Source of the DNA: a virus
Lineage: Duplodnaviria > Caudoviricetes
Length of the DNA stretch: 64,000 bases
Direction: 5' to 3' (one strand)
Virus record (IMG/VR): IMGVR_UViG_3300037312_001491
Location: 1 to 64,000 of that record
Shown: positions 1 through 64,000 of the stretch, piece after piece
Numbering within the stretch: the first letter of the stretch is position 1
Layout of the letters: each line of letters begins with the position of its first letter
Made by a program: the position numbers and the translations under genes
The notes under the pieces: generated by a model
Database searches by the model: none
Told to the model about the DNA's origin: nothing
What the model saw: the letters and a program-made list of their open reading frames with translations, nothing else

Positions 1-873
1 CGCTGCCAGACCCTGTTCGGTTGGTACGACCCGCGCACGGCCGCGAACGAGTGCATCCAGCCCGACCGCTACACCCCCGAGGTCGTGGCGTACATGCGCG
101 AGGAGGAGTACGGCGCGCGCATGTTCGAGGCGCAGTGCCAGCAGAACCCGAGCGCCGCGGACGGCGACATCTTCAAGGCCATCTGGTGGCGCTACTTCCG
201 CCTGAGCACGCAGAGCGAGCGCGACCCCATGCAGCGCGGGACCGAGTACAACCACGACCCTGCGCTCGTGGTGGACGTCGACCGCCGCACCGGCGAGCTG
301 GACGTCGACACGGTCTGCGTCACGGTCGACGCCACCGGCGGCTCGAAGGCGGACGACGCCTCGCACGTCGGTCTGCTCATCTGCGCCACCAAGGGCCAGA
401 AGATTCGGCTCGTGCTCGACGACCTCGGCCAAGGCCCGCGCTCGTTCCCCGAGATGAAGACCGACCTCGACGTCGCCATCCCGCGCGCGAGCAACCTGAC
501 CGGCAAGCTCCACGTCCACGTGCTGATCGAGAAGAAGGCGCTCGGCCCCGCGCTGTCCTCGGAGATCGAGCAGCGCATCAGGAGCGAGGTCTACACCAAC
601 AGCTCCGGCGAGCCTATCGCCGTGACCATCGAGGACTACGAGCCGGCGAACACGCAGGCCAGCAAGGTCGCCCGCGCGCAGGCGATGGAAGTCCCCATGG
701 CGCTCGGGGAGATCTACATCCCCGAGGACGCGCCGTGGCTCCAGGCGTTCCTCGCCGAGTTCCAGCGCTTCCCGAAGAAGCCGAACGACAAGGTCGACGC
801 GCTCGCGCAGTTCGTCGACAAGTACCGCCAGCGCGTCAGCTGGGTGACCGTGATGCAGGCGGTCGGGCGCTAG
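1..873 (+). CDS. terL: Terminase large subunit, C-terminal part (5' truncated by window)
   Basis: Open frame from base 1: GWYDPRT...FEAQCQQNP...GDIFK, then VDATGG...SHVG, VLIEKKALG and FLAEFQRFPKKPNDKVDALAQ, resembling the RNase H-like terminase nuclease domain. Confidence 0.85.
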   Translation, partial: RCQTLFGWYDPRTAANECIQPDRYTPEVVAYMREEEYGARMFEAQCQQNPSAADGDIFKAIWWRYFRLSTQSERDPMQRGTEYNHDPALVVDVDRRTGELDVDTVCVTVDATGGSKADDASHVGLLICATKGQKIRLVLDDLGQGPRSFPEMKTDLDVAIPRASNLTGKLHVHVLIEKKALGPALSSEIEQRIRSEVYTNSSGEPIAVTIEDYEPANTQASKVARAQAMEVPMALGEIYIPEDAPWLQAFLAEFQRFPKKPNDKVDALAQFVDKYRQRVSWVTVMQAVGR

Positions 874-1250
874 CGGAAGAAGTCGCCGCAGCCGTTCTGC
901 CGGTCGAGGCGCTCGCGCTCGGCCTCGGCCGCGAGGTCCGCCTGGAGGTCGAAGGGCTCGACCTCGTACCAGTGAGCCGGGTCGATGCTGCCGGCCGCCT
1001 TGACCTTCGCCGCGAACGCCTTGGCGCGACCCTCGGCCTGCCAGTCGACCTGCGAGAAGCCGTCGACCTCGTCGACGACGTAGCCCTTCACCTTGTAGCT
1101 CACGTGGCGGTAGACCTTGCCGTCCGCGCCGTCCGCGCCGACCCCGAAGTCGCACACGAGCAGGGTGCCGTCCTCGCTGTGCTTGGGGGCGTACAGGTGA
1201 CCCTCGGTCACGTACGCGTCGGTGATTGCGATGCGCTGCGTCTTGTTCAT
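870..1250 (-). CDS. Hypothetical protein
   Basis: ATG after GGAGG RBS, GC3-biased codons, promoter-like TTGGCA-N16-TATGAT upstream. Confidence 0.6.
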   Translation of the reverse strand: MNKTQRIAITDAYVTEGHLYAPKHSEDGTLLVCDFGVGADGADGKVYRHVSYKVKGYVVDEVDGFSQVDWQAEGRAKAFAAKVKAAGSIDPAHWYEVEPFDLQADLAAEAERERLDRQNGCGDFFR

Positions 1251-1348
1251 GTTGTCCTCCACGTCTCCCATCATAAGCAGGGGGCGGAGGTTGCCAAGGA
1301 CGCGTCAAGTCCTATTCGCACAGGACGTGTCAGGTCGGATGCGCTGCG

Positions 1349-1696
1349 TTAGCAGCCCTCGTACGTCGGCTCGCAGGTGAGCGTGCAGGCCCACGCGGCA
1401 GGCGCGCCTGGCTTGGGGTCGGTCGGCTTCTCCTGGAGGCACAGCCCGCGCTCGGGCCCGGTCGCCTCCGTGGCGTAGCATCCGGCCTGCCACAGGGCGC
1501 CCCAGTCGTGCGCGGCCGCGTCGCCGGGGATGACCTTGTCGTCCGGGCTCGGGGCGACGCACACGTGGTGCTGCACGTCATCGATGTCGCCGTCGCAGAG
1601 CGCGTGCGTGTAGCAGACCCACATCACGTGGTCGGGCTTGGTGTTGAGGTCGAGGGTGCACGCCCCCAAGCACGCCAGCAGAAATAGTAGCTTCAT
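1349..1696 (-). CDS. Cys-rich putative lipoprotein
   Basis: MKLLFLLACLGAC signal/lipobox followed by several Cys residues. Confidence 0.6.
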   Translation of the reverse strand: MKLLFLLACLGACTLDLNTKPDHVMWVCYTHALCDGDIDDVQHHVCVAPSPDDKVIPGDAAAHDWGALWQAGCYATEATGPERGLCLQEKPTDPKPGAPAAWACTLTCEPTYEGC

Positions 1697-1736
1697 GCAC
1701 TCGAACCTACGCACCGGCGCTCGCCGGCGCAAGGAC

Positions 1737-1973
1737 TCAGTGCGTGACGACCCGGGCGGCCGGCATCGCGCGCGCCGTGTCCTCGGCCACGTACTTCTGC
1801 CACCTACGCATCCAGGGGCAGTCGCGATGGCACGAGTCCGGGACGTCACAGGCCACGCGCCAGTGGCCGCCGGCTCCCCAGACGGAGCCGACGTACTCAC
1901 GCCTGTGTGGGGTTAGGGCGAGCGCGATGACGCGCCAGACCCGGCGCATCACTCGATGGATGTGCTCGCTCAT
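1737..1973 (-). CDS. Hypothetical protein
   Basis: ATG overlaps the stop of the upstream kinase gene; operon-like packing. Confidence 0.4.
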   Translation of the reverse strand: MSEHIHRVMRRVWRVIALALTPHRREYVGSVWGAGGHWRVACDVPDSCHRDCPWMRRWQKYVAEDTARAMPAARVVTH

Positions 1974-2563
1974 AGACGACGCTCCCTCGGGTGCCAGCTC
2001 GCCCGCGCAGGGTCGAACCCCCAGCGGTCGCCTTTGCAGTCCTCGTGCTGGCCACCGTGGCCGCGCTGGACGACGCACGCGTTGGCGCTGCCGCACGCTT
2101 GGCCGGTGCCTGGCGTAGCACGCGCCCAGTAGACCTCGTGCTTCCACCAGGGCGGCAACTGCCGCGCCGCGAGCGACGCCGCCATCCGCTTGACGGCCGC
2201 CTCGGGCACGCCGTGGGTGTTGCGCGCGGCCGCGACGGCCGGGTCGCACTCGACCGTGACGACGAGCAGCTCGTGGCCGTAGGCTAGGGCGAGCGCCGCG
2301 TACGGCGCGATCTCGGCGACCGTGGTGTTGGTGTTGTCGACCACGAGGTCGGGGTCGCCCGGGCCACCGATGGCCGCGTAGCCGGCGAACTTGCGCAGGC
2401 ACGCCCCGTGCGCCTCGGGGAGCTGGGTCGGGTCGAACCGGTAGACGCCGTCGTCGTCGGTGAAGTGGTGGTCGGCCGAGCACACGATGGCGCCGGCGTG
2501 ATGCTCGCGAACGAGCGTCGACTTGCCGGAGCCCGGCACGCCGCTGTAGATGTAGACCTTCAT
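1970..2563 (-). CDS. P-loop kinase, AAA_33 / polynucleotide-kinase-like (N4BP2-type)
   Basis: SGVPGSGKST Walker A, CSADHHF, YRFDPTQLPEAH, VVDNTNT, RNTHGVP motifs. Confidence 0.8.
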   Translation of the reverse strand: MKVYIYSGVPGSGKSTLVREHHAGAIVCSADHHFTDDDGVYRFDPTQLPEAHGACLRKFAGYAAIGGPGDPDLVVDNTNTTVAEIAPYAALALAYGHELLVVTVECDPAVAAARNTHGVPEAAVKRMAASLAARQLPPWWKHEVYWARATPGTGQACGSANACVVQRGHGGQHEDCKGDRWGFDPARASWHPRERRL

Positions 2564-2916
2564 TTCGACCTCACGGTGGTGCCCGCGGAGGCGGGCGTCA
2601 AGGACTGGCGATGCTTGGTGTAGGTGAACTCATCGGCCGCCTCCTCCAGCTTGGCGAAGGCGAGGTTGATGTGGTCGGCGCTGGCGTGGCTGAGCAACCG
2701 CGCGGCCGCGTAGTTGAGGGCCGCCTCCTTGAGGGCGGTGCGGGCCTCGAACATCGCGTGTGAGCCCGGGGACGGCAGCCCGTCGACGTGGCGACTCTGA
2801 GGTTCATCGTCCGCGCCCCCAGGTGGCGAGTCGGAGACCATGCGGATGCCCTTGCACGTCGTGCACGGGCGCAGGTCGGTGTCGGCCCCTTTGCAGTCGG
2901 GGCAGACCTTGAGCAT
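2560..2916 (-). CDS. Hypothetical protein with CxxC pairs
   Basis: CPDC...CTTC; tight packing with neighbours. Confidence 0.45.
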   Translation of the reverse strand: MLKVCPDCKGADTDLRPCTTCKGIRMVSDSPPGGADDEPQSRHVDGLPSPGSHAMFEARTALKEAALNYAAARLLSHASADHINLAFAKLEEAADEFTYTKHRQSLTPASAGTTVRSK

Positions 2917-2924
2917 GCCGCGGC

Positions 2925-3119
2925 TCACCGGCGGCACTCCTCGTACCCGTCGAACCACGGGCCGTGGGTGCGCGTGTAGCGCTTGGCCTTCGCCGACGTC
3001 GCCGTCTTCGAGCTGGTCTCCGGGTCCTTGCAGTGCGCCTGCGCCTCTTCCAGCGTCAGGCCAGTCTTGATGGTCCGCTTCGGGTGACCATCGTAGAAGT
3101 ATCGAACGACTTTGTACAT
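2925..3119 (-). CDS. Small conserved phage protein
   Basis: YKVVRYF...TGLTLEEAQAHCKDPETSS...GPWFDGYEE; RBS AAGGAGG. Confidence 0.7.
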   Translation of the reverse strand: MYKVVRYFYDGHPKRTIKTGLTLEEAQAHCKDPETSSKTATSAKAKRYTRTHGPWFDGYEECRR

Positions 3120-3173
3120 GCTGCCCTCCTTTCGCTTCTACAGACGTCGCTCGGCGTTGAATCTGACAGACGA

Positions 3174-3563
3174 TTAGCCCAGCCGCGCGGCGTCGTGGCC
3201 CTCGGCCAGCGCCTCCTGCGCCCGCTCGACGACCTGGCAGGTCTCGCAGCGCTTACAGATCGCATCCGGTGCGACCGGGTTGGCGCAGACGAACTGGCCG
3301 TCGCGGACCGAGATGCAGACGCCCTTGCGGATGCGGCTGCGGATCTGAAGCGCGAGCTTGCGGGTCGCGAGCAGGTCCTCGGCCGCCGCCGCGACGTCGA
3401 CGCCGTAGCCCGTGTGGATGTCCTCGTCCGTGTACGAGCTGCCAGGCATCGGCACGCAGGTCGCCGAGAAACGCGCGGTCGAGGGGTCGTAGTCGAACTC
3501 GACCTTGTACTCCAGGACGCAGAACGTCTGGACGATGTCGGTCGTGGTGCGAGTGTTGCTCAT
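3174..3563 (-). CDS. Hypothetical protein
   Basis: AAGGAG RBS, GC3 codon bias, downstream of promoter at 3711-3743. Confidence 0.55.
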   Translation of the reverse strand: MSNTRTTTDIVQTFCVLEYKVEFDYDPSTARFSATCVPMPGSSYTDEDIHTGYGVDVAAAAEDLLATRKLALQIRSRIRKGVCISVRDGQFVCANPVAPDAICKRCETCQVVERAQEALAEGHDAARLG

Positions 3564-3710
3564 GGCTGGTGTGCTCCTTGGGGGATGCGGAAGGGACGAG
3601 GCAAACTGGTCTACGGGTGATTGTTTCACAAGGTCCACGCCGCCCTTCGCGGGCGTACCTCTAGTGGCGCTTCCCACCCATCACAGCCCCTCGTCCCTCC
3701 CACGCCTGAC

Positions 3711-3743
3711 AACCTGTGCACGCAGGGGGTTCTCGTCAAGGGC
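3711..3743 (-). promoter_or_regulatory. Repeated leftward promoter with palindromic box (copy 1)
   Basis: Minus strand GCCCTTGACG-N17-CAGGTT containing CCCTGCGTGCACAGG. Confidence 0.7.
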
Positions 3744-3789
3744 AAATCGAATGGGAGGATCGGCCCACCGCCTGCATGTCCTACCCCTC

Positions 3790-4011
3790 ATGACATCGAC
3801 GACGTACGCGGAGATGGCTGTCACGGCCCTGAGCAAGGAGTTCGAGCGCATCGGCGAGGAGCTGCTGCCGTTGGCGGAGCGTGTCGTGAAGGGGGCATAC
3901 GCGACCGACGAAGGGCAGATTGCGGATGCGAGACGCCTGTGCGAGCTGGCGCAGGCCGTGTACGCAACCGTCCGAACTCGGGCGCTCATGGAGTGGCGGG
4001 CCCGGCACTAG
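3790..4011 (+). CDS. Hypothetical protein
   Basis: ORF with GC3 bias, divergent from the promoter copy at 3711. Confidence 0.45.
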   Translation: MTSTTYAEMAVTALSKEFERIGEELLPLAERVVKGAYATDEGQIADARRLCELAQAVYATVRTRALMEWRARH

Positions 4012-4336
4012 CTCAGCGGATCGTCCCCGGTCAGGAACTGCCCGAGCGCGTGGTCGGCGGCGAGGAACTCGGCCTGGGCCTCGCGGTACGCCTTGATGAG
4101 CGTGTCAGCCTCGGCATCAACGATATCGTCCTCGCCGCGATGGGGATGCGCCTCGGCGAAGCTCTGCATCGTTCATGACGGACGGTCCTTCCGCCCGATG
4201 CTGACGGGCTTGGTGATGGCGCCGAACACGCCGGCGAGGCCCTCCAGGGTGCCGACGATGCGCCCGCGGCGGTAGCCGAGCCCGGCGCCGAGCGCGAACG
4301 TGCCGAGCGCGATGGCTGCGGCGTAGTACCAGGGGA

Positions 4337-4603
4337 TCACGGTGCAAGCTCCACTTCTCCGGCCTCGACGGCGCGGCGCCACTCCTCGCCGCGAGCGGCG
4401 ACGGTGGTGTGTAGGGTATTGGACATGCGGTGGCCGTGCAGCGACGCCGACACCCACCAGTCGCGGCCCTTGCGCGAGCGCCAGACCGTGTAGACGATCT
4501 CGGCCCCGTGCTGGTTGGGGACGACCTTGCGGGCAACGACCTGCGCCGTGTGCGGCTTCTTGGGCTGCGGCGCGAGCAGCTCGAACGTGGGGAGCGTCAG
4601 CAT
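4337..4603 (-). CDS. Hypothetical protein
   Basis: ORF packed in leftward operon. Confidence 0.5.
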   Translation of the reverse strand: MLTLPTFELLAPQPKKPHTAQVVARKVVPNQHGAEIVYTVWRSRKGRDWWVSASLHGHRMSNTLHTTVAARGEEWRRAVEAGEVELAP

Positions 4604-4606
4604 GGG

Positions 4607-4927
4607 CTACCTCAGGTAGCAGCAACCGTGCTCGTTCACACGGCCGACGTAGTCGGTGTAGATGTTGCCGCGCTTGCCGTTCTTCACGGGCGCCTTCCAG
4701 GTGCCCTTGTAGATGTCGCCGGTCGTCTTGTCGACGAAGGAGTGGACCGAGAGGCCGTCGTGGAGCCCGTCCTTCTTGGCGACGCGGACATAGCGCGGGC
4801 CGTCCGTGTGCACGATGGTGGGCTTGGCGTGGGTGAAGCCGTTGCGCGTCCAGTACGCGTCGATGAGCCCCGTGATGTGGGCCTCGTAGCGGGCGAGCGC
4901 GGCGTCGAAGGTGACGGTCTCGTTCAT
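4607..4927 (-). CDS. Conserved phage protein (SVHSFVDKTTGDIYK...WKAP family)
   Basis: Recognisable motif RYVRV...SVHSFVDKTTGDIYKGTWKAPVK..RGNI; GGAG RBS; promoter immediately upstream. Confidence 0.7.
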   Translation of the reverse strand: MNETVTFDAALARYEAHITGLIDAYWTRNGFTHAKPTIVHTDGPRYVRVAKKDGLHDGLSVHSFVDKTTGDIYKGTWKAPVKNGKRGNIYTDYVGRVNEHGCCYLR

Positions 4928-4933
4928 GGCTCC

Positions 4934-4966
4934 AACCTGTGTACGCAGGGCGGCATCGTCAAGGGC
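4934..4966 (-). promoter_or_regulatory. Repeated leftward promoter with palindromic box (copy 2)
   Basis: Minus strand GCCCTTGACG-N17-CAGGTT containing CCCTGCGTACACAGG. Confidence 0.7.
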
Positions 4967-5531
4967 TATTCGTACAGCTGTCGGCCCAGGCCCAGTCGGC
5001 CTCGGTGAGGGTAGTCGAACCGTCTACATAGGTGGCCATAACCCCCTTCTGCCCCGGGGGTAGGTGCCGGGCGCAGTGGAAGATCGCGTGCCCGGCCTCG
5101 TGCGCCGACACGGCCACGGTGAGCAGTGGGGACATCCCCTCGGCGAGCTGGATGTCGCCACCGCCCTCCAGGCCGACGACGTCGCCGGGCAGCTCGGACT
5201 TGGGTACGAGCGTGACGTCGATGTCGCAGTCGTGGCCCCACACGGACACACCCTCCCACACGTAGTTCTGGGTGGCGGTCGGGATGCCCTCCTGGAAGTG
5301 GAGCTTGATGTTGGGCTCGGTCGCGCAGCCGGCCAGGACAAGCGCCAGGAGCGCCGCTACGAGGATGCCTGGCAGGACGCACAGCGCGCACGAGTGCCAG
5401 GGCTCCGGTGGCTTGCCGCGCTGCTGGACGCGCCTGGTGGCACCGCAGCGCAGACAGCAGTCGTAGAACTGGCCAGCGCTGATCCGGTCCTCCGGGTGCG
5501 GGCAGGGGTTGTGGAACTCGGGGGTCTTCAC
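4959..5531 (-). CDS. Metzincin/matrixin-like zinc metallopeptidase, putative lipoprotein
   Basis: Hydrophobic stretch with LAGC lipobox; HEAGHAIFHCARH zinc motif followed by GVM Met-turn. Confidence 0.6.
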   Translation of the reverse strand: MKTPEFHNPCPHPEDRISAGQFYDCCLRCGATRRVQQRGKPPEPWHSCALCVLPGILVAALLALVLAGCATEPNIKLHFQEGIPTATQNYVWEGVSVWGHDCDIDVTLVPKSELPGDVVGLEGGGDIQLAEGMSPLLTVAVSAHEAGHAIFHCARHLPPGQKGVMATYVDGSTTLTEADWAWADSCTNSP

Positions 5532-5691
5532 GTGGGCGGCCCTTTCTCGACGATGTCACGCGCCGCCAAGCGACCGAATACGGCGCCGAGCGCTTCCAGG
5601 GTCGCGACGCCGTAGCCGCGACGGTAACCGAGTCCGAAGCCGACCGCGAGGCCGGCGAACACCCCGACGACTGCGGCGATGAGGACGGTGA

Positions 5692-6021
5692 TCATGGTGC
5701 TTGCTCGTTTCCGAGGCAGACCTCGCACCACTCGTCGGGGTGGGAGAGGGCAGCCTCCGCGTTCTCGCGGGTGAGGTGACAGACGATGTGGCCGTGGTTC
5801 TCGCACACGGTGGACCAGCGCCCGCCATCCGTATCGAGGTTGGCCTCGTCGCCGTCGTACAGGGTGACGGTCGTGTTGGTCGCGTGGCACCGGCGGCTCA
5901 GCACCGCCCCCGCGTTGTCGCGGAGGATCTGCTTAGGGTCGGTGATGGCGCCGTGCTCGTTCGTGTCGCACGGCAGGCGCGGGCTGTTGCCGCGGGCGTG
6001 GCCCGCGCACAGGCAGCCCAT
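5692..6021 (-). CDS. Hypothetical Cys/His-rich protein
   Basis: WSTVCENHG...HPDEWCEVC; packed in operon. Confidence 0.5.
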   Translation of the reverse strand: MGCLCAGHARGNSPRLPCDTNEHGAITDPKQILRDNAGAVLSRRCHATNTTVTLYDGDEANLDTDGGRWSTVCENHGHIVCHLTRENAEAALSHPDEWCEVCLGNEQAP

Positions 6022-6256
6022 GGACTTCGCGCACGGGGGCGTCACGGGCGCACCTCCTCCGGCAGCTCGCCGCACGACAGGGACAGGCAGGGCTCCCCCT
6101 CGGCGATCTCGGGCGGCACCTCGCAGGCGAGCAGGAACCCGAGCGCCAGGTCGTACCAGTCGCGCTCGTCGTTGGGGTCGATGTCCTCGGCGCGGTGGTA
6201 GACCTCGGCGAGGAACCGCGAGGACGCAACCTGGAGCTTGGCGAGTTCGATGTCGC

Positions 6257-6586
6257 TCATCGGTTCGGCGCCTCCGGCTGGGGGTCGAGCTTGCGGAACT
6301 CGGTAGGGCGGCCGTTGACGACGAGCCAGCGGTACCAGGCGCCGTCGCGGAACTCCAGCGTCGTGTGCCGCTGGGTGTCGGGACGGAGGTACTGGTCGTA
6401 CAGCGCGTCGAGCAGATAGCCGAGCCGGCGCGAGGATTCCTGCGTTTTGCCGGCGCCCTCGATGGCGCACAGCTCGTCGTAGAGCGCGTCGGCTTCGTCG
6501 AACGTCAGCATCGGCAATTTGCCGACCGCTTTCGCTGCGCGGACGCGGTAGCGGCAGAGCGCGGACTCGTGGAATGGTTTGCTCAT
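6257..6586 (-). CDS. Hypothetical protein
   Basis: GAAGGG RBS, GC3 bias. Confidence 0.5.
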   Translation of the reverse strand: MSKPFHESALCRYRVRAAKAVGKLPMLTFDEADALYDELCAIEGAGKTQESSRRLGYLLDALYDQYLRPDTQRHTTLEFRDGAWYRWLVVNGRPTEFRKLDPQPEAPNR

Positions 6587-6752
6587 GGGTCCCTTCTGCG
6601 TCGGGCTGTACTGGAGACGCGAGCGTGGTCTGCGCCTCGATCGTGTTTCGCATCCCAATGCCGTCCGCCCGACCAAGGGTCGTCCGGTCACATTCAGCTA
6701 CTCCGCGTCGAGGACACCACTCGCGCCCCCAGTGCAACCCGCCACGTCAAGC

Positions 6753-6783
6753 AACCTATGCACATCGAGGGCTGTCGTCAAGG
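6753..6783 (-). promoter_or_regulatory. Leftward promoter, variant of the repeated motif
   Basis: Minus strand CCTTGACG-N17-TAGGTT. Confidence 0.55.
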
Positions 6784-6793
6784 TCTAATCGAA

Positions 6794-7024
6794 CTATCTG
6801 CGCCGGCTGCCAAGCAGCGCCTCGGCTTCGCGATCCTCGGCGTCGTGGCGCTCGATGACGGCGATGGCCGGGCACGGCTCGTCGGTTTTGGTCCGACCGT
6901 GCCCGTGCAGGTTGCGGTAGACCTTGAGCGGGAACTCACACGCGCACGCGGCGTAGATCTCCTGCGTGCGGCGGAGCTTCTTCTCGCGGCAGCGGCGCGC
7001 GAGGTCGTGCATGTCGGCGGCCAT
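6794..7024 (-). CDS. Hypothetical protein
   Basis: GGAGG RBS, TGATG overlap with upstream gene. Confidence 0.5.
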   Translation of the reverse strand: MAADMHDLARRCREKKLRRTQEIYAACACEFPLKVYRNLHGHGRTKTDEPCPAIAVIERHDAEDREAEALLGSRRR

Positions 7025-7509
7025 CAGTCACCTCCGCGCCCGTAGGCGGTCGCCCCGAGCGTTTCGCGGTCGAGGTAGTAGCGGATGTTTTTCGCGGCGA
7101 ACTCCGCGGCGAGCGTGCGCTCCACGAAGGACTCGATGAAGTGGGTCCGCGTGTAGCGCTGCTCCCACTCACGGCCGCGGCATTCGTTGTCGTCCCATGC
7201 CTTCCACCACACGCCGAGCCGGTCGTGCCGCCAGCTGTCGAACTCCTTCGGTAGCCAGAGCGCGTTGTCCTGCTCGGTGATGCGGACGTAGTGGTGCGTG
7301 CCGCCAATCCACTTCGTGACGGTGACGCGCACGCGGCGGACGAATCGCGGCACGTCGAACATCCGCACGTGGGGCTCGGTGACGGGGAGCATGGAGAGGT
7401 TGCCACCGAAGCGGCTCGCGCTCCAGCCCGTCAGGCCACGGTGGCCGTGTTCCAGCCCGTACGCCTCGGGGTCGGCGGCCATCGCCTTGAGCAGCTGTTC
7501 GCGGGTCAT
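7024..7509 (-). CDS. Hypothetical protein
   Basis: ORF with GC3 bias, operon packing. Confidence 0.5.
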   Translation of the reverse strand: MTREQLLKAMAADPEAYGLEHGHRGLTGWSASRFGGNLSMLPVTEPHVRMFDVPRFVRRVRVTVTKWIGGTHHYVRITEQDNALWLPKEFDSWRHDRLGVWWKAWDDNECRGREWEQRYTRTHFIESFVERTLAAEFAAKNIRYYLDRETLGATAYGRGGD

Positions 7510-7854
7510 CGCTGGGGCCTGGCCAACGCCAGCACGGCACCCATGAACAGGGCGACCGGACCCCACGCCGTGGCGACGACCGCGTCGGCGAGCAGGTCTT
7601 CCTCCATGCCCTGGGGATGGAATCGGAGCACGGCCAGGAAGATGGCCGCGAGCATGAAGTACGCGGTGACGAAGTCCATCACGCGGACCTCCGCTGAGCT
7701 TCGTACTTTTTGACCCGCTCGTGGGCCGCGTGGACGACGCGACCCCAGGCAGCAGTCTCATCATCGTCGAGGCGTGCGAACTCTTGCGCGCCCACGAAGT
7801 CGACCTCGTCGGCGACCTTGAGGATGGCCTTGGCCTCAGCCACGGATAGAGCGA

Positions 7855-8112
7855 TCACGGCACCCTCCCCGTCGCCGGACTGCCGACGGTGCCAGCGGCC
7901 TCGCGTGCGAGCCGGCGCTTTTCGCGCTGCTCGGCAGGGTCGGTGTGGGTCAGGTGGAACGCGTGACAGACCGTGCACTCGTAGACGCGGATCTTCACGC
8001 CGCCGCGCGAGAGCTGCTTCGCGCGGTTCTTGGCAAGGGTCTTGTCGAGGAACTTGCGCTTGTCGGCGCACGACTCCTCGTCGCGTTTGCGGATCTGTTC
8101 GGCGGGCGTCAT
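7855..8112 (-). CDS. Hypothetical protein with YECTVCHAFHLT zinc-ribbon-like motif
   Basis: GAAGGGAG RBS; CxxC/H motif. Confidence 0.5.
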   Translation of the reverse strand: MTPAEQIRKRDEESCADKRKFLDKTLAKNRAKQLSRGGVKIRVYECTVCHAFHLTHTDPAEQREKRRLAREAAGTVGSPATGRVP

Positions 8113-8329
8113 CGGTCTCCCTTCGTCGAAGGGGCGAGCTGCGGCAGGTCGCCATCCCGCACCATGATCCCGGCTCCCGGCCCTCGCGGTGCCGTGTCCG
8201 TTTAGCCCAGGCGAAGGGCCGTGCGCAGCTCGCACCCTCGACGAAAAGTCCCCGCACGTGGCAGCCGGCGCCGGTCCGGGATCCCATGACCGACTCCTAG
8301 GACAGCCGTCGCGTGCGGGGAAAGCAAAG

Positions 8330-8758
8330 CTAGTTGGCGCTGCTGGGGTCTTCGAGGCGCTGGGCCTCGCGGTCGAGCGCGCCCGAGATCAGCTCGCGGA
8401 TGTCGACGAACTTGGCGATGGTCTCCATTGTCCATCGCACGCCGAGCATGCGCTCGTGGCAGTCCTTGCGGAGCTGCTCGTCGAGCGGGCCCTTGCGGCC
8501 GCGCACGCACGCGAGCTGGACGTCGCGAATGACTTCCATCGGGGTGACCCCCGTCTTGTTGTCGGCGTAGCCGACGGTGATGAGCGTCCCCCAGACGGCC
8601 AGGGCCAGCTCGCGGTCCGCAATGTGGGCGTGGTCGCAGGCGGCGATGGTGACGCACGTCTCCGTGACGGCGCCGCGCCAGTCCGCGCTCTCCCACAGCG
8701 CGAGCGCCTGCTCGCGCGAGAATCCGAATCCTGGGCCAGGGTCTTTGTGTTCGATCAT
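8330..8758 (-). CDS. Hypothetical protein
   Basis: GGAGG RBS, GC3 bias. Confidence 0.55.
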   Translation of the reverse strand: MIEHKDPGPGFGFSREQALALWESADWRGAVTETCVTIAACDHAHIADRELALAVWGTLITVGYADNKTGVTPMEVIRDVQLACVRGRKGPLDEQLRKDCHERMLGVRWTMETIAKFVDIRELISGALDREAQRLEDPSSAN

Positions 8759-9089
8759 GTTGAAGTTCCTCCCTGCGGACCAGGTTGCGCATCCGCGGGG
8801 GGCGCGTCAAGGGGAATTGCGAGGTCCTCGGCGTGGGTCGCCGGCACCGCGTCGCGCGGGTCGATATCACCCTCGAAGAACATCGCATTGCCCCGGCACT
8901 TCGGACACACGACCGTTATCACGGTTTTGCCGATGCGACCGCCGCGGTACCTCCAGCCTCGTGATGCACCGGCGCGGAGCGCCGCGACCTTCGGCGAGAA
9001 CTGCTTGGGGCAGCGGTCCTCGTCGATCTCGACCTTCATGCGGTCGCCGCAGTCACATAGCAGCCGGAACATCAGGAGGAAGGCCACGG

Positions 9090-9488
9090 TCAGTTCCCCG
9101 CGTCGCTGGCCGACGGTGGCGCCTGGAGAGCGGCCGAGGCTTCCGCGAGGTCGCGCGGCGCGTCCGTCCACCAGGTGATCGAGCACGTGGGCGCGCCGCC
9201 GGGGCCGATGAGCGACACGGCGTAGATGGCGGTCAGCGGGATGACGCAGTGGTACTGCGTGTCCGTGAGCGTCACGAACGTCATCGTGGCCGACAATTCC
9301 TCCTCGGTGACCGCGAGATCGGTGATGTCGACTACGGGTGGGCGGCCCACGATGAGCCGGAGGTCCGGTCGCGCCCGCAGGTGCTCGGGGACCAGGCAGC
9401 GCCTCGCATCGCACACGAACATGATCGCCCCCTGCGCGAGCAGGTGGTCGAGCAGCACGTGCTTGCTGTTGCGAGTGGACTCGCTCAT
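9090..9488 (-). CDS. sspB: SspB-like (ClpXP specificity factor) protein, myxobacterial type
   Basis: LLAQG..FVCDARRCLVPEHLR.RPDLRLIVG...DLAVTEEELSATMTF...CVIPLTAIYAV follows the SspB pattern (V+P..L, L.V....SATLSF, C.IPW.AI.A). Confidence 0.6.
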   Translation of the reverse strand: MSESTRNSKHVLLDHLLAQGAIMFVCDARRCLVPEHLRARPDLRLIVGRPPVVDITDLAVTEEELSATMTFVTLTDTQYHCVIPLTAIYAVSLIGPGGAPTCSITWWTDAPRDLAEASAALQAPPSASDAGN

Positions 9489-10102
9489 CCCTCGGCCTTG
9501 TCGGGCTTGTCGGCGTCGCCCGCCTTCTCGGCCGCCGCGGCCTTCGGCTTCTTCGTCTTCTTCGCGCGCAGCTCGGCGACCTCGTCGGAGAGCTTCTTCA
9601 CCTGCTCCTGGAGCGTCTTGCGCTCGGCGAGGAGCTGGTTCAGGCGCTCGTCGCCACCGCCGGCAGCGTCAAGCTGTTCCTGCATCGTGCGCAGGTCGTT
9701 GAGCGCCTCCGTAAGGAGGTTGAGCGCGAACGCGACAGGGTCGGCGTCGGTCTTCTCGTCCGCTAGGCCGAGCGCGCGGATGCCGACCGCGAGGTTGACG
9801 AGCGCGTCCGCGCCGCCATCTGGCAGCGCCACGACGGGCGGGATGCCCGCGGCGGCGACCTCTGCCTCGGACGCGAGCGGCGCCGGGAACTCGTCGACCA
9901 GCTCCACGTCCGCGGCCGTGGCGGTCACGAAGAGACCGTCCGAGCGCAGGATGAGGAACACGAACTCCTTGCCCGACATCTCGGTAGCGACGACGGCGCC
10001 CTCGCAGTCGACGGCCGGCTGGCCGGTCTGCTCGTTGAGGTGGCGCCAGCGGACGCGCGGGCCGGTGAGCACGAGACCCATCGAGATGGTGCCGGCGTTC
10101 AC
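9485..10102 (-). CDS. Hypothetical protein with C-terminal coiled coil and Lys/Ala tail
   Basis: Heptad-like segment LNDLRTMQEQL...LQEQVKKLSDEVAEL. Confidence 0.55.
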   Translation of the reverse strand: MNAGTISMGLVLTGPRVRWRHLNEQTGQPAVDCEGAVVATEMSGKEFVFLILRSDGLFVTATAADVELVDEFPAPLASEAEVAAAGIPPVVALPDGGADALVNLAVGIRALGLADEKTDADPVAFALNLLTEALNDLRTMQEQLDAAGGGDERLNQLLAERKTLQEQVKKLSDEVAELRAKKTKKPKAAAAEKAGDADKPDKAEG

Positions 10103-10368
10103 GAGAGCACCGCCTTGGCGGCGATGATGCGCGCGGCGACGGAGGTGTTCTCGTCGTCGCGGAGCGCGAGTGTGCTAAGGGTGGCCTTGATGTCTTTGAT
10201 CATGTCGAACATCTCCTCGTGCCTGGACTTCCAGCGGTTGGCGTAGCCGAGCAGGGTGACGGCGGCGTCGACCCGGTCGACGGTTGGGAGCTTCTCGTTC
10301 CCGATGGTCGCAAGGAGGAACTCCACGACGGGAAGGTCGGGGTCGGGCTTCGCGGGTTCGTTGTCCAT
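10099..10368 (-). CDS. Hypothetical protein
   Basis: ORF with GC3 bias, overlapping next gene. Confidence 0.5.
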   Translation of the reverse strand: MDNEPAKPDPDLPVVEFLLATIGNEKLPTVDRVDAAVTLLGYANRWKSRHEEMFDMIKDIKATLSTLALRDDENTSVAARIIAAKAVLS

Positions 10369-10388
10369 GTCCCGTAGACGCCTTGGGC

Positions 10389-10417
10389 TTGCGTCGAATT
10401 CCGCCTGGTGCTACGAA
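10389..10417 (+). promoter_or_regulatory. Promoter of tRNA-Leu cluster (leaderless leader ORF follows)
   Basis: TTGCGT-N17-TACGAA then ACAGTC-ATG. Confidence 0.55.
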
Positions 10418-10423
10418 ACAGTC

Positions 10424-10489
10424 ATGCACCGGTTCCGCCACATCGTCGCCCTGCGGCTACTTGTCGCGGCGCAGTTGCGCGCGAACTGA
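10424..10489 (+). CDS. Putative Leu-sensing leader peptide MHRFRHIVALRLLVAAQLRAN
   Basis: Four Leu residues with four different codons (CTG, CTA, CTT, TTG); stop is 7 nt before first tRNA-Leu. Confidence 0.6.
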   Translation: MHRFRHIVALRLLVAAQLRAN

Positions 10490-10496
10490 TCCTCTC

Positions 10497-10571
10497 GCCG
10501 GCGTAGCCCAGGCAGGTAGAGGCAACGGTCCCAAACACCGCCCAGCGCGGGTTCGAGTCCCGCCGCCGGCA
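10497..10571 (+). tRNA. trnL: tRNA-Leu(CAA), short variable loop
   Basis: GCCGGCG/CGCCGGC acceptor, loop CC-CAA-AC, GTTCGAGTC T-loop. Confidence 0.8.
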
Positions 10572-10572
10572 C

Positions 10573-10645
10573 GTCGCGGTAGCCCAATGGCAGAGGCAGC
10601 AGGTTGAGAGCCTGTCCAGTGCGGGTTCGAGTCCCGCCCACGGCA
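10573..10645 (+). tRNA. trnL: tRNA-Leu(GAG), short variable loop
   Basis: Anticodon stem GCAGG/CCTGT, loop TT-GAG-AG, T-arm GCGGG-TTCGAGT-CCCGC. Confidence 0.85.
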
Positions 10646-10649
10646 CGAC

Positions 10650-10723
10650 GCCATCGTAGCGCAATTGGTAGAGGCGCCAGACTCAGGATCTGGTTAGTGC
10701 GGGTTCGAGTCCCGCCGATGGCA
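10650..10723 (+). tRNA. trnL: tRNA-Leu(CAG), short variable loop
   Basis: GCCATCG/CGATGGC acceptor, CCAGA-CTCAGGA-TCTGG. Confidence 0.9.
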
Positions 10724-11117
10724 CGACTAGCCGGGGATGCCCCGGCACTCCCAGCACCACCCGCACCGGTGCTCCGGGCAGCAGTGCAGCTCGCGTCGCG
10801 GGTCGACGACGTTGCAGCGCAGCTCGCGCCGCGCCTCGACGCTCGCGCGGTAGGAGGCGCGTTCGTCGTAGCGAGCGGCCGCCTCGCGGACGATCTGCCC
10901 GATGGTCGGCGGCACGTACTCGATCCACTCGGGCGAGGCGATGGCCGGCTCCGTCTGCTTGTAGAGGGAGCACCAGGTGTAGCCACCGGTGTTGATGCGG
11001 CGGACGTGGGGCTGTGCGTACGGACGGTGAGCGGCCCGGACCAGGCCACAGGCGTCGCAACCGCGTCGCGGGTCGGTGGCCGGCGCGTTGTGCGGGTTCG
11101 TGACCGCGTAATCGTGG

Positions 11118-11453
11118 TCAGGTGCCACGGAGCCCTCCGCCAGTCTCGCTGTTGCACCCTGCGCACGCGGGGCGGATGTTGCCGCGGACGTAGCGCCCGC
11201 CCTTGCAGCCGGGCACGATGCGGTCGACGGTGACGGTCTGCTCGGTGAGCAGTGTCCCGCAGCGGTAGCAGCGGCAGACCGGCACGCCGCCACCGAGAAA
11301 GACGGTGCTGTTGACGTTCGGGTCAACACAGAGGTCGACGTTCGCGCGCCACGCCGTGACCAGCCAGCGCCGCCGCGCCGCGCGGTCGCGCGAATTGCCG
11401 CGGGCGTTGCTGTTGCTCGTGCCACGCGTAGCGGGTTGCGACTGGCCGGTCAT
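11118..11453 (-). CDS. HNH endonuclease-family protein
   Basis: CYRCG...VTVDRIVPGCKGGRYVRGNIRPACAGCNS. Confidence 0.75.
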   Translation of the reverse strand: MTGQSQPATRGTSNSNARGNSRDRAARRRWLVTAWRANVDLCVDPNVNSTVFLGGGVPVCRCYRCGTLLTEQTVTVDRIVPGCKGGRYVRGNIRPACAGCNSETGGGLRGT

Positions 11454-11818
11454 CGGAAGATGCAGGTGGTCGGTTCGACCACGGCCCAGTCGTTGGAGGT
11501 GGCGTCGAGGACGATGGGGAACAGCAGCTCCAGGAGCAGGACGTCCCCGATGACGTAGCGGGTCTGGACGGTCGCGTGCACGTAGCATGTGCCGATGACG
11601 CTGTCGCCAACGCGCGCCGTGATGGCGTGGTCGTGACGCCCCTCGACGTAGAGGCGGTGGTGGTCGGCGCGGCCGACCGGAACGTCGTCAACGGTGAACT
11701 CCGCCGACATAGGCACTGGCACGGTGATGGGCACGTCGGTGGCGTCGTTGAACATGCGGCCGCAGGCCGGCAGAGCACCGGCAGCGATGAGGACGAGAGC
11801 GAGCAGGGCGGTCTTCAC
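11450..11818 (-). CDS. Putative lipoprotein (PEGA-like beta fold possible)
   Basis: GTG start, KTALLALVLIAAGALPAC lipobox, AEFTVDDVPVG. Confidence 0.55.
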   Translation of the reverse strand: MKTALLALVLIAAGALPACGRMFNDATDVPITVPVPMSAEFTVDDVPVGRADHHRLYVEGRHDHAITARVGDSVIGTCYVHATVQTRYVIGDVLLLELLFPIVLDATSNDWAVVEPTTCIFR

Positions 11819-12021
11819 GGGAACTCCTTCATGAACTTTTCGACGCGGTCCATTGCGGCCGCGGTCTTGTGTTTCCACTCGAAAGCGAGACGCGAGTCGG
11901 TGATGCGCGCCAGGTCGCCGGCCAGCGTCGCCGGGAAGGCCGCGAGCGACCACCCGGCCAGGGTCTTGAGGAGCTTGTCGCGCCGCTCGTGGAACTCGGC
12001 GTGCGGGTCGGACAGACCCAT
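11815..12021 (-). CDS. Hypothetical protein
   Basis: ORF packed in operon. Confidence 0.4.
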   Translation of the reverse strand: MGLSDPHAEFHERRDKLLKTLAGWSLAAFPATLAGDLARITDSRLAFEWKHKTAAAMDRVEKFMKEFP

Positions 12022-12044
12022 CTCGGAGGCGTAGTGACCCACGG

Positions 12045-12977
12045 CTAGTCGTCTCCGTAGGGGTCCCAGCCGACGACCGCGGCGTCCGCGGCCTGCTCGG
12101 CGTAGTGCGTCTCTTCGACCTTCGCGTTGAGGCGTGACTTCCACTCCTGCTGAGCGACCGCCCACTGCAACGGGGTGAGCGCCAGGTCGCCGACCTTGAT
12201 GTTGAGCACCGCACCGCGGTGGCCGCTGCCCTCCTCGCGGAGGTGCTCGTGCTGCATGGCGCGTTCGTAGCGCTCGAAGCACTGCGCGCGCGTGAGACCG
12301 TCGATGAGGTCGGGCTTGGGCGCCTTGTAGCCGCACGACACCGGCGCGGTCAGCGGCGCCTTGACGTCGGCCTCCGGGTAGTCGGTGAACAGCGCGTCGA
12401 GGAACAGCCAGCAGTAGCCGGTGCCGAACGGGCCGTCGGTCGGGCCCTGGGTGAGCGAGTCCTTCGCGGTCGCCGGGTGGACCTCGTTGATGAACGCCTG
12501 GAGTGGGATCCAGCGCGCACGCGAGCGGCACACGCCGCGCGGCACAGTCAGCGAGTCGACGACGCACGCGATGTGGCCCTCGTACTCGGTCACGTGCAGG
12601 ACCTTGACCGGGCAGATGTCGTCGAGGCGGACCCAGGTCAGCGGGCCGTTCTCTTCACCTATCCCCTTGGGTAGATCTTCGCCGGTGTCGCCGTCGAGGA
12701 AGGAGTACGGGCGGACCAAGAGGTTGTCGCTGCGCCCACTGAACAGGAACGAGTGCTCGACGTTGGCGGACACGTCCTTGGTGTTGACGATCGCGAACAG
12801 CCGGCCGTCGCGTTCGCGGCGGCCGATACACTTGACGGGAATCATGGTGGTCTCCTGGGGTGGGAGGAAGCAGCGGCAGTTCGGGGTGGGTGGCAGCATG
12901 GCGCGTAGCTCGCGGCGCCACTCCCTGCGAGCGGCGATCCAGTCGGCCGGGGACATCAGGTCCCCTTGAGCCACCAC
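12045..12977 (-). CDS. Hypothetical protein with a motif repeated at N- and C-terminus
   Basis: GDLMSPADWIAARREWRRELRA vs GDLALTPLQWAVAQQEWKSRLNA. Confidence 0.6.
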   Translation of the reverse strand: MVAQGDLMSPADWIAARREWRRELRAMLPPTPNCRCFLPPQETTMIPVKCIGRRERDGRLFAIVNTKDVSANVEHSFLFSGRSDNLLVRPYSFLDGDTGEDLPKGIGEENGPLTWVRLDDICPVKVLHVTEYEGHIACVVDSLTVPRGVCRSRARWIPLQAFINEVHPATAKDSLTQGPTDGPFGTGYCWLFLDALFTDYPEADVKAPLTAPVSCGYKAPKPDLIDGLTRAQCFERYERAMQHEHLREEGSGHRGAVLNIKVGDLALTPLQWAVAQQEWKSRLNAKVEETHYAEQAADAAVVGWDPYGDD

Positions 12978-13612
12978 GGCGTGACGCGCACAAACCTCGT
13001 CACGGTGTGCGCATCGTCGCCGCTGGTGACAAGACCAATTAGGTCACCGCCCATGTCGTAGACGGGCGAGCCGGAGTCCCCCTTGTACGTGGGGGCGTCG
13101 ACATACGGGCCGTGGAGGTCGCCGCAGGCGCGACCGCGCCGGGTCAGCACGCACGCTCGGTCGCCGATGCGGGCGAGCCTGGGCGGCGCCACACCGAGGC
13201 CGAAGCGATCGGCGTCGCCGATCAGCTCCAGGCGGGCGAGGTCGGTACCGTCGCCGAACATCTGCGCGTCGATGGTGACCTCGACCAGCCACTGCTTGCC
13301 GTTGGGCAGCGTGATGACGGCGGTCGGGATGTCCGGGCAGCGCACGGCGTGCGCGACCGTGAGCACGTGGCGCTCCGAGACAACCACGCCCGTGGCGACG
13401 CGGTGAGGGTACCACTCGATGTCTGAATCGAACTGGTGCGGGTCATCCGGCTCGCCGGTCTTGAACGGGGCCTCGGTCACGCAGTCGACGTCGACGCGGA
13501 CGATGGTGCCGTCCTGCGCGCCCGCCGCGCGCGGCGCGGGGTCCACGTGATGGAGGGGGAACAGGGAGCAGCCAGCCAGGCAGAGCAGGAGGAGGTGCAG
13601 CTTGCGGAGCAT
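12956..13612 (-). CDS. Trypsin-like serine protease, lipoprotein signal
   Basis: LLLLCLAGC lipobox; catalytic triad motifs VLTVAHAV, DLARL, GDSGSPV. Confidence 0.85.
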   Translation of the reverse strand: MLRKLHLLLLCLAGCSLFPLHHVDPAPRAAGAQDGTIVRVDVDCVTEAPFKTGEPDDPHQFDSDIEWYPHRVATGVVVSERHVLTVAHAVRCPDIPTAVITLPNGKQWLVEVTIDAQMFGDGTDLARLELIGDADRFGLGVAPPRLARIGDRACVLTRRGRACGDLHGPYVDAPTYKGDSGSPVYDMGGDLIGLVTSGDDAHTVTRFVRVTPWWLKGT

Positions 13613-13650
13613 GCCCAAGGGACGCCGCGTGGCGGCAATTTTGTTCCGCG

Positions 13651-13686
13651 AAAAAAGAAAAAACCCCGCCAAATCGGCGGGGTCTT
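13651..13686 (-). terminator. Rho-independent terminator of the rsr-yrl unit
   Basis: Minus strand AGACCCCGCC-GATTT-GGCGGGGTTTTTTCTTTTTT. Confidence 0.85.
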
Positions 13687-13695
13687 TAGAGAATA

Positions 13696-13827
13696 GACGG
13701 ATGAAAATTGAGCCAGGACTTTTGTACTTGCGCTCTATCCGCTGAGCTACGAGGCCCTTGCGATCCCCGGAGGGAGTTGAACCCTCGACCTCAAGTTCCG
13801 ATGGTGATCCTGATTCGACGACCCGCC
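13696..13827 (-). ncRNA. yrlA: YrlA-like Y RNA with tRNA-like domain
   Basis: Terminal stem GGCGGGT/ATCCGTC; T-arm GAGGG-TTCAACT-CCCTC precedes a GCAA-capped acceptor-like stem and D-arm TAGCTCAGCGGATAGAGC, the permuted order described for YrlA; adjacent to Ro gene. Confidence 0.8.
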
Positions 13828-13832
13828 AAAAA

Positions 13833-13915
13833 GTTGGTGGACAAAATGTGGCCTGGGGTGCCCTTTCGGGCGGTCATTTAGCAAATGGTAACCCAGAATC
13901 CGTCCGGCCCACCGT
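13833..13915 (-). ncRNA. yrlB: YrlB-like Y RNA
   Basis: 5' GGTGGGCCGG pairs with 3' TTGTCCACC leaving a bulged C, like the Ro-binding helix (GGUCCGA/UUGAC); lies directly after the Ro stop codon. Confidence 0.65.
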
Positions 13916-13944
13916 GTACAGATACTACGCGCCAGGCGGGCGCG

Positions 13945-15597
13945 CTATTCCTCGTCCTCGTTCTTTTCGACCGGCGCCGCCTCACCACGGACGAAATCCG
14001 AGATGATCGCAGGGAGTGCGGCGTCGAAGCCGACGACGTCCATCATGCCGGAGTCGCCGGGGTCGGCGATGGTTTGCGCGGTCGCGACCATGCCAACGAC
14101 AACCGAGCGCGCGTCGACGCCCGAACGCCGGCGGTAGTCCTGGAGCGCGATGTGCGGATGGCGCGCGCCGCGGAAGGTCTCGTTGTCCGTGTAGACGACG
14201 AAGCCGGCCGGCTTGGCGCCCGTCTGGATGGCCCACTCGAACGGCAGCGAGCAGTCCGTCGCGCCGTACGGGATGCGGCCCATGACGTGGCACGCCTCGG
14301 CGAGGCGCATCGACTTGTTGATCGGCACCTCGACGAAGTGGTGCGAGAACCCCATCAGGTGGTAGTTCGGCTCCGCGTGCGCCGTGACGAGCGCCATCGC
14401 CGCCGCGGCCTCGCGGCAGCTGAGCAGGCCGTTCGCGGTGCTGTGCGAGGTCATCGAGCCCGACACGTCGAGCGCGAGCAGCATCGGCTTGCCGACCGGC
14501 ACGACGTTGCCGAACGAGCCGTAGAACGCGGCATCGAGCGCGTCGTTGACGACCTGCACTGGCGTCCAGGACAGCTCGCCCTTGAGGCCGTGGCCGCGCC
14601 CGTACATCTTCGCCGCGATGAGCACGGCCATCGGGTGGACGCGCGAGCGGCGCAACGCCTCGCCATCGGCGAGACGGGCAGCGACGTACATCGACGCGTC
14701 CGACAGCGGCGCGATGAGGCCGACCGCGGTCATCTTGGCGAGGTTGCGGATCAGTGCGGTCGGCGGCATGCCGTACTTGCCGGCGCGCAGCAGCGCGTCC
14801 CACACCTCGACGTTGTTGAGGTGCTGCGTCGGGATGGCCTCGCGCGGCAGACCGTAGTCGCGGATGAGTGAGATGAGGCGCTTGACGTCGCACGTCTTGG
14901 CCTCCTCGAACGCCTGAATCGTCGCCGGCAGGACGAGCCCGTCGGCGTAGCTCGTGCGCGCCCACCGGTAGATCGCGCCGTGGTCGGGCGTCGCCGGATG
15001 CGGGTGCGCGAGCTTGATGAGATCGCGCGCGGCCCAGCCGTCGCGCTGCTGGTACTTCACCAGCTGGTACGCGAGGTCGGAGGCCGACTTCTCGTTGAAC
15101 CACTTCGCGACCGCGCGGCGCATGCCGCGGCCCCAGCCGTGTCCCATCGACTCGACGAACGCGACGAAGTGGTAGAGGTGCGTGCCGGTGCGGCAGACCT
15201 TGGGCAGCGCCTCGTAGGCGAGCTGGCGCGTGTTCTCGTGGTGGTGCCGCGCCTCGGGGTCCTCGACGCCGACGTTGGCGGCGATGGCGAGCGCGAAGAT
15301 GGCGGGGTTGTTCTTGGGCGCGCGGCCCGACTCCGAAATCTCGACGATGCGGCGGACCAGGCGCGCGCCGTCCGCGAGCGCGAGGCGCAACACGACGAGC
15401 GCGTTCTCGCGCGAGAGCTTGCGCTCGTCGACGTAGAACGTGCCGCCCTCGCTGCCGAGGATCAGGAAGCGGTCCAGGCGGGACCAGTCGTCGACGACGA
15501 AGCTGAATCCTCCTGCGTGGTTGGGTGCCTGGCTGGGGTGCGCCTGCTCGGTCTGCGGGACGGGTCCCAGGGCGTTCTTCAAGTGCTCGATCGACAT
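13945..15597 (-). CDS. rsr: Ro60/Rsr RNA-binding protein (TROVE + vWA)
   Basis: NHAGGFSF.VDDWSRLDRFLILGSEGGTFY, GRAPK, VCRTGTHLYHF, GWGRGMRRAV, LVKYQQRDGW, ALDVSGSM, VYTDNET. Confidence 0.95.
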   Translation of the reverse strand: MSIEHLKNALGPVPQTEQAHPSQAPNHAGGFSFVVDDWSRLDRFLILGSEGGTFYVDERKLSRENALVVLRLALADGARLVRRIVEISESGRAPKNNPAIFALAIAANVGVEDPEARHHHENTRQLAYEALPKVCRTGTHLYHFVAFVESMGHGWGRGMRRAVAKWFNEKSASDLAYQLVKYQQRDGWAARDLIKLAHPHPATPDHGAIYRWARTSYADGLVLPATIQAFEEAKTCDVKRLISLIRDYGLPREAIPTQHLNNVEVWDALLRAGKYGMPPTALIRNLAKMTAVGLIAPLSDASMYVAARLADGEALRRSRVHPMAVLIAAKMYGRGHGLKGELSWTPVQVVNDALDAAFYGSFGNVVPVGKPMLLALDVSGSMTSHSTANGLLSCREAAAAMALVTAHAEPNYHLMGFSHHFVEVPINKSMRLAEACHVMGRIPYGATDCSLPFEWAIQTGAKPAGFVVYTDNETFRGARHPHIALQDYRRRSGVDARSVVVGMVATAQTIADPGDSGMMDVVGFDAALPAIISDFVRGEAAPVEKNEDEE

Positions 15598-15786
15598 TCG
15601 GCCCTCCTCGCGAGTCTGTGATTGTCCAGGAGACGCGCGGTGCGCGCGAAAAATTCCGCGTGATTGTGTCGCCTCCGCCCGGCCGGAACCGCCAGGAATA
15701 CGTAAATTTACTAATTGACGATGTCCTTTCAGCCATGTAGCTATGGGCCACGCGCTTGCAGTGCGTTAACCTCGAAGGAGAGAGTC

Positions 15787-16392
15787 ATGGTGAACATCAA
15801 CGCGAATACGAGTTTGGAAGGTGTCGAGGCTACCATCACCACGCTCCAGGAGCAGATCGACGAGTTGAAGTCTCGTCTCCGCCTGGCGCGTGGAACGGAC
15901 GACCTCACCAAAGCCGCGGCCGATGCCGCACGCAACGCAGCCGCGGTCACGCCGCTGCCTCGGCCGCTGACGCTGGAGGAACAGATCGAGGCGCACCTGC
16001 GCCGACAGATCATGACCACCACGCAGCTCTCCAAGGCGCTCGGCGTGCCGACGGACCAGGTGCTCACCTCCATCAAGAGGATGCGCTCGAAGGTCCACAA
16101 CCTCGGCACGACCGACTGCGCGCGCTGGTCCTGGCGCATCGGCAGCGACGCCTCGCCGGCCGAGCTGCGCGCGCTGGTCGAGCGCCTCATCTCGTTCATG
16201 CCGCTGGAGTTTCGCGAGATCGTCACGGCCACCGGCGCTCGCGACGGCCTGGTGCAGGGTCACCTGGTGGAGCTGCGGAAGGTGAAGAACGTCGTCGACC
16301 TCGGCGCCGGTTCGTCGTCGAAGGCGCGGTGGTTCCTCATGCCCGAGAACGCTCGGGACGCCAGGCTGCCTCGTCGCGGCAAGACGGAATAG
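15787..16392 (+). CDS. Putative DNA-binding protein: N-terminal coiled coil plus two winged-helix-like repeats
   Basis: MTTTQLSKALGVPTDQVLTSIKRM...W and LEFREIVTATGARDGLVQGHLVEL...W; GAAGGAG RBS; TTGACG promoter at ~15715. Confidence 0.6.
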   Translation: MVNINANTSLEGVEATITTLQEQIDELKSRLRLARGTDDLTKAAADAARNAAAVTPLPRPLTLEEQIEAHLRRQIMTTTQLSKALGVPTDQVLTSIKRMRSKVHNLGTTDCARWSWRIGSDASPAELRALVERLISFMPLEFREIVTATGARDGLVQGHLVELRKVKNVVDLGAGSSSKARWFLMPENARDARLPRRGKTE

Positions 16393-16393
16393 C

Positions 16394-16422
16394 TTGACGA
16401 CCTCGCGCGTAGAAGGTATCAA
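16394..16422 (+). promoter_or_regulatory. Promoter of main tRNA array (leaderless leader ORF follows)
   Basis: TTGACG-N17-TATCAA then CCAGTC-ATG. Confidence 0.65.
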
Positions 16423-16428
16423 CCAGTC

Positions 16429-16557
16429 ATGATGACCAGGGCATCCACCGAAACGTTCGCGAAGCGCGCCAGCGCTGCGACGGTGTGGTGCGTCCGCGGT
16501 CACGAGTACCAGGGCACCATCAACCCGTCGGATGACGCGGAGGCCCTCGATAGCTGA
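16429..16557 (+). CDS. Putative attenuator leader peptide MMTRASTETFAKRASAATVWCVRGHEYQGTINPSDDAEALDS
   Basis: 42 codons, all 20 amino acids, 31 distinct codons; its 3' end forms one strand of an antiterminator. Confidence 0.7.
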   Translation: MMTRASTETFAKRASAATVWCVRGHEYQGTINPSDDAEALDS

Positions 16558-16582
16558 CCAGGCGTAATAGCCGAAAGCCGTC

Positions 16583-16620
16583 GAGGGCGCCCCGGGAAAC
16601 CGCGGCGCCCTTTTCGTTTT
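16583..16620 (+). terminator. Intrinsic terminator (attenuator) upstream of tRNA array
   Basis: GAGGGCGCC-C-CGG-GAAA-CCG-C-GGCGCCC followed by TTTTCGTTTT. Confidence 0.85.
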
Positions 16621-16621
16621 C

Positions 16622-16709
16622 GGGAGCGCAGACCGGCGTGGCTCCGGGCCTGGCCGTAACCCAGGCTGCCTTCGGGCACAGGATGGTTCGATTCCGTCCG
16701 CTCCCACCA
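16622..16709 (+). tRNA. trnY: tRNA-Tyr(GTA), long variable arm
   Basis: GGGAGCG/CGCTCCC, CCTGG-CCGTAAC-CCAGG, CCA end. Confidence 0.8.
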
Positions 16710-16787
16710 CCCCCCTCTCACCCAGGGGACTGACAACTGAATAGCTGACGACGACGAGGTCGGGCCCGCGTGGGCTCGGCCATTCAC

Positions 16788-16861
16788 TCGGGGATCGTTC
16801 AATGGTAGGACGTCGGTTTCTGGAACCGGCTATCCAGGTTCGAGTCCTGGCCCCCGATCCA
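16788..16861 (+). tRNA. trnQ: tRNA-Gln(CTG)
   Basis: Loop TT-CTG-GA, T-arm CCAGG-TTCGAGT-CCTGG, CCA. Confidence 0.9.
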
Positions 16862-16862
16862 T

Positions 16863-16935
16863 GTCCCTCGCGTATGGCTGGTGCGTACGCCTGGTTGAAG
16901 CCCAGGAGGCTGAGGTTCGATTCCTCGGGGGGACA
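16863..16935 (+). tRNA. trnF: tRNA-Phe(GAA)
   Basis: CCTGG-TTGAAGC-CCAGG. Confidence 0.85.
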
Positions 16936-16940
16936 CGAGA

Positions 16941-17009
16941 GGGGAGGCGTGGGTCCGAATCCCACCGTCCGGCCTGGTGCCGGGCGAAGTGCTGCGGTGG
17001 CACGCCCCC
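16941..17009 (+). ncRNA. Circularly permuted tRNA-like element 1
   Basis: Closing stem, T-arm GTGGG-TCCGAAT-CCCAC, closed acceptor-like stem CGTCCGGC/GCCGGGCG, AA, D-like arm GTGC-TGCGGTG-GCAC. Confidence 0.6.
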
Positions 17010-17015
17010 GTTTTT

Positions 17016-17090
17016 GGGCCGCTAGCTCCAATGCAGAGCAACGGGTTCTTACCCCGCTGGTTCTGGGTTCAAGTCCCAGGCGACCCACCA
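17016..17090 (+). tRNA. trnK: tRNA-Lys(CTT)
   Basis: Loop TT-CTT-AC, CCA. Confidence 0.85.
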
Positions 17091-17100
17091 CGCGTTCGTC

Positions 17101-17175
17101 GAGTCCGCAGCTCTCAGGTAGAGCACGCGCCTTTTAAGCGAGGAGGTGCAGGTTCGACTCCTGCCGGACTCACCA
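17101..17175 (+). tRNA. trnK: tRNA-Lys(TTT)
   Basis: GAGTCCG/CGGACTC, loop CT-TTT-AA, CCA. Confidence 0.9.
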
Positions 17176-17282
17176 TAAGCCGACAGCGGCACCTGGTTGC
17201 CGGGCGCGCGATGACGATCGGCGCGCGAACGATGAAGCGCGGACCCAAGTCCGTCAGCCGAGTTGAACCAGGAGATCTTTCT

Positions 17283-17355
17283 GCGGCTGTGCCCAGGGTG
17301 GGCAGCGAGAGTGCCACTCTTGCCTCGGTGGGTTCGATCCCCATCGGCCGCTCCA
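17283..17355 (+). tRNA. trnG: tRNA-Gly(GCC)
   Basis: CGAGA-GTGCCAC-TCTTG, U73, CCA; short D-loop. Confidence 0.75.
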
Positions 17356-17356
17356 T

Positions 17357-17432
17357 TGTAGCCGAGGGTTCGATTCCCTCCCAAGGGAGCTGCGCAAGCA
17401 GCGCGACCGGGGCGTTAGGGTACGGGGCTACA
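17357..17432 (+). ncRNA. Circularly permuted tRNA-like element 2
   Basis: TGTAGCC/GGCTACA closing stem, T-arm GAGGG-TTCGATT-CCCTC, GCAA-capped stem GCTGC/GCAGC, D-like arm CGT-TAGGGT-ACG. Confidence 0.55.
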
Positions 17433-17436
17433 GCTT

Positions 17437-17511
17437 GCGGGTGTCGCGCTCAAGGTGAGCCAGCGGTCTTCCACACCGCCCAGGCGGGTCCGATTCCCGT
17501 CGCCCGCTCCA
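17437..17511 (+). tRNA. trnG: tRNA-Gly(TCC)
   Basis: GCGGT-CTTCCAC-ACCGC, U73, CCA. Confidence 0.85.
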
Positions 17512-17512
17512 C

Positions 17513-17586
17513 GCCGATGTAGCTCCGAGGTGGAGCAGTGGTCCCGTAAACCACCGGGCTGGGTTCGACTCCCAGCGTCGGCTCCA
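17513..17586 (+). tRNA. trnT: tRNA-Thr(CGT)
   Basis: GTGGT-CCCGTAA-ACCAC, CCA. Confidence 0.85.
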
Positions 17587-17588
17587 GT

Positions 17589-17661
17589 GCCCTCCAGGCG
17601 TCCGTGGGAACGCGCCGCACTTGTAATGCGGATGTGGCCGGTTCGACTCCGGCGAAGGGCT
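17589..17661 (+). tRNA. trnT: tRNA-Thr(TGT)
   Basis: CCGCA-CTTGTAA-TGCGG. Confidence 0.85.
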
Positions 17662-17666
17662 CCGAT

Positions 17667-17743
17667 GTATCCCTCGTATCTCTGGTGAGTACGGCGGCCT
17701 GTTAAGCCGAGAGAGCTGGGTTCGATTCCCAGGGGATACGCCA
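17667..17743 (+). tRNA. trnN: tRNA-Asn(GTT)
   Basis: GTATCCC/GGGATAC, loop CT-GTT-AA, G73, CCA. Confidence 0.85.
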
Positions 17744-17745
17744 AC

Positions 17746-17820
17746 GGCCCATGAGTCAGCTGGTGTGGACGGCAGCCTCTCAAGCTGTCGAGCCGGGATC
17801 GTAACCCGGATGGGTCACCA
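17746..17820 (+). tRNA. trnE: tRNA-Glu(CTC)
   Basis: GCAGC-CTCTCAA-GCTGT; atypical T-loop ATCGTAA; CCA. Confidence 0.85.
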
Positions 17821-17827
17821 AATTTTT

Positions 17828-17904
17828 GCCTCCGCAGCTCGACTGGATCGAGCACACGGCTACGGACCGTGGGGTTGCAGGTTCGACTCCTGCCGGAGGC
17901 GCCA
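17828..17904 (+). tRNA. trnR: tRNA-Arg(ACG)
   Basis: CACGG-CTACGGA-CCGTG, CCA. Confidence 0.9.
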
Positions 17905-17905
17905 T

Positions 17906-17980
17906 GGGATGCAGCGCGCGGGCCGCGCCGCCGGTCTCCAAAGCCGTGCAGAGAGGGTTCGATTCCCTCGCATCTCGCCA
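17906..17980 (+). tRNA. trnW: tRNA-Trp(CCA)
   Basis: Loop CT-CCA-AA, G73, CCA. Confidence 0.8.
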
Positions 17981-17981
17981 T

Positions 17982-18054
17982 CGCAGCGACCCAGGGCGCC
18001 GGAGCGGCCCATAACCGCCACCGCGTAGGGGTTCGAGTCCCCCCGCTGCGACCA
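17982..18054 (+). tRNA. tRNA(CAT), elongator Met or Ile2
   Basis: CGCAGCG/CGCTGCG, GCGG-CCCATAA-CCGC, CCA. Confidence 0.7.
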
Positions 18055-18055
18055 C

Positions 18056-18136
18056 GCGGGCTTGAGGTGGCGCCGCCGACGAGGTCTAGAACGACTCGGT
18101 GGGCGTTCGCCGGTGCGAATCCGGCGACCCGCTCCA
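18056..18136 (+). tRNA. Atypical tRNA-like gene, anticodon ambiguous (hairpin contains TCTAGAA)
   Basis: Acceptor GCGGGCT/GACCCGC plus TCCA and T-arm GCCGG-TGCGAAT-CCGGC present; D arm unclear, irregular extended anticodon arm. Confidence 0.5.
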
Positions 18137-18142
18137 ATTCAC

Positions 18143-18217
18143 AGAGGGATAGCCTACTGGGCAGGCGCTTGTTTCGGGAACAAGATCAGGCGGGTTCGAT
18201 TCCCGTTCCCTCTACCA
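18143..18217 (+). tRNA. trnP: tRNA-Pro(CGG)
   Basis: AGAGGGA/TCCCTCT, CTTGT-TTCGGGA-ACAAG, CCA. Confidence 0.85.
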
Positions 18218-18218
18218 C

Positions 18219-18294
18219 GCGGGGCAGCTCACCTGGCGGTGGGATCACTCCTACAAAATGACCGCGCAGAGTCCGATTCTCTGGCCCCGCACCA
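18219..18294 (+). tRNA. trnV: tRNA-Val(TAC)
   Basis: GCGGGGC/GCCCCGC, loop CC-TAC-AA, CCA. Confidence 0.8.
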
Positions 18295-18381
18295 TCCATG
18301 AACGCAGGCCCGCACAACTCCCCCGGACGCACGAGCGTCGCGAAAGTGGAGGCCATGCCGGGAAGGGCGCTGTGTTCACAT

Positions 18382-18455
18382 CCGTTGCTAGCTCAAAGCA
18401 GAGCGTCCGCTCGATAAGCGGAGGGTTGCAGGTGCGAGTCCTGCGCGACGGACCA
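18382..18455 (+). tRNA. trnI: tRNA-Ile(GAT)
   Basis: TCCGC-TCGATAA-GCGGA, CCA. Confidence 0.85.
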
Positions 18456-18536
18456 TGCGGGGAAGCGGAGCAGGTGCATGCCGCGGGGGGCTCATAACCC
18501 CCATTAGCCGGGTTCGAGTCCCGTGTCCCGCTACCA
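18456..18536 (+). tRNA. trnM: tRNA-fMet(CAT), initiator-like
   Basis: GGGGG-CTCATAA-CCCCC (consecutive G-C pairs), unpaired first acceptor position, ACCA end. Confidence 0.75.
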
Positions 18537-18600
18537 ACGCGAGCGACCCGCGCCCAGGTCGTGGCTAGCGCTCGCGCCGAGCGCCGACAACAGACGTCAT

Positions 18601-18676
18601 GGTGCCTATAGCTGTAGTGGTCGCACGGCGGATTGTGTCTCCGCAAGGGCGGGTTCGATTCCCGCTAGGTACCCCA
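18601..18676 (+). tRNA. trnH: tRNA-His(GTG)
   Basis: G-1:C73 pair, GCGGA-TTGTGTC-TCCGC, CCA. Confidence 0.85.
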
Positions 18677-18703
18677 CACACGTGCTAATCCAGGAGGAGA
18701 GTC

Positions 18704-19255
18704 ATGCAGGCCGAGAGCTTCGCGACGAACGAGCAGACCCTAGTCCTCGACCCTGGCATGCGCCCGGTCGAGGTCGTGCACTGGACGCGCGCCGTCGCGC
18801 TCTGGTTCCAGGACAAGGCGGAGGTCATCGCCGAGTACGATGGCTTCGCGCGCTCGTCCTCGCTGGTGATCAAGATCCCGGCTGTGGTTCGCCTCCTGCA
18901 TGCGTTCAAGCGCGACCGGAAGCCGGTCAAGTTCTCGCGCGTGAACATTTACGCCCGCGACGGCTACCGCTGCCAGTATTGCGGCGGCAAGTTCACGATG
19001 GGTGAGCTGACCTACGACCACGTTGTCCCCCGCTCGCGTGGGGGAAAGACGAGCTGGGAGAACATCGTGTCCGCGTGTCACGCATGCAACCGCCGCAAGG
19101 CGTGCCGCACGCCGGAGCAGGCGGGAATGAAGCTCCGCAAGGTGCCCGTGCAGCCGCAGGCCGTGCCGGTGCTCGTGATCCCGCTGTCGAGGAAGACCGT
19201 CCCCGACGCGTGGCGCGACTACCTGTACTGGACCGGCGAACTGGACCGGGACTGA
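18704..19255 (+). CDS. HNH endonuclease (tRNA-array associated type)
   Basis: FSRVNIYARDGYRCQYCG...TYDHVVPRSRGGKTSWENIVSACHACNRRK. Confidence 0.95.
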   Translation: MQAESFATNEQTLVLDPGMRPVEVVHWTRAVALWFQDKAEVIAEYDGFARSSSLVIKIPAVVRLLHAFKRDRKPVKFSRVNIYARDGYRCQYCGGKFTMGELTYDHVVPRSRGGKTSWENIVSACHACNRRKACRTPEQAGMKLRKVPVQPQAVPVLVIPLSRKTVPDAWRDYLYWTGELDRD

Positions 19256-19362
19256 TCGAAAAGCCGTAGCGCGTCCGCAAAGCGCGTGAAGGCACGGCGC
19301 ACGAGGGGCAACCCGACCGCAGAAGCGGAGCCGCAACGGCCCTCCAGTGGGCCTCGTGTTTT

Positions 19363-19436
19363 GGTCCTGATTTCACCGGGTGGTGATGCGCCGCTGTCTA
19401 CGGCGTCGAGGAGGGGTTCGAGTCCCCCCAGGACCG
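19363..19436 (+). tRNA. trnD: tRNA-Asp(GTC)
   Basis: GGTCCTG/CAGGACC, CGCCG-CTGTCTA-CGGCG, G73. Confidence 0.85.
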
Positions 19437-19441
19437 CGAAT

Positions 19442-19513
19442 GGGCGCGTAGCTCAACGGGTGAGCGCTCCGCTGGCTGCGGAGAGGTTGCGGGTTCGAGT
19501 CCCGCCGTGTCCA
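19442..19513 (+). tRNA. trnA: tRNA-Ala(GGC)
   Basis: G3:U70 pair, CTCCG-CTGGCTG-CGGAG. Confidence 0.9.
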
Positions 19514-19519
19514 CGAAAC

Positions 19520-19594
19520 GGGGCCGTCATTCTAACGGGAAGATTCCTGGTCCGCACCCAGGCGATGTCGGTTCGATTCCGACCGGTTCCACCA
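19520..19594 (+). tRNA. trnA: tRNA-Ala(CGC)
   Basis: G3:U70 pair, CCTGG-TCCGCAC-CCAGG, CCA. Confidence 0.85.
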
Positions 19595-19595
19595 C

Positions 19596-19670
19596 GCCGA
19601 TGCAGCTCCTCTGGCGGAGCACTCGCCCGGTACGCGAGAGGGTCGGGTTCGAGTCCCGACGTCGGCTCCA
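19596..19670 (+). tRNA. trnT: tRNA-Thr(GGT)
   Basis: CTCGC-CCGGTAC-GCGAG, CCA. Confidence 0.85.
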
Positions 19671-19677
19671 GTTTCGA

Positions 19678-19752
19678 TCGGGGTTCGTCTAATCGGTAGG
19701 ACGGCGGACTTTGGATCCGCCTATGAGGGTCCGAGTCCCTCGCCCCGAACCA
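19678..19752 (+). tRNA. trnQ: tRNA-Gln(TTG)
   Basis: GCGGA-CTTTGGA-TCCGC, CCA. Confidence 0.9.
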
Positions 19753-19753
19753 C

Positions 19754-19826
19754 GCGCCGGTGGTCGAATGGAAAGGCACGGAGCTGCAACCTCCGCACAT
19801 CGCGAGTTCGATTCTCGCCCGGCGCT
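19754..19826 (+). tRNA. trnC: tRNA-Cys(GCA)
   Basis: CGGAG-CTGCAAC-CTCCG, U73. Confidence 0.9.
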
Positions 19827-20227
19827 CAAAGTAGTCCGTGATCAAATTCCCAATGGTGGTTCGGACACAAGAAGCGAATGTTCGAGCGCGCGTTCACCTC
19901 GACGAGTGGTGTGCTGTCGGGGAACGTGCTCAGCGCGACAACGTGACAGACCTCGACGTGCTTTGAGTAACCGCAGACCTCACATGATGCGCGCAGTCGC
20001 TCTGTGCGGTGCGTGGTGCGCGCTCGTTCTCGCACGTACGCGTGAAGCCAGGACGGATGACGGCCACGAAGGGACAAGAGGCGTCGCACGTCTCCGATTG
20101 TGATCACCCGGATGCTGTCGAGGCGGCGCTCTCGGCAATCAGAGCAGAACTCGGAACGATACTTGTTCTTCGCGATCTGCCAGGTCGCGCCACAGTTCTT
20201 GCAGCTTCGGATATGGGGCTGCCGCAT
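19826..20227 (-). CDS. HNH endonuclease-family protein, antisense inside tRNA array
   Basis: CKNC..FCSDC N-terminus; CEVCGYSKHVEVCHV...SNIRFLCPNHHWEFDH. Confidence 0.8.
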   Translation of the reverse strand: MRQPHIRSCKNCGATWQIAKNKYRSEFCSDCRERRLDSIRVITIGDVRRLLSLRGRHPSWLHAYVRERARTTHRTERLRASCEVCGYSKHVEVCHVVALSTFPDSTPLVEVNARSNIRFLCPNHHWEFDHGLL

Positions 20228-20267
20228 CTCGAAAGTCTTACGCCGCGAGATGCACCCGAACTTCCTT

Positions 20268-20344
20268 GTTCCCGTCGCCTCGCAGGATGAGGTACCGCAC
20301 TCCTAATGCGGATAGTGCAGGTTCGAGTCCTGCCGGGGACACCA
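20268..20344 (+). tRNA. trnR: tRNA-Arg(CCT)
   Basis: CCGCA-CTCCTAA-TGCGG, CCA. Confidence 0.9.
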
Positions 20345-20345
20345 C

Positions 20346-20417
20346 GGTTCCGTGACAGGATGTCGACCCGACGATCCGAACGTCGGCGGCCGGGTTCGAG
20401 TCCCGGCGGAATCACCA
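20346..20417 (+). tRNA. trnR: tRNA-Arg(CCG), 6-bp anticodon stem and small D arm
   Basis: GGTTCCG/CGGAATC, CCGACG-ATCCGAA-CGTCGG, CCA. Confidence 0.7.
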
Positions 20418-20419
20418 AC

Positions 20420-20497
20420 GGCCGCGCGGCAAACTGCTGGTGTGGTAGCCGGCTTTTCACCCCGGTGCTTCGGGTTCGATTCCCGCCGCGGTCACCA
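20420..20497 (+). tRNA. trnE: tRNA-Glu(TTC)
   Basis: Loop TT-TTC-AC, GGCCGCG/CGCGGTC, CCA. Confidence 0.75.
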
Positions 20498-20510
20498 TCG
20501 TCGTCAGCTT

Positions 20511-20598
20511 GGCGTCGGAGAGGGCAACAGGTGCCCTACCGGTCTCGAAAACCGGGTGCCCCGAAAGGGGCCGGGTTCAACCCCTAACGGCGCCGCCA
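20511..20598 (+). tRNA. trnS: tRNA-Ser(CGA), long variable arm
   Basis: CCGGT-CTCGAAA-ACCGG, GCCCC-GAAA-GGGGC arm, G73, CCA. Confidence 0.8.
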
Positions 20599-20599
20599 T

Positions 20600-20683
20600 G
20601 GAAGGACAGCCGGTGCAGGTGCCCGGAGCCGTTTGCTAAACGGATGTGCCCGCAAGGGTCGGGTTCGAGTCCCCGTTCTTCCG
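20600..20683 (+). tRNA. trnS: tRNA-Ser(GCT), long variable arm
   Basis: GGAAGGA/TTCTTCC, loop TT-GCT-AA, GCCC-GCAA-GGGT arm, G73. Confidence 0.8.
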
Positions 20684-21916
20684 CTACTTCTTCGGTGGGT
20701 GGTCCGTCGTCGCCGGCAGCGCCGCCCAGCGTGACAACGCGATCTCTTCGGGCGTGACGGCGCCGGCAGCCATCGCCAGTGCGTCGGCGCGCGCGAGGTC
20801 GAGGCGCGCCTGCGCCAGCTCGCCGGCCTTCGCGCTCGTCTCCCATGTGCCGCCAAGGGGGCGGTCCCACTCGGGTAGTGGGATCGCGATGCAGTAGAAG
20901 TGGCCGCGCACCGGCACGTTGATCAGCAGGCGCGTCCCGCCGAAGTGCACGCGCACATCGATGGCGGCCTCGCTCGCGGTGTCCTTGTCGAACTGCTCGC
21001 CCACGAGCTTGTGCGCCAGCTCCATCGCCAGCCGGTCGTAGTCGATGGACGGCGCGCGGCTCGCGACGGCGCGTTCGACGCAGCGGCCGATGCGGCGCAG
21101 CTTCTCCTGCGGCGTCTCGACGAACACGTCGACGGCGATGCCGGCGGGCCGGCAGGGCTCGATGGCTGCACGCACGCGGCGCTCCCAGCGCCAGTCGACG
21201 TTGTCGTCACCCTCGGTGATGACGATGCGGACGTCGCCGGGCTGCGGCTCCTTGACCTCGACCTCGCGCACACCGGGGACCATCTTCGCCATCACGGCGA
21301 GCTGGGTGCGCGTGCAGTTGCGGTAGAACAGCGCCAGGTCTTCGTGGTCGTTGTGGTAGCCGTTCGGTGTCTTGCCGAGCAGGATGAACTCGGGGATGCC
21401 GTAGATGCCGGCAATCTTCCGGGTGAAGTCGTTCATCAACTCAGGAAGCCCCGCGAGAGGCGACGAGCCCCAGAGGCCGAGCCGGTCCAGAAGCTGCGGT
21501 ACCGTCGGTCCGTGGTCGACCGTGAGCAACGCGGCGTCGCGCGCGCTCGCGTGGACGTTGATGGCGATCTTCACCTCGGCGTCCGGCGGCACGTCGTGGT
21601 CACAGTCGACCCGCAGGACCGTCTTGCCCTCGGCGTCGATGAACAGCATGTGACGGACGGCGGCCGACTCGGCGGCCCGGAACTTGACGACGTCCACGAT
21701 GCCGTCCCAGGGCACACGCCGCGCGTCGCGGCCGTCTCGCGTGCGCAGGACGATGGCGACCACGCGCCGGCGGAGCTGGCACGGGCGGCACGCGCAGTTC
21801 ACGACGTGACCGGGCTCACCCCGGTGACGCGGGGGGACCGCGCCGTCGCAGCCGAGCGCGCACTGGACGTACGCGCCGATGACGGGGATGCCGGGGTGGC
21901 CGCAGGGGGCGTTCAC
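20684..21916 (-). CDS. Chimeric protein containing a portal-like segment and a baseplate-J-like segment
   Basis: PLAGLPELMNDFTRKIAGIYGIPEFILLGKTPNG aligns with this phage's portal; MVPGVREVEV...PCRPAGIAVDV resembles baseplate J C-terminus. Confidence 0.6.
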   Translation of the reverse strand: MNAPCGHPGIPVIGAYVQCALGCDGAVPPRHRGEPGHVVNCACRPCQLRRRVVAIVLRTRDGRDARRVPWDGIVDVVKFRAAESAAVRHMLFIDAEGKTVLRVDCDHDVPPDAEVKIAINVHASARDAALLTVDHGPTVPQLLDRLGLWGSSPLAGLPELMNDFTRKIAGIYGIPEFILLGKTPNGYHNDHEDLALFYRNCTRTQLAVMAKMVPGVREVEVKEPQPGDVRIVITEGDDNVDWRWERRVRAAIEPCRPAGIAVDVFVETPQEKLRRIGRCVERAVASRAPSIDYDRLAMELAHKLVGEQFDKDTASEAAIDVRVHFGGTRLLINVPVRGHFYCIAIPLPEWDRPLGGTWETSAKAGELAQARLDLARADALAMAAGAVTPEEIALSRWAALPATTDHPPKK

Positions 21917-22232
21917 GCGGAGGTGACGCGCCGAGCGGCCGCGGGAATTCCTGCCAGAGCAGTTGCTCCATCAGGGCCCGCGCGCGCTTGCTCGGGGCCT
22001 TCGTCAGGAAGCCGCGCGCGACCCCATTCTCGTACGGGGGCGGCTTGCGGAACTGTGCGGCGGTCGGGTCGAGCACGTGCGGCGCGATGCCGTCGGACCC
22101 GCTGTCGAGCACGAGGTACCAGTGGACGTCGCCCTCGTGTCGGACGGTGTGCGGCGTGTAGCCGGCGGCCTTGCCACCGAGCAGGTGGTAGAGCGCCTCG
22201 CAGGTGACGTAGCAGTTGCCGCGGCGCCTCAT
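21816..22232 (-). CDS. Conserved phage protein (GNCYVTCEALYHLLGG...GFLTKAPSKRA)
   Basis: Recognisable motif set CYV.CEALYH, HWYL, LDPTAAQF, GFLT.PSKRA. Confidence 0.6.
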   Translation of the reverse strand: MRRRGNCYVTCEALYHLLGGKAAGYTPHTVRHEGDVHWYLVLDSGSDGIAPHVLDPTAAQFRKPPPYENGVARGFLTKAPSKRARALMEQLLWQEFPRPLGASPPRERPLRPPRHPRHRRVRPVRARLRRRGPPASPG

Positions 22233-22538
22233 CGGTCGCGGCTCCGGTCGCGCGGGAACGGGAAGACGTGCCCGGTCTCGGTGTCGTACTGGTATGAGCA
22301 GCAGCGCATACAGTCGCGCACGGTAAGCCACGTGCCGGTGCCGTGCCACGCGCCCCACCGGTGGCCGAAGAGTCGGCAGATCAGGCGCCTCACCGGGGCC
22401 TCGCGGGAAGTCGGCGGGCCTCCGGGTCGGCCGCGCGCACGCGCGCCCAGAGCGACTGGGTCAGCGGGTGATCGGGGCCGAGGTCGGCGACGGCGACGTG
22501 GTACTCCCACCACGCTCGCTTCTTCTCGGTCGGGTTGG

Positions 22539-22991
22539 TCATGGCTTGGGTCCTCCTTTCTTCTCGACGACGTGCGGACGCACAAGATCCGGATCGGTCA
22601 GCCAGCAGCCCTCGCGGTCGAGGTGCACGCGCGCCGCTCGGCGCACCGGCAGAGGCATCTGGGTGTTCGTGCAGAACACCGACATCTCGCGCGGGTTGTA
22701 CTTTGCGCGCGAGGCGCCGCGTTCGGCGAACCACTCGGACGTGGCCGGCTCCAGGTACCCGCGAACCCACGCGTGGACGTTCTTGCGGCCGGTCATGAGC
22801 ACGCGCTGACGCCCGGCCTCGCGCACGACGAACGTCGCCTCGCGGAGCTTGACGAATTCGGCGTGGGCGACGACCTTTCCATCCTGGCGGACGGAGTACA
22901 CGACCTTGCCGCGCGCCACGGATTTGCCGACGTTGCGGTAGACCTCGACCGGGCGGGTCGGGTCAACGGTGCGGTTACGAAATGGTGTCAT
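22539..22991 (-). CDS. Conserved phage protein (VYRN...GRQRVL..GRKNVHAWVRG...YNP family)
   Basis: Motif widespread in phage hypotheticals; function unknown to me. Confidence 0.7.
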   Translation of the reverse strand: MTPFRNRTVDPTRPVEVYRNVGKSVARGKVVYSVRQDGKVVAHAEFVKLREATFVVREAGRQRVLMTGRKNVHAWVRGYLEPATSEWFAERGASRAKYNPREMSVFCTNTQMPLPVRRAARVHLDREGCWLTDPDLVRPHVVEKKGGPKP

Positions 22992-23668
22992 GGCCTGTAG
23001 GTCCCATCTACGGCCGCTTCGGCCGTGGCGCGCGTCCAGCCCAGAGATCGGATAATCGGCACACGCGCGCTGCTACCGCATGACCGTTCGGTCTCGCCAC
23101 GGTCTACGCGCACGAAATGCCAACGGTTGCATAGATGGCATCGCGGACGAGGGTCGTAGCCAATCGCGGCGCGAAACGGCGGCGTGTCGACCACGAGCAC
23201 GTCACAACACGCGGCCTTGACGGCGCCGAGGTCGATGTCGCGCGCCACAGCCTCGTCGATGAGCTGCACGAGCGAGAACTTGTGGACGAGGCGCCACGGG
23301 TTGGTCTCCAGGCCGCCGAGCGTGTTGGCGACGTTGAGAGCGCCGAGCACTGGACTGCACCGCAGCTCGATGGCGTGGACGAGGTCCTCGTCTGACACGG
23401 GCCTGGTACGGGCGGGATCGGTGAGAGTCATCATTCGTAGTACGCCTCCACGGTGACTGTTCCGCCGCGGACCTTCTCGGCTCCGCCGCGGGTCTTGTAG
23501 ACACGGGCGGACCGCCGGGTGCCGGGGCCAACGTAGTCCTCGTGCTCGAACTGCCCGTTGGTGCAGTAGATGTACTTCGCGTTGTTCGTGGAGCGAGCGA
23601 TGTAGCCTTTGAGAATCATGGTGTCCTCCTGCCTCTACCGTGGCCACGCAGGGGACCCTCGTCAAGGG

Positions 23669-24031
23669 CTAATCAGACTTACGCTTCGCCTTCTTTTGCG
23701 CCGCGTCGTAGCGGGCCAGGGCGTCCGCGACGGCCTGCCGGCTGACGTTGTACTTGCGGGCGATGTCGGCGGGGGACTTGCCTCCGGCGCGGAGCCTGGC
23801 GTACGTCGCGCCGCGCAGCTTGCCGACGTCGGCCTTGGGGTGTCCGCGCCGGCGTCCGTGCGGGGCGGCGTCGACGTCGTCCGCGCTGAGCATCATGCGC
23901 GTGCGCGCGCCCTCGCCCTCGTAGGCGACGACGAACAGCTCGCCGCGCTTGATCATGCCCCACACGGTCGTCTTGGCGACGCCGAGCTTCTTGGCCGCGG
24001 TCGCGACGTCGATAGTCTTGGTGGCCGGCAT
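23669..24031 (-). CDS. HTH DNA-binding protein (excisionase/MerR-like N-terminal HTH plus second HTH)
   Basis: IDVATAAKKLGVAKTTVWGMIKRGEL; KSPADIARKYNVSRQAV. Confidence 0.75.
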   Translation of the reverse strand: MPATKTIDVATAAKKLGVAKTTVWGMIKRGELFVVAYEGEGARTRMMLSADDVDAAPHGRRRGHPKADVGKLRGATYARLRAGGKSPADIARKYNVSRQAVADALARYDAAQKKAKRKSD

Positions 24032-24297
24032 CAGTCGACCCTCCAGCCCTCGGCTTCGAGCGCAGCGATGTCCGCGATGGGCGCGTCCTTGAGCTTGGTA
24101 GCGACGTCGGATGGGCAGCAGACGTTGGCGTCAGCGACGAAGAATAGACCGTCGGCGCAGTCAACGAGCACGCCGAGCCTCGGGAAGTGACCAGGCTCGA
24201 CGTCGCGCGAGTTCTTGATGGGAAGCATCGGCCAGCGCGGCCAGTCGGACGTATTCTGGACGCACCAGGCGAGAGATGGGATGGTCGGGCGGTTCAT
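24031..24297 (-). CDS. Hypothetical protein
   Basis: WPRWPMLPIK...GWRVD; GGAG RBS. Confidence 0.55.
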   Translation of the reverse strand: MNRPTIPSLAWCVQNTSDWPRWPMLPIKNSRDVEPGHFPRLGVLVDCADGLFFVADANVCCPSDVATKLKDAPIADIAALEAEGWRVD

Positions 24298-24746
24298 GGG
24301 GTCTCCTTGAACAGGTCGGTGTAGTACGCGACGTCCTCGTCGGTGACGCTGGCGATGCCGCCCTCCTCGTCGACGCGGGCGATGAAGAAGTCACCGCGGA
24401 TGCGCCACTCCCCGGGCTCGCCTGGGCGCGCGAGGCGGCCGCCGTCCTCGTCGAACGCGTCAGCGTAGATGACGGTGAAGCCCTCGGGCGGCTCGGGCAC
24501 CGGCGGCGCAGCGATGATGCGGTTCATCGGCAAGCCGAGCAGGAGCCCCTCCTCGTTGCACCAGAGGTCGGTGCCGCGGCCGTCGAAGCCGCCGACGCAC
24601 TCGACCAGGCCGCCGACGATCTTCTGCATTGCGGCGAGGTGGCCGTCGCGGTCGGGGTCGACCGGCAGCTCCTCGACGGTCGGGGGCTGGGCGATGCCGG
24701 TCTCCTTGTCGACGCGGCAGACGATGACGCGGACGGGCTCGCTCAC
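24294..24746 (-). CDS. DUF3846-like protein
   Basis: LAAMQKIVGGLVECV...DLWCNEEGLLLGLPMNR...IRGDFFI. Confidence 0.75.
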   Translation of the reverse strand: MSEPVRVIVCRVDKETGIAQPPTVEELPVDPDRDGHLAAMQKIVGGLVECVGGFDGRGTDLWCNEEGLLLGLPMNRIIAAPPVPEPPEGFTVIYADAFDEDGGRLARPGEPGEWRIRGDFFIARVDEEGGIASVTDEDVAYYTDLFKETP

Positions 24747-25065
24747 TGGGCACCTCGCAGTTCGAGTTCCTTGCGGAGCGCCTCGGGCCGCGGCACGGGG
24801 CCGTGCACGATGGTCGCGCGGTCGATGCCGGCGGTCACGTCGAGCACGAGCCAGTTGCGCTGCTGCCCCCAGCGGCCGCCGGGGTTGCCGTCCTTGTCGG
24901 ACGGCCAGATGGTGTAGATGCGCTTCGCCGGCGTGATGGTGTATGGCTCGCCGCGGTCAACGTCGGCGATGGCCTTGGCGTCGACGCTGCGTGCCGCCTC
25001 GACGACCTCGGCCCGTGAGAAGCGGCGGAGGCGCCCGGCGGCGTCGTTGCGTTTGAGTTGCGGTT

Positions 25066-25887
25066 TCACGATGCCTCCGAAGGTAGCTCCGCCGCGGGCG
25101 CTTCGCAAGGGGTAATCGTAGTGGTCGGCCCCTCGGGCACGGCGCCGGCCTCGGGACCGAGCCAGCGGCGCACGACCTCGGTGCACGCCTTGTGGTACTC
25201 GAACCGGTCCCCGGTGCAGACGGGCCGCTCGCCGGTGACTTCCTCGACAGCATCGGCGAAGCACGCACGCCAGGCGGGGCCGTGGCCGCGGTCGTCGGCG
25301 GTCGCGACGTGGGCGATCTCGTGGAGGATGGTCGCGAGGGCGTCGGCGTAGTCGGTGCCGGCCGTGACGACGAAGCGGCGCTGGCGGTACCACGCGTGGC
25401 CAGTCGACCACGTCTGGCGCTTGTACTTCGTCGTGACCTCTTCGTAGTACACGTCGCCGAGCACCTGGCCGGGCTTGGGCTTCTCCTCGACGCGCTGGAG
25501 CGTCTTGCGCACGCGCTGCCCGGCGAGCCGGATCTGGAACTGCACCGGACGTAGCCGGATGCCGCGGTCGGTGAACCACGAGCTGTTCAGGCCGTCCTTG
25601 AACGCGTCGAGCTTGAGCCACTCGCGGCACTTCGCTTCGAGCCGACCGCGCTCGGTCTGCTCGTGCGCCGTCGCCTTCGCGGCCGCGCGGTCCTTCGCCT
25701 TGATCTCGGCGGCTTTGCGCTCGGCCTCGCGGCGCTCGCGTTCGGCAGCCGCGCTCGGGCACACGCGTTCGACGAGCTTGCCGGTCTTGCCTGAGCACGT
25801 CAGGCAATAGCGGAGCGCGTTGTCGCGTCGCATGCGCGCGGGCGCGCGCTTGCCGTCATCGCACAGGGGACAGCGCCAGATCTTCAC
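25066..25887 (-). CDS. SprT-like zinc metalloprotease-domain protein with N-terminal zinc finger
   Basis: GTG start after GGAGG-like RBS; CPLC..CLTC; TILHEIAH...HGPAWRACF. Confidence 0.7.
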   Translation of the reverse strand: MKIWRCPLCDDGKRAPARMRRDNALRYCLTCSGKTGKLVERVCPSAAAERERREAERKAAEIKAKDRAAAKATAHEQTERGRLEAKCREWLKLDAFKDGLNSSWFTDRGIRLRPVQFQIRLAGQRVRKTLQRVEEKPKPGQVLGDVYYEEVTTKYKRQTWSTGHAWYRQRRFVVTAGTDYADALATILHEIAHVATADDRGHGPAWRACFADAVEEVTGERPVCTGDRFEYHKACTEVVRRWLGPEAGAVPEGPTTTITPCEAPAAELPSEAS

Positions 25888-26189
25888 TCCGCCCTCGCCT
25901 TCTCCGCCGCGACGCGAGCCTTCGCGGCGATGCGTTCGAGTACCGGGACGTCGTTGGCCTCGCCGAACTTCTGTGCGACCGCGATGAGGGACTCGGCCTC
26001 CTCGGCGAGGCGGCTTGCGAGGTACGCGAACCACTCGGCATCCGTCTCGCAGTAGCGCGGGCGGATGCTGCCACGGCGGAGCGCGCCGGTGGACGCGATG
26101 GCGTAGAGCATGCTGCTCTGGCCGCCGTGCCACTGCTCGGCGACGGTCAGTTCGTCGGCGTCAAACTCGATAACGTATGGGTCGGTCAT
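25884..26189 (-). CDS. Hypothetical protein
   Basis: AAGGAGG RBS; WHGGQSSMLYAIASTG. Confidence 0.55.
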   Translation of the reverse strand: MTDPYVIEFDADELTVAEQWHGGQSSMLYAIASTGALRRGSIRPRYCETDAEWFAYLASRLAEEAESLIAVAQKFGEANDVPVLERIAAKARVAAEKARAE

Positions 26190-27097
26190 TGTCAGGCCCT
26201 CCTTGAGATGCGCGGATAGGCGAGCGCGTAGACGCGATCGTGTTCGGCGACCCCGCCGCGCCGCCACGCGAGCACGAGACACTCGATCTTGGACAGATTC
26301 AGACGCCCCCACGACTTGTCCATCGCATTCTCGCGACGACAGTCGCGAACGCAGGCGCGGATGTTGCCGATGAGCTGGTTGAACTGGTGAACCGGATGCC
26401 CGTACAGCTGCCAGTTCTCGAACGCCTTTTTGTGGTCGACGGGCGGGCGGCGCGCCTGGAGGTCGAGCACGTCGGCTTCGAGCAGCCCGGCGCGGACGGC
26501 GAGCGATAGGTGCTCGCGACCGGATTCGGTGATGAGATTGGGGTTTGGATTCATCGCTCCTCCACGACTGTTACGACGCGCGGGCAGTGCCCGCTCTGAC
26601 AGAGCTTGCGATAGACGGTGTCGAGTTTCGTCGTACAGGACAAGAACAGCTGCGCCCCCGCCAGGCTCCACGCCGTCAGCACGCGGCCGCCCTTGCCGTG
26701 CCGAACGAAGTATCGGTCGCCTACCTTGATGGCGAGGCAGCGGTCGTTTGTCAAGTCCATCATGTAGCCTCTTTGAGCCTCTTGAGGACAATCTCACGCC
26801 AGCCGTGGAGGATCTCGTCGCGGACGTCGGAGTCAACGCCGTCGAACAGGCTGCGGCAGTCGGTGTCGCGCTCGATGTCGCCGACGATGTCAGTGGCGAC
26901 GCGCGCGACCTTGCCGGCGACGAGTGCGTGGCGCACGTCCCATTCCGGGTCGAGCGTTGCGATGAGCGCCGAGACGTCGGCCCACAGGGCCTTCGCCGCG
27001 GTCGTCATCTCGCCGTGCTCGCACGCCGCGCGCAGCCGCGCCATCGAGCGCCGCGCCTCGTAGAATGCTTCCTGTTGTTCGTGGCTCATCTTCATGG

Positions 27098-27421
27098 TCA
27101 GCCCGCCTCCGGGGGCACGGGGATCGCTTCGCCGTCCTTGATGCCGAGCGCCTTGCGCCACGCGCGGACGGTGCGGCGGACGGCGGACACCTCGGTCTTG
27201 TCCTGGTCGGGCGCCCACGCGGTCGGGCACGACTCCAGGTAGTAGAGCGCGCCGAGCGCGTGCTTGCGATCGATCTCGGTCACGACCTTGTAGTGCGCGA
27301 CGCCGCGGTTGTCAGTGCGGACGTAGATGCGGTCGAGGTGATCGATGGCGCCCTGGTGGGCATCCATGCCGGCGGCGACGCACGCGAGGCCGCCGAGGCG
27401 GAGACGGATGGGGGTGCTCAC
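27098..27421 (-). CDS. Hypothetical protein
   Basis: Overlaps upstream stop, GC3 bias. Confidence 0.5.
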   Translation of the reverse strand: MSTPIRLRLGGLACVAAGMDAHQGAIDHLDRIYVRTDNRGVAHYKVVTEIDRKHALGALYYLESCPTAWAPDQDKTEVSAVRRTVRAWRKALGIKDGEAIPVPPEAG

Positions 27422-29055
27422 GACGCCACCGCCTCACCAGCCGCCTCGGCCTTCGCCGCGTCCTTGAGCAGGTCGCGCTCCAGCTCCTCCCAGATCAGCT
27501 CGAACCGCTTGACCGTGCCGAGGCCGTCGTCGATGAGGCCGTCCAGCTCCTCGGTGGCCTTGGCGATCTTCGCCTTGACCTCCTTGACCATCGTCTCGCC
27601 GAGCAGGTGGCCGAACGCGAGCGCCTTCGCGCCGTGGTCCTTGAAGCGGCGGAGGTACGTGATGGCCGCCTTCTCGCCGACCTTGCCGCCGACGCACTTG
27701 CTGCCGTCCTTCGCCAGCTCACGGAGTGTGTCGTCGACCTCGGACGCGAGGCCCTTCGCGATGCCGCGGGCGAGCTGCTCGCTCGTCGCGATCGGGGTGG
27801 GCGGGTCCATCCAGTCGGTGCCCCACGCCGGCGCGAACGCCGCGATGATTTTCTCGGCCGCGCCGCGGGTCGCCACGGGGACGTACCAGCATCCGCCATA
27901 CTTCACGCCACCGAGGTGGTCGCGGAGCACGCCGCCGAGCCAGGTCGTGACGTGACCGGCCTGGAGGACCTCGCGGCTGGTCAGGTCCGCGAACACCGCG
28001 GCAACCTTGGTCGCGATTTCGTCCGAGCCCGCGAACGTCAGCGTGCCCTCGTTCAGGGTGACGACCGTGACGATCGAGCCGGCACTCTCACCGGCATCTG
28101 TGCCGGCCGTGCTCGGGTCCGCAATGCGCCAGCGGGCGTCGTACGCCGCGCCGGCATCCTTGTGGGTCTTCTTCTCGCGAGTCGCGACAAACTTGAACTC
28201 GCGCGCCACCGCGTTGACCGCGTGGTTGGCCTGGGTCTCGGCGGACTTCGCCTTGGGTAGCCACGCGTCCGGGATCTCGGCGGTCGCCGCCAGCTCACGG
28301 ATCTTCGCGAGGGTGAGCGACTTCTCGCCGTTCCAGTGGGTGAGGATGCCGTTGCCCTCGGCGACGGCGCCAGCGACCACGTTGCCGTGCGTCAGCCGCA
28401 CGCGGCTGGTGTCGTCATCGGCAATGATCTTGAGGCCATCGGGGGTGCCGTTCGCCTGGCGGGCCTTCGCCGCCTTGATCGCCGCGGAGTGCGCCTTGAT
28501 GGCTGCGACGGCCGCATCGGTGTCGCCATCGTGGAGCTGCACGCCCGCGCCGACCGGCAGGGCCGAGCCGACGATGAGGTTGACGGGAAGCTGGTTGACC
28601 GCCTCGCGGGTGTAACCGTAGCTGCTCACCAGGATGTTCTTGTACTGCTCGGCCGTCTCGGCCTTCACACCGTTCGCGAGCGCCTGGACGTAGCCCTCGG
28701 CGCTGTTGAACCCGACGTAGCGCCGGGCGCCCTCGTTCAGGCTGCCACTCGACACCGCGCCAGCGTTGGCCGCGGAGTCCGCGAGCACGCCAGCGAAGTC
28801 CTGCGCCGGCTGGGCCGAGGTCGGGACGACCGCGCGGTCCTCGTAGCAGGCGCGGCAGACGCCCTCGTCGTTGACGGCGCCCTCGGCGCCGCAGTCGATG
28901 CACTTGGGGTGCTTGACGTCGTCGCACAGGTCGAGCTGCGGGGCGGTGTCGTACGGGACCGGCGCGACTGCGGCCTTGGCCGCCGGGCGGTCCAGGTCGA
29001 GTTCGAGCAGGTCAGCGAAACCGGGTTCAGAAGTGGTGTCGGTGGTGTCAGCCAT
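27418..29055 (-). CDS. Large hypothetical protein (C-terminal half possibly DUF6744-like)
   Basis: Long ORF, strong GC3 bias, GGAGG RBS, GGVKYGGCWYVP motif. Confidence 0.7.
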   Translation of the reverse strand: MADTTDTTSEPGFADLLELDLDRPAAKAAVAPVPYDTAPQLDLCDDVKHPKCIDCGAEGAVNDEGVCRACYEDRAVVPTSAQPAQDFAGVLADSAANAGAVSSGSLNEGARRYVGFNSAEGYVQALANGVKAETAEQYKNILVSSYGYTREAVNQLPVNLIVGSALPVGAGVQLHDGDTDAAVAAIKAHSAAIKAAKARQANGTPDGLKIIADDDTSRVRLTHGNVVAGAVAEGNGILTHWNGEKSLTLAKIRELAATAEIPDAWLPKAKSAETQANHAVNAVAREFKFVATREKKTHKDAGAAYDARWRIADPSTAGTDAGESAGSIVTVVTLNEGTLTFAGSDEIATKVAAVFADLTSREVLQAGHVTTWLGGVLRDHLGGVKYGGCWYVPVATRGAAEKIIAAFAPAWGTDWMDPPTPIATSEQLARGIAKGLASEVDDTLRELAKDGSKCVGGKVGEKAAITYLRRFKDHGAKALAFGHLLGETMVKEVKAKIAKATEELDGLIDDGLGTVKRFELIWEELERDLLKDAAKAEAAGEAVAS

Positions 29056-29076
29056 TTGCGTGCCCTCCATGCCTTC

Positions 29077-29106
29077 AACCTGCGTACGCAGGGGATTTCG
29101 TCAAGG
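29077..29106 (-). promoter_or_regulatory. Repeated leftward promoter with perfect palindrome (copy 3)
   Basis: Minus strand CCTTGACG-N16-CAGGTT containing CCTGCGTACGCAGG. Confidence 0.7.
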
Positions 29107-29111
29107 TGTAA

Positions 29112-29438
29112 TCAGAGCATCTCGATGGCAGCGTACCGGGCCGCCTGCTCACGCCCGAGGAGGTCCTCGGCCCGGCCCTCGATGACCTGGCGGACGGCCT
29201 TGATGGCCGCGTCGCCCTGCTTCGTGCCGGCGACGGCGTAGCCCAGCCAGTCCTCCGCGGTGACGCTGGAGTGGTCCTCGCCGGGGCACATGGTGTACAT
29301 CTCGACCTTGCCGGAGGTCGGCAGGTCCTCGCGCCAGAAGCGGCGGAGGCGGTGCGGGATGCCCATGATGACGGTGTCGACGACCGTCATGGTCGCCTTG
29401 CAGCCGTACTGGGCCGAGAGATCGATGTGCTTGTTCAT
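29112..29438 (-). CDS. Hypothetical protein
   Basis: GGAG RBS directly after promoter copy 4. Confidence 0.55.
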   Translation of the reverse strand: MNKHIDLSAQYGCKATMTVVDTVIMGIPHRLRRFWREDLPTSGKVEMYTMCPGEDHSSVTAEDWLGYAVAGTKQGDAAIKAVRQVIEGRAEDLLGREQAARYAAIEML

Positions 29439-29445
29439 GGACTCC

Positions 29446-29478
29446 AACCTACGCACGCAGGGGGGTCGTGTCAAGGGC
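29446..29478 (-). promoter_or_regulatory. Repeated leftward promoter with palindromic box (copy 4)
   Basis: Minus strand GCCCTTGACA-N17-TAGGTT containing CCCTGCGTGCGTAGG. Confidence 0.7.
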
Positions 29479-29515
29479 TATTACAACTAGCTGATTCCCT
29501 TAGTGCAAATAGCCC

Positions 29516-29544
29516 TTGACGAGGAACCCTAGCATCCTTATGAT
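29516..29544 (+). promoter_or_regulatory. Rightward sigma70-type promoter, divergent from copy 4
   Basis: TTGACG-N17-TATGAT. Confidence 0.75.
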
Positions 29545-29551
29545 GTTGGGC

Positions 29552-29743
29552 ATGAGGAACTGGATCGTCGAGGTCAAGGACAACGCGGGCCGCTGGTACC
29601 AGACCGGCGCCAGCCGCTACACGCAGGAGGACGCGCGCGAGTACGCGCGCTACTGCCGCCTGCGGATGGTCGGCCGGGTCACGGGTGCCATCCCGGGCTA
29701 CGGGGTCGCCGAAGACGTCCGGGCAAAGGAGGTCACATGCTGA
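29552..29743 (+). CDS. Hypothetical protein (leaderless start)
   Basis: ATG 7 nt after the -10 box. Confidence 0.5.
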   Translation: MRNWIVEVKDNAGRWYQTGASRYTQEDAREYARYCRLRMVGRVTGAIPGYGVAEDVRAKEVTC

Positions 29744-29840
29744 TTCACGGAATTTTCGCCATGGGTTGCGTATTCTTTTCCGGCGTCGCGGCGCTCGTGG
29801 TGGCCGGCTGGGGGACCTTCCGTTCCCCGAAGGAGGATGC

Positions 29841-30107
29841 ATGAACAAGACGATGAAGGAACTCGCCAGGGAGGCGCTCGCCGTCCAGGACGCGTGCAAC
29901 CTCTCGGGCGTCGCGCACGGGTTCGCCCGCGCGCTCGGCGAGCTGCGCACGCTGCTGCCGAACGCCGGCACGGACGCCATCAACCGCCACCCCGTGGCCC
30001 TGCTGTGGGCCGACAAGATCGCGCACCTGACTGGCACGCAGGACCTCGGCAACAGCGAGGTGATGAAGGCGTACAGCTGGGCGCACGACGAGGTGAAGAA
30101 GTGCTGA
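29841..30107 (+). CDS. Small conserved phage protein
   Basis: ALAVQDACNLSGVAHGF...AINRHPVALLWADKIAHL; AAGGAGG RBS. Confidence 0.65.
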   Translation: MNKTMKELAREALAVQDACNLSGVAHGFARALGELRTLLPNAGTDAINRHPVALLWADKIAHLTGTQDLGNSEVMKAYSWAHDEVKKC

Positions 30108-30352
30108 CCGGCGAGAACATCACGGATCGGCAGATCCGCGAGCTGCGGATGGCGGCTGTCAGGGCCGACGACTGGCAACTCGTCAGCACCTGCACGGCGG
30201 CGCTCAAGGTCATGTCGAAGTCGGACCAGCGGTGGCTGCTGGAGCCGTACCGCACGCCGGCGCTCAAGGTCGACGCGCTCGCCAAGGAGGCGCGTGCCAA
30301 GTGCGCTGACGTCTACAACGGGCTCGCCAAAGCCGTCGCGGGGGTCAAGTGA
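30101..30352 (+). CDS. Hypothetical protein
   Basis: GTG start after GAGGTG; ITDRQIRELR...AKCADVYN. Confidence 0.5.
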   Translation: MLTGENITDRQIRELRMAAVRADDWQLVSTCTAALKVMSKSDQRWLLEPYRTPALKVDALAKEARAKCADVYNGLAKAVAGVK

Positions 30353-30683
30353 GACCCGCGCTCCACCCCGTCACCTCGCCGAACTCGCCGGGCTCCGGCG
30401 GGCTGTGGCGCTCGCGCTTCGAGCGTGACGCGCGCCGCGTTGGCGAGGAGCACCCCGCGTCGCAGGCAGCGCTCGGGCGCTGGCATGGGCACACCCAGGC
30501 CGTCGTCCCGGCGTTCAACGCGACCGGGCCGGCTGCGGTTGCGTGGTTCCGCGTCACCGGTGCTCGCGCTGGGTACATGAACCGCCACGAGCGTCGCGCT
30601 CGCCGCCGGCTGGCACAATCCAAAAAGAACTTGACAGATCTCGACCAGGGAATCACCCTGGCTGCGTAGGAAGGAACCCACCC

Positions 30684-31154
30684 ATGACCAAGACCCAGAC
30701 CACGCGCGTCGCTGACGCGTCCCCCGCCCCGAAGGGCGGCGTGACCATCTTCTCTGCGAAGGACGCGGCCGCGGCCGCGCGTCCGTTCATGCGGCTCGAC
30801 GAGCAGGAGACTCTCGTCGTGCTGCACCTCGACGTGCACAACAAGGTGATCGGGGATCCGCGCATCGCGGCCATCGGCACCATGACGAGCGTCGAGTGTC
30901 ACCCACGCGACGTGTTCCGTGCCGCCATCGCGACCAACGCGGCCGCTGTCGTCGTGCTCCACAACCACCCGGTCGGCGACCCGACGCCGAGCGACGCGGA
31001 CATCGGCGTCACCCAGCGGCTCCTCGCCGCGGGCATCGCGCTCGGTATTCCGGTCCTCGACCATGTAGTCGTGACGGCCGACAACCACGTGTCGATCCGC
31101 GAGCAGGGCGGTGGCGGTGTGGCCTACGAGCGCGTGCCGGAGGTGACGCTGTGA
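30684..31154 (+). CDS. radC: RadC-like JAB domain protein
   Basis: EQETLVVLHLD...HPRDVFRAAI...VVLHNHPVGDPTPSDAD...LDHVVV. Confidence 0.92.
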   Translation: MTKTQTTRVADASPAPKGGVTIFSAKDAAAAARPFMRLDEQETLVVLHLDVHNKVIGDPRIAAIGTMTSVECHPRDVFRAAIATNAAAVVVLHNHPVGDPTPSDADIGVTQRLLAAGIALGIPVLDHVVVTADNHVSIREQGGGGVAYERVPEVTL

Positions 31155-33316
31155 AGCCCAACCAGGAAGTTCAGACCGTCGCCACGAGCGCGACAGCGTC
31201 GGCGTCGTTCGGCATCTCGCGCGCGGACGAGGCCCACATCATGGGCATCCTGCGCAGCACCCTCTACTCCGACAAGATCCTCGCGGTCCTGCGCGAGTAC
31301 GGCGCGAACGCGTGGGACGCCCACCGCTCCGTCGGCCGCGGCGATGTCCCCATCGAGGTGACGTTGCCGACGTACGACGCGCCCGTCCTGCGCATCCGCG
31401 ACCGCGGCCCCGGCCTGTCGCGCAACGAGGTGTTCACCGTCTACACCCAGTACGGCGCGAGTAGCAAGCGCGACGACGACAACGCGGTCGGCATGCTCGG
31501 TATCGGCTCCAAGTCGGGCTTCTCGTACGCGAGCAGCTTCACGATCACGAGCTGGCACGCCGGCACCAAAGCGATCTACGTCGCGGCGCTCGACCCGAGC
31601 AACCGCGGCCTCATCAACCTCATCCACGAGCAGTGCCTGTGCTGCGAACGCCCCGTCGGCACGAAGAAGGACGAGGCCGACGAGACGGTCTACTGCGAGT
31701 GCACCGCGCGGCTCGCGCCCGAGACCGGCATCGAGATCCAGATCGTCGTGAAGCCGGCCGACGTCGACAAGTTCGAGGAGCGCGCCGAGCGGCTGTACGT
31801 CCACTTCGAGCCGCGTCCGACCATCAACATCCAGCTCCCTCCGCCCCCCGAGGGCGGGCTCACGAACGAGCATGGAACCATCCGTCCAGGTGGCCACGGT
31901 GACTGGGTTGCGGTGATGGGCTGCGTGCCGTACCGCATCCGCCTGGGCGAGCTGGACCTGTGCGCCGAGCACCAGTGCCTGCACAACCTGTCCGGCATCA
32001 TCCGGTTCGGCATCGGCGACGTGCAGATCGCCGCCTCGCGCGAGGACCTCGACTACACCGACGCGACGCGCGCCGCCATCACGGCGAAGTTCACGGAGCT
32101 GGTCGACGCGTTCGTCACGCAGTCGGTCGCCGAGCTGGAGGCGATGAGCCTGTGGGACCGGCGCCTCCGCGCGCAGGTGCTCAGCAACCTTGGTATCACC
32201 CTGCCGGCCGAGTACGGCGAAATCGCCAAGGGCTGGGTGAAGTTGTTCGAGCCGAGCGACGACGGCGTGCCGTTCCGCATGTGGCACGTCAGCGAGCAGA
32301 CCAGCCAGATCCAGGTCGAACCGGACACGCGCATCTACATCGACGACACCGGCAAGCTCCTCAAGGGCTACGCCCGCTCGATGGAGCGGCACTACTACGT
32401 GGTGCGCGCCAAGACGCGCGGCATGTCGTACGACGACCTCAAGGCCGTCGTCGACGAGCACATCAACGCGTGCCTCGTCACCGGCATCCCCATCCATCGG
32501 CTCTCCGAGCTGCACTGGGACTCGACCGCCAGCTCGCGTGGCGGCCGCTCGTGGGGTGCCGACAAGAGCAAGCACAAGGCGTCGATGTTCGTCCTCGACC
32601 CCGAGGCGCAGTTCAAGCACCCGTTCTCCAACGCGTGGTCGACGGTGACGCGTGTCCCCGAGGACACCGACGTGTTCGTCATCCTGGAGAACTTCAAACC
32701 CAACGGGGTCGACTCGTTCTTCCTGGAGTACCGCGACGACCGCGTGCTCGCCGAGGCGTTCGGCGTCGAGATGCCGCAGGTCTACGGGTACAAGTCGACG
32801 ACGAAGAAGACCGTCCGCCCGTCTGACTGCAAGGGGCTCACGTACGACGCGTGGCGCAAGCAGTTCATCAAGGACCTCGGCACGCCCGAGCGCCTCGCCG
32901 AGATCTCCGAGATGTGGTGGGGGCACGTGCTCCGCTACACGGCCGACAGGTACGACCGCAAGTTTCTGCGCGAGCAGCTCGGCCGCGACCACGCCGTCGT
33001 CCGCCTCGTCTCTCGGTGCGCACACGCCGACAGCATGAAGAACCGGGACGCGCTGCTCGCGCTCGCGACTCGGCTTGGCATCGCGAAGGACACGTCGGCC
33101 GCGCACGCGGCACTCGAAGAGATCCTCAACCGCTACCCGCTGCTCCGGTGCAGCGACTACGGCGTCCGGTCGCTGTGGTTGAACTACACCCGGAACCACC
33201 GCAACGAGTGGTGCAAGTACGTACGCCTCGTTGACGAAAGCCTAAATCGTACCCAGACTGTCGACACCAAGAAAGGAACCGCCACCGATGCAGCCGATTC
33301 CGTACAGCCTGTCTAA
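31151..33316 (+). CDS. rIIA: rIIA-like protein (GHKL ATPase N-terminus)
   Basis: LYSDKILAVLREYGANAWDAH, IRDRGPGLS, YGASSKR...GMLGIGSKSGFSY. Confidence 0.9.
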   Translation: MKPNQEVQTVATSATASASFGISRADEAHIMGILRSTLYSDKILAVLREYGANAWDAHRSVGRGDVPIEVTLPTYDAPVLRIRDRGPGLSRNEVFTVYTQYGASSKRDDDNAVGMLGIGSKSGFSYASSFTITSWHAGTKAIYVAALDPSNRGLINLIHEQCLCCERPVGTKKDEADETVYCECTARLAPETGIEIQIVVKPADVDKFEERAERLYVHFEPRPTINIQLPPPPEGGLTNEHGTIRPGGHGDWVAVMGCVPYRIRLGELDLCAEHQCLHNLSGIIRFGIGDVQIAASREDLDYTDATRAAITAKFTELVDAFVTQSVAELEAMSLWDRRLRAQVLSNLGITLPAEYGEIAKGWVKLFEPSDDGVPFRMWHVSEQTSQIQVEPDTRIYIDDTGKLLKGYARSMERHYYVVRAKTRGMSYDDLKAVVDEHINACLVTGIPIHRLSELHWDSTASSRGGRSWGADKSKHKASMFVLDPEAQFKHPFSNAWSTVTRVPEDTDVFVILENFKPNGVDSFFLEYRDDRVLAEAFGVEMPQVYGYKSTTKKTVRPSDCKGLTYDAWRKQFIKDLGTPERLAEISEMWWGHVLRYTADRYDRKFLREQLGRDHAVVRLVSRCAHADSMKNRDALLALATRLGIAKDTSAAHAALEEILNRYPLLRCSDYGVRSLWLNYTRNHRNEWCKYVRLVDESLNRTQTVDTKKGTATDAADSVQPV

Positions 33317-34586
33317 CGACGTCCTGACCGTCACGGTCGAGGGCTCACCCAAGTTCGTCCGCAAGGGTGCCTCCGAGTTCGAGGCCCTGCGCGCCGCGCT
33401 CATCGCCGAGGACTGGGACACCGCGCACTCCTTGCTCAAGCCGGGAGGGGGCGTCGCGCACTACCTCGCGGCCCACAACACCGTCGCCGGTATCGCGCAG
33501 TTCCAGCTGCGCGACGGCCAGCTCTACTTCAACGACGAGCGGGTCCACCCCAACGTCGCTTCGCGCATCGACCGCATGGCGGCCTCTGGCGAGGACCCGA
33601 CGCCGGTGATCCGCTTCTACGAGCGTCTCCAGCAGAACCCGAGCAAGCGGTCCGTCGACCAGCTGTTCGACTTCCTCCAGCACCTCGGCCTGCCGTTCGA
33701 GGCGGACGGCACGTTCCTCGCGTACAAGGGCGTCAACGACGACCTGTCCGACAAGTACACCGGCCGCATCTTCAACACGCCGGGTGCGGTCATCAAGATC
33801 AACCGCAACCTCGTGTCGGACGACCCGCGCACGCCCTGCCACGAGGGACTCCACGTCGGCGCCCACGCGTACGCGAGCACGTTCGCCTCGACCACCATCG
33901 CGGTGCGCGTCGACCCCAAGAACGTCGTCTGCGTGCCGTACGACTCTAGCAGCCAGAAGATGCGCGTCTGCGAGTACGAGGTCATCGGCCTCCACTCGGG
34001 TGAGCTGATGCCGAACAACACGATCCCGGCCGCGGACGTGCCGGCGAAGTCCACCGCAGCGAACCTCGCGCCGTGCGCGAATTGCGGTATCCAGACGCAC
34101 GCGGTGGAGAACTTCTGCCACGGCTGCAAGCAGGTCGTGTGCAACGACTGCGACCAGGACCACGACCGCGCGATGGGCCCGCACGAGCTGAGCGACCACC
34201 TGACCCTCGACTCGCCGGCGGCCGACAGCCGCAAGGGCGAGATCGACCCGGAGTACGAGAACGTCGCGGAGACGGTCGACGCCGTCACCGTCGCGAACGA
34301 GCCGGCGGTCGAGGCGTTCACCGGCGAGCAGCTCGACCAGGCCGTCACCGAGCACGCGCACGAGGCCGAACAGGCCAAGAAGTTTCGTCAGTTCAAGAAG
34401 TTGACGACGCGCCAGCTCCTGGAGCAGACGCTGACCGACCTCCGCGAGTACGCCCTCAAGCTCAAGATCGTCGGCTCGGGGCACATCAAGGGCGGCAAGA
34501 CGGCCCTGGTGCCCCACATCGTCAAGGCACGCAGCCTGGCGAACCGCAAGCGCCTCAAGGTGCGCGGCAAGAAGGCCCGGAAGTAG
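33288..34586 (+). CDS. rIIB: rIIB-like protein with zinc-finger and C-terminal extension
   Basis: NPSKRSVDQLFDFL...DGTFLAYKGV...RNLVSDDPRTPCHEGLHVG...VDPKNVVCVPYD...KMRVCEYEV. Confidence 0.9.
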   Translation: MQPIPYSLSNDVLTVTVEGSPKFVRKGASEFEALRAALIAEDWDTAHSLLKPGGGVAHYLAAHNTVAGIAQFQLRDGQLYFNDERVHPNVASRIDRMAASGEDPTPVIRFYERLQQNPSKRSVDQLFDFLQHLGLPFEADGTFLAYKGVNDDLSDKYTGRIFNTPGAVIKINRNLVSDDPRTPCHEGLHVGAHAYASTFASTTIAVRVDPKNVVCVPYDSSSQKMRVCEYEVIGLHSGELMPNNTIPAADVPAKSTAANLAPCANCGIQTHAVENFCHGCKQVVCNDCDQDHDRAMGPHELSDHLTLDSPAADSRKGEIDPEYENVAETVDAVTVANEPAVEAFTGEQLDQAVTEHAHEAEQAKKFRQFKKLTTRQLLEQTLTDLREYALKLKIVGSGHIKGGKTALVPHIVKARSLANRKRLKVRGKKARK

Positions 34587-34598
34587 TCTGAAAATCCC

Positions 34599-34627
34599 TT
34601 GACGTCCGTCAGCCCAGGCCCTACAAC
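34599..34627 (+). promoter_or_regulatory. Sigma70-type promoter
   Basis: TTGACG-N17-TACAAC. Confidence 0.5.
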
Positions 34628-34959
34628 GTGGAACATGAGCACCGACAAAACGACCGAGACGACTCCCCAGGAGCCGGCCCAGGCCGCCCCGGCGCCCAAG
34701 CAGTGGGGCCGGTTCCACGCCTGGCTGGATGCGCTGCACGCGCACGCCGCGAAAAAGGCGGAACAACGGCCGGGTCCCGACACGTCTTCCGAGGCGTGAA
34801 CGACTTCGACGACGAGGAGCCCACCACGGAGGTGGTGGACATACCGATGGCCGAGCTGGTCACCCAGCCGGTCCCCGCCAGGACCTACACCCGCGAGCGC
34901 CGTGAGACTCGGCGCTACGGTTCGCCCGGGCGGATGGTCCTCTCCGTCGGCGGTGGCTC

Positions 34960-35304
34960 GTGACCGCCGAGATGCAGGTCGCCAACGCGGTAGCGACCGC
35001 CAGGCTCCGCGCGGCGGCCGAACTGATCGCGCTCGGGTGTCCGGCCGACATGATCTGCTGGTACACCCCGCGCACGCAGGGGGGTAACTGCGGGCTATTG
35101 GTCGGCGGGTTCCTCGTCTGGGAAGCCCACGTCGAGTGGGACCGGTCAGGCGAGGTCCCGGTCGCGACCATCGCGACCTGGTGGTGCGGTGGCACTTGGG
35201 CCGAGACCGGCACCGCGCGCGACTGGCTGCCGGACGCCGAGGTCCAGGCGCACTGGGCCAAGAACGGGGACCCACGAGTTCCCTGGATGGGCCCGAACCT
35301 GTGA
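34960..35304 (+). CDS. Hypothetical Trp-rich protein
   Basis: GTG overlapping upstream stop; operon packing. Confidence 0.45.
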   Translation: MTAEMQVANAVATARLRAAAELIALGCPADMICWYTPRTQGGNCGLLVGGFLVWEAHVEWDRSGEVPVATIATWWCGGTWAETGTARDWLPDAEVQAHWAKNGDPRVPWMGPNL

Positions 35305-35564
35305 CCCACGCCGAGCTGTCCGCCGCGGTCGAGGCCGCCGTCGATGCCGTCGACTTCACCCCGCCCGTGTCCGCCGCGTACTGCCAGGCGGTGTATGACG
35401 AGCTGGGTCGCCGCGTGCCTGGTGCCATCCGCGACGTTTGCCATAGGTATCGCGAGGTTTACGTCGAGGTCCGCGTCGGGCAGGTCGTCGTTCGCCTGGT
35501 TCTGCCCTGCTCCTGACCTGGTACGCAGGTTGCAGAGGGACCCGTAGGCTGGCACAGTGGGTGC

Positions 35565-38309
35565 ATGGCCGACGAGAAGTCCGGGCGCACGAAGCGAGGC
35601 ACGTTTGCACCTGGCACCTCCGGCAACCCCAGCGGCAGGGCGAAGCCCCGAACCGACGCCGCGCCGGTTACCAGGCTGGACGGCTGGCAGAACTTCTTCT
35701 CCGGCCATGGTGTCTACGGCCGCGACAAGCGCCAGGGGACGAGCTTCAAGGCCGCCACCCTGACGTTCGACCAGCTCGCCGAGCTGTGGCGCGGCGACGA
35801 CCTCGCGGCACGCGCCGTCGAGACGCTGCCGAAAGAGTCTCTCCGCGAGGGTTACGATCTGTCGATCCCCGAGGCGGCGCTGGGTGGCGAGGACGAGGCC
35901 GAGCGCATCGCCGAGATCGTCGACGCCCTGTCGACACTGGGGGCGGACGAGACGATCCGTACCGGCCTCTGCTACGAGCGTGGCCTAGGTGGTGGCGCCG
36001 TCCTCATCGGCGCGAACGACGGCCAGGACGACCTGACCAAGCCGCTGCGCCTCGAATCCATCCGTTCGCTCGACTGGCTGACCCCGCTCGAACCGCGCGA
36101 GATCATGCCGGTGTACGGCTACGCCGACCCGCGCGCCCCGAAGTACGGCCAGCCCGAGATCTACCGCATCACGAGCCGCACCATCCTGCCACCGCAGGAT
36201 GGCAAGTACGGCAACCAGGTGATGGACATCCACGAGTCGCGGCTCCTGGTGTTCCCCGGCATCCGCGTCAGCCGCTACCAGTACATGGCCTCCCAGGGCG
36301 GTTGGGGTGACTCGGTGCTCATCCGCATGTGGCGCGTGCTCCGCGACTTCAACCTCGCGTGGGGCTCCGCCGGCGCGCTCGTCACCGAGTTCGCCTCGGC
36401 GACGTACAAGATGAAGGACCTGTGGACGGCGCTGTCGACGAAGGGCGGCGCGCAGGCGTTCGCCGAACGCCTCCAGGCGATGGACCTGGCACGGTCGACC
36501 ATCAACGCGACTGTCATCGACGGCGACGACGACTTCAAGCGCGAGCAGACGCCGATCTCCGGCCTGCCCGACCTCATGGACAAGTTCTCGACGCGCCTCG
36601 CGGCGGCCGCGGACATGCCGCTCACGCTCCTGTTCGGCACGAGCCCGGCGGGCCTCAACGCCACCGGCGAGTCTGACATTCGCTTCTTCTACGACCGCGT
36701 CGCCGCGTTCCAGCGCGACAAGGTGCTGCCGCAGCTCAAGACGCTGATCCGGATTCTGTTCCGCACACTCGGCTCAAAGGTGGAGCCCGAGAAGTGGGAC
36801 GTCGAGTTCCGTCCACTGTGGCAGGAGAGCGCCAAGGACAAGGCCGCCGCGATGCTCACGCAGGCGCAGGCCGACCACATCTGGGTCACCGACGGCATGC
36901 TGTCGGCCGAGGAGGTGGCGGACGCACACTGGGGCACCGGCAAGTGGGTCCCCGACCTCCGCGTCGACTTCGAGGCGCGCGAGCGCCAGGAGGCTGCGGC
37001 CGCCGCGCCGGTCACGCAAGCTGACTTCGCGGCGATGGGTCGCGGCCCCAACGGCCAGCCGCTCCAGCCAATGCCGGGCCAGCGCCAACTCCAGCCGGGC
37101 CCCGCGCAGTTCGGTCGCCCGCAGCCGCAGCCTGGCTTCGGACAGCCGGTGCAGCGCCAGCTCCAGCCCGGCCCGGCGATGCCAGGTCAGAAGCCGGTCC
37201 CTGGCCAGCAGTCACCCGGTCAGGCGCCAGGCGCGGCCGCCGCTCAGGGTGCCGCCCCCGGCGCAGCTCCGGGCGCGAAGGCGTCGAAGCTCGGCGCCAG
37301 CGGCTACCGCTACGCACCGGACGTCACCCAGCGTGGCCAGGGGGCCGACGACGACATCGACCGCAAGCCGCGCTCGATGGTGCTGTCGAACGACGCCGAC
37401 GACCGTCCGCAGCTCAGCGTGGTGCGCGAGGACGTGATCGAGCATGCGTCCGACGGATGGCACGTCTACTCCGAGACCGAGCCGCGCAAGCATCTCGGCG
37501 GCCCGTACCAGACGAAGGAAGGCGCGATTGAACGACTGCGCCAGGTCGAGGGCCACGCCCGTGACGACAGCTTCAACCCGGACCAGCCACGCGCCGAGAA
37601 TGGCGAGTGGGGCGAGGGCGGCGCCGGTGGCGCGCACCCGAGCGCACCGACGTCCGGCGAGCACGCCGCAGCGCAGGGCACCTCGTTCGAGCAGGCCGTC
37701 CACGCGGTCTCAGCCGGCGAGAAGCACGGCATGACCGCCGAGCACTTCAAGGCGCTCGTCGAGAGGAAGAAGGCGGAGTCCGACGCGCACAAGAACGCGG
37801 TCCAGGCGTTCGCCGCCAAGCTCACGCCGATCGAGACGCAGGTCTCCAATGGCTACGGCGTGTTCGGAGAGGTCGTCAACGGTGCACTCCGCGCCGGTCG
37901 CCCGCCCAGCTCGGCCGACGAGAAGGCCGCGATCGGTGCGCTCGATAGTGCCATCAGGAAGTCGAAGGCGCCGGCCGACATGATCGTGTACCGCGGCATC
38001 CACAGTGACCGGGACCCGATGGCCAAGCTCAAGCCCGGTGTCGTCATCCGCGACAAGGGTTACGTGTCGACGACAGGTTCCCGAGACATTGCGGCCGAGT
38101 TCGCGCACCGGGAACACACCGGCAAGCTCGATCCGTCGTCCACGAGCGTCATCGTGAGGATCAAGGTTCCCAAGGGCCACCCAGCCGCGCCGATTCCGTC
38201 GACGTACCGGTTCGAGCACGAGTACCTCCTGCCTCGCGGCAGCAAGTTCAAGATCACCTCGGTCGCGAAAGAGGGCGGGGACACCGTCGTCGAAGCGGAG
38301 GCCCTGTGA
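35565..38309 (+). CDS. Portal protein (DUF1073 type) fused to Q/P/G linker, small domain and C-terminal VIP2-like ADP-ribosyltransferase
   Basis: DGWQNFFSG, ARAVETLPKESLREG, YGQPEIY, IHESRLLVFPG, GWGDSVL, GLNATGESDIRFFYD; C-terminus YRG...GYVSTT...EHEYLLPRGSKFKI (R-S-E triad). Confidence 0.9.
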   Translation: MADEKSGRTKRGTFAPGTSGNPSGRAKPRTDAAPVTRLDGWQNFFSGHGVYGRDKRQGTSFKAATLTFDQLAELWRGDDLAARAVETLPKESLREGYDLSIPEAALGGEDEAERIAEIVDALSTLGADETIRTGLCYERGLGGGAVLIGANDGQDDLTKPLRLESIRSLDWLTPLEPREIMPVYGYADPRAPKYGQPEIYRITSRTILPPQDGKYGNQVMDIHESRLLVFPGIRVSRYQYMASQGGWGDSVLIRMWRVLRDFNLAWGSAGALVTEFASATYKMKDLWTALSTKGGAQAFAERLQAMDLARSTINATVIDGDDDFKREQTPISGLPDLMDKFSTRLAAAADMPLTLLFGTSPAGLNATGESDIRFFYDRVAAFQRDKVLPQLKTLIRILFRTLGSKVEPEKWDVEFRPLWQESAKDKAAAMLTQAQADHIWVTDGMLSAEEVADAHWGTGKWVPDLRVDFEARERQEAAAAAPVTQADFAAMGRGPNGQPLQPMPGQRQLQPGPAQFGRPQPQPGFGQPVQRQLQPGPAMPGQKPVPGQQSPGQAPGAAAAQGAAPGAAPGAKASKLGASGYRYAPDVTQRGQGADDDIDRKPRSMVLSNDADDRPQLSVVREDVIEHASDGWHVYSETEPRKHLGGPYQTKEGAIERLRQVEGHARDDSFNPDQPRAENGEWGEGGAGGAHPSAPTSGEHAAAQGTSFEQAVHAVSAGEKHGMTAEHFKALVERKKAESDAHKNAVQAFAAKLTPIETQVSNGYGVFGEVVNGALRAGRPPSSADEKAAIGALDSAIRKSKAPADMIVYRGIHSDRDPMAKLKPGVVIRDKGYVSTTGSRDIAAEFAHREHTGKLDPSSTSVIVRIKVPKGHPAAPIPSTYRFEHEYLLPRGSKFKITSVAKEGGDTVVEAEAL

Positions 38310-40300
38310 GCAATAAGCGTTTCACCTGGACCGACGGCGACTTCGAGGTCGTCGAGTCGGGCGACCGCACCGACGACTTCAACCCCGACGAGCCTCGCGC
38401 GGCGGATGGGAAATGGGGCGAGGGCGGCGCCGGCGCCGCACAGAAGACTCCGGCCGCCGGCAAGGCCGGTCCGAAGGGTGAGGCTAAGGAGGCCGCGGAG
38501 TCCAAGGACAAGCCGAAGGCCGAAGACAAGCCGGCCGCGGAGGTGAAGGCGACCACCGCGCACACCGGCGCGTCGTTCGAGGACTGGCACAAGGTCAACC
38601 CGAACGGCAACGGTGAGGTGTTCTCGGACGCGCGCAAGGCGCTCGCGACCGAGACCGTCGGCCAGAACGCGTGGTTCAACTTCTCGAAGGCGAACGAGGG
38701 CAAGCCGGTCAGCCAGCGCAGCTTCGCCGATCAGAAGGCGTTCCTGCTCGACCCCAAGCTGTACCAGCCGCTCATCGACCGTGCGACGAAGCACGACGCC
38801 GCGGACGACGAGGACACGGACCTCTACTTCACGTGCCCGTGCCACCGCCGAGCGGCGGCCGCCCGCGCTGACTACGATGAGAGCGAGCCGCGCGACGAGA
38901 ACGGCAAGTGGAGTGGTGGCGGTGGCGGCAGCGCGGCCGCCCCCCACGCACACGGGGGCGAGCACGGCGCACCGCACGGCGGCGCCAAGGAGCTGGCTGA
39001 GAAGGCGAACGCCGGCGGCGGCTTCACCTACGACCCGCACCACGGCAAGTACCCGACGGAAGGCTACGCGGTCTCGATCCACCCGGGCCACGAAGAGGTC
39101 ATCCGCTCGAAGGAGCTTTCGCCGGAGGCCGTGAAGGGTTACCTTGACCGGCACGGAGACTACATCCAGAAGCACCCCGGTGCTCACGTCGGCGGTTGGT
39201 ATGACGCCGAGGCGGGCAAATGGTACCTGGACGTCAGCCACATCACGCACGACCCACACGAGGCGGAATCCCTCGCGAAGCAGCACAACCAGGAAGCGTA
39301 CTACGACCTCGGCAAGCACGAGACCGTCTACGTCAAGTCTGGAAAGGAACGACGACTCGATGAGCGACAAGCCCAAGACACCGCCCGCCGGCGCACGAAA
39401 GATCTTCTTCGACCCCGCCAAGATGTCCCCCGAGGAGATCGCGGAGGCGATGAAGAAGCACGAGGAGCAGGAGCACGCGCGCCGGGGAATCCCCCGGAAG
39501 CCCGAGTAGACTACTCCCCCGACGAGCCGCGCGCGGCCGATGGGAAGTGGGGCGATGGCGGTGGCGGTGGCCGCGCGGCCGCGTCGTCGCACGTCGAGCA
39601 CGCCAAGACCTCGTCGGTCCGCTCGCGCGAGCACGCCGGGAAGGCCGAGACGGAGGCCGACCGCGCGAAGGCGTCGAAGGGCAAGGCGCAGGCCAAGCAC
39701 GTCGAGGCGGCGCACGACCACGCCCGCGAGGCCGAGCGTCACGCCCGCGAGGCGAGCGCCGCGGCTGACCGCGCGAAGGAGGCCGGCGGCGAGGACTCGC
39801 CGTCCGCCAAGGAGGCGTCCAAGCACGCCGTCGAGGCGACCTCCAACGCGAAGGCAGCCCGCACGCAGGCGTCCGGTGCACAGAAGGCCGCGTCGTCTGG
39901 CGGGCAGGCCGGTGCCGCGCGCGCCGCCGCCGACAAGGCGACGAAGGTGGCGGAGAATCTCCACGCCGCCGCGGTTGAGCACCCGACGAAGGCCGGGCCG
40001 ACCGCCGAGGAGGCGGACAAACACGCCAAGGCCGCACGCGACCACGCCCGCGCAGCCGCCGGCGCAAAGACGCCCGAGGACGCCGCACAGCACACGGCGA
40101 AAGCACACGAGCACGCCGCCGCGGCGGAAGAGGCGGCCGCCAAGCTGACCCGCGAGGCCGCGAAGCACGCGCAGCATGAAGGCCACGGCAAGCACGCCGA
40201 ACACGGCGGCCATGGCAAGCACGAGCGCGCCGAGCACAACCACAAGCACGTCGCCGAGAGTTGGCAGGCCCTGCTCAAGATGCTCATGGGTGCCGGATGA
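38306..40300 (+). CDS. Modular (polyvalent) virion-associated protein with three DxxPDEPRxxxGKW motifs and His/Ala-rich tail
   Basis: GTG overlapping portal stop; repeated motif; GGFTYD...GGWYD...YLDVS...NQEAYYDL domain. Confidence 0.7.
   Translation: MSNKRFTWTDGDFEVVESGDRTDDFNPDEPRAADGKWGEGGAGAAQKTPAAGKAGPKGEAKEAAESKDKPKAEDKPAAEVKATTAHTGASFEDWHKVNPNGNGEVFSDARKALATETVGQNAWFNFSKANEGKPVSQRSFADQKAFLLDPKLYQPLIDRATKHDAADDEDTDLYFTCPCHRRAAAARADYDESEPRDENGKWSGGGGGSAAAPHAHGGEHGAPHGGAKELAEKANAGGGFTYDPHHGKYPTEGYAVSIHPGHEEVIRSKELSPEAVKGYLDRHGDYIQKHPGAHVGGWYDAEAGKWYLDVSHITHDPHEAESLAKQHNQEAYYDLGKHETVYVKSGKERRLDERQAQDTARRRTKDLLRPRQDVPRGDRGGDEEARGAGARAPGNPPEARVDYSPDEPRAADGKWGDGGGGGRAAASSHVEHAKTSSVRSREHAGKAETEADRAKASKGKAQAKHVEAAHDHAREAERHAREASAAADRAKEAGGEDSPSAKEASKHAVEATSNAKAARTQASGAQKAASSGGQAGAARAAADKATKVAENLHAAAVEHPTKAGPTAEEADKHAKAARDHARAAAGAKTPEDAAQHTAKAHEHAAAAEEAAAKLTREAAKHAQHEGHGKHAEHGGHGKHERAEHNHKHVAESWQALLKMLMGAG
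39360..39509 (+). CDS. Small protein overprinted in +1 frame inside the 38306-40300 ORF
   Basis: AAGGA RBS, ATG, phage-typical GC3 codons: MSDKPKTPPAGARKIFFDPAKMSPEEIAEAMKKHEEQEHARRGIPRKPE. Confidence 0.6.
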   Translation: MSDKPKTPPAGARKIFFDPAKMSPEEIAEAMKKHEEQEHARRGIPRKPE

Positions 40301-41664
40301 GCTGCTGTCGCCTCGACCGCGGGGCGCTGCCGAAGCCGAAGCGGCCGCGTACCCTGCCCATCCAGGTCCCGCCGACAGCGATCGAGGCCCAGTACGCCAA
40401 GGCGCTCGTCCGGTACGTCATCGGCGCGATGCGCTGGGCGTACGCGCCGCTGCTGCGCGAGGCCCCCAAGCTCGTCAAGGCGCGCGCGGCCGCGCGGCAC
40501 GACTCCGCCGACGAGTGCACTACGACGATGTTCGCCGGGCTACCGATCGTAATCGAGAACCCGGCCGGCTCGTTCCGGTACTGGGTCGACACGACCGGGC
40601 GCGCCGGCACGACGGTGATGCGGTACCCGTACGGCTACGTCCGCGGCGTGCGTGGCGCCGACGGTGACGAGGTCGACGTGTTTATCGGTCCAGACGAAGC
40701 GGCGCAGTGGGTGTACATCGTGCACCAGCGGTTCGCGCCGAAGTTCGTCGACTTCGACGAGGACAAGGTGATGCTCGGGTTCCCGAGCGCCGACGCCGCG
40801 CGCGCGGCGTACCTCGCGCACTACGACGACCCCCGCTACTTCGGGGGGATGACCCAGGTCCAGCGCGAGGCGTTCGAGCGCGCGGTCGCGGCCGCTCGCG
40901 GCGGCAAGATCACCCACGTCGACTCGCTGACGGCCGTCGCTCGCTACGACTCCCCGGAGTCGCGTCGGGTGCAGAAGCTCATCCGCGAGGCCGCACGCCG
41001 GCTCCGGCTCAAGCTCAACAAGCGCGAGATCGCGCGGCTGGCGAAAAAGTTCGCCGAGCAGACGAGCACGTACCAGCGCGTGCAGCTCCACCGCCAGGTC
41101 CACGCGGCCCTGGGCATCGCGGCGCCGCTCGCCGCCGAGTACACGCAGAGTCGCATCGCCGACTTCGTTCGCGAGAACGTCGCGCTCATCTCGCGGATTC
41201 CACAGGAGCACCACGGCGAAATCGAGACGATGGTCCACCGTGCGGTCACCAGCGGCCAGCTCACCGACGATCTCGCCGACGACCTGGAGGACGAGTTCGC
41301 GCTCTCCGAACGCCACGCGCGTTTCATCGCTCGTGATCAGATCGGCAAGCTCCAGGCCGACCTCAACCACGCGCGCCAGCGTGACCTCGGCGTCAAAAAG
41401 TTTGTGTGGCGGACGATGCGCGACGAGCGCGTCCGCGGCACGCCCGGCGGCCTGTACCCCAACGCGCAGCCCAGCCACTTCGACCTCGATGGCCAGGAGT
41501 TCTCCTACGACGACCCTCCGCAGCCACCTGGTGCCCAGGGGCCGCTTCTACCCGGGGATGACTACAACTGCCGCTGCTACGCCGAACCAGTTTTTGATGA
41601 GCTGGTGGAGGACCTGCGCGTGGCCGAAGTCGATCCGGACGAAGCGTCGATGGAAGCGGAATAG
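40297..41664 (+). CDS. MuF-like minor head protein with inserted inorganic-pyrophosphatase-like domain
   Basis: C-terminal ARFIARDQIGKL...FVWRTMRDERVR...H..LDGQEFSY...PGDDYNCRC; insert IVIENPAGS.R...YGYVRGVRGADGDEVDVFIG...FDEDKVMLGF. Confidence 0.9.
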   Translation: MSCCRLDRGALPKPKRPRTLPIQVPPTAIEAQYAKALVRYVIGAMRWAYAPLLREAPKLVKARAAARHDSADECTTTMFAGLPIVIENPAGSFRYWVDTTGRAGTTVMRYPYGYVRGVRGADGDEVDVFIGPDEAAQWVYIVHQRFAPKFVDFDEDKVMLGFPSADAARAAYLAHYDDPRYFGGMTQVQREAFERAVAAARGGKITHVDSLTAVARYDSPESRRVQKLIREAARRLRLKLNKREIARLAKKFAEQTSTYQRVQLHRQVHAALGIAAPLAAEYTQSRIADFVRENVALISRIPQEHHGEIETMVHRAVTSGQLTDDLADDLEDEFALSERHARFIARDQIGKLQADLNHARQRDLGVKKFVWRTMRDERVRGTPGGLYPNAQPSHFDLDGQEFSYDDPPQPPGAQGPLLPGDDYNCRCYAEPVFDELVEDLRVAEVDPDEASMEAE

Positions 41665-41966
41665 CTCCAGAACTTACGCGAGCATGGCGCGATCCGGAGG
41701 GGGTGCCATCCTGACAGGATGAAGTCGCCCCGCCAGTTCACCCCGGTCCGTCCACGCACCGGTGGGCTCACCCATGCGACGACCCTGGACGCCCCCAGGA
41801 AGACCGCCTGCAACCGCCCCTGCGACGGCTGGGTGGTAGTGTCCGGCCGGCTCCAGGGACGTCGGGTGGTGTCACCGGTGCTGACCTGCGAAGACTGCAA
41901 GGATGCCATCCTCGGCATCGGCGCCGAGGCCGGCGTGCACGCGGCATGCGGAAAGAGGAGGCGCTC

Positions 41967-42227
41967 GTGACCGCCGAGGCGTTCCTCCTGGGCATCGTCG
42001 TATTCGTCGCGGCCGCGCTGTACGACGCCATCTTCGCGGCGTACGTGCGGTTCGCCGCAGGCGGCCAGGCAACGAAGGCGGCGCTGACCTCCGTCATGAC
42101 CTACGTCGTAGGCGCCGTGGGACTTTTGGCGCTCGTCAAAGTGTCGATCTGGTACAGCCTCCCTGAGGCCGCCGGGCTGTACACCGGCACGCTCGCTGGG
42201 GTATGGGCCGGAAGGGACAAGGATTGA
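41967..42227 (+). CDS. Small membrane protein
   Basis: Three hydrophobic segments; GTG after GGAGG. Confidence 0.55.
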   Translation: MTAEAFLLGIVVFVAAALYDAIFAAYVRFAAGGQATKAALTSVMTYVVGAVGLLALVKVSIWYSLPEAAGLYTGTLAGVWAGRDKD

Positions 42228-42437
42228 TGCTGCTCGGACTGCTCCTCGCTGCCGTCGTTGGATTCGAGGTCGCCAGGACTGGACCAGCATTCGAGGAGCG
42301 GCGACGCGCAAGACTGGAACGGCAGCTCGCCCCGGCAAAAGTCATGTACTTACCGAGCGCTGTAGGGCGCGGGCTCGGCCAAGCCGGCGGCCGGTGCACG
42401 TCTCCCACATGCGCCATCTGCCACGGCCGTTCCTGAA

Positions 42438-42454
42438 CTGGCACGATTCTTGCG
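42438..42454 (+). promoter_or_regulatory. Sigma54-type (-24/-12) promoter before head protease gene
   Basis: CTGGCACGATTCTTGCG matches TGGCACG-N4-TTGC. Confidence 0.7.
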
Positions 42455-42487
42455 CTGAGCCCATCCCCCTGTCATCATGGGGGAGTA

Positions 42488-44215
42488 ATGGCGACCCATC
42501 GCCGGCTCGACCTCGGAGAACTGCGGCCCATGACCCGCCGCGGGGACGGGACCGTCCGCGTCCAGGCGCACCTCACGCGCTGTGGCGTGTTTCCATACCT
42601 CCAGCCCGACGGCACCATTCGCCGCGAGCTGCGCCCCCGCGACGAGGTGATGGATCCGGAGTCCCTGGCGTCGTTCGCCGGCGTGCCTGTCACCAACGAC
42701 CACCCGCCCGAGATGGTCGACTCGAAGAACGCCCGCAAGTACGCGGTCGGCTCGCTCCAGGGGACGCCGATTCCCGACGACGACCACGTCCGCGGCGATC
42801 TCTCCGTCTACGACGGCGAGACCATCGGCCAGATGGACAGCGGCTCGCGGCGCCAGGTTAGCCTGGGCTACACCTGTGACCTCGAAGAGACGCCAGGCGT
42901 CGATCCGGTCTACGGCCCCTACGATGCCATCCAGCGGAACATCCGCGGCAACCACGTCGCCCTGGTGACGACGGCCCGCGCCGGTGGCACGGCACGCGTC
43001 CGCCTCGACGCTGCGGAGCAGCTTGATGGCACGGTTCTTGCGCTCTGCACGAACTGTGCCAAGATGCATTTCATGGCGACCAACGCCGCGCACGCCGACG
43101 CAAGCGAGACCGACAAGCCGCAGGGTGGCAAGCCCGAGGCTGGTGACCCGGACACGGGTGACGAGGCTTCGCGCAACGCCGCCGGCGCGAACGACGCGCA
43201 GGCCGGCGATAAGGCCAAGAAGCCGCCGGCGACCGCCGACGACACCGACACGAAGGTCGAGCGCGACAGCGCCGACGACGACGAGGAAGACGACACCCCC
43301 ACCGATGGCGGCGATGACGACGACACCTCGGACGACGACGACGATGAAGGCGACGACTCGGACGACGACACCGACGCCGGTGACGACGACGAGGAAGACC
43401 GCGACGATGACGGCGAGCAGCTGTCGGACGAGGACCGCCACAAGATGGCGACCAGCTCGTTCGCGGTGCCAGACCGAGAAGGTCTGCCCATCCACGACCC
43501 CGATCACACGCGGGCCGCGATGGCGCGCTTCAACCAGTACAAGTTCAAGTCGCCCGAAGAGAAGCACGCAGCGTTCAACCGGATCACCCGGCGCGCGTCG
43601 CACTTCGGCATCGACAGCAAGGGTTTCGAGGAGGCGCATCGCGACCGCCTCGACCGCGAGGACGACGAGATGAAGAAGATCGCCCAGCTCCAGACTAAGC
43701 TCGACGCGGCCGAGAAGAAGCTCGCAACGGCCGAAGGCCAGGTCGCCAGCCTCACCAAGGACCTCGAAGCCGCGAAGAAGACGACCGAGTCGGCCCGCAA
43801 GGACGCCGCCGATCGCTTCGACGCGATGGTCGCCGAGCGCGTCGCGCTCCTGACCGAGGCCGCCGCGACTGGCGCGAAGGTCGACGCGAAGATGTCGTCG
43901 ATCGAGATCAAGCGCACCGTCGTCAAGCACGTCGACGGCGAGGACATCCCGGCCGAGAAGCCGGAGCCGTACGTCGACGCGTACTACGAGGGCGCTCTCA
44001 AGCGCGCTCGCAGGGACGCCGAGGACACGAAGAAGGGCGCAGACGCCCTCGCCGCCGCGCGCGCCACCGCCGCGGGTGCGACGCAGCCGGTCCCGCAGCC
44101 GGTCCCGCACAACGACGCCGACGACACCGATGAGCAGGCGGCCTACGCCCGCGCGAACGCCCGCAACGCCGAGGCGTGGACCCACTCGTGGGGCCGCACT
44201 CAGGAGAACAAGTAA
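42488..44215 (+). CDS. DUF2213 prohead protease/scaffold with acidic linker and inserted DUF6582-like domain
   Basis: AHLTRCGVFPY, SFAGVPVTNDHP, RQVSLGYTCD, QRNIRGNHVALVTTARAG; SSFAVPDREGLPIHDPDHTRAAMARF insert; C-terminal coiled coil. Confidence 0.9.
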   Translation: MATHRRLDLGELRPMTRRGDGTVRVQAHLTRCGVFPYLQPDGTIRRELRPRDEVMDPESLASFAGVPVTNDHPPEMVDSKNARKYAVGSLQGTPIPDDDHVRGDLSVYDGETIGQMDSGSRRQVSLGYTCDLEETPGVDPVYGPYDAIQRNIRGNHVALVTTARAGGTARVRLDAAEQLDGTVLALCTNCAKMHFMATNAAHADASETDKPQGGKPEAGDPDTGDEASRNAAGANDAQAGDKAKKPPATADDTDTKVERDSADDDEEDDTPTDGGDDDDTSDDDDDEGDDSDDDTDAGDDDEEDRDDDGEQLSDEDRHKMATSSFAVPDREGLPIHDPDHTRAAMARFNQYKFKSPEEKHAAFNRITRRASHFGIDSKGFEEAHRDRLDREDDEMKKIAQLQTKLDAAEKKLATAEGQVASLTKDLEAAKKTTESARKDAADRFDAMVAERVALLTEAAATGAKVDAKMSSIEIKRTVVKHVDGEDIPAEKPEPYVDAYYEGALKRARRDAEDTKKGADALAAARATAAGATQPVPQPVPHNDADDTDEQAAYARANARNAEAWTHSWGRTQENK

Positions 44216-44216
44216 C

Positions 44217-44744
44217 ATGCCCGTCCAGACCTCCGTCTCCGTCGCCCCCGCCATCGCCTTCGCCGGCCAGCTCGCCGACGACGCCGAGAACGATGCGATC
44301 ACGCTCCTGAACGCCGAGGCGTCGGCCTCGATGCCGTTCGGCTCGATCGTCGCGTTCAAGACCGCAGCGCCCGTCAGCGAGAAGGACGCGATCCTGCCCG
44401 CCGCTTCAACCGCGAAGATCGCCGGCATCATCATCCACCGTCACAACTACGCCAAGGCGTTCCCGATGAACGGCGTGACGGTCGGTGAGCTGGATGACAC
44501 CGGCCTCCTGGTCGGCATCCCGTTCAGCTGCCTCCGCAGCGGTCGCATCTTCGTCATCTGCGAGGACGGCTGCAACCCGGGCGACCCGCTGTTCGTTCGC
44601 TACGCCGGCGGCACGCTCGGCGCGGCGCGCTCGACGGACGCCGGCAGCTCGACGTGCACCGACCTCACGAACCGCGGCACCTGGCTCTCGAAGGCCAGCG
44701 CCGGCGGCATCGCGAAGCTCGAAGTCGACTTCCGCAACAAGTAA
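44217..44744 (+). CDS. Head decoration/cement protein
   Basis: Position between protease and capsid; AFAGQLAD, MPFGSIV, GRIFVICED, IAKLEV. Confidence 0.75.
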   Translation: MPVQTSVSVAPAIAFAGQLADDAENDAITLLNAEASASMPFGSIVAFKTAAPVSEKDAILPAASTAKIAGIIIHRHNYAKAFPMNGVTVGELDDTGLLVGIPFSCLRSGRIFVICEDGCNPGDPLFVRYAGGTLGAARSTDAGSSTCTDLTNRGTWLSKASAGGIAKLEVDFRNK

Positions 44745-44770
44745 CCCCCTCCTGAGGAGCTGAGCACGCC

Positions 44771-45169
44771 ATGAGCGTCACACGCCGTGAGAACAAGACC
44801 CTCCAGGAGAGGGATCGGGTCGAGGCGACCATCGTCGCCGCGGTCGCCGCCACCTCCAGCATCGCGCTGGGCACGATGGACCGCGACTACGTCGTCGACT
44901 CGTTCGAGGTCGAAGCCCCCGGCGGCTACACCGCCGATGACGCCAACCGGTACACCATCACGCTCCAAGCGGGCGCGACGGTGCTGGCGACGCTCGACCT
45001 CACCACCGCAACCGGCAGCCTCGTGGACCTCGTGTTCAAGGCCGCCACGCTCGCCGCGACGCACTACGGCTCGGCCGGGGACACCCTCAAGGCCGTCCTC
45101 ACCAAGAACGGCACGGCCGCCAACATCCCCGCCGGTACTCGCCTCGTGGCGAAGTGCCACCTGCTCTAA
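44771..45169 (+). CDS. Putative second head decoration protein
   Basis: Beta-rich ORF between cement and capsid, GAGGAG RBS. Confidence 0.55.
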   Translation: MSVTRRENKTLQERDRVEATIVAAVAATSSIALGTMDRDYVVDSFEVEAPGGYTADDANRYTITLQAGATVLATLDLTTATGSLVDLVFKAATLAATHYGSAGDTLKAVLTKNGTAANIPAGTRLVAKCHLL

Positions 45170-45183
45170 GAGAGGCCACGATC

Positions 45184-46260
45184 ATGTCCTTCAACGTCAC
45201 CGCCCGTTTCTCCCAGGAGCGTCTCGACAAGATGCTCGCCCAGTCGCGTGGGTATGACCCCCGCGCGCCGCGTGCTGCCCGCATCGACAGCCTGAGTGAC
45301 AACCAGCGCCACCTGCTCGAAGGCATCTTCCACCGTGACGCCTCGGAGAGCATCTGGTTCGCGCGCCAGCTGGAGTACATCCGCCCCGGCCTGCTCGACG
45401 TCCTCTACCCGGCGCTCAACGGCCGGTCGCTCGTGCCGATCGAGTCGTCGATGGGTCCGGGTGCGTCGATGTGGACCTACCGCTCGTTCGACAAGGTCGG
45501 TAGCGCCGCCCTCGTCGACGACTACGCGATGGACCCGCCGCGCGCCGACGTGAAGGGCCGCGAGGACACGCAGGTCATCAAGCCGTACGGCGTCATGTAC
45601 GGCTACAACTTCCAGGAGCTTCGCGCCGGCATGATGGCGCAGCTGCCCCTGGACACGCGCAAGGCGATGGCCGCGCGCTACGCCATGGAGAGGAAGATCG
45701 ACGAGATCATCTTCTACGGCGACACGGCCGGCGGCCTCAAGGGCCTCCTGAACCAGGCGAACACGACCACGTTCAACGTGGCGAACGGCGCCAAGGGCAC
45801 CACGTTCTGGAAGGACAAGAGCCCGGACGAGATCGTGCGTGACATGCACGACTTCGTGAACAACGTCGTGTCGACGAGCCTGGGCGTGTACCAGCCGACG
45901 ACCCTGGTGCTGCCGCTCCGCGCGCATCAGATCGCGTCGACGACCCGCATGGGCGACGGCTCGAACGAGACGGTCCTCTCGTTCTTCCAGAAGACGAACC
46001 CGTACATCCAGGAGGTCATCGCCTCCTACCGCCTCAACTACTCGCAGCGCGCGAACTGGGGTGGCTCGTCGGGTCGCATGATGTGCTACGAGAAGTCGCC
46101 GGACCGGCTGGTCATGATCCTGCCGGTCGAGTTCGAGCAGCTCCCCCCGCAGCAGGAAGGCTACGAGTACAAGACGCTCTGCCACATGCGCACGGGCGGC
46201 GTCGTCTCGCTGCACCCGCAGGCGATCTCGTACGGCGACGGCATCACCAACAGCGACTAA
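45184..46260 (+). CDS. Major capsid protein (DUF2184 / encapsulin-like HK97 fold)
   Basis: WFARQLEYI, YNFQELRA, IIFYGDTAGGLKGLLN, PTTLVLP, RTGGVVSLHPQAISY.DGI. Confidence 0.92.
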   Translation: MSFNVTARFSQERLDKMLAQSRGYDPRAPRAARIDSLSDNQRHLLEGIFHRDASESIWFARQLEYIRPGLLDVLYPALNGRSLVPIESSMGPGASMWTYRSFDKVGSAALVDDYAMDPPRADVKGREDTQVIKPYGVMYGYNFQELRAGMMAQLPLDTRKAMAARYAMERKIDEIIFYGDTAGGLKGLLNQANTTTFNVANGAKGTTFWKDKSPDEIVRDMHDFVNNVVSTSLGVYQPTTLVLPLRAHQIASTTRMGDGSNETVLSFFQKTNPYIQEVIASYRLNYSQRANWGGSSGRMMCYEKSPDRLVMILPVEFEQLPPQQEGYEYKTLCHMRTGGVVSLHPQAISYGDGITNSD

Positions 46261-46297
46261 CGTCGCGTAGGGGCGCCTTCCAGGGACATCCCCCGTG

Positions 46298-46336
46298 GCC
46301 CCGCCACCTCCAGGTGCGCGGGGCCTTTCGCTTTTC
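46298..46336 (+). terminator. Probable terminator after capsid gene
   Basis: GGCCCCG-C-CACCT-CC-AGGTG-CG-CGGGGCC then TTTCGCTTTT. Confidence 0.55.
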
Positions 46337-46348
46337 TAGGAGCCAATC

Positions 46349-46654
46349 GTGTCCGACCTCATCCCCATGACCGCACTCGCCGACGAAGTCGCCGCAGGCG
46401 CCGGCTCCCTCCAGTTCGCCACCCTGGCGATGGACATCACCGGCTCGCGCGGGCAGCACCTGTACCGTTACTGCGCCAACGTCGCCACCTGGATTGCCCA
46501 AGGGGCCAACCCGACGGCCACCGCCGGTGCCGGTTCGATGTACGTGCCGGCAGGATCGCCGGTCCTCCTCGACGGCTTCGACGGCGCAAAGCTCGCGGTC
46601 ATCGAAGACGGCTCGGCTGGTAAGGCCAACCTGGTGCCCGTTCTGAGGGTCTAG
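46349..46654 (+). CDS. Hypothetical virion protein
   Basis: GTG after AGGAG; structural-module position. Confidence 0.6.
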   Translation: MSDLIPMTALADEVAAGAGSLQFATLAMDITGSRGQHLYRYCANVATWIAQGANPTATAGAGSMYVPAGSPVLLDGFDGAKLAVIEDGSAGKANLVPVLRV

Positions 46655-46656
46655 CC

Positions 46657-47052
46657 GTGGCCGCCATCACCTGGACCGACGTCACCAACGTGGCGCCCGA
46701 GCTGTCGACCATCGCGTCGACGGTGCAGACCGCACTGCTCCTGTTGGTCAACGACTACCTCGATCCGGACACGTGGGGTGGCGAGGACTCGCAGAAGCTC
46801 CTCAGCGGCCGCGCCTACCTCGCTGCGCACCTCGCGACGCTCGGCAAGCGCAAGGGCGTCAACGGCCAGCTCACCGCGGAGGCCGGAGGCGGACTCAGCC
46901 GTTCGTACGGGATGCTGACCAACCCGACGATGTACTCGATGACGACGTACGGCGAAATCTTCGCGATGCTCGCCAAGACGACCGTGGCGCGTGTCGGGTT
47001 CTCGCTCGCCGCTGGCGCGCAGGTCCCGAGCGACCCTGGCTGGGACGGCTAA
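46657..47052 (+). CDS. Head-tail adaptor (DUF4054-like)
   Basis: RAYLAAHLATL...LSRSY...YSMTTYGEIF. Confidence 0.8.
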   Translation: MAAITWTDVTNVAPELSTIASTVQTALLLLVNDYLDPDTWGGEDSQKLLSGRAYLAAHLATLGKRKGVNGQLTAEAGGGLSRSYGMLTNPTMYSMTTYGEIFAMLAKTTVARVGFSLAAGAQVPSDPGWDG

Positions 47053-47538
47053 GTGGCGCGCCAGGGCAAAGTCGACACCGCGGCCTGGGTCAAGCTCCGC
47101 GAGCGCCTGGGCCAGGTGAAGCACGCCGGTCGCGTCAAGATCGGTGTGCTCGCGTCCGCCGGCCCTGTGCCTGGCGAGTCGTTCACGATGGCCGAGCTGG
47201 CCGCCGTGCATGAGTTCGGCTCGCCCGCCGCGCACATCCCCGAGCGCTCGTTCCTCCGCCGCACGTTCGACCTGCGCCGCCGCGACATCCACAAGCTCGT
47301 CGAGAACGTCACCGAGCACTTCGTCGAGGGGACGTACGACATCGACAAGGCCCTGGGCATCCTCGGCGAGTGGATGGTCGCGGCTGTCCGCAACACCATC
47401 GTGTCACGCCAGGTCGTGCCGCGCCTCGAAGAGTCCGAGGCTGGGCGGCGCACCATCGCACGCAAGAAGTCGACGCTCACCCTCGTCGATACCGGGCGCC
47501 TCCTGTCCTCCATCGCCTGGGAGAAGGAAAACAAGTGA
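47053..47538 (+). CDS. Neck / tail-completion protein
   Basis: AELAAVHEFGSPAAHIPERSFLR...RKKSTLTLVDTGRLLSSI. Confidence 0.8.
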   Translation: MARQGKVDTAAWVKLRERLGQVKHAGRVKIGVLASAGPVPGESFTMAELAAVHEFGSPAAHIPERSFLRRTFDLRRRDIHKLVENVTEHFVEGTYDIDKALGILGEWMVAAVRNTIVSRQVVPRLEESEAGRRTIARKKSTLTLVDTGRLLSSIAWEKENK

Positions 47539-47894
47539 GCCTCCTCGACTCCCTCGCGGACTTCGTCACCGGGACGTACACGGTCACGCGCACTGTCACC
47601 GGCGGCTACGACGTGCACGGCAAGAATGTCGCCGGCAGCACGAGCACGCTGTCCGTCGACGCGTCGCTCCAGCCGCTGACCGGCCGCGACCTGATGGCGC
47701 TCCCCGAAGGTCAACGATCCCAGGAGACGCAGTGGTTCTACGCGGCCGTCCAGATGCACGGTCGCGAGCCCGGCTTCGAGCCCGACAAGGTCACCATCGA
47801 CGGTGAGCCGTGGGTCATCACTTCCGTCGAGAAGTGGGTCGACGGCGACGACGTCTGGTACCGCTGCAAGGTCTCGCGGAGGGCTGCACCGTGA
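47535..47894 (+). CDS. Head closure protein
   Basis: ASLQPLTGRDLMALPEGQR, DKVTIDGEPWVI. Confidence 0.75.
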   Translation: MSLLDSLADFVTGTYTVTRTVTGGYDVHGKNVAGSTSTLSVDASLQPLTGRDLMALPEGQRSQETQWFYAAVQMHGREPGFEPDKVTIDGEPWVITSVEKWVDGDDVWYRCKVSRRAAP

Positions 47895-48715
47895 GCGGCC
47901 CAGGCATCGCATGGACGACGGTCGAGGATGCTCTCCACGACTGGATCACGTACGCCACCGGCCTCGCGAACGACCACGTCATCTGGTCCGGGCAGAACGC
48001 CGACCGGCCTTCGACGCCGTTTGTCGAGATGACGCTTGGCGTGGTCCAGCGCGTCGGCCTGGACGGCGTGCAGTTCGTCGACGCGCCGCTCGTGCTCGCG
48101 CCACTCGTGGCGACGCCGACGGTCGCGACGAGCACGTTCCTCTCCGTCGCCCACGGCCGCAACACCGGTGACGGTCCGGTCCGCCCGACCGCGGACGGCT
48201 ACGGTCTGCTCGCCGACACCAACTACTGGTTCATCGTCATCGACGCCGACCACTTCCAGCTGGCGACGTCGTTCCAGCTCGCGATGGCGCTGACGGCGCT
48301 CGCGCTCTCCGCGGGATCGGGCAACGTGACGTTCGCCTCCACCGCGGACACCGTGGCCGCCGGCGCCGAGATGACTGCGAAGTCTTTCGGCATGCGGAGG
48401 GTGCGCGTCACGTTCCAGGCGTTCGCCACCGACGCCTTCGGGAACAACGCCGCCGGGCCGCTGCTCGACTCGGTGGTCACCGCTCTGCCGCGCCGCGCCA
48501 GCACCCTGCGTGCGGCGGGGGTTTGCGTGCTGGACTGCAACGCCGTCACCACGAGCGGCGGGGTCATTGATTCCAGCATCTTCGAGCCACGGGCGGTCCT
48601 GGAGATCGTCCTGTCGCTCGCCAGTGAAGTCGACGAACCGACCACGCGGATCGAACGCGCCCTGGTCACCCCCACCGTCGATGGGGTCGTCAAGCCGACC
48701 ACCACGGTGGCCTGA
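47891..48715 (+). CDS. Tail terminator/neck protein with inserted domain
   Basis: VIWSGQNADRPSTPFV; insert AHGRNTGD...YWFIVIDADHFQLATS. Confidence 0.7.
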   Translation: MSGPGIAWTTVEDALHDWITYATGLANDHVIWSGQNADRPSTPFVEMTLGVVQRVGLDGVQFVDAPLVLAPLVATPTVATSTFLSVAHGRNTGDGPVRPTADGYGLLADTNYWFIVIDADHFQLATSFQLAMALTALALSAGSGNVTFASTADTVAAGAEMTAKSFGMRRVRVTFQAFATDAFGNNAAGPLLDSVVTALPRRASTLRAAGVCVLDCNAVTTSGGVIDSSIFEPRAVLEIVLSLASEVDEPTTRIERALVTPTVDGVVKPTTTVA

Positions 48716-48731
48716 TGCAAAAACTGTGCCA
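48716..48731 (-). promoter_or_regulatory. Sigma54-type box in antisense orientation before sheath gene
   Basis: Reverse complement TGGCACAGTTTTTGCA, identical to 54979-54994. Confidence 0.6.
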
Positions 48732-48748
48732 TAACAGCTAGGAGTCCC

Positions 48749-50098
48749 ATGGCCACGCTGACCGACTACGTCCAGATCACGATTACCCGGGACACGGTGG
48801 GCATCACCGCGCCTGGCTATGGCACCCCGCTGGTCCTGGGGTACTCGGCCACCTGGGCTGATCGCATTCGCTTCTACGAGGACCTGCCGTCGATGGTAAC
48901 GGACGGGTTCGCCACCGACTCGCCCGAGTACCTGGCGGTCCAGGCGATGCTCTCGCAGAACCCCAGGCCAGTCCAGGTCGCGGTCGGCAAGGGCCTCCTC
49001 AAGCCGACGCAGGTCTACGTGGTCGGCGTGAACTCGGTCGCGAACACGACGAACTACGTCGTGACCGTGGCAGGCCACGGCGTGACCACCACGACGCTGA
49101 CGTACACGTCGGACAGCTCGGCCACCAACGACGAGATCGTCGCCGGTCTGGTGACGGCGCTCAACGGTGTCGTTGGCAAGAACTACACGGCGGTGGCAAC
49201 CGGTTCGGCAGGCTCACAGGTCGTGACCATCACCGCCTCCTCGGCAGGTGAGTGGTTCTCGATCGCCATCGACGACCCGGCGTTCCTGTCGAACAAGCAG
49301 ACCCAGGCGGACCCCGGCATCGCCACCGACCTCGCGGCCATCCTCAACGCGAACCCAGGCTTCTACGGCGTCTACACGACGTTCAACAGCCAGGCGATCG
49401 TCGCGGCGACGGCGGCGTGGGTCGAAGCGAACACGCGCATCTACGTACCGGACGTCCCCGAGACGCTCGCGGTCACGACGACCGGAGGCTCCGGCGGTTC
49501 GGCGGACACGCTCGACGCGCTCCACACGTCGAACTACGCGCGCACGCTCGGCGCCTACCACCCCAGCCCGGTGAACATGCTCGGCGCGGCGTGGCTCGGC
49601 AAGATGCTTCCGCTCGACCCCGGCTCGGCGACGTGGAAGTTCAAGACGCTCGGCGGCGTTGCGTTCACCAAGTACACGACGACTCAGCGCAACAACCTGC
49701 TGAGCCGCCAGGCGAATGGCTACGAGAACGTCGCCGGTCTGTCGGTGACCTTCGAGGGCACCTCGGCTGACGGTGAGTACCTCGACGCCATCGTCGGCGA
49801 CGACTGGGTCACGACGGACATGCAGGTCCGCATCCTGACCGTGATGGCGGCCGCGAACAAGACGGAGTTCGAGGACACCGGCATCGCGCGCGTCGAGGCG
49901 GCTGTCCGCGCGACGCTCAAGGAAGCTGTGCGCCGCAAGATCTACGCGGCGAGCCCGCGCCCGCAGGTCACCGTCCCACTGGCCGCGAACGTCTCGACGG
50001 CTGACAAGTCCACCCGGACCCTGCCCGACATCAAGTGGACCGCGACCCGTAGCGGCGCGATCCACAAGACGAAGGTCCAGGGGACCGTGTCCCTCTAG
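48749..50098 (+). CDS. Tail sheath protein (DUF3383-like)
   Basis: SPEYLAVQAMLSQNPRP, PGSATWKFKTLGGV, NGYEN, GEYLDAIVGDDWV, DTGIARVE. Confidence 0.9.
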   Translation: MATLTDYVQITITRDTVGITAPGYGTPLVLGYSATWADRIRFYEDLPSMVTDGFATDSPEYLAVQAMLSQNPRPVQVAVGKGLLKPTQVYVVGVNSVANTTNYVVTVAGHGVTTTTLTYTSDSSATNDEIVAGLVTALNGVVGKNYTAVATGSAGSQVVTITASSAGEWFSIAIDDPAFLSNKQTQADPGIATDLAAILNANPGFYGVYTTFNSQAIVAATAAWVEANTRIYVPDVPETLAVTTTGGSGGSADTLDALHTSNYARTLGAYHPSPVNMLGAAWLGKMLPLDPGSATWKFKTLGGVAFTKYTTTQRNNLLSRQANGYENVAGLSVTFEGTSADGEYLDAIVGDDWVTTDMQVRILTVMAAANKTEFEDTGIARVEAAVRATLKEAVRRKIYAASPRPQVTVPLAANVSTADKSTRTLPDIKWTATRSGAIHKTKVQGTVSL

Positions 50099-50113
50099 TG
50101 AGGTAGCCCCGCC

Positions 50114-50554
50114 ATGGCCGTCAACCAGTACGACCCGCTCGCCATTCTCGCCAACTTCGGCGAGGTGCAGTTCATTCAGCTCGCGGAGGGCACCTTCCTG
50201 GAGGCCCAGCGCGACGAGGACTCCTTCACGAAGAAGGTCGGCGCCACCGGCGACGTGGTCCGCATCAAGAACCGCAACCGCTCGGGAACCGTCAAGGTGA
50301 CGTTCCTCCAGACGTCGCCGACGAACGCCCAGCTGTCGTCGTACCACAAGAAGGGCGAGCTGATTCCGCTCACGACCGCCGACGTCCAGCCGCTCCAGGT
50401 CAAGGACCTGCTCGGCAACGTCCTCATCCACGCGACGAACGCCTGGATCAAGAAGGTCACCAACGTCACCTACGGCAAGGACCTCCAGGGCCGCGAGTGG
50501 ACGTTCGACTGCGAAGTCCTCGACTTCGACTACGCGGGCGACGACCTGGAGTAA
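50114..50554 (+). CDS. Tail tube protein (DUF3277-like)
   Basis: YDPL, VGATGD, SGTVKVTFLQTSPTN, AWIKK...REWTF. Confidence 0.85.
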   Translation: MAVNQYDPLAILANFGEVQFIQLAEGTFLEAQRDEDSFTKKVGATGDVVRIKNRNRSGTVKVTFLQTSPTNAQLSSYHKKGELIPLTTADVQPLQVKDLLGNVLIHATNAWIKKVTNVTYGKDLQGREWTFDCEVLDFDYAGDDLE

Positions 50555-50557
50555 TCC

Positions 50558-51010
50558 ATGCAACGTACAGAAGATCGCACCTTCACCGACGAGCAGGGCT
50601 CGCTGGACGTCAAGACGACCCAGCTCCCTGCCATGCGCGCGTTCCGCCTTCTCAACCGCCTGGCGAAGCTCGTCGGCGGCTCGCTCGGCGCGCTGCGGGG
50701 CGTCGGCTTCAAGGCCGACGTCAAGCACCTGGCGCCCATCCTGGCCGAGCTGTTCGACCGGCTCGACCCGGAGGAGACCGACGCGCTCGCGCTCCAAATC
50801 CTCGGCGGCACACTCGTGGTCGCGAACGGCAAGGCCGTCTCGCTCCACAATGCCGACGCCATCGACGGCGTGTTCGGCGGCCGCCTGATGACGATGCTCA
50901 AGGTGCTGGCCTTCGCGCTGGAGGTCAACTACAAGGATTTTTTTCACGAGCTGCTCAAGGTCGCGGGCGACGTCAAGCCGCCGGCGATCCCGGAGCCACC
51001 GAGCCCCTAG
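50558..51010 (+). CDS. Tail assembly chaperone
   Basis: Between tube and tape measure; ends LEVNYKDFF. Confidence 0.8.
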   Translation: MQRTEDRTFTDEQGSLDVKTTQLPAMRAFRLLNRLAKLVGGSLGALRGVGFKADVKHLAPILAELFDRLDPEETDALALQILGGTLVVANGKAVSLHNADAIDGVFGGRLMTMLKVLAFALEVNYKDFFHELLKVAGDVKPPAIPEPPSP

Positions 51011-51192
51011 ACCTCCCCGAGGAGGTCGCCGAGGCGTTCCCCTGCTACCGCCTATGGCTGGCACAGCGGACGACCTTGACCGAGCTGGAGCACCTCTCAA
51101 TCGACGACGTCGACCTGGCGTTCAAGGCGCTGGAGGAGTGGGAGGACGCCGAGCGGCGACTCCACCGGCGCCTCAACCCTCCTAGGAGCTGA
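50935..51192 (+). other. -1 programmed frameshift site and extension of tail assembly chaperone (G/GT type)
   Basis: GGATTTTTTT slippery run at 50935-50944; -1 frame is open to TGA at 51192 and encodes RLWLAQRTTLTELEHLSIDDV. Confidence 0.8.
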
Positions 51193-51195
51193 GCC

Positions 51196-52785
51196 ATGGA
51201 CGTCGCAGAACTCGTCGCATACCTCGGCCTCGCCATTGACGAGGAGGCGTGGAACCGTGGCCAGGAGCTGATCGAGAAGGCGCGCCACGGTGTCGAGGGC
51301 CTGAGCGAGGCGTCGAAGAAGCACCACAAGGAGGCCGACGAGGAGAAGTCGAAGTTCGGCGAGCTGAATGAGGTCCTGGAGAAGGGCCTCGAAACGCTGA
51401 TCGGCTACGAGGGCGTCAAGTCGTTTGGTGAACTACTCGAACACACGTCGAGGATGGTGTTCGAGGCCGGCAAGATGGCCCAGCGCATCGGCATGAGCGT
51501 CGAGTCCCTCCAAGCTCTCCAGTACGCCGCATCGCAGTCGGACGTCGCCGTCGACTCTCTCCAGTACGGCCTCCAGCGCCTCGCCTTCAACCTGTCGCTG
51601 ACTGGCGAGCGCGGAAAGTTCGCCGACGAGGCTCTGCGCAAGATCGGGATGACTCAGGCCGGCGTGCAGGCGCAGCTCAAGAGCGGCCACGGCCTTGACG
51701 ATGTCCTCGGCGAGATGGCCGACAAGTTCAAAAGCATGCCCGATGGTGCCGAAAAGGCGGCCATTGCGATGCAGCTGTTCGGTCGCACCGCCGGCCCTGA
51801 GATGATCCCCCTGCTCGACAAAGGGCGCGAGGGCCTGGCGCAACTCAAGGAGGAGGCGGAGGACCTCGGCGCGACGATGGGCGAGGAGGACGTCGAGCAG
51901 GTCAACGAGCTGGAAAAGGCGCAGAAGCGCCTGCATGCGCGTTGGGAGGGCCTCAAATTCCAGCTCATCACCGCGGTCATTCCGGCGATTCACGCGCTGG
52001 TCGACGCGTTCGCGTTCGCGTCGAAGGTCATTAGCCACAACACGCCGGTCATGATCGGCATTTTGGCGGCGCTGTCGGCCGCCATGCTCGCAACCGCGGC
52101 ATCGGCGGCGATGGCCTGGTACGCGATTGTGGCTCCGTTTCTCGCCGTCATTGCGCCAATCGCGGTAGCCGTCGCCGTCATCGCTACCGCGGTCACGTAC
52201 CTTGTCGAGGCGGTCGAGGGCAAGCTCACCAAGTTCGGGCAGGTGCTCGTCGCGGTGGGTCTGCTCATCATGTACGTATTCGCGCCGTGGATGGCCGTCG
52301 TCACCGCCATCGTCGCGCTCGGCACGCTGCTGTACCGTCACTGGGATGAGGTCGCCGACAAGTTCTCCGAGATCTGGAACAAGCTGACCGGCGGCATGGA
52401 GGGTGTGCGCGACCTGTTCGACGAGTACGGCCCCGAGATCGCGGCAGCGCTCACCATCGCGTTCGGACCCATCGGTGCCGCGGTCGCTGGCATCGCCTGG
52501 ATCATCACGCACTGGGACCAGGTCAAGGACGCGGTCGGCGCATTCGTCGGCGGCATCGACGGTGGTGCAGTCGGCCTCATGGATCGCATGCAGAACCCGT
52601 CGCGTGCCGGCGATGCGAACGCCATCGGCAAGCCTGCCGACAATGGCACCAACAACAACGTCGAGGTGCACAACAACGTCACCATCAACACCGGAGCGAG
52701 CAAGGACGACGTGAAGCAGGTGGTCAAGGAGCACTTCGACAACACGATGGTTCACACGATGAACGCCGTGAAGAAGGGAGGCTAG
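51196..52785 (+). CDS. Tape measure protein (short, 529 aa)
   Basis: ELVAYLGLAID start, LQALQYAA, AMQLFGR, hydrophobic Ala-rich C-terminal half. Confidence 0.85.
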   Translation: MDVAELVAYLGLAIDEEAWNRGQELIEKARHGVEGLSEASKKHHKEADEEKSKFGELNEVLEKGLETLIGYEGVKSFGELLEHTSRMVFEAGKMAQRIGMSVESLQALQYAASQSDVAVDSLQYGLQRLAFNLSLTGERGKFADEALRKIGMTQAGVQAQLKSGHGLDDVLGEMADKFKSMPDGAEKAAIAMQLFGRTAGPEMIPLLDKGREGLAQLKEEAEDLGATMGEEDVEQVNELEKAQKRLHARWEGLKFQLITAVIPAIHALVDAFAFASKVISHNTPVMIGILAALSAAMLATAASAAMAWYAIVAPFLAVIAPIAVAVAVIATAVTYLVEAVEGKLTKFGQVLVAVGLLIMYVFAPWMAVVTAIVALGTLLYRHWDEVADKFSEIWNKLTGGMEGVRDLFDEYGPEIAAALTIAFGPIGAAVAGIAWIITHWDQVKDAVGAFVGGIDGGAVGLMDRMQNPSRAGDANAIGKPADNGTNNNVEVHNNVTINTGASKDDVKQVVKEHFDNTMVHTMNAVKKGG

Positions 52786-52789
52786 CACC

Positions 52790-53611
52790 GTGTCCGACCA
52801 GCCCATCATCAACGACTACAAGCTCGCGACCTGCATGATCGACGGGTTTCCGATTGACGCGACCGTCTCAGAGAATCACGAACACGAAGCCGAGGTCACG
52901 GAGTTCCCCGTCGAGAAGGGGGCGGACACGACCGACAACCGCCGGCGCAAAAACCTCCGCGTGACGATGGAAGGCATCGTCAGCGACACGCCGCTCGGAG
53001 CCATCGCGCGGCACCAGACCCGTCAGTCGGGTATCCCGTCGGACACCGCGTACGCCAAGCTCATCGCGCTCGACGGCAGCGACGAGACGGTCACCATCGT
53101 CTCGTCCAAGGGCGTCTTCAAGAACATGCTCATGACCTCGCTGGAATTCCCGGCCGAGGGCGCGGAACCACACCAGCTCCACTTCCGCGCGCAGTTCAAG
53201 CAGGTCAACTTCGTCACGAACAACCGCACGACGATTCGCGTAGCGACACCGGCCGGCGTACGCGGCCCGCTCGTCACCGGCGCGACCCTGGCGAAGCTGG
53301 GGAACATGCGCATCCTCGTGTTCACGCTCAAGGCGAAGGACCCACGGCGTCCGAGCTATCCGCTCATCCTTGTCGAGAAAAACGGCGACCGCCACTACGA
53401 GACCTTCCCTGGCGTGTTCGGTACGCCGAAGCCCGACGGCGCCGTAGAGTCCGATGGCTACCACCCGTTCGACGCATTCGGCGCGACGCTCGACGGTCAC
53501 ACCGGGCAGTGGAACTACAAGGGCAAGCCGGTGACGGCGCGTCCGAACGCCTCCAAGACCGACACCAGCAACGGGTGGCACGAGTTCACCGCGGGCATGA
53601 CGAACTTCTAG
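52790..53611 (+). CDS. Baseplate/Dit-like tail initiator
   Basis: IDATVSENHEHEAEVTEFPVEKGA...VTMEGIVSD. Confidence 0.8.
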   Translation: MSDQPIINDYKLATCMIDGFPIDATVSENHEHEAEVTEFPVEKGADTTDNRRRKNLRVTMEGIVSDTPLGAIARHQTRQSGIPSDTAYAKLIALDGSDETVTIVSSKGVFKNMLMTSLEFPAEGAEPHQLHFRAQFKQVNFVTNNRTTIRVATPAGVRGPLVTGATLAKLGNMRILVFTLKAKDPRRPSYPLILVEKNGDRHYETFPGVFGTPKPDGAVESDGYHPFDAFGATLDGHTGQWNYKGKPVTARPNASKTDTSNGWHEFTAGMTNF

Positions 53612-53621
53612 GAGGACGACG

Positions 53622-53969
53622 ATGGCGGTACACCTCATCCCACTCCTTCCGTCGCAGCCCGACTACCTATTCTCCGTCGTGCTGGAGACGACGCCGTACG
53701 GCATGCACGTGTGCTGGAACGACCGCGATGCGGCCTGGTACTTCGACGTGCTCGATGCCGGCGGCACCATCATCCAGGCCGGCATCAAGATTGTGCTCGG
53801 TGCCTACCTCGGCCGCGCAATGCGTGTGTCGCCGTTCACCGACGGCGTGTTCATCGCGGTCGATACTTCGCGTGCCGGTCTCGACGCGACGTTCAACGAC
53901 CTCGGCACGCGCGTCCTCCTCTACTACGTGCCAGCACTCGACCTGCTCGCCGGCATGATGATCGCATGA
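53622..53969 (+). CDS. Baseplate protein
   Basis: WNDRDAAWYFDV...GIKIVLG...DLGTRVLLYY. Confidence 0.8.
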   Translation: MAVHLIPLLPSQPDYLFSVVLETTPYGMHVCWNDRDAAWYFDVLDAGGTIIQAGIKIVLGAYLGRAMRVSPFTDGVFIAVDTSRAGLDATFNDLGTRVLLYYVPALDLLAGMMIA

Positions 53970-54976
53970 GCACGCGCCTCTATAAGCGCGGCTGCAAGGT
54001 CACGCTCATCACGCCGAAGCGGCTGCCCAACGCGTTCTTCGACCGCGAGCCGGGCTCACAGAACGCGATCGAGATCACTGACATGCGCGTGCGGTTCGAG
54101 ATTGAACGGCACGTCAAGAGTGACCCGAACCACTGCGAGGTCATCATCACGAACCTCGCGGAGCGCACGCGCAGCCTCTGCGAGAAAAAGCCGCTCCAGG
54201 TGTGGATCGACGCTGGCTACGACGGTGTGCTCTACCAGCTGTTCACCGGCGACCTGCGCCTGGGCTACTCGAAGCTGGAGAAGCCAGAGTGGCACACGCA
54301 CATGAAGCTCGGCGACGGCGACCGCGCGCTGCGCCTGGCGCGCGTGAACCGCTCGTATTCCAGCGGCACGCCGATCCTGACGGCGGTGCGAGACACCGCG
54401 GCCTCGATGGGGCTGACGATCAACCCGGCGGAGGCGTCGAGGCTCGCCTCGCTCCAGATCCAATTCCTGGCCCCCAAGGCAGTTCAGGGGTCATCGCGCG
54501 ATGAGCTGACGCGTCTGCTGTCGCCGTACGGGATTACCTGGTCCATCCAGAACGGCCGGCTCCAGCTCCTCCGCGACACCGACGCGCTCCAGGGCCAGAC
54601 GGTACTGGTTAGCCAGGACACCGGTCTCATCGGCTCGCCATCGTTCACCACGCCGACGCAGGGGAGCAGCCTCAACGGCAAGCCATCCCAAATCCGATTC
54701 AAGATGCTGCTCTACCCCCTGCTTACGCCGGGGCAGCTGGTCGAGGTGCATTCGCGCGACGTCGCCGGTCGCACCTTCCGGGTCGAACGCTTGACACATC
54801 GCGGAGATACGCATGGCGATGAGTGGTTCACCGAGGTCGAAGCGTCGCCGGCGCAGCCCAGCACCGGTACCAAGCCGTCCGTCGTATCTCCGATTGCGCC
54901 AGATCACCCGTTCACGGACCATGTGAAGGAGTTCGGCCAGCAGCTCACTAAGAAGTTTTCCGGAAAGAAGACCTAA
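53966..54976 (+). CDS. Baseplate hub protein
   Basis: IITNLAE, IDAGY...LFTGD, WSIQNGRLQ, VSQDTGLIGSP, GDTHGDEWFT. Confidence 0.85.
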   Translation: MSTRLYKRGCKVTLITPKRLPNAFFDREPGSQNAIEITDMRVRFEIERHVKSDPNHCEVIITNLAERTRSLCEKKPLQVWIDAGYDGVLYQLFTGDLRLGYSKLEKPEWHTHMKLGDGDRALRLARVNRSYSSGTPILTAVRDTAASMGLTINPAEASRLASLQIQFLAPKAVQGSSRDELTRLLSPYGITWSIQNGRLQLLRDTDALQGQTVLVSQDTGLIGSPSFTTPTQGSSLNGKPSQIRFKMLLYPLLTPGQLVEVHSRDVAGRTFRVERLTHRGDTHGDEWFTEVEASPAQPSTGTKPSVVSPIAPDHPFTDHVKEFGQQLTKKFSGKKT

Positions 54977-54977
54977 G

Positions 54978-54994
54978 CTGGCACAGTTTTTGCA
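54978..54994 (+). promoter_or_regulatory. Sigma54-type promoter before spike gene
   Basis: CTGGCACAGTTTTTGCA. Confidence 0.7.
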
Positions 54995-55013
54995 TTAGGC
55001 TAGACTGGGCGGT

Positions 55014-55724
55014 ATGGGCTCGGAGCCGCAGCCGCTACAGACGCCGTCCCTGCCCCAGGTCCTGGCGGCAGCCCTGGACGCCGCCCTGGAGGACGTACAC
55101 ACGTGCTCCTGGGGGTCGGTTCTGTCATACGACGCCGCCTCCCAGACCTGCTCGGTGCAGATCATCCAGCGGCGGCCGTACACGGACGAGGACGGCGCGC
55201 GCCAGACCGAGCGCCCGGCGCCGCTGCTCGAAGTCCCGGTCCTGTTCATGGGCGCCGGCGCGTACTCGATCACGTGGCCACTCATCCCTGGCGATGTCGT
55301 GCTCCTGCTGTTCATGGAGCGCGCGATGGACGCGTGGCACGCGAGCGGCCAGACCGACGTCGACGCCGGCGACGACCGCAGGCACTCGCTGTCGGACGCC
55401 ATCGCGGTCCCCGGCCTGCGCAGCCGCAAGAACAAGATCGACACGCCGCCGTCGGACGCGATGGTCCTCACCGGGCCCAAGATCCAACTCGGCAGCAAGA
55501 ATGCCTCGAACGGCGTGCTCACCACGAGCGACGGGACCGCGTTCATCGAGGCACTCGCGTACGCGATTGCACAGAGCGCCGCAGTTCCGGCGCAGGCCCC
55601 CGGAACGGCAGCTCTGACGAATCTCTACAACGCCCTGACCAGCGGTGCTTCTCCACCGACGTCTCCTCCGACACCCGGGGGCGCGTGGCCGACCGGATCA
55701 TCGAAGGTGAAGGCAGACGACTAA
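55014..55724 (+). CDS. Baseplate spike protein (Gp138-like N-terminal domain)
   Basis: LEVPVLFMGAG...PGDVVLLLFMERAMDAW...RRHSLSDAIAVPG. Confidence 0.85.
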   Translation: MGSEPQPLQTPSLPQVLAAALDAALEDVHTCSWGSVLSYDAASQTCSVQIIQRRPYTDEDGARQTERPAPLLEVPVLFMGAGAYSITWPLIPGDVVLLLFMERAMDAWHASGQTDVDAGDDRRHSLSDAIAVPGLRSRKNKIDTPPSDAMVLTGPKIQLGSKNASNGVLTTSDGTAFIEALAYAIAQSAAVPAQAPGTAALTNLYNALTSGASPPTSPPTPGGAWPTGSSKVKADD

Positions 55725-56131
55725 TGGCGCTGCTCTCGACCGACCCCATTGACCTCCTGCTCGACTCCAGCGGGGACCTCGTCATCCAGGACGGGGACCT
55801 GGTGTTCTCGTCGGGCGCGGCCGGCGTCGCCCAGGCCATCCGCCAGGTCGTGCTCCTGGTGCGCGGCGAGTGGTTCCTCGACCTCGACGCTGGCCTCCCC
55901 TACTTTGAACGCGACGGCGTGCCGGCGTCGGACGCCATCATGGGCCAGCAGTTCAACCAGGTCCATACGGAGTCGGTGTTCCGCGAGGCCATCGAGACCG
56001 CGCCTGGCGTCGGCGAAATCGTCTCGGTCAGCGCCACATACGACAACAGCACGCGCCAGCTGACGGTCGCGTGGGTCGTGGTCGCGACGTTCGGCGACAC
56101 CATCTCGGACTCGCTGTCCCGGGGGATTTAG
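55724..56131 (+). CDS. Baseplate wedge subunit (gp25-like position)
   Basis: DLLLD..GDL, GEWFLDLDAGLPY, AIETAPGV. Confidence 0.8.
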   Translation: MALLSTDPIDLLLDSSGDLVIQDGDLVFSSGAAGVAQAIRQVVLLVRGEWFLDLDAGLPYFERDGVPASDAIMGQQFNQVHTESVFREAIETAPGVGEIVSVSATYDNSTRQLTVAWVVVATFGDTISDSLSRGI

Positions 56132-56132
56132 C

Positions 56133-57488
56133 GTGGCGACCACCTACGGGCTCACCGACCTCGGTCTCGTCATCAAGACGCTGACCATCATCCGCGCCGA
56201 CCTCGAAGCGGCGATGCGCGCGGCCTTCGGCGCATCGCTCAAGCTCGGCGATACGACACTGCTTGGCCAGATCTGCGGCATCATGGCGGAGCGGTACGCG
56301 GAGCTATGGGCACTCCTCGCGGCGGTCTATGCGTCGCAGGACCCGAACGCGGCGACCGGCCTGTCACTCGACAACGTCTCGGCGATCACCGGCACGACCC
56401 GTCCACCGGCGTCGTACTCGACCGTCACACTGACCGGCACCGGCACCCCGAGCACGGTGGTCCCGGCGTCGACGCAGGTCGAGACGGCGAGCACGGCCAT
56501 CAAGTTCACGACGACCGCGGACGAGACGCTGGTCGCTGTGTCGGCGTGGGCGGCCAACCACACGTACGTCATCGGCGACCGCGTGACGAACGGCGGCAAC
56601 GTCTACCAGTGCACCATCGCCGGCGTCAGCGCCAGCTCGGGTGGGCCGAGCGGCACCGGCACGGCCATCGTCGACAACTTCGCAACATGGGCGTACGTCG
56701 GTGCGGGCACCGCGGCTGCGGACATTGCCGCACGCGCCGTCGACACCGGTGACATCGCGGCGGCCGCCGGTGACCTCACGGTCATCGACACACCCGTCGC
56801 CGGCCTGTCGAACATCACGAACCTGCTCGATGCCGCGCGCGGCCGCGACGTCGCCACGGACGAGGAGCTGCGCCTGCTCCGCGAGGCCGAGCTGTCTGGT
56901 GATGGCGTCAGCACCGAGGACGCCATCGAGGCGGCCGTCCTCCAGATCGCCAACGTCGTCGCGTGCACGGTCTACGTCAACGACACCGACACGACGAATG
57001 TGGACGGCATGCCGCCTCACTCCGTCGAGGTCGTCGTCCTCGGCGGCGCCGATCAGGACATCGCCAACACGCTGTTCGCCGAGGTCGCCGCCGGCATCGC
57101 GACGCACTCGTCCAGCTCGAACTCGGCCACGGTCGTCGACAGTCAGGGCGTCTCGCACACCATCTACTTCACGCGGCCGGCGCAGATCCTCGTCTACGTC
57201 GACCTGACACTGACCTACGACGCCGAGCTGTACCCGTCGGACGGCGACGCGGAGATCCAGGCCGCCATCACGGCGTTCGGCGCGAAGTTCCCGTCCGGCA
57301 AGAACGTGACGTCGTCCGGCGTCGGTGCACAGGCGTTCTCGGTGCCCGGTGTGCTCGACGTCACCCCGGTCTACATCGGCACGTCCCCGAGTCCGGGCTC
57401 CAGCGCGACCATCGCCGTGTCCACGCGGCAGCTCGCCGTGTTCGACACCAGCCGCATCAACATCCACTCCAGCGCGGCCACCCCATGA
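56133..57488 (+). CDS. Baseplate J-like protein with inserted carbohydrate-binding-like module
   Basis: AVYASQDP..ATGLSLD, GRDVATDEELR, GMPPHSVEVVVLGG; insert WAANHTYVIGDRVTNGGNVYQC. Confidence 0.9.
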   Translation: MATTYGLTDLGLVIKTLTIIRADLEAAMRAAFGASLKLGDTTLLGQICGIMAERYAELWALLAAVYASQDPNAATGLSLDNVSAITGTTRPPASYSTVTLTGTGTPSTVVPASTQVETASTAIKFTTTADETLVAVSAWAANHTYVIGDRVTNGGNVYQCTIAGVSASSGGPSGTGTAIVDNFATWAYVGAGTAAADIAARAVDTGDIAAAAGDLTVIDTPVAGLSNITNLLDAARGRDVATDEELRLLREAELSGDGVSTEDAIEAAVLQIANVVACTVYVNDTDTTNVDGMPPHSVEVVVLGGADQDIANTLFAEVAAGIATHSSSSNSATVVDSQGVSHTIYFTRPAQILVYVDLTLTYDAELYPSDGDAEIQAAITAFGAKFPSGKNVTSSGVGAQAFSVPGVLDVTPVYIGTSPSPGSSATIAVSTRQLAVFDTSRINIHSSAATP

Positions 57489-60400
57489 ACACTCGATACC
57501 TCCGATACCTCCTGGCCGCCCTCTTCCTGACGGCGTGGTGCTCGAACGCCGGCTGCGGCACGGGCGACAACGCCACCGCCGACGCAGGGGGCGCTGGCAA
57601 CTTCGACCACCCGTCGACTGGCTTCGGGGGACCCATCGCCCCCCAGGGTGGCACCATCACCGGCATCACCGGCACGAGTGGTGTTACCGGCAACTGCGCC
57701 GCCGGCCCGTGCACACTCAGCGCCGACACGACGTTCGTCCAGAAGCGTGTCACCGGCACGTGCGCGAGCGGTCTCGCCATCGGTACCGTGAACGCGGACG
57801 GCACGGTGAGCTGCAACACCGCCGGCATCTCTGGCACGGGCACGACCGGTGACCTCACGGCGTGGGCAACGTCGACGTCGCTCGGCAACTATGCTGGCTC
57901 GTCGCCGGCGCCGTGCACCGTCGGCAACGTGACCACCGGTGTCTCGATCGGCGCGAATGGTGTACTCGCGAACACCTGCACGGCGATCGGCACGCAGGGC
58001 GGTACGACCGGCACGGGCACCGCGAACACGCTCGCCATGTTCACCGGCCCGACGGCGATCGGCAACGGCCCGCTCGTCTACAACGGCACGGACACAATTA
58101 CTGGCCCGCGCGTCTACGCGGTCTCGTCGTCGTCGTCCAACCCGGTCTTCCAGGCCACGCAGAGCGGGGCGACCCCGAGCAACTGGTGGATGGGCAGCGT
58201 GATTGGCACGACAACGTGGTTCCTTGGGAACGACAACGCCGCGACGACCGCAATGACCGCGACCTACGCGGGCGACGTGACGCTGCCGCACAACGTGACG
58301 CTCGGGTCGTCGTCGGGCAACCTCCACACGTTCTTTGGCACGACGCAGACAACCGACGGCGCCGGATACCTTAGGCACACCTCGGCGTCGGGCATCAACT
58401 ACATCGAGAGCGGCACGACCCAGTCGAGCGGTAGCACCGCGCCGCTGCTGTTCACCGATATGCTGGCCGCGCACACGTGGGGGGAGTTCGACGCGAGCGG
58501 CAACTTCCTCGCGTTCAACAACGCGACGATCACCAAAAAGGTCAGCACGTCCAACGACTCGTCCGGCGGCGGTTATCAGATCGATGGCATCGATACGCTC
58601 TATCGGCATGGCGCGGATGGCCACCTCTACCTCGTCAATCCGTACAGCGTTGGCGGTTCGGGTGCATACAACGTGGTGATCAAGCCGTCGTCGACCGGCG
58701 GCGCAGACGTGCTCAGCACGAACGGTGGAACGTTCACGCTCGACGCAAGCGCCAACGCGACATTGACCGGCGCACTCGTTACGGGTCTCAACGTCGATGT
58801 CGGCGGGACGAACTGGCACACAATCCTCAACTGGAACGGCTCGACAAACGAGGACAGCTATCTTCGAGCAGGCAAGACAGCCGGTGCTGTTTACGTCGGT
58901 GACGTGAACACGGGCGGCGTCTACCTCGGTGGCGGTGCCAACTACTCGGATGCGACCGGCGGCCTGTACGCCGGCACGGCCGGCGACTTCGCCGACGAGC
59001 TTCAGGTCTCGAAGGTTCGTAAGAACGCCGCGCCGAATTCGGATGCCGTCGGTGACAACTCGGGCGCCAGCTGCACGGGCGCTCCGAGCTGGACGGTGTG
59101 CAATTACACCGATACGCTTACGTATGCGACAGCCACGACGACATCGCCTCGTGGCCTGTCCGAGACCGTCGGCAAACTCACCGCGAGTGGGACGGCGGGC
59201 AGTGATTATCGCTTCTACGCGAAGTCCGCTAGTCACGGCGTCTCCGATGTTCGGTCGCAGACGTGGACGTTCTCGGTCTGGATGAAGCTCGTCAGCGGCG
59301 GCCCAGCAACGCTGGCCGTCCAACTCGCGCGCAACAACTTCGCGAACGATGTCACCGCCGCCTCCTGCTCCGTCGGCAGTTCAGCGTGGACGCGGTGCTC
59401 GGTCGTCGCCACGTTCAGCGCGACCAGCTACACCGACAACAGTGAGATCGACGCAAGCATCTTCGATGTCACCACTTCGACAGGTGCCGTCTACATCTAC
59501 GGTTCGCAGATCGAACAGCACAACGGCCCGACGCCGTACCAGCGCAACGACGCGACGCTCGACACCACGGTGTCGTCGGGCACGCTTTCGATGCACGCGC
59601 CGATGGCTCGGTTCGGGCAGTACGAGCAGGATCCCGACGTCTACGTTCGCTACTTCGACGATACCAGCGGCGCCTACTACGGCCTTCTGTCAAGGGCGCC
59701 AGCGAGCGGAGGCACCGTCTGTGTGGATGGCGGCACCTGCACGCCTGCATCGGCCAGCGAGGCGATCACCGGACGCACGCTCGGTGGGGGCGCCATTGCA
59801 ATCCACGGCGATGCGACCGCGGGTGGCACGGCCGGGCAGTTCGACGGCGGCGTGAACGTGACGGGAACGCTGACCGTCCCCACCGTCACCGGATCTTCGA
59901 CGCTGGATATCAGTGCATTCGACCAGCTCACGATCTCCACGAGCGACAGCCATGCAGTCGGTATGACACTCGAAGAGTCAGGCTTCGGCTCCCTCGACAT
60001 CAAGGCGACCGGCATCGGCAACGCGGTCAATATCTCCAGCGCGTCGGGCCCTGTGACCATTAGCGGCCAGCTCGTGTTCGGTGTGTTCTCGCCAGCGTCG
60101 ATCAGCGGCATGCAGAACAACTGGGCGCCGAGCGGCATCGCAAGCGCCATCATCGTCCGCATCGCGACGAGCACGGTCGCCGACATCACGGGCATCTCCA
60201 CATGCACGGTCGATGGCCGCTACCTGATCCTGCGCAACGTCTCCTCGAACGTGGTGCGGCTGTGGGACCACGACAGTCGGAGTTCGGCGGCGAACGAGTT
60301 CGCGCTCAACAACGATATCGTGTCGCTGCCGCCCGGCGAGGCGATGGCGATCACCTGCTCGACGAATGACAGCAAGTGGCATCAGACCGCGCTCTCCTAC

Positions 60401-61189
60401 TCGCCGACAGAGAACAAGTACAAGTCGCAGCACCTGGAGATGAACGAGGAGTTTATCGGCGGTTTTAATAACCCGACGAACGGTATGTTCTTTGACGGGT
60501 GGTTCAGCGCTGCGTTTTCTGGAGCCTCGGCAACAGTTGGGACAATCAGCGCAACGACCGCCGTGGCTGGGCGACCCGGAGTCTGGACGGTATTTAGTGG
60601 CACAGCCTCTACCGGGTTCTCCTATATCTACACGAGCCGCAGTACATTCAATCTCGCCGACGAGACAGGATGGATTGCCTCTACAGTCGAAGTGCCGCAA
60701 CTTAGCAACGGCACCGATGATTTCGTGCTGGTCGATGGCTGGTACGACAACACGAACGCGGCGCCGACGGATGCGATTTACTTCCTGTACGACGGACAAA
60801 ATCATTTGGCTGGTGGTGCAAATCCAAGCAAGCTGGACAAGTGGGAGGCATGTGTGGCCAAGAGCGGTTCGCGGCTGTGCTATCTGCTTGATGGGACGAC
60901 TGCCTGCGACGGTGGATTCACGTCAGTGAACGTTCCGGTTTCAACTACAAGCTACGAACGGTTCATTGTCGTGTACTCGCCGAACGAGGCAGATTTCTAT
61001 GTCGACCAGGGCAGTGGCAGGACAAAGGTATGCCAGATCACGACGGCAGCCGACCTACCGATCGGGGGCGTAGGCAACGCGACGGGCGCCGCGTTTGGAA
61101 TCCTGAAGGCTACGGGGACAACCGCAGTGCAGGCATTCATCGATCAGATGAACGTCGCGATCGACCTCAACGCCGCAAGGAGCCCGTGA
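57485..61189 (+). CDS. Large fibre/adhesin-like protein (1234 aa) with signal-peptide-like N-terminus
   Basis: MNTRYLRYLLAALFLTAWCSNAGC; G/T/S-rich beta repeats; carbohydrate-binding-like block TFSVWMK..WTRCSV..GSQIEQ. Confidence 0.75.
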   Translation: MNTRYLRYLLAALFLTAWCSNAGCGTGDNATADAGGAGNFDHPSTGFGGPIAPQGGTITGITGTSGVTGNCAAGPCTLSADTTFVQKRVTGTCASGLAIGTVNADGTVSCNTAGISGTGTTGDLTAWATSTSLGNYAGSSPAPCTVGNVTTGVSIGANGVLANTCTAIGTQGGTTGTGTANTLAMFTGPTAIGNGPLVYNGTDTITGPRVYAVSSSSSNPVFQATQSGATPSNWWMGSVIGTTTWFLGNDNAATTAMTATYAGDVTLPHNVTLGSSSGNLHTFFGTTQTTDGAGYLRHTSASGINYIESGTTQSSGSTAPLLFTDMLAAHTWGEFDASGNFLAFNNATITKKVSTSNDSSGGGYQIDGIDTLYRHGADGHLYLVNPYSVGGSGAYNVVIKPSSTGGADVLSTNGGTFTLDASANATLTGALVTGLNVDVGGTNWHTILNWNGSTNEDSYLRAGKTAGAVYVGDVNTGGVYLGGGANYSDATGGLYAGTAGDFADELQVSKVRKNAAPNSDAVGDNSGASCTGAPSWTVCNYTDTLTYATATTTSPRGLSETVGKLTASGTAGSDYRFYAKSASHGVSDVRSQTWTFSVWMKLVSGGPATLAVQLARNNFANDVTAASCSVGSSAWTRCSVVATFSATSYTDNSEIDASIFDVTTSTGAVYIYGSQIEQHNGPTPYQRNDATLDTTVSSGTLSMHAPMARFGQYEQDPDVYVRYFDDTSGAYYGLLSRAPASGGTVCVDGGTCTPASASEAITGRTLGGGAIAIHGDATAGGTAGQFDGGVNVTGTLTVPTVTGSSTLDISAFDQLTISTSDSHAVGMTLEESGFGSLDIKATGIGNAVNISSASGPVTISGQLVFGVFSPASISGMQNNWAPSGIASAIIVRIATSTVADITGISTCTVDGRYLILRNVSSNVVRLWDHDSRSSAANEFALNNDIVSLPPGEAMAITCSTNDSKWHQTALSYSPTENKYKSQHLEMNEEFIGGFNNPTNGMFFDGWFSAAFSGASATVGTISATTAVAGRPGVWTVFSGTASTGFSYIYTSRSTFNLADETGWIASTVEVPQLSNGTDDFVLVDGWYDNTNAAPTDAIYFLYDGQNHLAGGANPSKLDKWEACVAKSGSRLCYLLDGTTACDGGFTSVNVPVSTTSYERFIVVYSPNEADFYVDQGSGRTKVCQITTAADLPIGGVGNATGAAFGILKATGTTAVQAFIDQMNVAIDLNAARSP

Positions 61190-61431
61190 TGTCCATCGCA
61201 GTCACCAAGGTCACGCGCAACAGCGACGGCAAGCAGGGCCGCGCGTTCCAGATCTCGATCGACTTCGCAACGGCGGATGCGACCAGCCTGCTCGTCGCAA
61301 TACTGTTCCAGCATCAGGTCGCATTCACGTTCGGCGACTGGATCGTCCTCTACCTCGACGCGGAGGGCACCGCGCAGTGCGACCTCGGCACGCAGGCGAT
61401 GCTCCTGACGCGGTGGACGGTGACGCCGTGA
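61189..61431 (+). CDS. Hypothetical protein
   Basis: TGATG overlap, AAGGAG RBS. Confidence 0.5.
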   Translation: MSIAVTKVTRNSDGKQGRAFQISIDFATADATSLLVAILFQHQVAFTFGDWIVLYLDAEGTAQCDLGTQAMLLTRWTVTP

Positions 61432-62177
61432 TTGCCGCTGGCGAAACCGATCCGACCGCGGCGGAAGTCCCGTTCTTCCTGCCGCTGACGGCCGACACCT
61501 TCACGGGCCCCGGCCTGACCGGGCATACGTTCGTTCTGGGTGAGGTGCAGATCAAGCTCCCCGGCGCAGGCTGGGTGAACGCCGACCTCTCCGCCATCAA
61601 GGAGAAGGGCTACGGCCGCTACGTCGTCCAGCTCGACTCCGCGCAGACGACGACGCCTGGCGTGGTCTACATCCGCGCCAACGTCTCGGGCGCACAGCCG
61701 TACTCAGGCGTCGAGGAAATCGGCACCGCCGGCGGCGACATCATCGAGAACGACGCGACTGCGCGTATCCCGTTCTACCTGGCCAGCCGAACCAATCCGG
61801 TTAACACCCCCATCACCGGCTGGGGCTTCTCGGCTGGCGAGGTCCGCGTCTGCCTGCCAGGCGGCACGTATGCCGACGCCGTCGTTGCGAACATCGCCGA
61901 GGTCGGATTCGGTGCGTACGAGCTGATCCTCACGACAGCCCAGACCGCGCACCGCGGCAAGATCTTCATCTACGTCCTCACGGCGACAGCACAGCGCTAC
62001 GAGGCGGCTGCGACCATCCTGTCACCGGCGGTGGGCATCGGTGGCACGGTCGGCGGCGGCACCGGGACCATCCCGAGCACGGCGGTCACGAGCCCGCTCT
62101 CGACCAACGCGGCCGGCTACGTCGACCACGTCGCGGCGGCGCTCAATCGTCTGCCGATGCAGTACAGGAGCAGCTAG
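61428..62177 (+). CDS. Virion-associated protein with tandem internal duplication
   Basis: VPFFL...GEVQIKLPG...EKGYGRY..L..AQT repeated as IPFYL...GEVRVCLPG...EVGFGAY..L..AQT. Confidence 0.65.
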   Translation: MIAAGETDPTAAEVPFFLPLTADTFTGPGLTGHTFVLGEVQIKLPGAGWVNADLSAIKEKGYGRYVVQLDSAQTTTPGVVYIRANVSGAQPYSGVEEIGTAGGDIIENDATARIPFYLASRTNPVNTPITGWGFSAGEVRVCLPGGTYADAVVANIAEVGFGAYELILTTAQTAHRGKIFIYVLTATAQRYEAAATILSPAVGIGGTVGGGTGTIPSTAVTSPLSTNAAGYVDHVAAALNRLPMQYRSS

Positions 62178-62180
62178 CTC

Positions 62181-62687
62181 ATGGCACAGACCAAAGTCGA
62201 GAAGCTCGTCGCCGCGCTTGCCGCCTCGGCGCAGGACATCGAGAACTGCCTCCAGCAGCTGCTGCTCAATCGCGCCGTCTCCACGGCGACTGGCGTGCAG
62301 CTCGACCTGCTCGGCCGCGTCGTCGGCCAGCTGCGGCTCGGTCTCGTCGACGACGACTACCGCCGGTACATCCGCGCGCGCATCGCGACGAACCGGTCCG
62401 GCGGCGTCACCGAGGACCTGGTCACCGTCATGTCGCTCGTCGTGAACGACGTGACCGCGCAGTACAACGTGGAGCGCAACGGCACCGCGACGGTAGTCGC
62501 GCGCATCGACGGCATCGCGGTCACCGACTCGCTCGGAGCCATCGTGTTCTCGTTCCTCAAGTCGGCAAAGTCCGGCGGCGTCCGCCTGGTCGTTCAGTGG
62601 TCCGAGTCGGTGCCTTCGAGCACGTTCCGTCTCGACGCCGGCCCTGGCCTGGACGTAGGCCACCTCGCCAGCGAGCTGTCGACCTGA
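62181..62687 (+). CDS. Baseplate wedge protein (DUF2612-like)
   Basis: ATGVQLDLLGRVVGQ...DDDYRRYIRARIATNRSGG. Confidence 0.8.
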   Translation: MAQTKVEKLVAALAASAQDIENCLQQLLLNRAVSTATGVQLDLLGRVVGQLRLGLVDDDYRRYIRARIATNRSGGVTEDLVTVMSLVVNDVTAQYNVERNGTATVVARIDGIAVTDSLGAIVFSFLKSAKSGGVRLVVQWSESVPSSTFRLDAGPGLDVGHLASELST

Positions 62688-62739
62688 GAGTCAACCTGAG
62701 GCTGGTGCGGTCCACCCGCCGTGCTAGTCTGCAAGAAGC

Positions 62740-63243
62740 ATGCCAGCCCCGACGTCATTCAACGACTGGGATACGAACGGGACGCACACCACGCCCGTCC
62801 TGTCCGGCCATACGACCGACGGGTTCGTCAACAACGAGATCCCCGGGTCGGCCGAGCTGAATCAGTGGATGATGCTCACGGGACAGTGGACCCGTTATCT
62901 GAACAGTCTCGTGGATTTCCGGTGGTACCGCATTCCGCCGACCGCGCAGTCTGCCTCCGACCGAAACGCGGTGTCCATCGGGTTCCTTCCCGCCGGCGCG
63001 ATCGTGCGTAGCATCGGGTTGAAGATCTCGGACGCGACCCTGACCACGTCGACGATCAACCTCGCGACAGAGCTGACGGTGATTGCCTCGTTCAGTGTGA
63101 CTCCGACCGCCACCGGCACTGAGTACCTGTTCGATCTCACTTCGGACTTCACGATCGATTCCAGGGGCTTCACCCTGCTCTGGGACCCATCTGCCGGTGG
63201 TAGCCCGGTATTCAGCTGGTTCACCATCCAAGCCCACGTCTAG
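62740..63243 (+). CDS. Short tail-fibre base protein
   Basis: DGFVNNEIPGSAELNQWMMLTGQWTRYL, typical baseplate-attachment N-terminus. Confidence 0.65.
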   Translation: MPAPTSFNDWDTNGTHTTPVLSGHTTDGFVNNEIPGSAELNQWMMLTGQWTRYLNSLVDFRWYRIPPTAQSASDRNAVSIGFLPAGAIVRSIGLKISDATLTTSTINLATELTVIASFSVTPTATGTEYLFDLTSDFTIDSRGFTLLWDPSAGGSPVFSWFTIQAHV

Positions 63244-63247
63244 CGCC

Positions 63248-63421
63248 ATGGACTCCGAGAAGAAGAAGAAGCCCAGCATCAAGCAGGACCTGTCGCGCCT
63301 CAAGCGCCTGGCCCGCATCTCGGTCGCCGTGGGGACGCTGCTGGCCATCGCCTGCCACTTCTTGCCGACCCACTACCGCGCGGTGTGCAACGCCGTCGCC
63401 ACTCTCTGCACAGGGGGCTGA
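63248..63421 (+). CDS. Small membrane protein
   Basis: Basic N-terminus, one hydrophobic helix. Confidence 0.5.
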   Translation: MDSEKKKKPSIKQDLSRLKRLARISVAVGTLLAIACHFLPTHYRAVCNAVATLCTGG

Positions 63422-63422
63422 T

Positions 63423-63971
63423 ATGTCACCGACCCGCATCCTGCTCGCGCCCATCGTCGCCTTCGCCTCTGGGCTTCTGGCCTTCACCGGCGTCGCCCAC
63501 GCGGCCACCGCCGTCGAGCCGACGAACGGCACCCTCCTCGACCTCCTCAAGCCCGTCCTCGCCGCGTTCGGGCACGGCCAGAAACTCTACGCCGGATGTC
63601 TGGCGCTCGTGCTGCTCGTTGCCCTCGTGCGCCGGCAGTTCGACAAGGACGCCTGGGTCCACACCGACCTCGGCGCGGCTGCGCTGACTCTCGCCGGCTC
63701 GTTCGGAGCAACCCTGGCGGTCTCCCTGGCCGGCGGCGCCGGCGTCACCTGGACGATGGTGTGGCACGCCATTTCGATCGCGTTCGGCGCGGCGGGCGGC
63801 TACACGATGGTCAAGCATCTGCTTGTCGTCCCGTACCTGACCCACCTGGCGGACAAAGGCCCGGCGTGGCTGCACTCCCCGGCCAAGCTGGTGCTGTGGA
63901 TCTTCCAGGCGGCCGTCCCCGACGCGCCCCAGGCGACCGGGAATACCCAGGCACCGCCGAGCGCTCAATAG
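63423..63971 (+). CDS. Holin-like multi-pass membrane protein
   Basis: Four to five hydrophobic segments, located after tail genes. Confidence 0.55.
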   Translation: MSPTRILLAPIVAFASGLLAFTGVAHAATAVEPTNGTLLDLLKPVLAAFGHGQKLYAGCLALVLLVALVRRQFDKDAWVHTDLGAAALTLAGSFGATLAVSLAGGAGVTWTMVWHAISIAFGAAGGYTMVKHLLVVPYLTHLADKGPAWLHSPAKLVLWIFQAAVPDAPQATGNTQAPPSAQ

Positions 63972-64000
63972 CTGCGTACCCCAACGGGGCCGCGCGCCCG

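Follow-up and report, generated by a model that had tools for sequence, protein, structure and literature searches.

The locus described here is a triplet of tRNA-Leu genes with the anticodons CAA, GAG and CAG, preceded on the same strand by a promoter-like site and by a short leader that contains an open reading frame (ORF) of 21 codons (Table 1). It lies in the window, by which we mean the whole stretch of 64,000 nucleotides that was analysed, corresponding to the first 64 kb of an IMG/VR record of 88,095 bp that is rated complete. The phage genome has an overall G+C content of 68% and contains rIIA/rIIB-like genes, a Ro60/TROVE-like gene, and genes for a portal protein, a tape-measure protein and a baseplate hub. 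A close cultured relative was not found (the best portal match is 37% identical), and DNA matches to cultured phages are limited to tRNAs and an HNH endonuclease gene, the latter being shared with actinophages. Judging from the G+C content and the actinophage matches, the host is probably an actinobacterium. The sequencing runs containing this stretch are soil, rhizosphere and groundwater metagenomes. One metatranscriptome was also matched, at 5% of words and as contigs only, with the matching pieces being tRNA-like and derived from other organisms.

Relatives of the locus were found through a protein search with P0001, the product of the divergent gene upstream of the triplet, which returned its own cluster and one further 90% cluster. 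Eight Logan or JGI contigs (L006 and L008-L014) reach into the intergenic region and form the basis of the comparisons below. A second protein search with P0002 as the query gave the same contigs again, and a related-locus search with P0001, P0002 and the portal protein yielded no useful relatives. Scans with DNA patterns, of viral contigs (triple T-arm, paired anticodon arms and 5' half of the first tRNA) and of metagenome contigs, gave 0 matches, near-identical records lying outside these searches.

Table 1. Features in and next to the leader of the tRNA-Leu triplet (window coordinates).
Feature	Coordinates	Strand	Remarks
P0001	10099..10368	-	89 aa, function not assigned; divergent, upstream of the tRNA triplet; anchor for finding relatives
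-35-like hexamer TTGCGT	10389..10394	+	TTGCGY kept in all three promoter versions
Extended -10-like element TGC-TACGAA	10409..10417	+	Relatives have TGC-TACTAC (L009, L010, L011, L013) or CGC-TATGAT (L012, L006)
Predicted transcription start, A of ATG	10424	+	7 nt past the -10 element; placed from spacing only
21-codon ORF, MHRFRHIVALRLLVAAQLRAN	10424..10489	+	Stop codon TGA at 10487-10489; no Shine-Dalgarno sequence possible
Long irregular leader hairpin	10430..10488	+	RNAfold; apex loop UACUU inside the CUA-CUU leucine codons
tRNA-Leu(CAA)	10497..10572	+	ARAGORN, Rfam 46.6 bits; 76 nt, short variable loop, C33 in the anticodon loop CCCAAAC
tRNA-Leu(GAG)	10573..10646	+	ARAGORN, Rfam 47.9 bits; 74 nt, short variable loop
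tRNA-Leu(CAG)	10650..10724	+	ARAGORN, Rfam 59.3 bits; 75 nt, short variable loop, Leu-type D loop AAUUGGUAGA

The tRNA-Leu triplet and its promoter

All three tRNA genes score well against the Rfam tRNA model (46.6-59.3 bits, with a gathering score of 29). The first-pass annotation, made from the sequence of the window, had identified the genes and their anticodons correctly but listed them as CAG, GAG and CAA, the reverse of their actual order. The same three anticodons are present, in the same order, on every relative contig that extends far enough, and in tRNA-Leu(CAA) the anticodon stem and the T stem both show compensated changes, including pair 27:43, which varies with compensation among the relatives (A.C, A-U, C-G). 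The genes occupying the other two positions are not always the same, with a different GAG tRNA of 86 nt and a long variable arm at the second position in L010, L012 and L013, and a different CAG tRNA in the third position in L009 and L011. A literature search on short-armed tRNA-Leu in phages returned nothing relevant.

A comparable triplet is found in Bixzunavirus (cluster C1) mycobacteriophages such as Bonray (MK112533.1), which, like the window, contain three adjacent tRNA-Leu genes with the anticodons CAG, GAG and CAA, two of the three being short (74-75 nt). The two triplets are 69.6% identical over 168 nt. By contrast, the Bonray genes are ordered CAG-GAG-CAA and lie within a longer tRNA array after tRNA-Ser, and they have no homologous leader or promoter; no homologue of the leader was found in cultured phages. 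The gap before the Bonray Leu triplet contains a 19-codon ORF with four leucines, which is taken as a chance occurrence because it lies in a pyrimidine tract and has neither a promoter-like site nor a ribosome-binding site.

The triplet has minus-strand genes as its neighbours to the left and right, which places it head-on inside a leftward gene block, and it thus needs a promoter of its own. The promoter-like site proposed in the first-pass annotation is present at the positions given there, consisting of TTGCGT-N17-TACGAA with the -10 hexamer at 10412-10417, followed by the 6-nt spacer ACAGTC and an ATG at 10424. Alignment of the window and the eight relatives revealed three versions of this site. 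The first, TTGCGT-N17-TACGAA-ACAGTC-ATG, occurs in the window, L008 and L014 (with the spacer ACAGGC in L014), and the second, TTGCGC-N17-TACTAC-GCAGTC-ATG, in L009, L010, L011 and L013, while the third, TTGCGT-N16-TATGAT-GCGCGT-ATG, occurs in L012 and L006 and arises through a 17-nt indel that rearranges its surroundings. Common to all three is the pattern TTGCGY-N16/17-TAYNAN-N6-ATG. The first two versions lack a T at the last position of the -10 element and have a TG one base upstream of it, and the third has the canonical TATGAT and no upstream TG. From the ATG onward, ATGCACCGGTTC is invariant among the relatives, and the three bases preceding it vary. A simple strict-consensus scan of 9800-11200 called no promoter, having missed this one because the last base of its -10 element is A.

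The architecture is shared with that of the main tRNA array of the phage, as the first-pass annotation had noted. Upstream of the main array, TTGACG-N17-TATCAA-CCAGTC is followed by an ORF of 42 codons (16429-16557). The 15-nt TANNAANCAGTCATG has exactly two occurrences in the window, at 10412 and 16417 (0.03 expected), each of them directly before a tRNA cluster, and CAGTCATG likewise occurs twice in the whole 88-kb genome, on either strand, only before the two tRNA clusters. Taken together, a sigma-70/SigA-type promoter with an ATG at its predicted +1, at or next to A10424, is well supported by sequence conservation and by its recurrence at the second cluster.

All 20 amino acids are represented in the 42-codon ORF of the main array, a property found in 0.6% of ATG-open 42-codon stretches of the genome and in 0.2% of 42-residue windows within its long ORFs. 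Its single leucine is at codon 40, and it is followed by a canonical hairpin-plus-U-tract terminator situated directly before tRNA-Tyr. This block is 96% identical in the relative L015, and no Leu tRNA was called by ARAGORN in the main array.

The 21-codon frame and its leucine codons

The ORF is open, with an identical start and stop, in all eight relative contigs, which fall with the window into two leader haplotypes only. Haplotype A is found in the window, L008, L014 and L009, and haplotype B, with the peptide MHRFAHIRTLRLLAAARLRAD, in L010-L013 and L006. The two differ at 10 of 66 positions without an indel and retain the start, the stop and all four leucine positions, the first leucine codon being CTG in haplotype A and CTA in haplotype B. 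When 10 substitutions are placed at random, the ORF and its four leucines are kept in 8.7% of trials. Elsewhere, the relatives show 3 indels in the 62 intergenic bases outside the ORF, against 0 in its 66 bases. As there are only two leader haplotypes, these comparative tests are weak.

The differences between the haplotypes do not have the pattern of a conserved protein. They are distributed 4/4/2 over the three codon positions, with pN of 0.18 and pS of 0.11 (dN 0.20, dS 0.12), giving a dN/dS of about 1.7. By contrast, three flanking genes compared between the same pair of genomes have a pS of 0.20-0.27 and a dN/dS of 0.1-0.4, with changes mostly at third positions. Thus, the peptide sequence is not under purifying selection, which is not fatal for a leader peptide but removes the usual evidence of coding. 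Codon-usage log-odds, trained on the phage's own long high-GC3 ORFs, place haplotype A between coding and non-coding sequence and haplotype B among non-coding sequence, and the likelihood ratio over both is near 1.

Translation of the frame is nevertheless plausible given its position. For mycobacteria, Shell et al. 2015 (PMC4633059) give a rule by which leaderless translation requires an AUG or GUG at the 5' end of the transcript and requires nothing more. The ATG at the predicted +1 would, under this rule, make translation of the 21-codon ORF plausible. The ATG stands at the predicted +1 in both tRNA promoters. Several real-looking genes likewise follow a promoter-like site that puts an ATG at the predicted +1 (1696 and 29438 on the minus strand, and 29552, 34635 and 82979 on the plus strand), making leaderless translation plausible in the phage. 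Across the genome, the generic promoter-plus-RTG pattern shows no enrichment, with 14 matches as against 10.7 +/- 3.5 in shuffles. As an open frame at the predicted +1 the ORF is real, and judging from its sequence context it may be translated.

As to its content, the first-pass annotation had described a 21-aa ORF with four leucines encoded by four different codons, and these were confirmed (CTG at 10451, CTA at 10457, CTT at 10460 and TTG at 10475). Its designation as a Leu-specific leader was an overstatement, because arginine and alanine are as frequent as leucine, each occurring four times. Among the ATG-initiated 21-codon open stretches of the genome (n = 1343), 6.3% contain at least four leucines, 2.5% contain three leucines within four codons, and 2.0% combine both properties, as does the ORF with its LRLL-type cluster.

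The leucine codons were also said to match the tRNAs encoded downstream. In the window this applies to three of the four codons, but CTA is read by none of the anticodons CAA, GAG and CAG. When the leader codons are compared with the tRNA content of the relatives, the leucine positions are kept in both haplotypes and the match drops to two of four in haplotype B, which has CTA twice and CTG not at all, yet still has the CAG tRNA in its cargo. The phage as a whole uses CTC for 48% of its leucines, CTG for 37%, TTG for 8%, CTT for 3.6% and CTA for 2.7%, and the three tRNAs cover approximately 97% of this usage. The leucine codons of the leader are mostly among the rare ones (three of four in haplotype A and all four in haplotype B). 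Several weak signals, each with p of 0.02 to 0.1, favour a constraint on the leucine codons of the ORF.

Predicted fold of the leader

RNAfold predicts a long irregular hairpin for the leader, the 3' base of which includes the stop codon, with 8 nt remaining single-stranded before the first tRNA. Its energy is -26.7 kcal/mol in the window (z -1.45), -29.4 kcal/mol in L014 (z -2.2) and -31.0 kcal/mol in haplotype B (z -2.7), in which the pairing of the arms slips into a shifted register along an alternating GC tract and gives a more stable refold. In the minimum free energy (MFE) structure of the leader together with the tRNA, the leader forms its hairpin and the tRNA its acceptor and T arms, side by side, and the same arrangement is obtained in the consensus of five haplotype sequences. 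As to covariation, three pairs carry a compatible change on one side, three others are broken (in the common register), and double compensatory changes are absent. A leader hairpin that is stable in every haplotype is therefore plausible from the fold predictions, and unproven by covariation.

The leader was searched for the elements of a conventional regulatory switch. No terminator-like site is present in 9800-11200, in agreement with the first-pass annotation, which saw no terminator between the ORF and the tRNA; the hairpin has a weak base and is followed by AUCCUCUC, which contains no U tract. No mutually exclusive antiterminator and terminator helices were found over the ORF, a single hairpin being common to the MFE structure, the centroid and the consensus of the alignment. 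A search of 10300-10800 against Rfam (E<=1) matched no family to the leader and returned only tRNA and chance hits overlapping the tRNAs. A T-box riboswitch was considered, and the T-box covariance model has no match in the same interval.

Readings of the leader

We lean towards an ordinary tRNA-Leu operon, with its own promoter and a structured 5' leader, in which the ORF is incidental and possibly translated as a leaderless frame. The sigma-70/SigA-type promoter, with its TTGCGT and TGC-TACGAA elements and N17 spacing, would start the transcript at or beside A10424, and the resulting 73-nt leader would fold on itself into the long hairpin, leaving the 8-nt single-stranded linker as the site at which RNase P would cut to release the first tRNA. 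In a host of the kind suggested above, the 21-codon frame at the predicted +1 might well be translated as a leaderless mRNA, and it would be a by-product of a conserved, G+C-rich leader, with no sensing of leucine and no gating of tRNA output. The Arg/Ala/Leu composition of the peptide is as expected of a G+C-rich frame.

Operons of this kind are familiar from bacteria and phages. For example, leuQPV of E. coli is a three-gene tRNA-Leu operon, and such operons have a sigma-70-type promoter and a 5' leader that is processed by RNase P. The phage locus resembles them in its private promoter, its short leader of the untranslated type, its tandem tRNA-Leu genes and the absence of a terminator before the tRNAs. 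It differs from them in the ATG at the predicted +1, which opens a 21-codon frame spanning the whole leader hairpin, and in its tRNAs, which lack a long variable arm.

A more elaborate possibility, which we consider unlikely, is that the ORF is a leaderless sensor of leucine codons that controls the tRNA-Leu operon by a mechanism other than pairing with the tRNA. In this model, a ribosome would linger on the LRLL codons (CUG/CUA-CGG-CUA-CUU), which lie at the hairpin apex, and would thereby hold the hairpin open. What becomes of the nascent precursor would change in consequence, for example through access of Rho or nucleases or through pausing of RNA polymerase, such that tRNA-Leu output would rise when leucine decoding is slow, with no terminator involved. 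The leader would then be a counterpart, for one amino acid, of the all-20-amino-acid leader upstream of the main array. As a Leu-sensing partner of that leader it makes a coherent idea: the main-array ORF combines all 20 amino acids with a terminator, and has its only leucine at codon 40 in front of an array in which no Leu tRNA was called.

Several observations are consistent with such a sensor. All three promoter versions put the ATG at the predicted +1, where the mycobacterial rule for leaderless translation (PMC4633059) would apply to it; the leucine codons are mostly rare and lie at the apex of the hairpin; their clustering has a p of approximately 0.02, and retention of the ORF and the leucine positions a p of approximately 0.09; and the indels found in the other intergenic bases spare the ORF. 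A precedent exists in mycobacteria, in which leaderless polycysteine sORFs act as attenuators through ribosome stalling (Canestrari et al., bioRxiv 10.1101/834739). The phage leader resembles these sORFs in its G+C-rich and probably actinobacterial setting, in beginning at the predicted +1, and in that a stalled ribosome would melt an RNA duplex. By contrast, the next gene in the phage is a tRNA, which has no ribosome-binding site, and the output step of a Cys-type attenuator is therefore missing.

Comparison with the classical attenuators leuL, trpL and hisL is similarly two-sided. The phage leader shares with them a short promoter-proximal ORF and a modest cluster of codons for one amino acid within a hairpin, and classical leader peptides also use rare codons. 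It differs from them in having neither an intrinsic terminator nor an antiterminator alternative, in that its leucine codons do not form a pure run (LRLL plus one), and in that its cargo consists of tRNAs rather than biosynthetic genes. With neither a terminator nor an alternative helix present, the sequence points to no output step. Further points against a sensor are that CTA is left unread by all three tRNAs while haplotype B, with two CTA codons and no CTG, keeps the CAG tRNA; that arginine and alanine are as common as leucine; that the leader is represented by two haplotypes only; and that a stable hairpin beginning at +7 could hinder loading of the 70S ribosome at a leaderless 5' end.

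Much less probable is the mechanism put forward in the first-pass annotation, in which the strand at 10451-10471 pairs with 10496-10511, comprising the -1 base, the acceptor 5' strand and the D arm of the first tRNA, and so blocks its folding, until a ribosome stalled on the leucine codons masks this anti-tRNA strand. The 14 claimed pairs are all Watson-Crick, their helices alone are worth -18.4 kcal/mol, and the 6-bp core GGCUAC:GUAGCC is invariant across all relatives. However, the complementarity is not above chance: of 1000 dinucleotide-shuffled leaders, 29% form an equally strong or stronger duplex with the tRNA 5' half, and 69% do so with the whole tRNA. Neither the MFE nor the centroid structure of leader plus tRNA contains the pairing, nor does the consensus fold of the five haplotype sequences, and enforcing it costs 7.3 kcal/mol. 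In haplotype B, the change of G10453 to A breaks the outer CUG:CAG helix without compensation, and position 10496 is U or A in relatives. The strand to be masked is already paired in the leader hairpin, and the proposed pairing involves a single tRNA of the triplet, the first.

It is equally doubtful that the ORF, co-transcribed with the tRNAs, has as its product a small basic peptide (net charge approximately +4) with a function of its own: the ORF is retained in relatives, its net charge is kept between the haplotypes while the arginine positions move (R5A, V8R, Q17R, N21D), and haplotype A has a gene-like GC content at the three codon positions (0.76/0.38/0.90), but 6 of 21 residues have changed between close relatives at the dN/dS noted above, any G+C-rich frame yields Arg/Ala-rich peptides, and the leader has no counterpart in cultured phages.

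If the sensor were real, the phage would measure the decoding of the codons of one amino acid and feed the result back on its own tRNA genes without a terminator. To our knowledge, decoding-based control of this type is established for amino-acid operons and synthetase genes, and not for tRNA genes; our search of the literature found no description of translation-coupled feedback control of tRNA genes. The firm result is smaller: a reverse-oriented tRNA-Leu operon, in a phage lineage that has no cultured relatives, is served by a well-supported promoter that puts an ATG at the predicted +1 and by a conserved leader with a predicted hairpin. At approximately 110 bases, the locus offers a small and clean test case for the proposed gating of phage tRNA arrays by codon-matched leaders.

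Exchange within the tRNA-Leu triplet

The three tRNA-Leu genes of the window (10497-10724) are all short, 74-76 nt, with variable loops of 4-5 nt, and retain a Leu-type D loop, which reads AAUUGGUAGA in the CAG tRNA. In close relatives an 86-nt GAG tRNA is found, and the contigs L009 and L011 have a CAG tRNA that differs from that of the window. Thus tRNAs 2 and 3 are exchanged as cassettes, whereas tRNA 1 remains joined to the leader.

The anticodon loop of tRNA 1, tRNA-Leu(CAA), is CCCAAAC (window 10528-10534), which places a C at position 33, where U is near-universal in tRNAs. C33 is present in all haplotypes, including those with the loops UCCAAAC and CCCAAAA, and the closing pair 27:43 varies with compensation (A.C, A-U, C-G). 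Separately, an 81-nt tRNA at window 18056-18136, with loop region TCTAGAA, is called Ser(AGA) by ARAGORN; if read with C33 like the CAA tRNA, its anticodon would be UAG, that is, a tRNA-Leu reading CUA. It has an irregular acceptor stem and an encoded CCA.

Genes near the triplet

The neighbouring HNH endonuclease gene shares about 74-79% DNA identity with HNH genes of Actinoplanes, Mycobacterium, Gordonia and Nocardia phages. One relative (L009) has an insertion of an IS1595-family transposase gene, unusual within a phage genome, at a distance of a few hundred bases from the triplet. The Ro60/TROVE plus vWA gene, whose L009 homologue contains PF05731 and PF25045, lies with the Leu triplet on one side and the main tRNA array on the other; no YrlA or Y RNA was detected at the Rfam gathering score in the entire window.

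Features of the tRNA regions and candidate promoters
Feature	Location	Remarks
GAG tRNA, 86 nt	L010:3471-3556; L012:37-122; L013:574-659	long variable arm; same position as the window's GAG tRNA
HNH endonuclease gene (HNH_5)	window 11118-11588 (-)	adjoins tRNA-Leu triplet
HNH endonuclease gene, relatives	L010:2702-3067; L014:126-461	beside tRNA-Leu triplet
IS1595-family transposase gene	L009:5777-6802	Zn_ribbon_IS1595, DDE_Tnp_IS1595
Ro60/TROVE plus vWA protein gene	window 13945-15597 (-)	phrog_850
Promoter-like site, 42-codon ORF and terminator	window 16394-16620	directly upstream of tRNA-Tyr
TTGNNN-N16-18-TANNNN with ATG	window 1696 (-), 29438 (-), 29552 (+), 34635 (+); genome 82979 (+)	

Candidate leader ORFs and leaderless promoters

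The promoter-like site of the block preceding the main array shares the CAGTCATG start of the tRNA-Leu locus and opens a 42-codon ORF. This ORF contains all 20 amino acids, as do 0.2-0.6% of comparable stretches, and is followed by a strong hairpin-plus-U-tract terminator immediately 5' of tRNA-Tyr. In the relative L015 the block has 96% identity, with three non-synonymous changes and one synonymous change.

In Mycobacterium phage Bonray (MK112533.1), the 192-nt gap upstream of its own tRNA-Leu triplet contains a 19-codon ORF (L003:1319-1378) that starts with ATG and includes four Leu codons, namely CTT, CTC, CTT and CTT. This ORF probably arose by chance, since it falls within a pyrimidine-rich repeat and is accompanied by neither a promoter-like nor a Shine-Dalgarno site.

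The generic promoter-plus-RTG pattern shows no enrichment relative to shuffled sequence (14 vs 10.7). Several ORFs elsewhere in the genome have protein-like N-termini, including a lipoprotein-like signal peptide in one case, and lie behind TTGNNN-N16-18-TANNNN sites that are followed by an ATG after 6-7 nt; this suggests the use of leaderless mRNAs by the phage.

What the first reader, a model, noticed from the sequence alone, without database searches (positions are those of the whole stretch)
10389..20683. Integrated phage tRNA-crisis locus: codon-sensing leaders, full tRNA set, Ro60/Y RNAs and permuted tRNA mimics
Seen within ~10 kb: 34 tRNA or tRNA-like genes covering all 20 amino acids, two leader ORFs, rsr-yrlB-yrlA, a tandem winged-helix gene and two permuted tRNA-like RNAs. 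Established: in Salmonella the rsr-yrlBA-rtcBA operon responds to tRNA damage, and phage tRNAs can offset host tRNA-cleaving defences. Inference: this is a coordinated counter-defence that detects, replaces and clears damaged tRNA. No RtcB ligase is visible in this window.
Basis: inference. Interest (0 to 1): 0.85.

Follow-up and report, generated by a model that had tools for sequence, protein, structure and literature searches.

The report
Phage tRNA island with translation-sensing switch
A free-living soil phage carries 34 tRNA genes beside a Ro60/Y-RNA unit. Its main tRNA block sits behind a tiny gene that spells all 20 amino acids and a transcription stop, so the phage probably makes tRNAs only when ribosomes stall.

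Summary
There are 34 tRNA genes (28 firm, 6 weak) for all 20 amino acids, a full Ro60 gene with a YrlA-type Y RNA and a second Y-like hairpin, two small ORFs, one true circularly permuted tRNA mimic, and no RtcB. Two points are wrong. The DNA is a complete 88-kb free phage genome, not an integrated one. Ro60 lies on the opposite strand from the tRNAs, so it is not in one operon with them.

The strongest result concerns the main leader. In 11 diverged phage loci a 38-59-codon ORF ends 23-37 nt before a conserved terminator that directly precedes the first tRNA. Six of the 11 ORFs hold all 20 amino acids (combined p about 1e-7), the peptides cannot be aligned, and the stop-codon region pairs with the terminator's 5' arm. 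This fits a leader-peptide attenuator that senses general decoding failure. The library I searched holds no paper describing this for tRNA genes.

The Leu "leader" has no terminator and is unsupported. Ro60 next to tRNA arrays is recurrent and already in databases and print. A "detect, replace, clear" programme remains inference.

This scan has already noted similar tRNA-array leaders and permuted tRNA mimics on other phage DNA.

The parts
10389..10423 (+). Promoter-like element of the Leu triplet (TTGCGT-N17-TACGAA, then ACAGTC before the ATG)
   Evidence: The 15-mer TAYSAAMCAGTCATG occurs only here and at 16417 in the window (0.11 expected). CAGTCATG occurs only twice in the whole genome. 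The generic sigma-70 consensus scan did not call it.
10424..10489 (+). 21-codon ORF with 4 Leu codons, ending 7 nt before tRNA-Leu; no terminator follows
   Evidence: Sequence and translation. The fold shows no hairpin plus U-tract. A role as leader is unsupported.
10497..10724 (+). tRNA-Leu CAA, GAG and CAG
   Evidence: ARAGORN; Rfam tRNA 46-59 bits.
11118..11588 (-). HNH endonuclease gene
   Evidence: PHROG HNH families, E 1e-23.
12045..12977 (-). 310-aa protein of unknown function downstream of the Ro60 unit
   Evidence: Coding by GC3. No Pfam or PHROG match. No relative in the Ro60 loci.
12956..13672 (-). Trypsin-like serine protease gene
   Evidence: Pfam Trypsin_2, E 4e-8. Not conserved beside Ro60 in relatives.
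13655..13690 (-). Intrinsic terminator ending the Ro60/Y RNA unit
   Evidence: 13-bp stem plus T-tract; sequence.
13696..13827 (-). YrlA-type Y RNA: long closing stem, T arm, GCAA-capped acceptor-like stem, canonical D arm
   Evidence: Rfam RF02553, 30.4 bits, E 7e-5 in a local search, below the gathering score of 69. ARAGORN accepts its core as a tRNA once it is un-permuted.
13830..13925 (-). Second Y-like stem-loop RNA in the yrlB position
   Evidence: Position and a 7-bp terminal stem with internal loops. The fold is no more stable than shuffles (z -0.3). No family match.
13945..15597 (-). Ro60 (Rsr) orthologue, 550 aa
   Evidence: Pfam vWA_Ro60 2e-56 and TROVE 1e-44. 41-51% identical to phage and metagenome Ro60 proteins.
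15715..16392 (+). 225-aa gene, possibly a tandem winged-helix DNA-binding protein, divergent from Ro60 and directly upstream of the leader promoter
   Evidence: No Pfam match. Atlas structural matches to wHTH regulators have TM 0.33-0.47, so this is a lead only. No relatives in IMG/VR.
16394..16428 (+). Promoter-like element of the main array (TTGACG-N17-TATCAA, then CCAGTC), placing +1 at the A of the ATG (leaderless geometry)
   Evidence: TATCAA is also found before the L072 leader.
16429..16557 (+). 42-codon leader ORF holding all 20 amino acids (31 different codons), GC3 0.86
16535..16552 (+). Predicted anti-terminator segment in the last codons of the leader; pairs with 16580-16595
16585..16620 (+). 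Intrinsic terminator (11-bp stem, GAAA loop, T-tract) ending 1 nt before tRNA-Tyr; conserved in relatives
   Evidence: 9 conserved pairs, 2 with compensatory changes.
16622..18676 (+). tRNA block 1, 20 genes: Tyr, Gln, Phe, Lys x2, Gly x2, Thr x2, Asn, Glu, Arg, Trp, Met, Ser, Pro, Val, Ile, Met, His
16937..17012 (+). Circularly permuted tRNA-like RNA (T arm, capped acceptor-like stem, D arm, closing stem) followed by a U-run; sits in a tRNA-sized slot between Phe and Lys
   Evidence: Fold z -2.5. ARAGORN accepts the un-permuted form at default thresholds, as it does the YrlA core. No Rfam YrlA hit.
17356..17436 (+). Second element with the same arm order, between the two tRNA-Gly genes; shares the T stem and GCAA cap with YrlA
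   Evidence: Fold only (z -1.7). Not accepted by ARAGORN after un-permuting. No Rfam hit.
18704..19255 (+). HNH endonuclease of a family that travels with tRNA arrays
   Evidence: Pfam HNH 1e-14. Relatives (34-67% identity) lie inside tRNA arrays in 19 Ro60 loci and in 38 of 62 IMG/VR loci, and in Myxococcus phage Mx1.
19338..19362 (+). Terminator-like hairpin plus T-run just before tRNA-Asp
19363..19827 (+). tRNA block 2: Asp, Ala x2, Thr, Gln, Cys
19826..20227 (-). Third HNH-like gene
   Evidence: PHROG HNH families, E 5e-6.
20268..20684 (+). tRNA block 3: Arg-CCU, Arg-CCG, Glu-UUC, Ser-CGA, Ser-GCU

Best explanation
This region is the translation-support island of a complete, non-integrated 88-kb phage from soil or rhizosphere.

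Shown: 34 tRNA genes lie on the + strand in two units, a Leu triplet and a 31-gene main array. Each unit sits behind a related promoter-like element whose geometry puts the transcript start at an ATG. A Ro60 gene with a YrlA-type Y RNA and a second Y-like RNA forms a separate, oppositely oriented unit. Three HNH genes are present, one from a family that travels with tRNA arrays. One (perhaps two) further circularly permuted tRNA mimics occupy tRNA-sized slots in the array.

Inferred, with comparative support: the main array is gated by a leader-peptide attenuator. A leaderless 42-codon ORF that samples all 20 amino acids ends 27 nt before an intrinsic terminator that abuts tRNA-Tyr. The ORF's last codons can pair with the terminator's 5' arm. 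A ribosome that runs smoothly to the stop codon masks this anti-terminator, so transcription stops. A ribosome stalled earlier, for want of any usable aminoacyl-tRNA, leaves the anti-terminator free, so RNA polymerase reads into the tRNA genes. The phage would thus supply tRNAs on demand, with negative feedback.

Inferred from other systems only: Ro60/Y RNA recruits host exonucleases to degrade misfolded or broken structured RNA. The HNH genes are homing endonucleases that spread or amplify array segments.
For: Parts.

Free phage.

Shared promoter/start motif, unique to the two tRNA units.

Terminator one base before tRNA-Tyr, so Tyr can only be expressed by read-through.

The same unit (small ORF, 23-37-nt spacer, conserved hairpin plus T-tract, first tRNA) is present in 10 further loci, found by two independent routes, Ro60 and HNH.

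Hairpin conserved with 2 compensatory pairs.

In all 11 loci the nascent RNA fold pairs the terminator's 5' arm with a segment lying -26 to +10 nt from the stop codon.

Leader ORFs hold 20, 20, 20, 20, 20, 20, 19, 19, 18, 18 and 16 different amino acids in 38-59 codons. Among 479 other small ORFs of the same loci, 1.5% hold all 20. Fisher p is 2e-8, 2e-7 without the window, and 4e-4 with a threefold penalty per locus.

The peptides cannot be aligned, yet GC3 exceeds GC1 and GC2 in 10 of 11. This suggests they are translated but selected for composition, not sequence.

Ro60 lies inside or beside large tRNA arrays in Gordonia phage Sixama, Streptomyces BE phages, Myxococcus phage Mx1 and 25 of 80 metagenome loci.

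Seven tRNAs have C33 in place of U33. I read this, by inference, as consistent with nuclease-evading anticodon loops; the paper PMC10264068 does not itself discuss position 33.
Against: There are no transcript, ribosome or host data.

The -10 elements lack the usual final T, and the consensus scan missed both promoters.

Anti-terminator duplex energies beat shuffles clearly only in L101. In equilibrium folds the terminator stays intact in L082 and L101.

In the window's leader, Asn, Pro, Asp and Leu lie in the last 10-11 codons. A stall there would cover the anti-terminator.

Amino-acid diversity is ordinary in L072 (16 of 39). In three loci I chose between two candidate ORFs.

The loci are homologous, so they are not fully independent.

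The Leu unit has no terminator.

Ro60 is on the other strand. Of the five leader-bearing arrays found through the HNH gene, only one has a close Ro60 within 8 kb.

YrlA scores below Rfam's gathering threshold. The second mimic is supported by folding alone.
Confidence: 0.6

Rival explanations
1. One reading: one coordinated, damage-induced 'tRNA-crisis' programme, like Salmonella rsr-yrlBA-rtcBA. In it the leaders detect tRNA damage, the array replaces the tRNAs, and Ro60/Y RNAs plus the mimics clear the fragments.
For: The parts are adjacent. Ro60-tRNA array linkage is recurrent. C33 anticodon loops are present. The literature treats phage tRNAs and TROVE proteins as answers to tRNA-targeting defences (PMC7824862, PMC10264068).
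Against: Ro60 is on the opposite strand with its own terminator. There is no RtcB, RtcA or RNA ligase. Leader-bearing arrays often lack a nearby Ro60, and many phage Ro60 genes lack nearby tRNAs. A stalled-ribosome sensor cannot tell tRNA damage from starvation or codon mismatch. No co-induction data exist.
Confidence: 0.15
2. A plain tRNA supply island with no sensing. The hairpin is simply the terminator of the upstream wHTH/small-ORF transcript, the tRNAs are made by constitutive leaky read-through or by a phage anti-termination factor, and the small ORFs are incidental or encode fast-evolving micro-proteins.
For: Terminator-like hairpins 11-14 nt before first tRNAs also occur in unrelated array families. 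Anti-terminator energies are mostly not significant. GC-rich DNA yields many ORFs. A winged-helix-like gene lies just upstream. The Anabaena tRNA array is controlled by a repressor, not by attenuation (PMC10272220).
Against: Excess amino-acid diversity is seen in 10 of 11 leaders. Spacing is conserved and pairing falls at the stop codon in all 11. GC3 shows a coding signature although the peptides cannot be aligned. The wHTH gene is not conserved in relatives.
Confidence: 0.2
3. The permuted elements are decayed remnants of tandem tRNA duplications in a recombination-prone, HNH-ridden array, with no function of their own.
For: The junction of two paralogous Leu tRNAs also passes the un-permuting test. 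Most hits to my permuted-tRNA scan in relatives proved to be ordinary tRNAs that ARAGORN had missed. Neither element hits Rfam YrlA. tRNA cassettes are swapped in a groundwater relative.
Against: Element 1 keeps four intact helices, a capped acceptor-like stem and exact tRNA-slot boundaries. Element 2 shares the T stem and GCAA cap with the genome's YrlA. Earlier notes of this scan report similar mimics beside Ro60-like genes in other phages (unchecked).
Confidence: 0.4

Closest known systems
Leader-peptide transcription attenuators of amino-acid operons (trpL, hisL, pheL, leuL, multivalent thrL/ilvL; pheL in PMC3082878; the rest from own knowledge)
   Same: A short translated ORF sits upstream. 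Its 3' end can pair with the 5' arm of an intrinsic terminator. The ribosome's position chooses between the anti-terminator and the terminator.
   Different: The regulated genes are tRNAs, not biosynthetic enzymes. The leader has no run of one codon but samples (nearly) all 20 amino acids once or twice. The layout has three segments rather than four, so an untranslated leader would give read-through. No Rfam leader family matches.
Polycysteine leaderless short ORFs of mycobacteria (Canestrari et al., bioRxiv 10.1101/834739)
   Same: A leaderless 5'-AUG short ORF acts as a ribosome-stalling sensor for downstream genes.
   Different: Those ORFs sense one amino acid and open a ribosome-binding site, which is translational control. 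Here a terminator is predicted and the output is tRNA.
Long tRNA array (trn operon) of Anabaena PCC 7120 (PMC8421152; repressor TrcR, PMC10272220)
   Same: An accessory array of about 26 tRNAs is silent by default and induced when translation is impaired. An HNH homing endonuclease gene is associated with it, and RNA repair genes lie nearby in some species.
   Different: Control there is by a ribbon-helix-helix repressor acting on promoter repeats. The paper has no mention of a leader peptide, attenuation or a terminator. It is cellular, not phage, and has no Ro60.
Salmonella rsr-yrlBA-rtcBA RNA repair operon (Hughes et al. 2020, PMC7790460)
   Same: Ro60 is followed on the same strand by two Y RNAs, one of them a tRNA mimic.
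   Different: No RtcB or RtcA is present. RtcR and a sigma-54 promoter were not tested. The context is a phage. No evidence of induction by tRNA fragments.
Phage Ro60/Y RNA pairs (mycobacteriophages, CcrColossus, Bacillus phage G: Chen et al. 2014, PMC4201824; Thermus phage phiLo: PMC12135203; jumbo phages: PMC7824862)
   Same: A phage-encoded Ro60 has adjacent tRNA-like Y RNA(s). They are proposed to hijack host PNPase or to support RNA repair.
   Different: This is a smaller 88-kb phage. The unit is inverted relative to the array. Extra mini mimics without the long Ro60-binding stem sit inside the array.
Phage tRNAs as counter-defence (van den Berg et al. 2023, PMC10264068; Azam et al. 2024, PMC11555353)
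   Same: A near-complete tRNA set with unusual anticodon loops.
   Different: Those papers do not describe regulated expression. Here a sensor is proposed.
Homing endonucleases in phage tRNA regions (T4/T6 SegB: PMC2330249, PMC13096335)
   Same: A free-standing endonuclease gene is embedded among tRNA genes and recurs with arrays.
   Different: This is an HNH, not a GIY-YIG, enzyme. Its activity and targets are untested.

Membership tests
Ro60 / Rsr (TROVE family) | TROVE (HEAT-repeat ring) domain plus C-terminal vWA domain | tested here: met
   Pfam TROVE 154 bits and vWA_Ro60 191 bits, both far above the cut-offs.
YrlA (Rfam RF02553) | Score at or above the Rfam gathering threshold (69 bits) | tested here: not met
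   30.4 bits; E 0.0027 over 12 kb and 7e-5 over 311 nt.
YrlA (Rfam RF02553) | Encoded within 4 kb of Ro60, with T arm, capped acceptor-like stem and D arm inside a long closing stem (Chen et al. 2014) | tested here: met
   It lies 130 nt downstream of Ro60 on the same strand. All three arms align to the model. The un-permuted core is accepted as a tRNA.
YrlA (for the two array elements) | Match to the YrlA covariance model, or a Ro60-binding stem | tested here: not met
   No YrlA hit at E up to 10 on 16930-17440, apart from a tRNA-tRNA junction artefact. The closing stems are only 7-9 bp.
rsr-yrlBA-rtcBA RNA repair operon | RtcB ligase and RtcA cyclase in the operon | tested here: not met
   No PF01139 or PF01137 match in the whole 88-kb genome; the controls were positive.
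rsr-yrlBA-rtcBA RNA repair operon | RtcR (CARF-domain sigma-54 activator) control and induction by tRNA fragments | not tested
   No search was made for RtcR. Induction needs an experiment.
Leader-peptide transcription attenuator | Short ORF directly upstream of an intrinsic terminator, with mutually exclusive anti-terminator pairing that overlaps the ORF's end | tested here: met
   In silico only. All 11 loci show pairing of the terminator's 5' arm with the stop-codon region, and a spacer of 23-37 nt. The terminator is conserved with covariation.
Leader-peptide transcription attenuator | Leader enriched in the codons whose decoding is sensed | tested here: inconclusive
   There is no codon run. 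Instead 6 of 11 leaders hold all 20 amino acids (p about 1e-7). This fits a general sensor but is a new pattern.
Leader-peptide transcription attenuator | Translation of the leader changes read-through | not testable with these tools
   Only a GC3 coding signature and leaderless promoter geometry are available.
Leader-peptide attenuator (Leu unit, 10424-10489) | Terminator or other switch between the ORF and the regulated genes | tested here: not met
   The ORF ends 7 nt before tRNA-Leu. There is no hairpin plus U-tract.
Integrated prophage | Flanking host DNA, an integrase, attachment sites | tested here: not met
   A single 88,095-bp virus record rated 100% complete. No tyrosine integrase. 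Serine integrases and end repeats were not checked.
HNH homing endonuclease | HNH catalytic motif; free-standing gene with patchy distribution among otherwise similar loci | tested here: met
   Pfam HNH and HNH_5 at 1e-14. It is present in 19 of 105 Ro60 loci and in 38 array-bearing IMG/VR loci. Cleavage activity is untested.

The most novel reading that the evidence does not exclude
A clade of soil phages gates its near-complete tRNA array with a 'pan-amino-acid' leader peptide. The leader is a 40-60-codon leaderless ORF that samples all 20 amino acids and works as a general gauge of decoding capacity. Any shortage of usable tRNA, whether from anticodon nucleases, starvation or codon mismatch, stalls the ribosome, frees an anti-terminator and switches on the phage's own tRNA supply, which then shuts itself off. 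This would be leader-peptide attenuation applied to tRNA genes. It would imply that phage tRNAs are an inducible emergency supply and not a constitutive codon supplement. The array-embedded permuted tRNA mimics would be extra Y-like RNAs released by tRNA processing.
Probability: 0.45. Interest if true: 0.85.

Novelty: new variant of a known kind. Interest (0 to 1): 0.7.

Why it matters
Why phages carry tRNAs has been debated for about 50 years (PMC10264068). A translation-sensing switch in front of the array would show when the phage needs them, namely on decoding failure, and would make the question testable with a simple reporter. It would also extend classical attenuation from amino-acid operons to tRNA genes, using a leader that reads the whole amino-acid alphabet. 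The Ro60/Y RNA neighbourhood, the array-linked HNH family and the C33 tRNAs add candidates for studying the arms race over tRNA between phages and bacterial defences.

Tried and rejected
- Close relatives for covariation: none found. Megablast against cultured phages gave no match. Ro60 relatives reach at most 51% identity in IMG/VR and metagenomes. The wHTH gene has no relatives.
- Sequencing runs: no RNA holder is listed. Contigs from four DNA runs were laid on the region, but the strain variants are almost identical in the leader and were uninformative. One 2-nt deletion in the terminator's 3' arm, seen in one contig, was not interpretable.
- Two terminator-motif scans of IMG/VR were too generic. 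Each gave more than 116 hits, and only L130 and L138 were relevant.
- My permuted-tRNA scan of relatives' arrays mostly hit ordinary tRNAs that ARAGORN had missed (L138, L269, L021) or an HNH gene (L101). It therefore gives no comparative support for elements 1 and 2.
- The Rnl1 ligase search had no positive control, so it says nothing.
- I queried 33288-34586 as a presumed terminase. It matched rIIB and gave no clue to the host.
- A cultured relative for experiments: Tunturiibacter phage Tunturi_5 has a small ORF and a terminator before a tRNA block, but with ordinary amino-acid diversity (16 of 37) and about 80 nt of room for a promoter.
- Two reviews (PMC10870794, PMC5062991) were not held in the library.

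Full report
WHAT THE DNA IS. The window is the first 64 kb of a single 88,095-bp virus record that CheckV rates 100% complete. GC content is 68%. No tyrosine integrase is present. Public runs that hold near-identical DNA come from rhizosphere, soil and groundwater metagenomes. It is therefore a free phage genome, not an integrated element. Megablast finds no close relative among cultured phages.

CHECK OF THE OBSERVATION: tRNAs. ARAGORN finds 28 tRNAs at default settings, all on the + strand. Rfam confirms most of them. Relaxed settings add Gly-GCC, Val-UAC, Glu-UUC and Ser-CGA. Very relaxed settings add Met-CAU and Arg-CCG, which I had also read by eye. The total is 34, arranged as 3 Leu, then blocks of 20, 6 and 5. 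They cover all 20 amino acids, with Val resting on a weak call. Seven tRNAs carry C33 in place of the near-universal U33. Across Ro60-linked arrays, 41 of 553 distinct tRNAs have C33.

CHECK OF THE OBSERVATION: Ro60 and Y RNAs. Ro60 (13945-15597) has TROVE and vWA_Ro60 domains but lies on the minus strand. Directly downstream on that strand are a Y-like stem-loop, a YrlA-type RNA and a strong terminator. The YrlA-type RNA scores 30.4 bits against Rfam, below the gathering score of 69, but its T arm, capped acceptor-like stem and D arm all align.

CHECK OF THE OBSERVATION: other genes. Three HNH genes lie in the region. The 225-aa gene between Ro60 and the array has only weak winged-helix structural matches. 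The whole genome lacks RtcB, RtcA, Rnl2-type ligase and CCA-adding enzyme.

IS THE Ro60-tRNA NEIGHBOURHOOD MORE THAN CHANCE? It recurs, but it is not obligatory.
- Among 356 cultured phages with a Ro60 gene, Gordonia phage Sixama has Ro60 abutting a 28-tRNA array that contains HNH genes.
- Streptomyces phage Starbow has Ro60 embedded in its array.
- Mycobacteriophage Cali has two tRNAs 3 kb away.
- Gordonia phage Cashline has none nearby.
- Myxococcus phage Mx1 has Ro60, a few tRNAs, a peptidyl-tRNA hydrolase and a relative of the window's HNH flanked by tRNA-Leu genes.
- Of the 80 best metagenomic Ro60 relatives, 25 have 10 or more tRNAs within the fetched DNA, always on the Ro60 strand.
- Of 21 IMG/VR loci, two have large arrays.

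Phage Ro60/Y RNA pairs are in print (PMC4201824, PMC12135203), as is the view that tRNAs, RNA repair and TROVE proteins are answers to attacks on translation (PMC7824862). In this window the Ro60 unit is inverted relative to the array and has its own terminator, so it is a neighbour and not an operon partner.

THE MAIN LEADER IN THE WINDOW. The two tRNA units are preceded by a shared 15-nt motif, TAYSAAMCAGTCATG. It occurs nowhere else in the window (0.11 expected). Its core 8-mer occurs only twice in the whole genome. The spacing puts +1 at the A of the ATG, which is the geometry of a leaderless mRNA. In front of the main array this ATG opens a 42-codon ORF that holds all 20 amino acids. The ORF ends 27 nt before an 11-bp GC hairpin with a T-tract, and that hairpin stops one base before tRNA-Tyr. 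tRNA-Tyr can therefore be made only by read-through. In the free RNA the ORF's last codons pair with the base of the terminator. With the stop-codon region masked, the full terminator forms.

THE MAIN LEADER IN OTHER LOCI. Comparison turned this from an anecdote into a pattern. Ro60-linked loci L082, L101 and L072, and then L138 and L130, have the same layout: a small ORF, a spacer, a conserved hairpin plus T-tract, then tRNA-Tyr followed by Lys, Lys, Gln or Phe. An independent search with the array's HNH protein gave L340, L342, L388, L344 and L356. The findings across all 11 loci are as follows.
- The hairpin keeps 9 pairs, 2 of them through compensatory changes.
- The spacer from the stop codon to the terminator arm is 23-37 nt, with a median of 27.
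- The nascent RNA fold pairs the terminator's 5' arm with a segment lying -26 to +10 nt from the stop codon, that is, inside the footprint of a terminating ribosome.
- The ORFs hold 20, 20, 20, 20, 20, 20, 19, 19, 18, 18 and 16 different amino acids in 38-59 codons.
- Of 479 other ATG-ORFs of 35-60 codons in the same loci, 1.5% hold all 20 and 4.6% hold 19 or more.
- Fisher's combined p is 2e-8. It is 2e-7 without the discovery case, and 4e-4 after a threefold penalty per locus for the choice of ORF (an earlier estimate on six loci is).
- The peptides cannot be aligned.
- GC3 exceeds GC1 and GC2 in 10 of 11. This is the signature of translated sequence whose composition matters and whose sequence does not.

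I read this unit as a leader-peptide attenuator that gauges general decoding capacity.

CAVEATS ON THE LEADER.
- Duplex energies beat shuffled controls clearly in only one of the four loci tested.
- Equilibrium folds keep the terminator intact in two loci.
- Four amino acids of the window's leader lie too close to the stop codon to be sensed by this mechanism.
- The promoters lack a canonical -10 ending, and the consensus scan missed them.
- The loci are homologous, so they are not fully independent.
- There are no expression data.

THE Leu 'LEADER'. This ORF shares the promoter/start motif and has four Leu codons among 21. It ends 7 nt before the first tRNA with no terminator in between. Four Leu in 21 residues is not unusual. 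I regard it as unsupported.

THE PERMUTED MIMICS. Element 16937-17012 folds into a closing stem, a T arm, a capped acceptor-like stem and a D arm. When its halves are swapped around an artificial anticodon loop, ARAGORN calls it a tRNA at default thresholds, as often as it does for the YrlA core. Three of five neighbouring tRNA-tRNA junction controls gave few or no such calls, one gave 12, and the junction of two paralogous Leu tRNAs gave many. Element 17356-17436 has the same arm order and shares the T stem and GCAA cap with YrlA, but it fails that test. Neither element hits Rfam YrlA. Apparent counterparts in relatives turned out to be ordinary tRNAs that had been missed. The elements may be mini Y-like RNAs or relics of tandem duplication; I put the relic reading at about 40%.

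THE HNH FAMILY. Relatives of the 18704-19255 protein (34-67% identity) lie inside tRNA arrays in 19 of the Ro60 loci and in 38 of 62 IMG/VR loci. This matches published links between homing endonucleases and tRNA regions (PMC2330249, PMC8421152). SegB-driven amplification of tRNA-Tyr has also been reported (PMC13096335).

COMPARISON WITH WHAT IS KNOWN. The switch works like the trp/his-type attenuators and like the leaderless polycysteine ORFs of mycobacteria (10.1101/834739). Its output is tRNA, and its leader samples the whole amino-acid alphabet. The nearest published biology is the Anabaena tRNA array, which is induced by translational stress. That array is controlled by the repressor TrcR, and the paper does not mention a leader peptide, attenuation or a terminator (PMC8421152; PMC10272220). 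My literature searches found no attenuator described for tRNA genes. Earlier notes of this scan report similar leaders before tRNA arrays of Caulobacter, giant and marine phages, and permuted tRNA mimics beside Ro60-like genes. Those are unchecked AI notes, not publications.

VERDICT. The locus as a whole is a new member of a known kind: a phage tRNA array with a Ro60/Y RNA unit. The gating leader is a new variant of a known mechanism and is the part worth an experiment. A unified 'detect, replace, clear' programme is not shown.

Noticed in passing
window 10497-20684; loci L020-L105, L130, L138, L269: C33 replaces the near-universal U33 in 7 of the window's tRNAs (Leu-CAA, Tyr, Thr-CGU, Val, Ile, Ala-CGC, Thr-GGU). 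It is also seen in 41 of 553 distinct tRNAs of Ro60-linked arrays, most often in Leu-GAG (11 of 15).
   Followed up: partly
L032 3221-3249, L045 7272-7298, L046 1645-1673, L048 7460-7489: A second, unrelated array family has a strong hairpin plus T-tract 11 nt before its first tRNA (Gly-GCC). In L045 a 64-codon ORF with 18 of 20 amino acids ends 37 nt upstream. This may be another leader/terminator unit.
   Followed up: partly
L032 10828-10855 and the same position in L033, L034, L040, L041, L044, L057, L061: A conserved 12-bp hairpin lies between the Ro60 stop codon and a 'tRNA-Cys' call about 69 nt downstream. Whether this tRNA call is a true tRNA or part of a Y RNA was not examined.
   Followed up: no
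L082 5120-5250: Just after Ro60 and tRNA-Arg there is a tRNA-like gene with normal acceptor, D and T arms but an insert of about 60 nt in place of the anticodon arm. It may be a non-permuted Y-like RNA or an intron-bearing tRNA.
   Followed up: no
window 17663-17818 and 18592-18679: A groundwater relative (run X6) replaces the Asn-Glu and His tRNA cassettes with different sequence of about the same length. This suggests cassette swapping within the array.
   Followed up: no
window 19338-19362: A terminator-like hairpin with a T-run lies directly before tRNA-Asp, after the HNH gene. The second tRNA block therefore also sits behind a stop signal.
   Followed up: no
window 16622-20684: About two thirds of the tRNA genes encode their own 3' CCA. 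This fits the absence of a phage CCA-adding enzyme.
   Followed up: partly
L401 (Tunturiibacter phage Tunturi_5) 8960-16700: The deposited record annotates no tRNAs in the fetched 20-kb stretch, yet ARAGORN finds about 26 there. They lie beside a relative of the HNH, a tRNA nucleotidyltransferase and an RtcB-like 'tRNA splicing ligase'.
   Followed up: partly
window 33288-34586: This 432-aa protein matches rIIB of T4-like Aeromonas phages over its first half (37% identity).
   Followed up: no
window 20684-21916 (minus strand): A 410-aa gene abutting the last tRNA carries a short portal-like segment (Pfam Phage_portal_3, 26 bits, below the cut-off), far from the structural genes.
   Followed up: no

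Follow-up and report, generated by a model that had tools for sequence, protein, structure and literature searches.

The window analysed here, a stretch of 64,000 nucleotides, belongs to a virus record of 88 kb that is rated complete (68% G+C), and its genes include those for a myovirus-type head, sheath, and baseplate. Downstream of a gene for a 201-aa protein, which ends at 16392, a promoter-like site is found, composed of the -35 hexamer TTGACG, a 17-nt spacer, and the -10 hexamer TATCAA. After a gap of 6 nt it is followed by the ATG (16429) of a 42-codon ORF, called the leader ORF below (Table 1). An earlier note, made from the sequence alone, had described this arrangement and had ascribed to the ORF all 20 amino acids, 31 distinct codons, and single occurrences of Trp, Cys, His, Tyr, Gln, Ile, Asn, Pro, Phe, and Lys. 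All of this is borne out by the sequence, and Leu is likewise single, which brings the single-occurrence residues to eleven types; Asp is first seen at codon 35. As had also been stated, the only Leu codon, CTC at 16546–16548, is located within a strand that can pair with downstream RNA (strand 2, see below). In a strict promoter consensus scan of the window the leader promoter is unlisted, its -10 hexamer being without the final T. A pattern of the form TTGAC-N18-TAnnnT has three further occurrences in the window against 0.21 expected.

The leader ORF has the composition of a coding sequence: its G+C content at third codon positions (GC3) is 0.86, against 0.53–0.57 at positions 1 and 2, and it resembles long phage genes in this respect. 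Pfam gives no family match for the leader peptide or for the 201-aa upstream protein. The chance of finding 20 out of 20 types in 42 residues, which the earlier note had proposed to compute, is 0.0048 for independent draws at the phage composition and 0.0022 for sliding windows over real phage proteins. Indeed, the leader is the sole ORF with all 20 types among the 241 ORFs of 30–60 aa in the window. The complete set in this single ORF is suggestive, being rare but noticed post hoc, and the weight rests on the relatives.

At its 3′ end, the leader ORF runs into a pair of predicted alternative structures. The minimum-free-energy structure of the window leader contains a helix of 16543–16551 and 16553–16555 with 16576–16578 and 16580–16588 (z = -2.78 against shuffles), and the pairing of 16543–16555 at the ORF end with 16576–16588, proposed earlier, thus reappears as the most stable fold. 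In this fold just a shortened form of the terminator hairpin is left. The downstream strand of the helix (strand 3) had been taken to be the 5′ arm of a strong intrinsic terminator at 16583–16620. The overlap does exist, but it covers just 4 nt (16585–16588) and no whole arm; the strong hairpin is present as well, with its limits corrected to a stem at 16585–16610 and a T-tract at 16611–16621. An intrinsic terminator lies between the leader and the tRNA genes that it is proposed to regulate, and its T-tract stands so close to the first of these, tRNA-Tyr, that no promoter would fit in between. A strict terminator consensus scan of the window leaves this hairpin unlisted because of its mismatch. 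An Rfam scan of 9000–22000 at E ≤ 1 gave no T-box match and no family for the leader element, on which the sole match is a sub-threshold sRNA (24.9 bits against a cut-off of 39). Apart from the main helices, the nearly invariant Trp-Cys-Val codons at 16486–16494 are complementary to the terminator 3′ arm at 16604–16610 (8/8 aligned leaders); this complementarity, which is without covariation, may be a further alternative pairing.

The array behind the terminator comprises 25 tRNA genes according to ARAGORN, not the 31 counted in the earlier note, and Rfam adds three weak tRNA-like matches. The latter are sub-threshold, are located at 20359–20593 (+) between tRNA-Arg(CCT) and tRNA-Ser(GCT), and are uncalled by ARAGORN. 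The array is interrupted by an HNH endonuclease ORF at 18704–19255 (+); L003, L004, L033, and three further contigs have comparable HNH ORFs a few kb past the leader. The statement that the array has no canonical tRNA-Leu is true of the array itself, but three tRNA-Leu genes are located 6 kb upstream. The leader has Val codons, yet the window array has no tRNA-Val. Between the tRNA-Leu trio and the leader lies an orthologue of Ro60 at 13945–15597 (-), with TROVE and vWA domains (E = 1e-45 to 1e-56), adjoined by a weak match to a YrlA-like Y RNA at 13709–13814 (-; 30.4 bits against a cut-off of 69); this Ro60/Y RNA pair is kept in L003, L006, and one ENA contig. Elsewhere in the window, a portal ORF at 35565–38309 (+) encodes 914 aa, of which the C-terminal residues 787–914 match an ADP-ribosyltransferase toxin PHROG (E = 4e-9).

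Table 1. Positions of the leader, its predicted switch, the tRNA genes, and related modules (window coordinates unless a locus is named).
Feature	Position	Strand	Description
Companion element	10389–10489	+	Promoter-like TTGCGT, 17 nt, TACGAA, 6 nt; 21-codon ORF at 10424–10489
Three tRNA-Leu genes (CAA, GAG, CAG)	10497–10724	+	Outside the putatively gated array; ARAGORN
Promoter-like site	16394–16422	+	-35 at 16394–16399, 17-nt spacer, -10 at 16417–16422 (sequence)
Leader ORF	16429–16557	+	42 codons and TGA; two ATGs at the predicted 5′ end; 20 amino-acid types
Strand 2, predicted antiterminator 5′ strand	16543–16555	+	Spans the last four codons and the first stop-codon base; folding
Strand 3, predicted antiterminator 3′ strand	16576–16588	+	Last 4 nt (16585–16588) also form the terminator stem base
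Terminator hairpin	16585–16610	+	10 pairs, one C·C mismatch, GAAA loop
Terminator T-tract	16611–16621	+	Ends 1 nt before tRNA-Tyr
tRNA array, putatively gated	16622–20684	+	25 ARAGORN tRNAs for 18 amino acids; no Leu, no Val
Leu ORF homologues	L006 661–726; L031 10488–10601; L033 1115–1174; L024 314–370	L031 -	
Second leader family	L025 1025–1184; L028 1682–1841; L029 2521–2676; L013	L029 -	Promoter-like site, 28-codon ORF, 16 amino-acid types
Third module instance	L018 5377–5497; L019 5474–5594	L018 -	Promoter-like site, 16-codon ORF, helix, terminator

Relatives of the leader were collected from peptide and upstream-protein searches, contig look-ups, one IMG/VR match, and a scan with a DNA pattern. 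When 1.84 billion representative proteins were searched with a profile, 14 peptides of 35–45 aa were obtained at E ≤ 1e-3, and peptide-level HMM matches reach E = 1e-10 to 1e-17. Ten further loci come with DNA (L002, L006, L007, L008, L009, L010, which equals G001 and L031, L024, L033, L034, and L153); with the window they make 11 loci from at least 9 lineages, and all peptides together number 18. Neither the region nor the upstream gene has an isolate relative in megablast, blastn, and tblastn searches against 50,697 phage records, and a search for isolate relatives with the head protease gave distant matches only. Used as a locus query, the 201-aa protein retrieved none, either as a single sequence in IMG/VR or as an alignment in the metagenome collection. 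Among the metagenome DNA-pattern matches, 11 out of 18 were rejected as chance matches inside long ORFs, and a looser DNA pattern on IMG/VR produced at least 118 chance matches and no new member.

The earlier note had looked to relatives for the same design, and this design is conserved in all ten related metagenomic loci. The spacing of -35, 17 nt, and -10 is kept in the 11 loci despite differing spacer sequences (18 nt in the case of L033), the gap from -10 to ATG is 4–9 nt, mostly 6–7, and tandem ATGs, two or three in number, are frequent at the leader start. This promoter-to-ATG geometry fits a leaderless mRNA, and on that ground the leader is probably translated from a leaderless start. 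The ORF has 36–44 codons in the 11 loci and 35–45 across the 18 peptides, with an in-frame deletion of 3 nt in L002. GC3 is 0.79–1.00 in every lineage; pooled over 9 lineages, GC3 is 0.89, GC1 0.56, and GC2 0.50. The stop codon falls 9–19 nt past the first base of strand 2 in 11/11 loci. This signature points to a short translated leader between the promoter and the tRNA genes. At the other end of the element, nine of the 11 loci have a called tRNA-Tyr directly at the T-tract; in L007 (880–950) and L010 (3781–3850), its place is taken by a degenerate tRNA-Tyr-like element. The latter element has a GTA anticodon context, is uncalled by ARAGORN, and may be a degenerate or atypical tRNA. The neighbouring 201-aa protein is 51–58% identical in distant loci, while leader peptides are 34–57% identical, and the neighbour is the better kept one where both are comparable. 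In L024 and L033, the 201-aa gene is absent and an intact leader is found instead 3′ of tRNA genes.

The peptides vary in sequence, and the set of amino acids that they contain stays nearly complete. All 20 types are present in 16 of the 18 aligned peptides, the exceptions being L009 without Phe and P0014 without Leu; high amino-acid diversity combined with poor sequence conservation is what the earlier note had predicted for relatives. Trp, His, Tyr, Lys, Ile, and Phe occupy different alignment columns among divergent lineages. For example, Trp has shifted from a position beside Cys to one beside Asn-Pro in L010 and P0009. Other features of the peptide are fixed, namely the Cys, Asn-Pro, and Ala-Leu motifs, and a peptide-level role may be considered for them. 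Since the family consensus peptide itself contains all 20 types, inheritance had to be separated from selection. In the test, residues of a column that are common to another lineage were kept and private ones were redrawn from the phage proteome. It was applied to 14 lineages, the window being left out because it had been chosen for its complete set. Over these lineages 13.8 missing types are expected and 2 are observed (P = 6e-9), and an alternative background drawn from the peptides themselves gives the same picture. Moreover, Trp, Cys, and Lys occur exactly once each in 15/15 peptides. As judged from these sequence comparisons, completeness of the amino-acid set is under selection, through relocation of residues and not by inheritance alone.

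A tuning of leader codons to the anticodons of the array was considered and rejected: 81% of the leader codons are read by array tRNAs, compared with 70% for phage genes. The leader codons would be cognate to the array in an unusual form, with Val as an exception and with an undistinctive choice among synonymous codons.

Both helices of the predicted switch vary in a compensatory way, as had been predicted in the earlier note for the stems 2:3 and 3:4 of relatives. Because L033, L034, and L010 were placed wrongly when the 3′ region was aligned with MAFFT, a covariance-model realignment was used, which still forces L033 and L034. In this model-fitted alignment of 17 matches, of a kind that leans towards the model, 95.5% of the terminator cells are paired and 7 out of 10 pairs have compensatory changes. 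For the antiterminator with its inner hairpin, counted in the same manner, 94.7% are paired and 8 out of 14 pairs have double changes, a level that none of 500 shuffles attains; each of the pairing and covariation values of the helices is reached by at most 1 of 500 shuffles. Individual cases illustrate these changes. In the terminator, a C-G pair is replaced by U-A in L002 and L009, and pairs are inserted or swapped in L008, L010, L033, and L034. In the antiterminator of L009, a G-C pair has been inverted to C-G, which costs the peptide an exchange of Asp for His; in other loci, a U·G pair becomes U-A or C-G. In L034, the 4 nt common to both helices have changed together with both partners, a three-way covariation that is found in this one locus. 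L033 has lost the usual strand 2, and a new complementary stretch is found 6 nt upstream on other codons.

Folding with ribosome constraints, proposed in the earlier note, gave the two expected states. With a ribosome mask at the stop codon, the full terminator forms in 11/11 loci; with the upstream RNA masked, the antiterminator helix is the minimum-energy fold, also in 11/11 loci. In the latter state the outer terminator pairs have P ≤ 0.41 in 9/11 loci, and in the remaining two, L008 and L024, only the outermost pair is lost. The models thus predict an alternative helix that would exclude the terminator through the 4-nt overlap and would be blocked by a ribosome at the leader end. An equilibrium model in which the ribosome is stalled codon by codon switches sharply at about five codons ahead of strand 2. 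For every amino acid present except Leu, this modelled switch is clean in four of nine lineages (window, L009, L034, and L153); four lineages give a partial switch and L007 a poor one. RNAalifold on 8 leaders found no conserved covarying 1:2 or pause hairpin in the 5′ half; accordingly, an untranslated leader would default to read-through, unlike the case of trp.

Leu is treated differently from the other amino acids. Upstream of the last seven residues of the leader peptides, 5 Leu are seen against 36.6 expected, a 7-fold depletion (p = 3e-11), and no other residue is comparably depleted there. The regular single Leu codon is part of strand 2. Five loci extend far enough upstream (window, L006, G001, L024, and L033), and in each of them the tRNA-Leu trio precedes the leader; in L024 and L033 it stands directly before the leader promoter. 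Behind the leader, tRNA-Leu is missing from the arrays of the window, G001, and L033 and from the partial arrays. The earlier remark on Leu can thus be generalised: the amino acid is depleted in the upstream part of the relatives' leaders, and the tRNA-Leu genes are always found upstream of the switch.

The tRNA-Leu trio has a short ORF of its own. In the window, this Leu ORF contains four Leu codons of four kinds and ends 7 nt before the trio; among the homologues, too, the Leu ORFs end 5–10 nt before tRNA-Leu. A promoter-like site, which in the window has the geometry of the leader promoter, precedes the Leu ORF in the window, L006, and G001, and in L033 and L024 the ORF follows tRNA-Met. 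No terminator is found 3′ of the Leu ORF in the window and homologous loci. A hairpin in the Leu ORF carries CTT/CTA codons, which are within the loop in the window, L006, and L033. When the Leu ORFs are pooled, 18 of 95 residues are Leu (p = 2e-4), and 13 of these 18 codons are the rare CTT, CTA, and TTG, which make up 14% of the Leu codons of phage genes (p = 4e-8). The Leu ORF may regulate the tRNA-Leu trio and, if it does, would be a companion to the leader.

Other modules of a similar kind exist in further loci. The leaders of the L025 group were found by DNA pattern; their helix and terminator are of the kind described above (covariance-model E about 1e-6), and about 450 nt past the leader begins an array of 20 tRNAs, Leu included. 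The idea that the peptide of this group mirrors its array was rejected: Thr, Gly, and Ser occur in the peptide without matching tRNAs, and tRNAs for Asn, Val, Trp, and Tyr occur in the array without matching codons. The module of L018 and L019 has no tRNA within 1.5 kb, and the first of its downstream ORFs to match a Pfam family is a polysaccharide deacetylase. In L032 (464–616; G001 5463–5613), two adjacent tRNA-Ile calls with the unusual anticodon AAT are found at a large distance from the related phage's main array.

Taken together, we favour, with a probability of about 0.7, the reading that the leader is a leaderless, ribosome-mediated transcription attenuator of the tRNA array that samples 19 amino acids. 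This is the interpretation put forward in the earlier note, and every test by sequence comparison, i.e., geometry, frame, stop placement, helices, terminator, and amino-acid set, turned out as it predicts. Where transcription starts, that the ORF is translated, which way the switch works, and what triggers it physiologically are all inferred from sequence, so that the steps are worded conditionally. Transcription would start at or next to the ATG to give a leaderless mRNA, and a ribosome would translate the leader of 35–45 codons, which offers at least one codon per amino acid with Leu confined to the pairing strand. A ribosome that reaches the stop codon would cover strand 2, leave the base of the terminator free, and allow the hairpin with its U-tract to form; completion of the leader would thus end transcription 1 nt before tRNA-Tyr. 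If the ribosome stalls earlier, at a distance of more than about five codons from strand 2, this strand would pair with strand 3, the resulting helix would remove the bottom pairs of the terminator, and polymerase would enter the array. About 30 upstream codons would act as stall positions that permit read-through, while a stall at the Leu codon in strand 2 would favour termination. Whichever of 19 aminoacyl-tRNAs runs short, or if translation is blocked in general, the element would report it, and the answer would be the phage tRNA set. The tRNA-Leu genes would be kept outside, behind the separate ORF with Leu codons.

Alternatively, the same RNA switch may be a sensor of general translation status, by which ribosome supply, initiation, or ribosome toxins are read out without sampling of single tRNAs, and whose terminated RNA or peptide might act in trans. 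Ribosome-free RNA forms the helix with the terminator weakened, no 1:2 hairpin was found that would restore termination on untranslated RNA, and the codon choice is untuned to the tRNAs of the array. However, the compensatory relocation that keeps all 20 types, the single Trp, Cys, and Lys in 15/15 peptides, and the avoidance of Leu together with tRNA-Leu genes outside the array are left unexplained by such a sensor, and we regard it as unlikely. Somewhat less probable still is an ordinary small protein gene with its promoter and terminator, in which the helix stabilises the mRNA 3′ end, the tRNA genes are served by constant leak-through, and the complete set is incidental. Small genes with a terminator are common, this ORF is coding-like and is called by gene callers, and the positions of Cys and Asn-Pro are fixed; on the other hand, the peptides are just 34–57% identical with the neighbour protein better kept where compared, and residues relocate yet leave the set complete at P = 6e-9. 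Such a gene would also not account for a stop codon tied to strand 2, for the common 4 nt of L034 that covary with both partners, or for the position of the terminator, in every locus right next to the first tRNA, and its product has no Pfam match.

A non-coding element may be imagined as well: the hairpins would serve the processing or stability of the pre-tRNA transcript, or would terminate the 201-aa gene, and the frame would be open by chance in a GC-rich genome. GC-rich DNA is indeed rich in chance ORFs (241 of 30–60 aa in the window), and the upstream gene ending at 16392 needs a terminator. Yet GC3 periodicity is found in all lineages, frame, length, and ATG position are conserved with an indel that stays in frame, and the peptide HMM matches reach E = 1e-10 to 1e-17; besides, the leaders of L024 and L033 are intact behind tRNA-Leu genes where no 201-aa gene exists. 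We therefore hold this explanation to be very improbable. All three explanations are less likely than attenuation by a translated leader.

If attenuation is combined with the findings on Leu, a two-part decoding sensor can be proposed, a broader scheme towards which we lean only slightly. The leader for 19 amino acids would gate the array by attenuation, a second leader with rare Leu codons would head the tRNA-Leu trio, and loss of nearly any host tRNA, by starvation or a tRNA-cleaving defence, would switch on the matching phage tRNAs; selection would act on the completeness of the codon set and not on the peptide sequence. An anticodon nuclease or abortive infection is conceivable as the trigger. 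The purpose and regulation of large phage tRNA sets are an open question, and little is known about the control of arrays. Ideas on such sets include codon compensation and escape from tRNA-cleaving defences (PMC10264068; PMC11464382). If the proposal is true, tRNA supply would be driven by demand, and a testable link would exist from tRNA depletion to phage tRNA expression. Furthermore, the element is compact, with about 230 nt, and could be put to use as a natural reporter for global decoding stress.

In the literature searched, neither an attenuator of the leader-peptide type that controls tRNA genes nor a leader with the full set of amino acids was found, in agreement with the earlier note, which knew of no described all-amino-acid attenuator for tRNA arrays. 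T-box riboswitches are similar to the phage leader in that tRNA charging is coupled to terminator read-through before genes for translation supply. They differ in kind, since one uncharged tRNA is bound directly through a specifier codon and the T-box sequence and no translation is involved, whereas the phage leader carries an ORF with a coding signature and has no T-box match in Rfam. A parallel may also be seen in mycobacterial polycysteine ORFs, leaderless short ORFs that are cysteine-responsive attenuators (10.1101/834739). They head a polycistronic transcript, and translation that is slowed when a charged tRNA is lacking sets downstream expression, as would be the case with the phage leader. 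The polycysteine ORFs have consecutive Cys codons, sense one amino acid, and precede cysteine-related genes; in contrast, the phage leader has one Cys codon (15/15 peptides), tRNA targets, and an evident terminator switch.

Leader-peptide attenuators of amino-acid operons are represented by trpL, hisL, leuL, thrL, pheL, and the multivalent leader of ilvGMEDA. For these operon attenuators, modelling (PMC1183508) and actinobacterial examples (PMC1262725) have been published. Like them, the phage element has a short leader with the signature of translation, a terminator just before its targets, and a competing helix into which part of the terminator is drawn; according to the folding models, a ribosome at the stop codon would occlude this helix, and the codons would be cognate to what the operon supplies. 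Unlike them, its targets are tRNAs and not biosynthetic enzymes, and it has no codon runs, with roughly one codon each for 19–20 amino acids, mostly single. The phage leader differs also in being probably leaderless and phage-borne, in its 4-nt terminator overlap, and in that no 1:2 hairpin was found. Attenuation would thereby be extended in three ways: to RNA genes as targets, to a sensor of nearly all amino acids, and to a leader selected for its composition and not its sequence.
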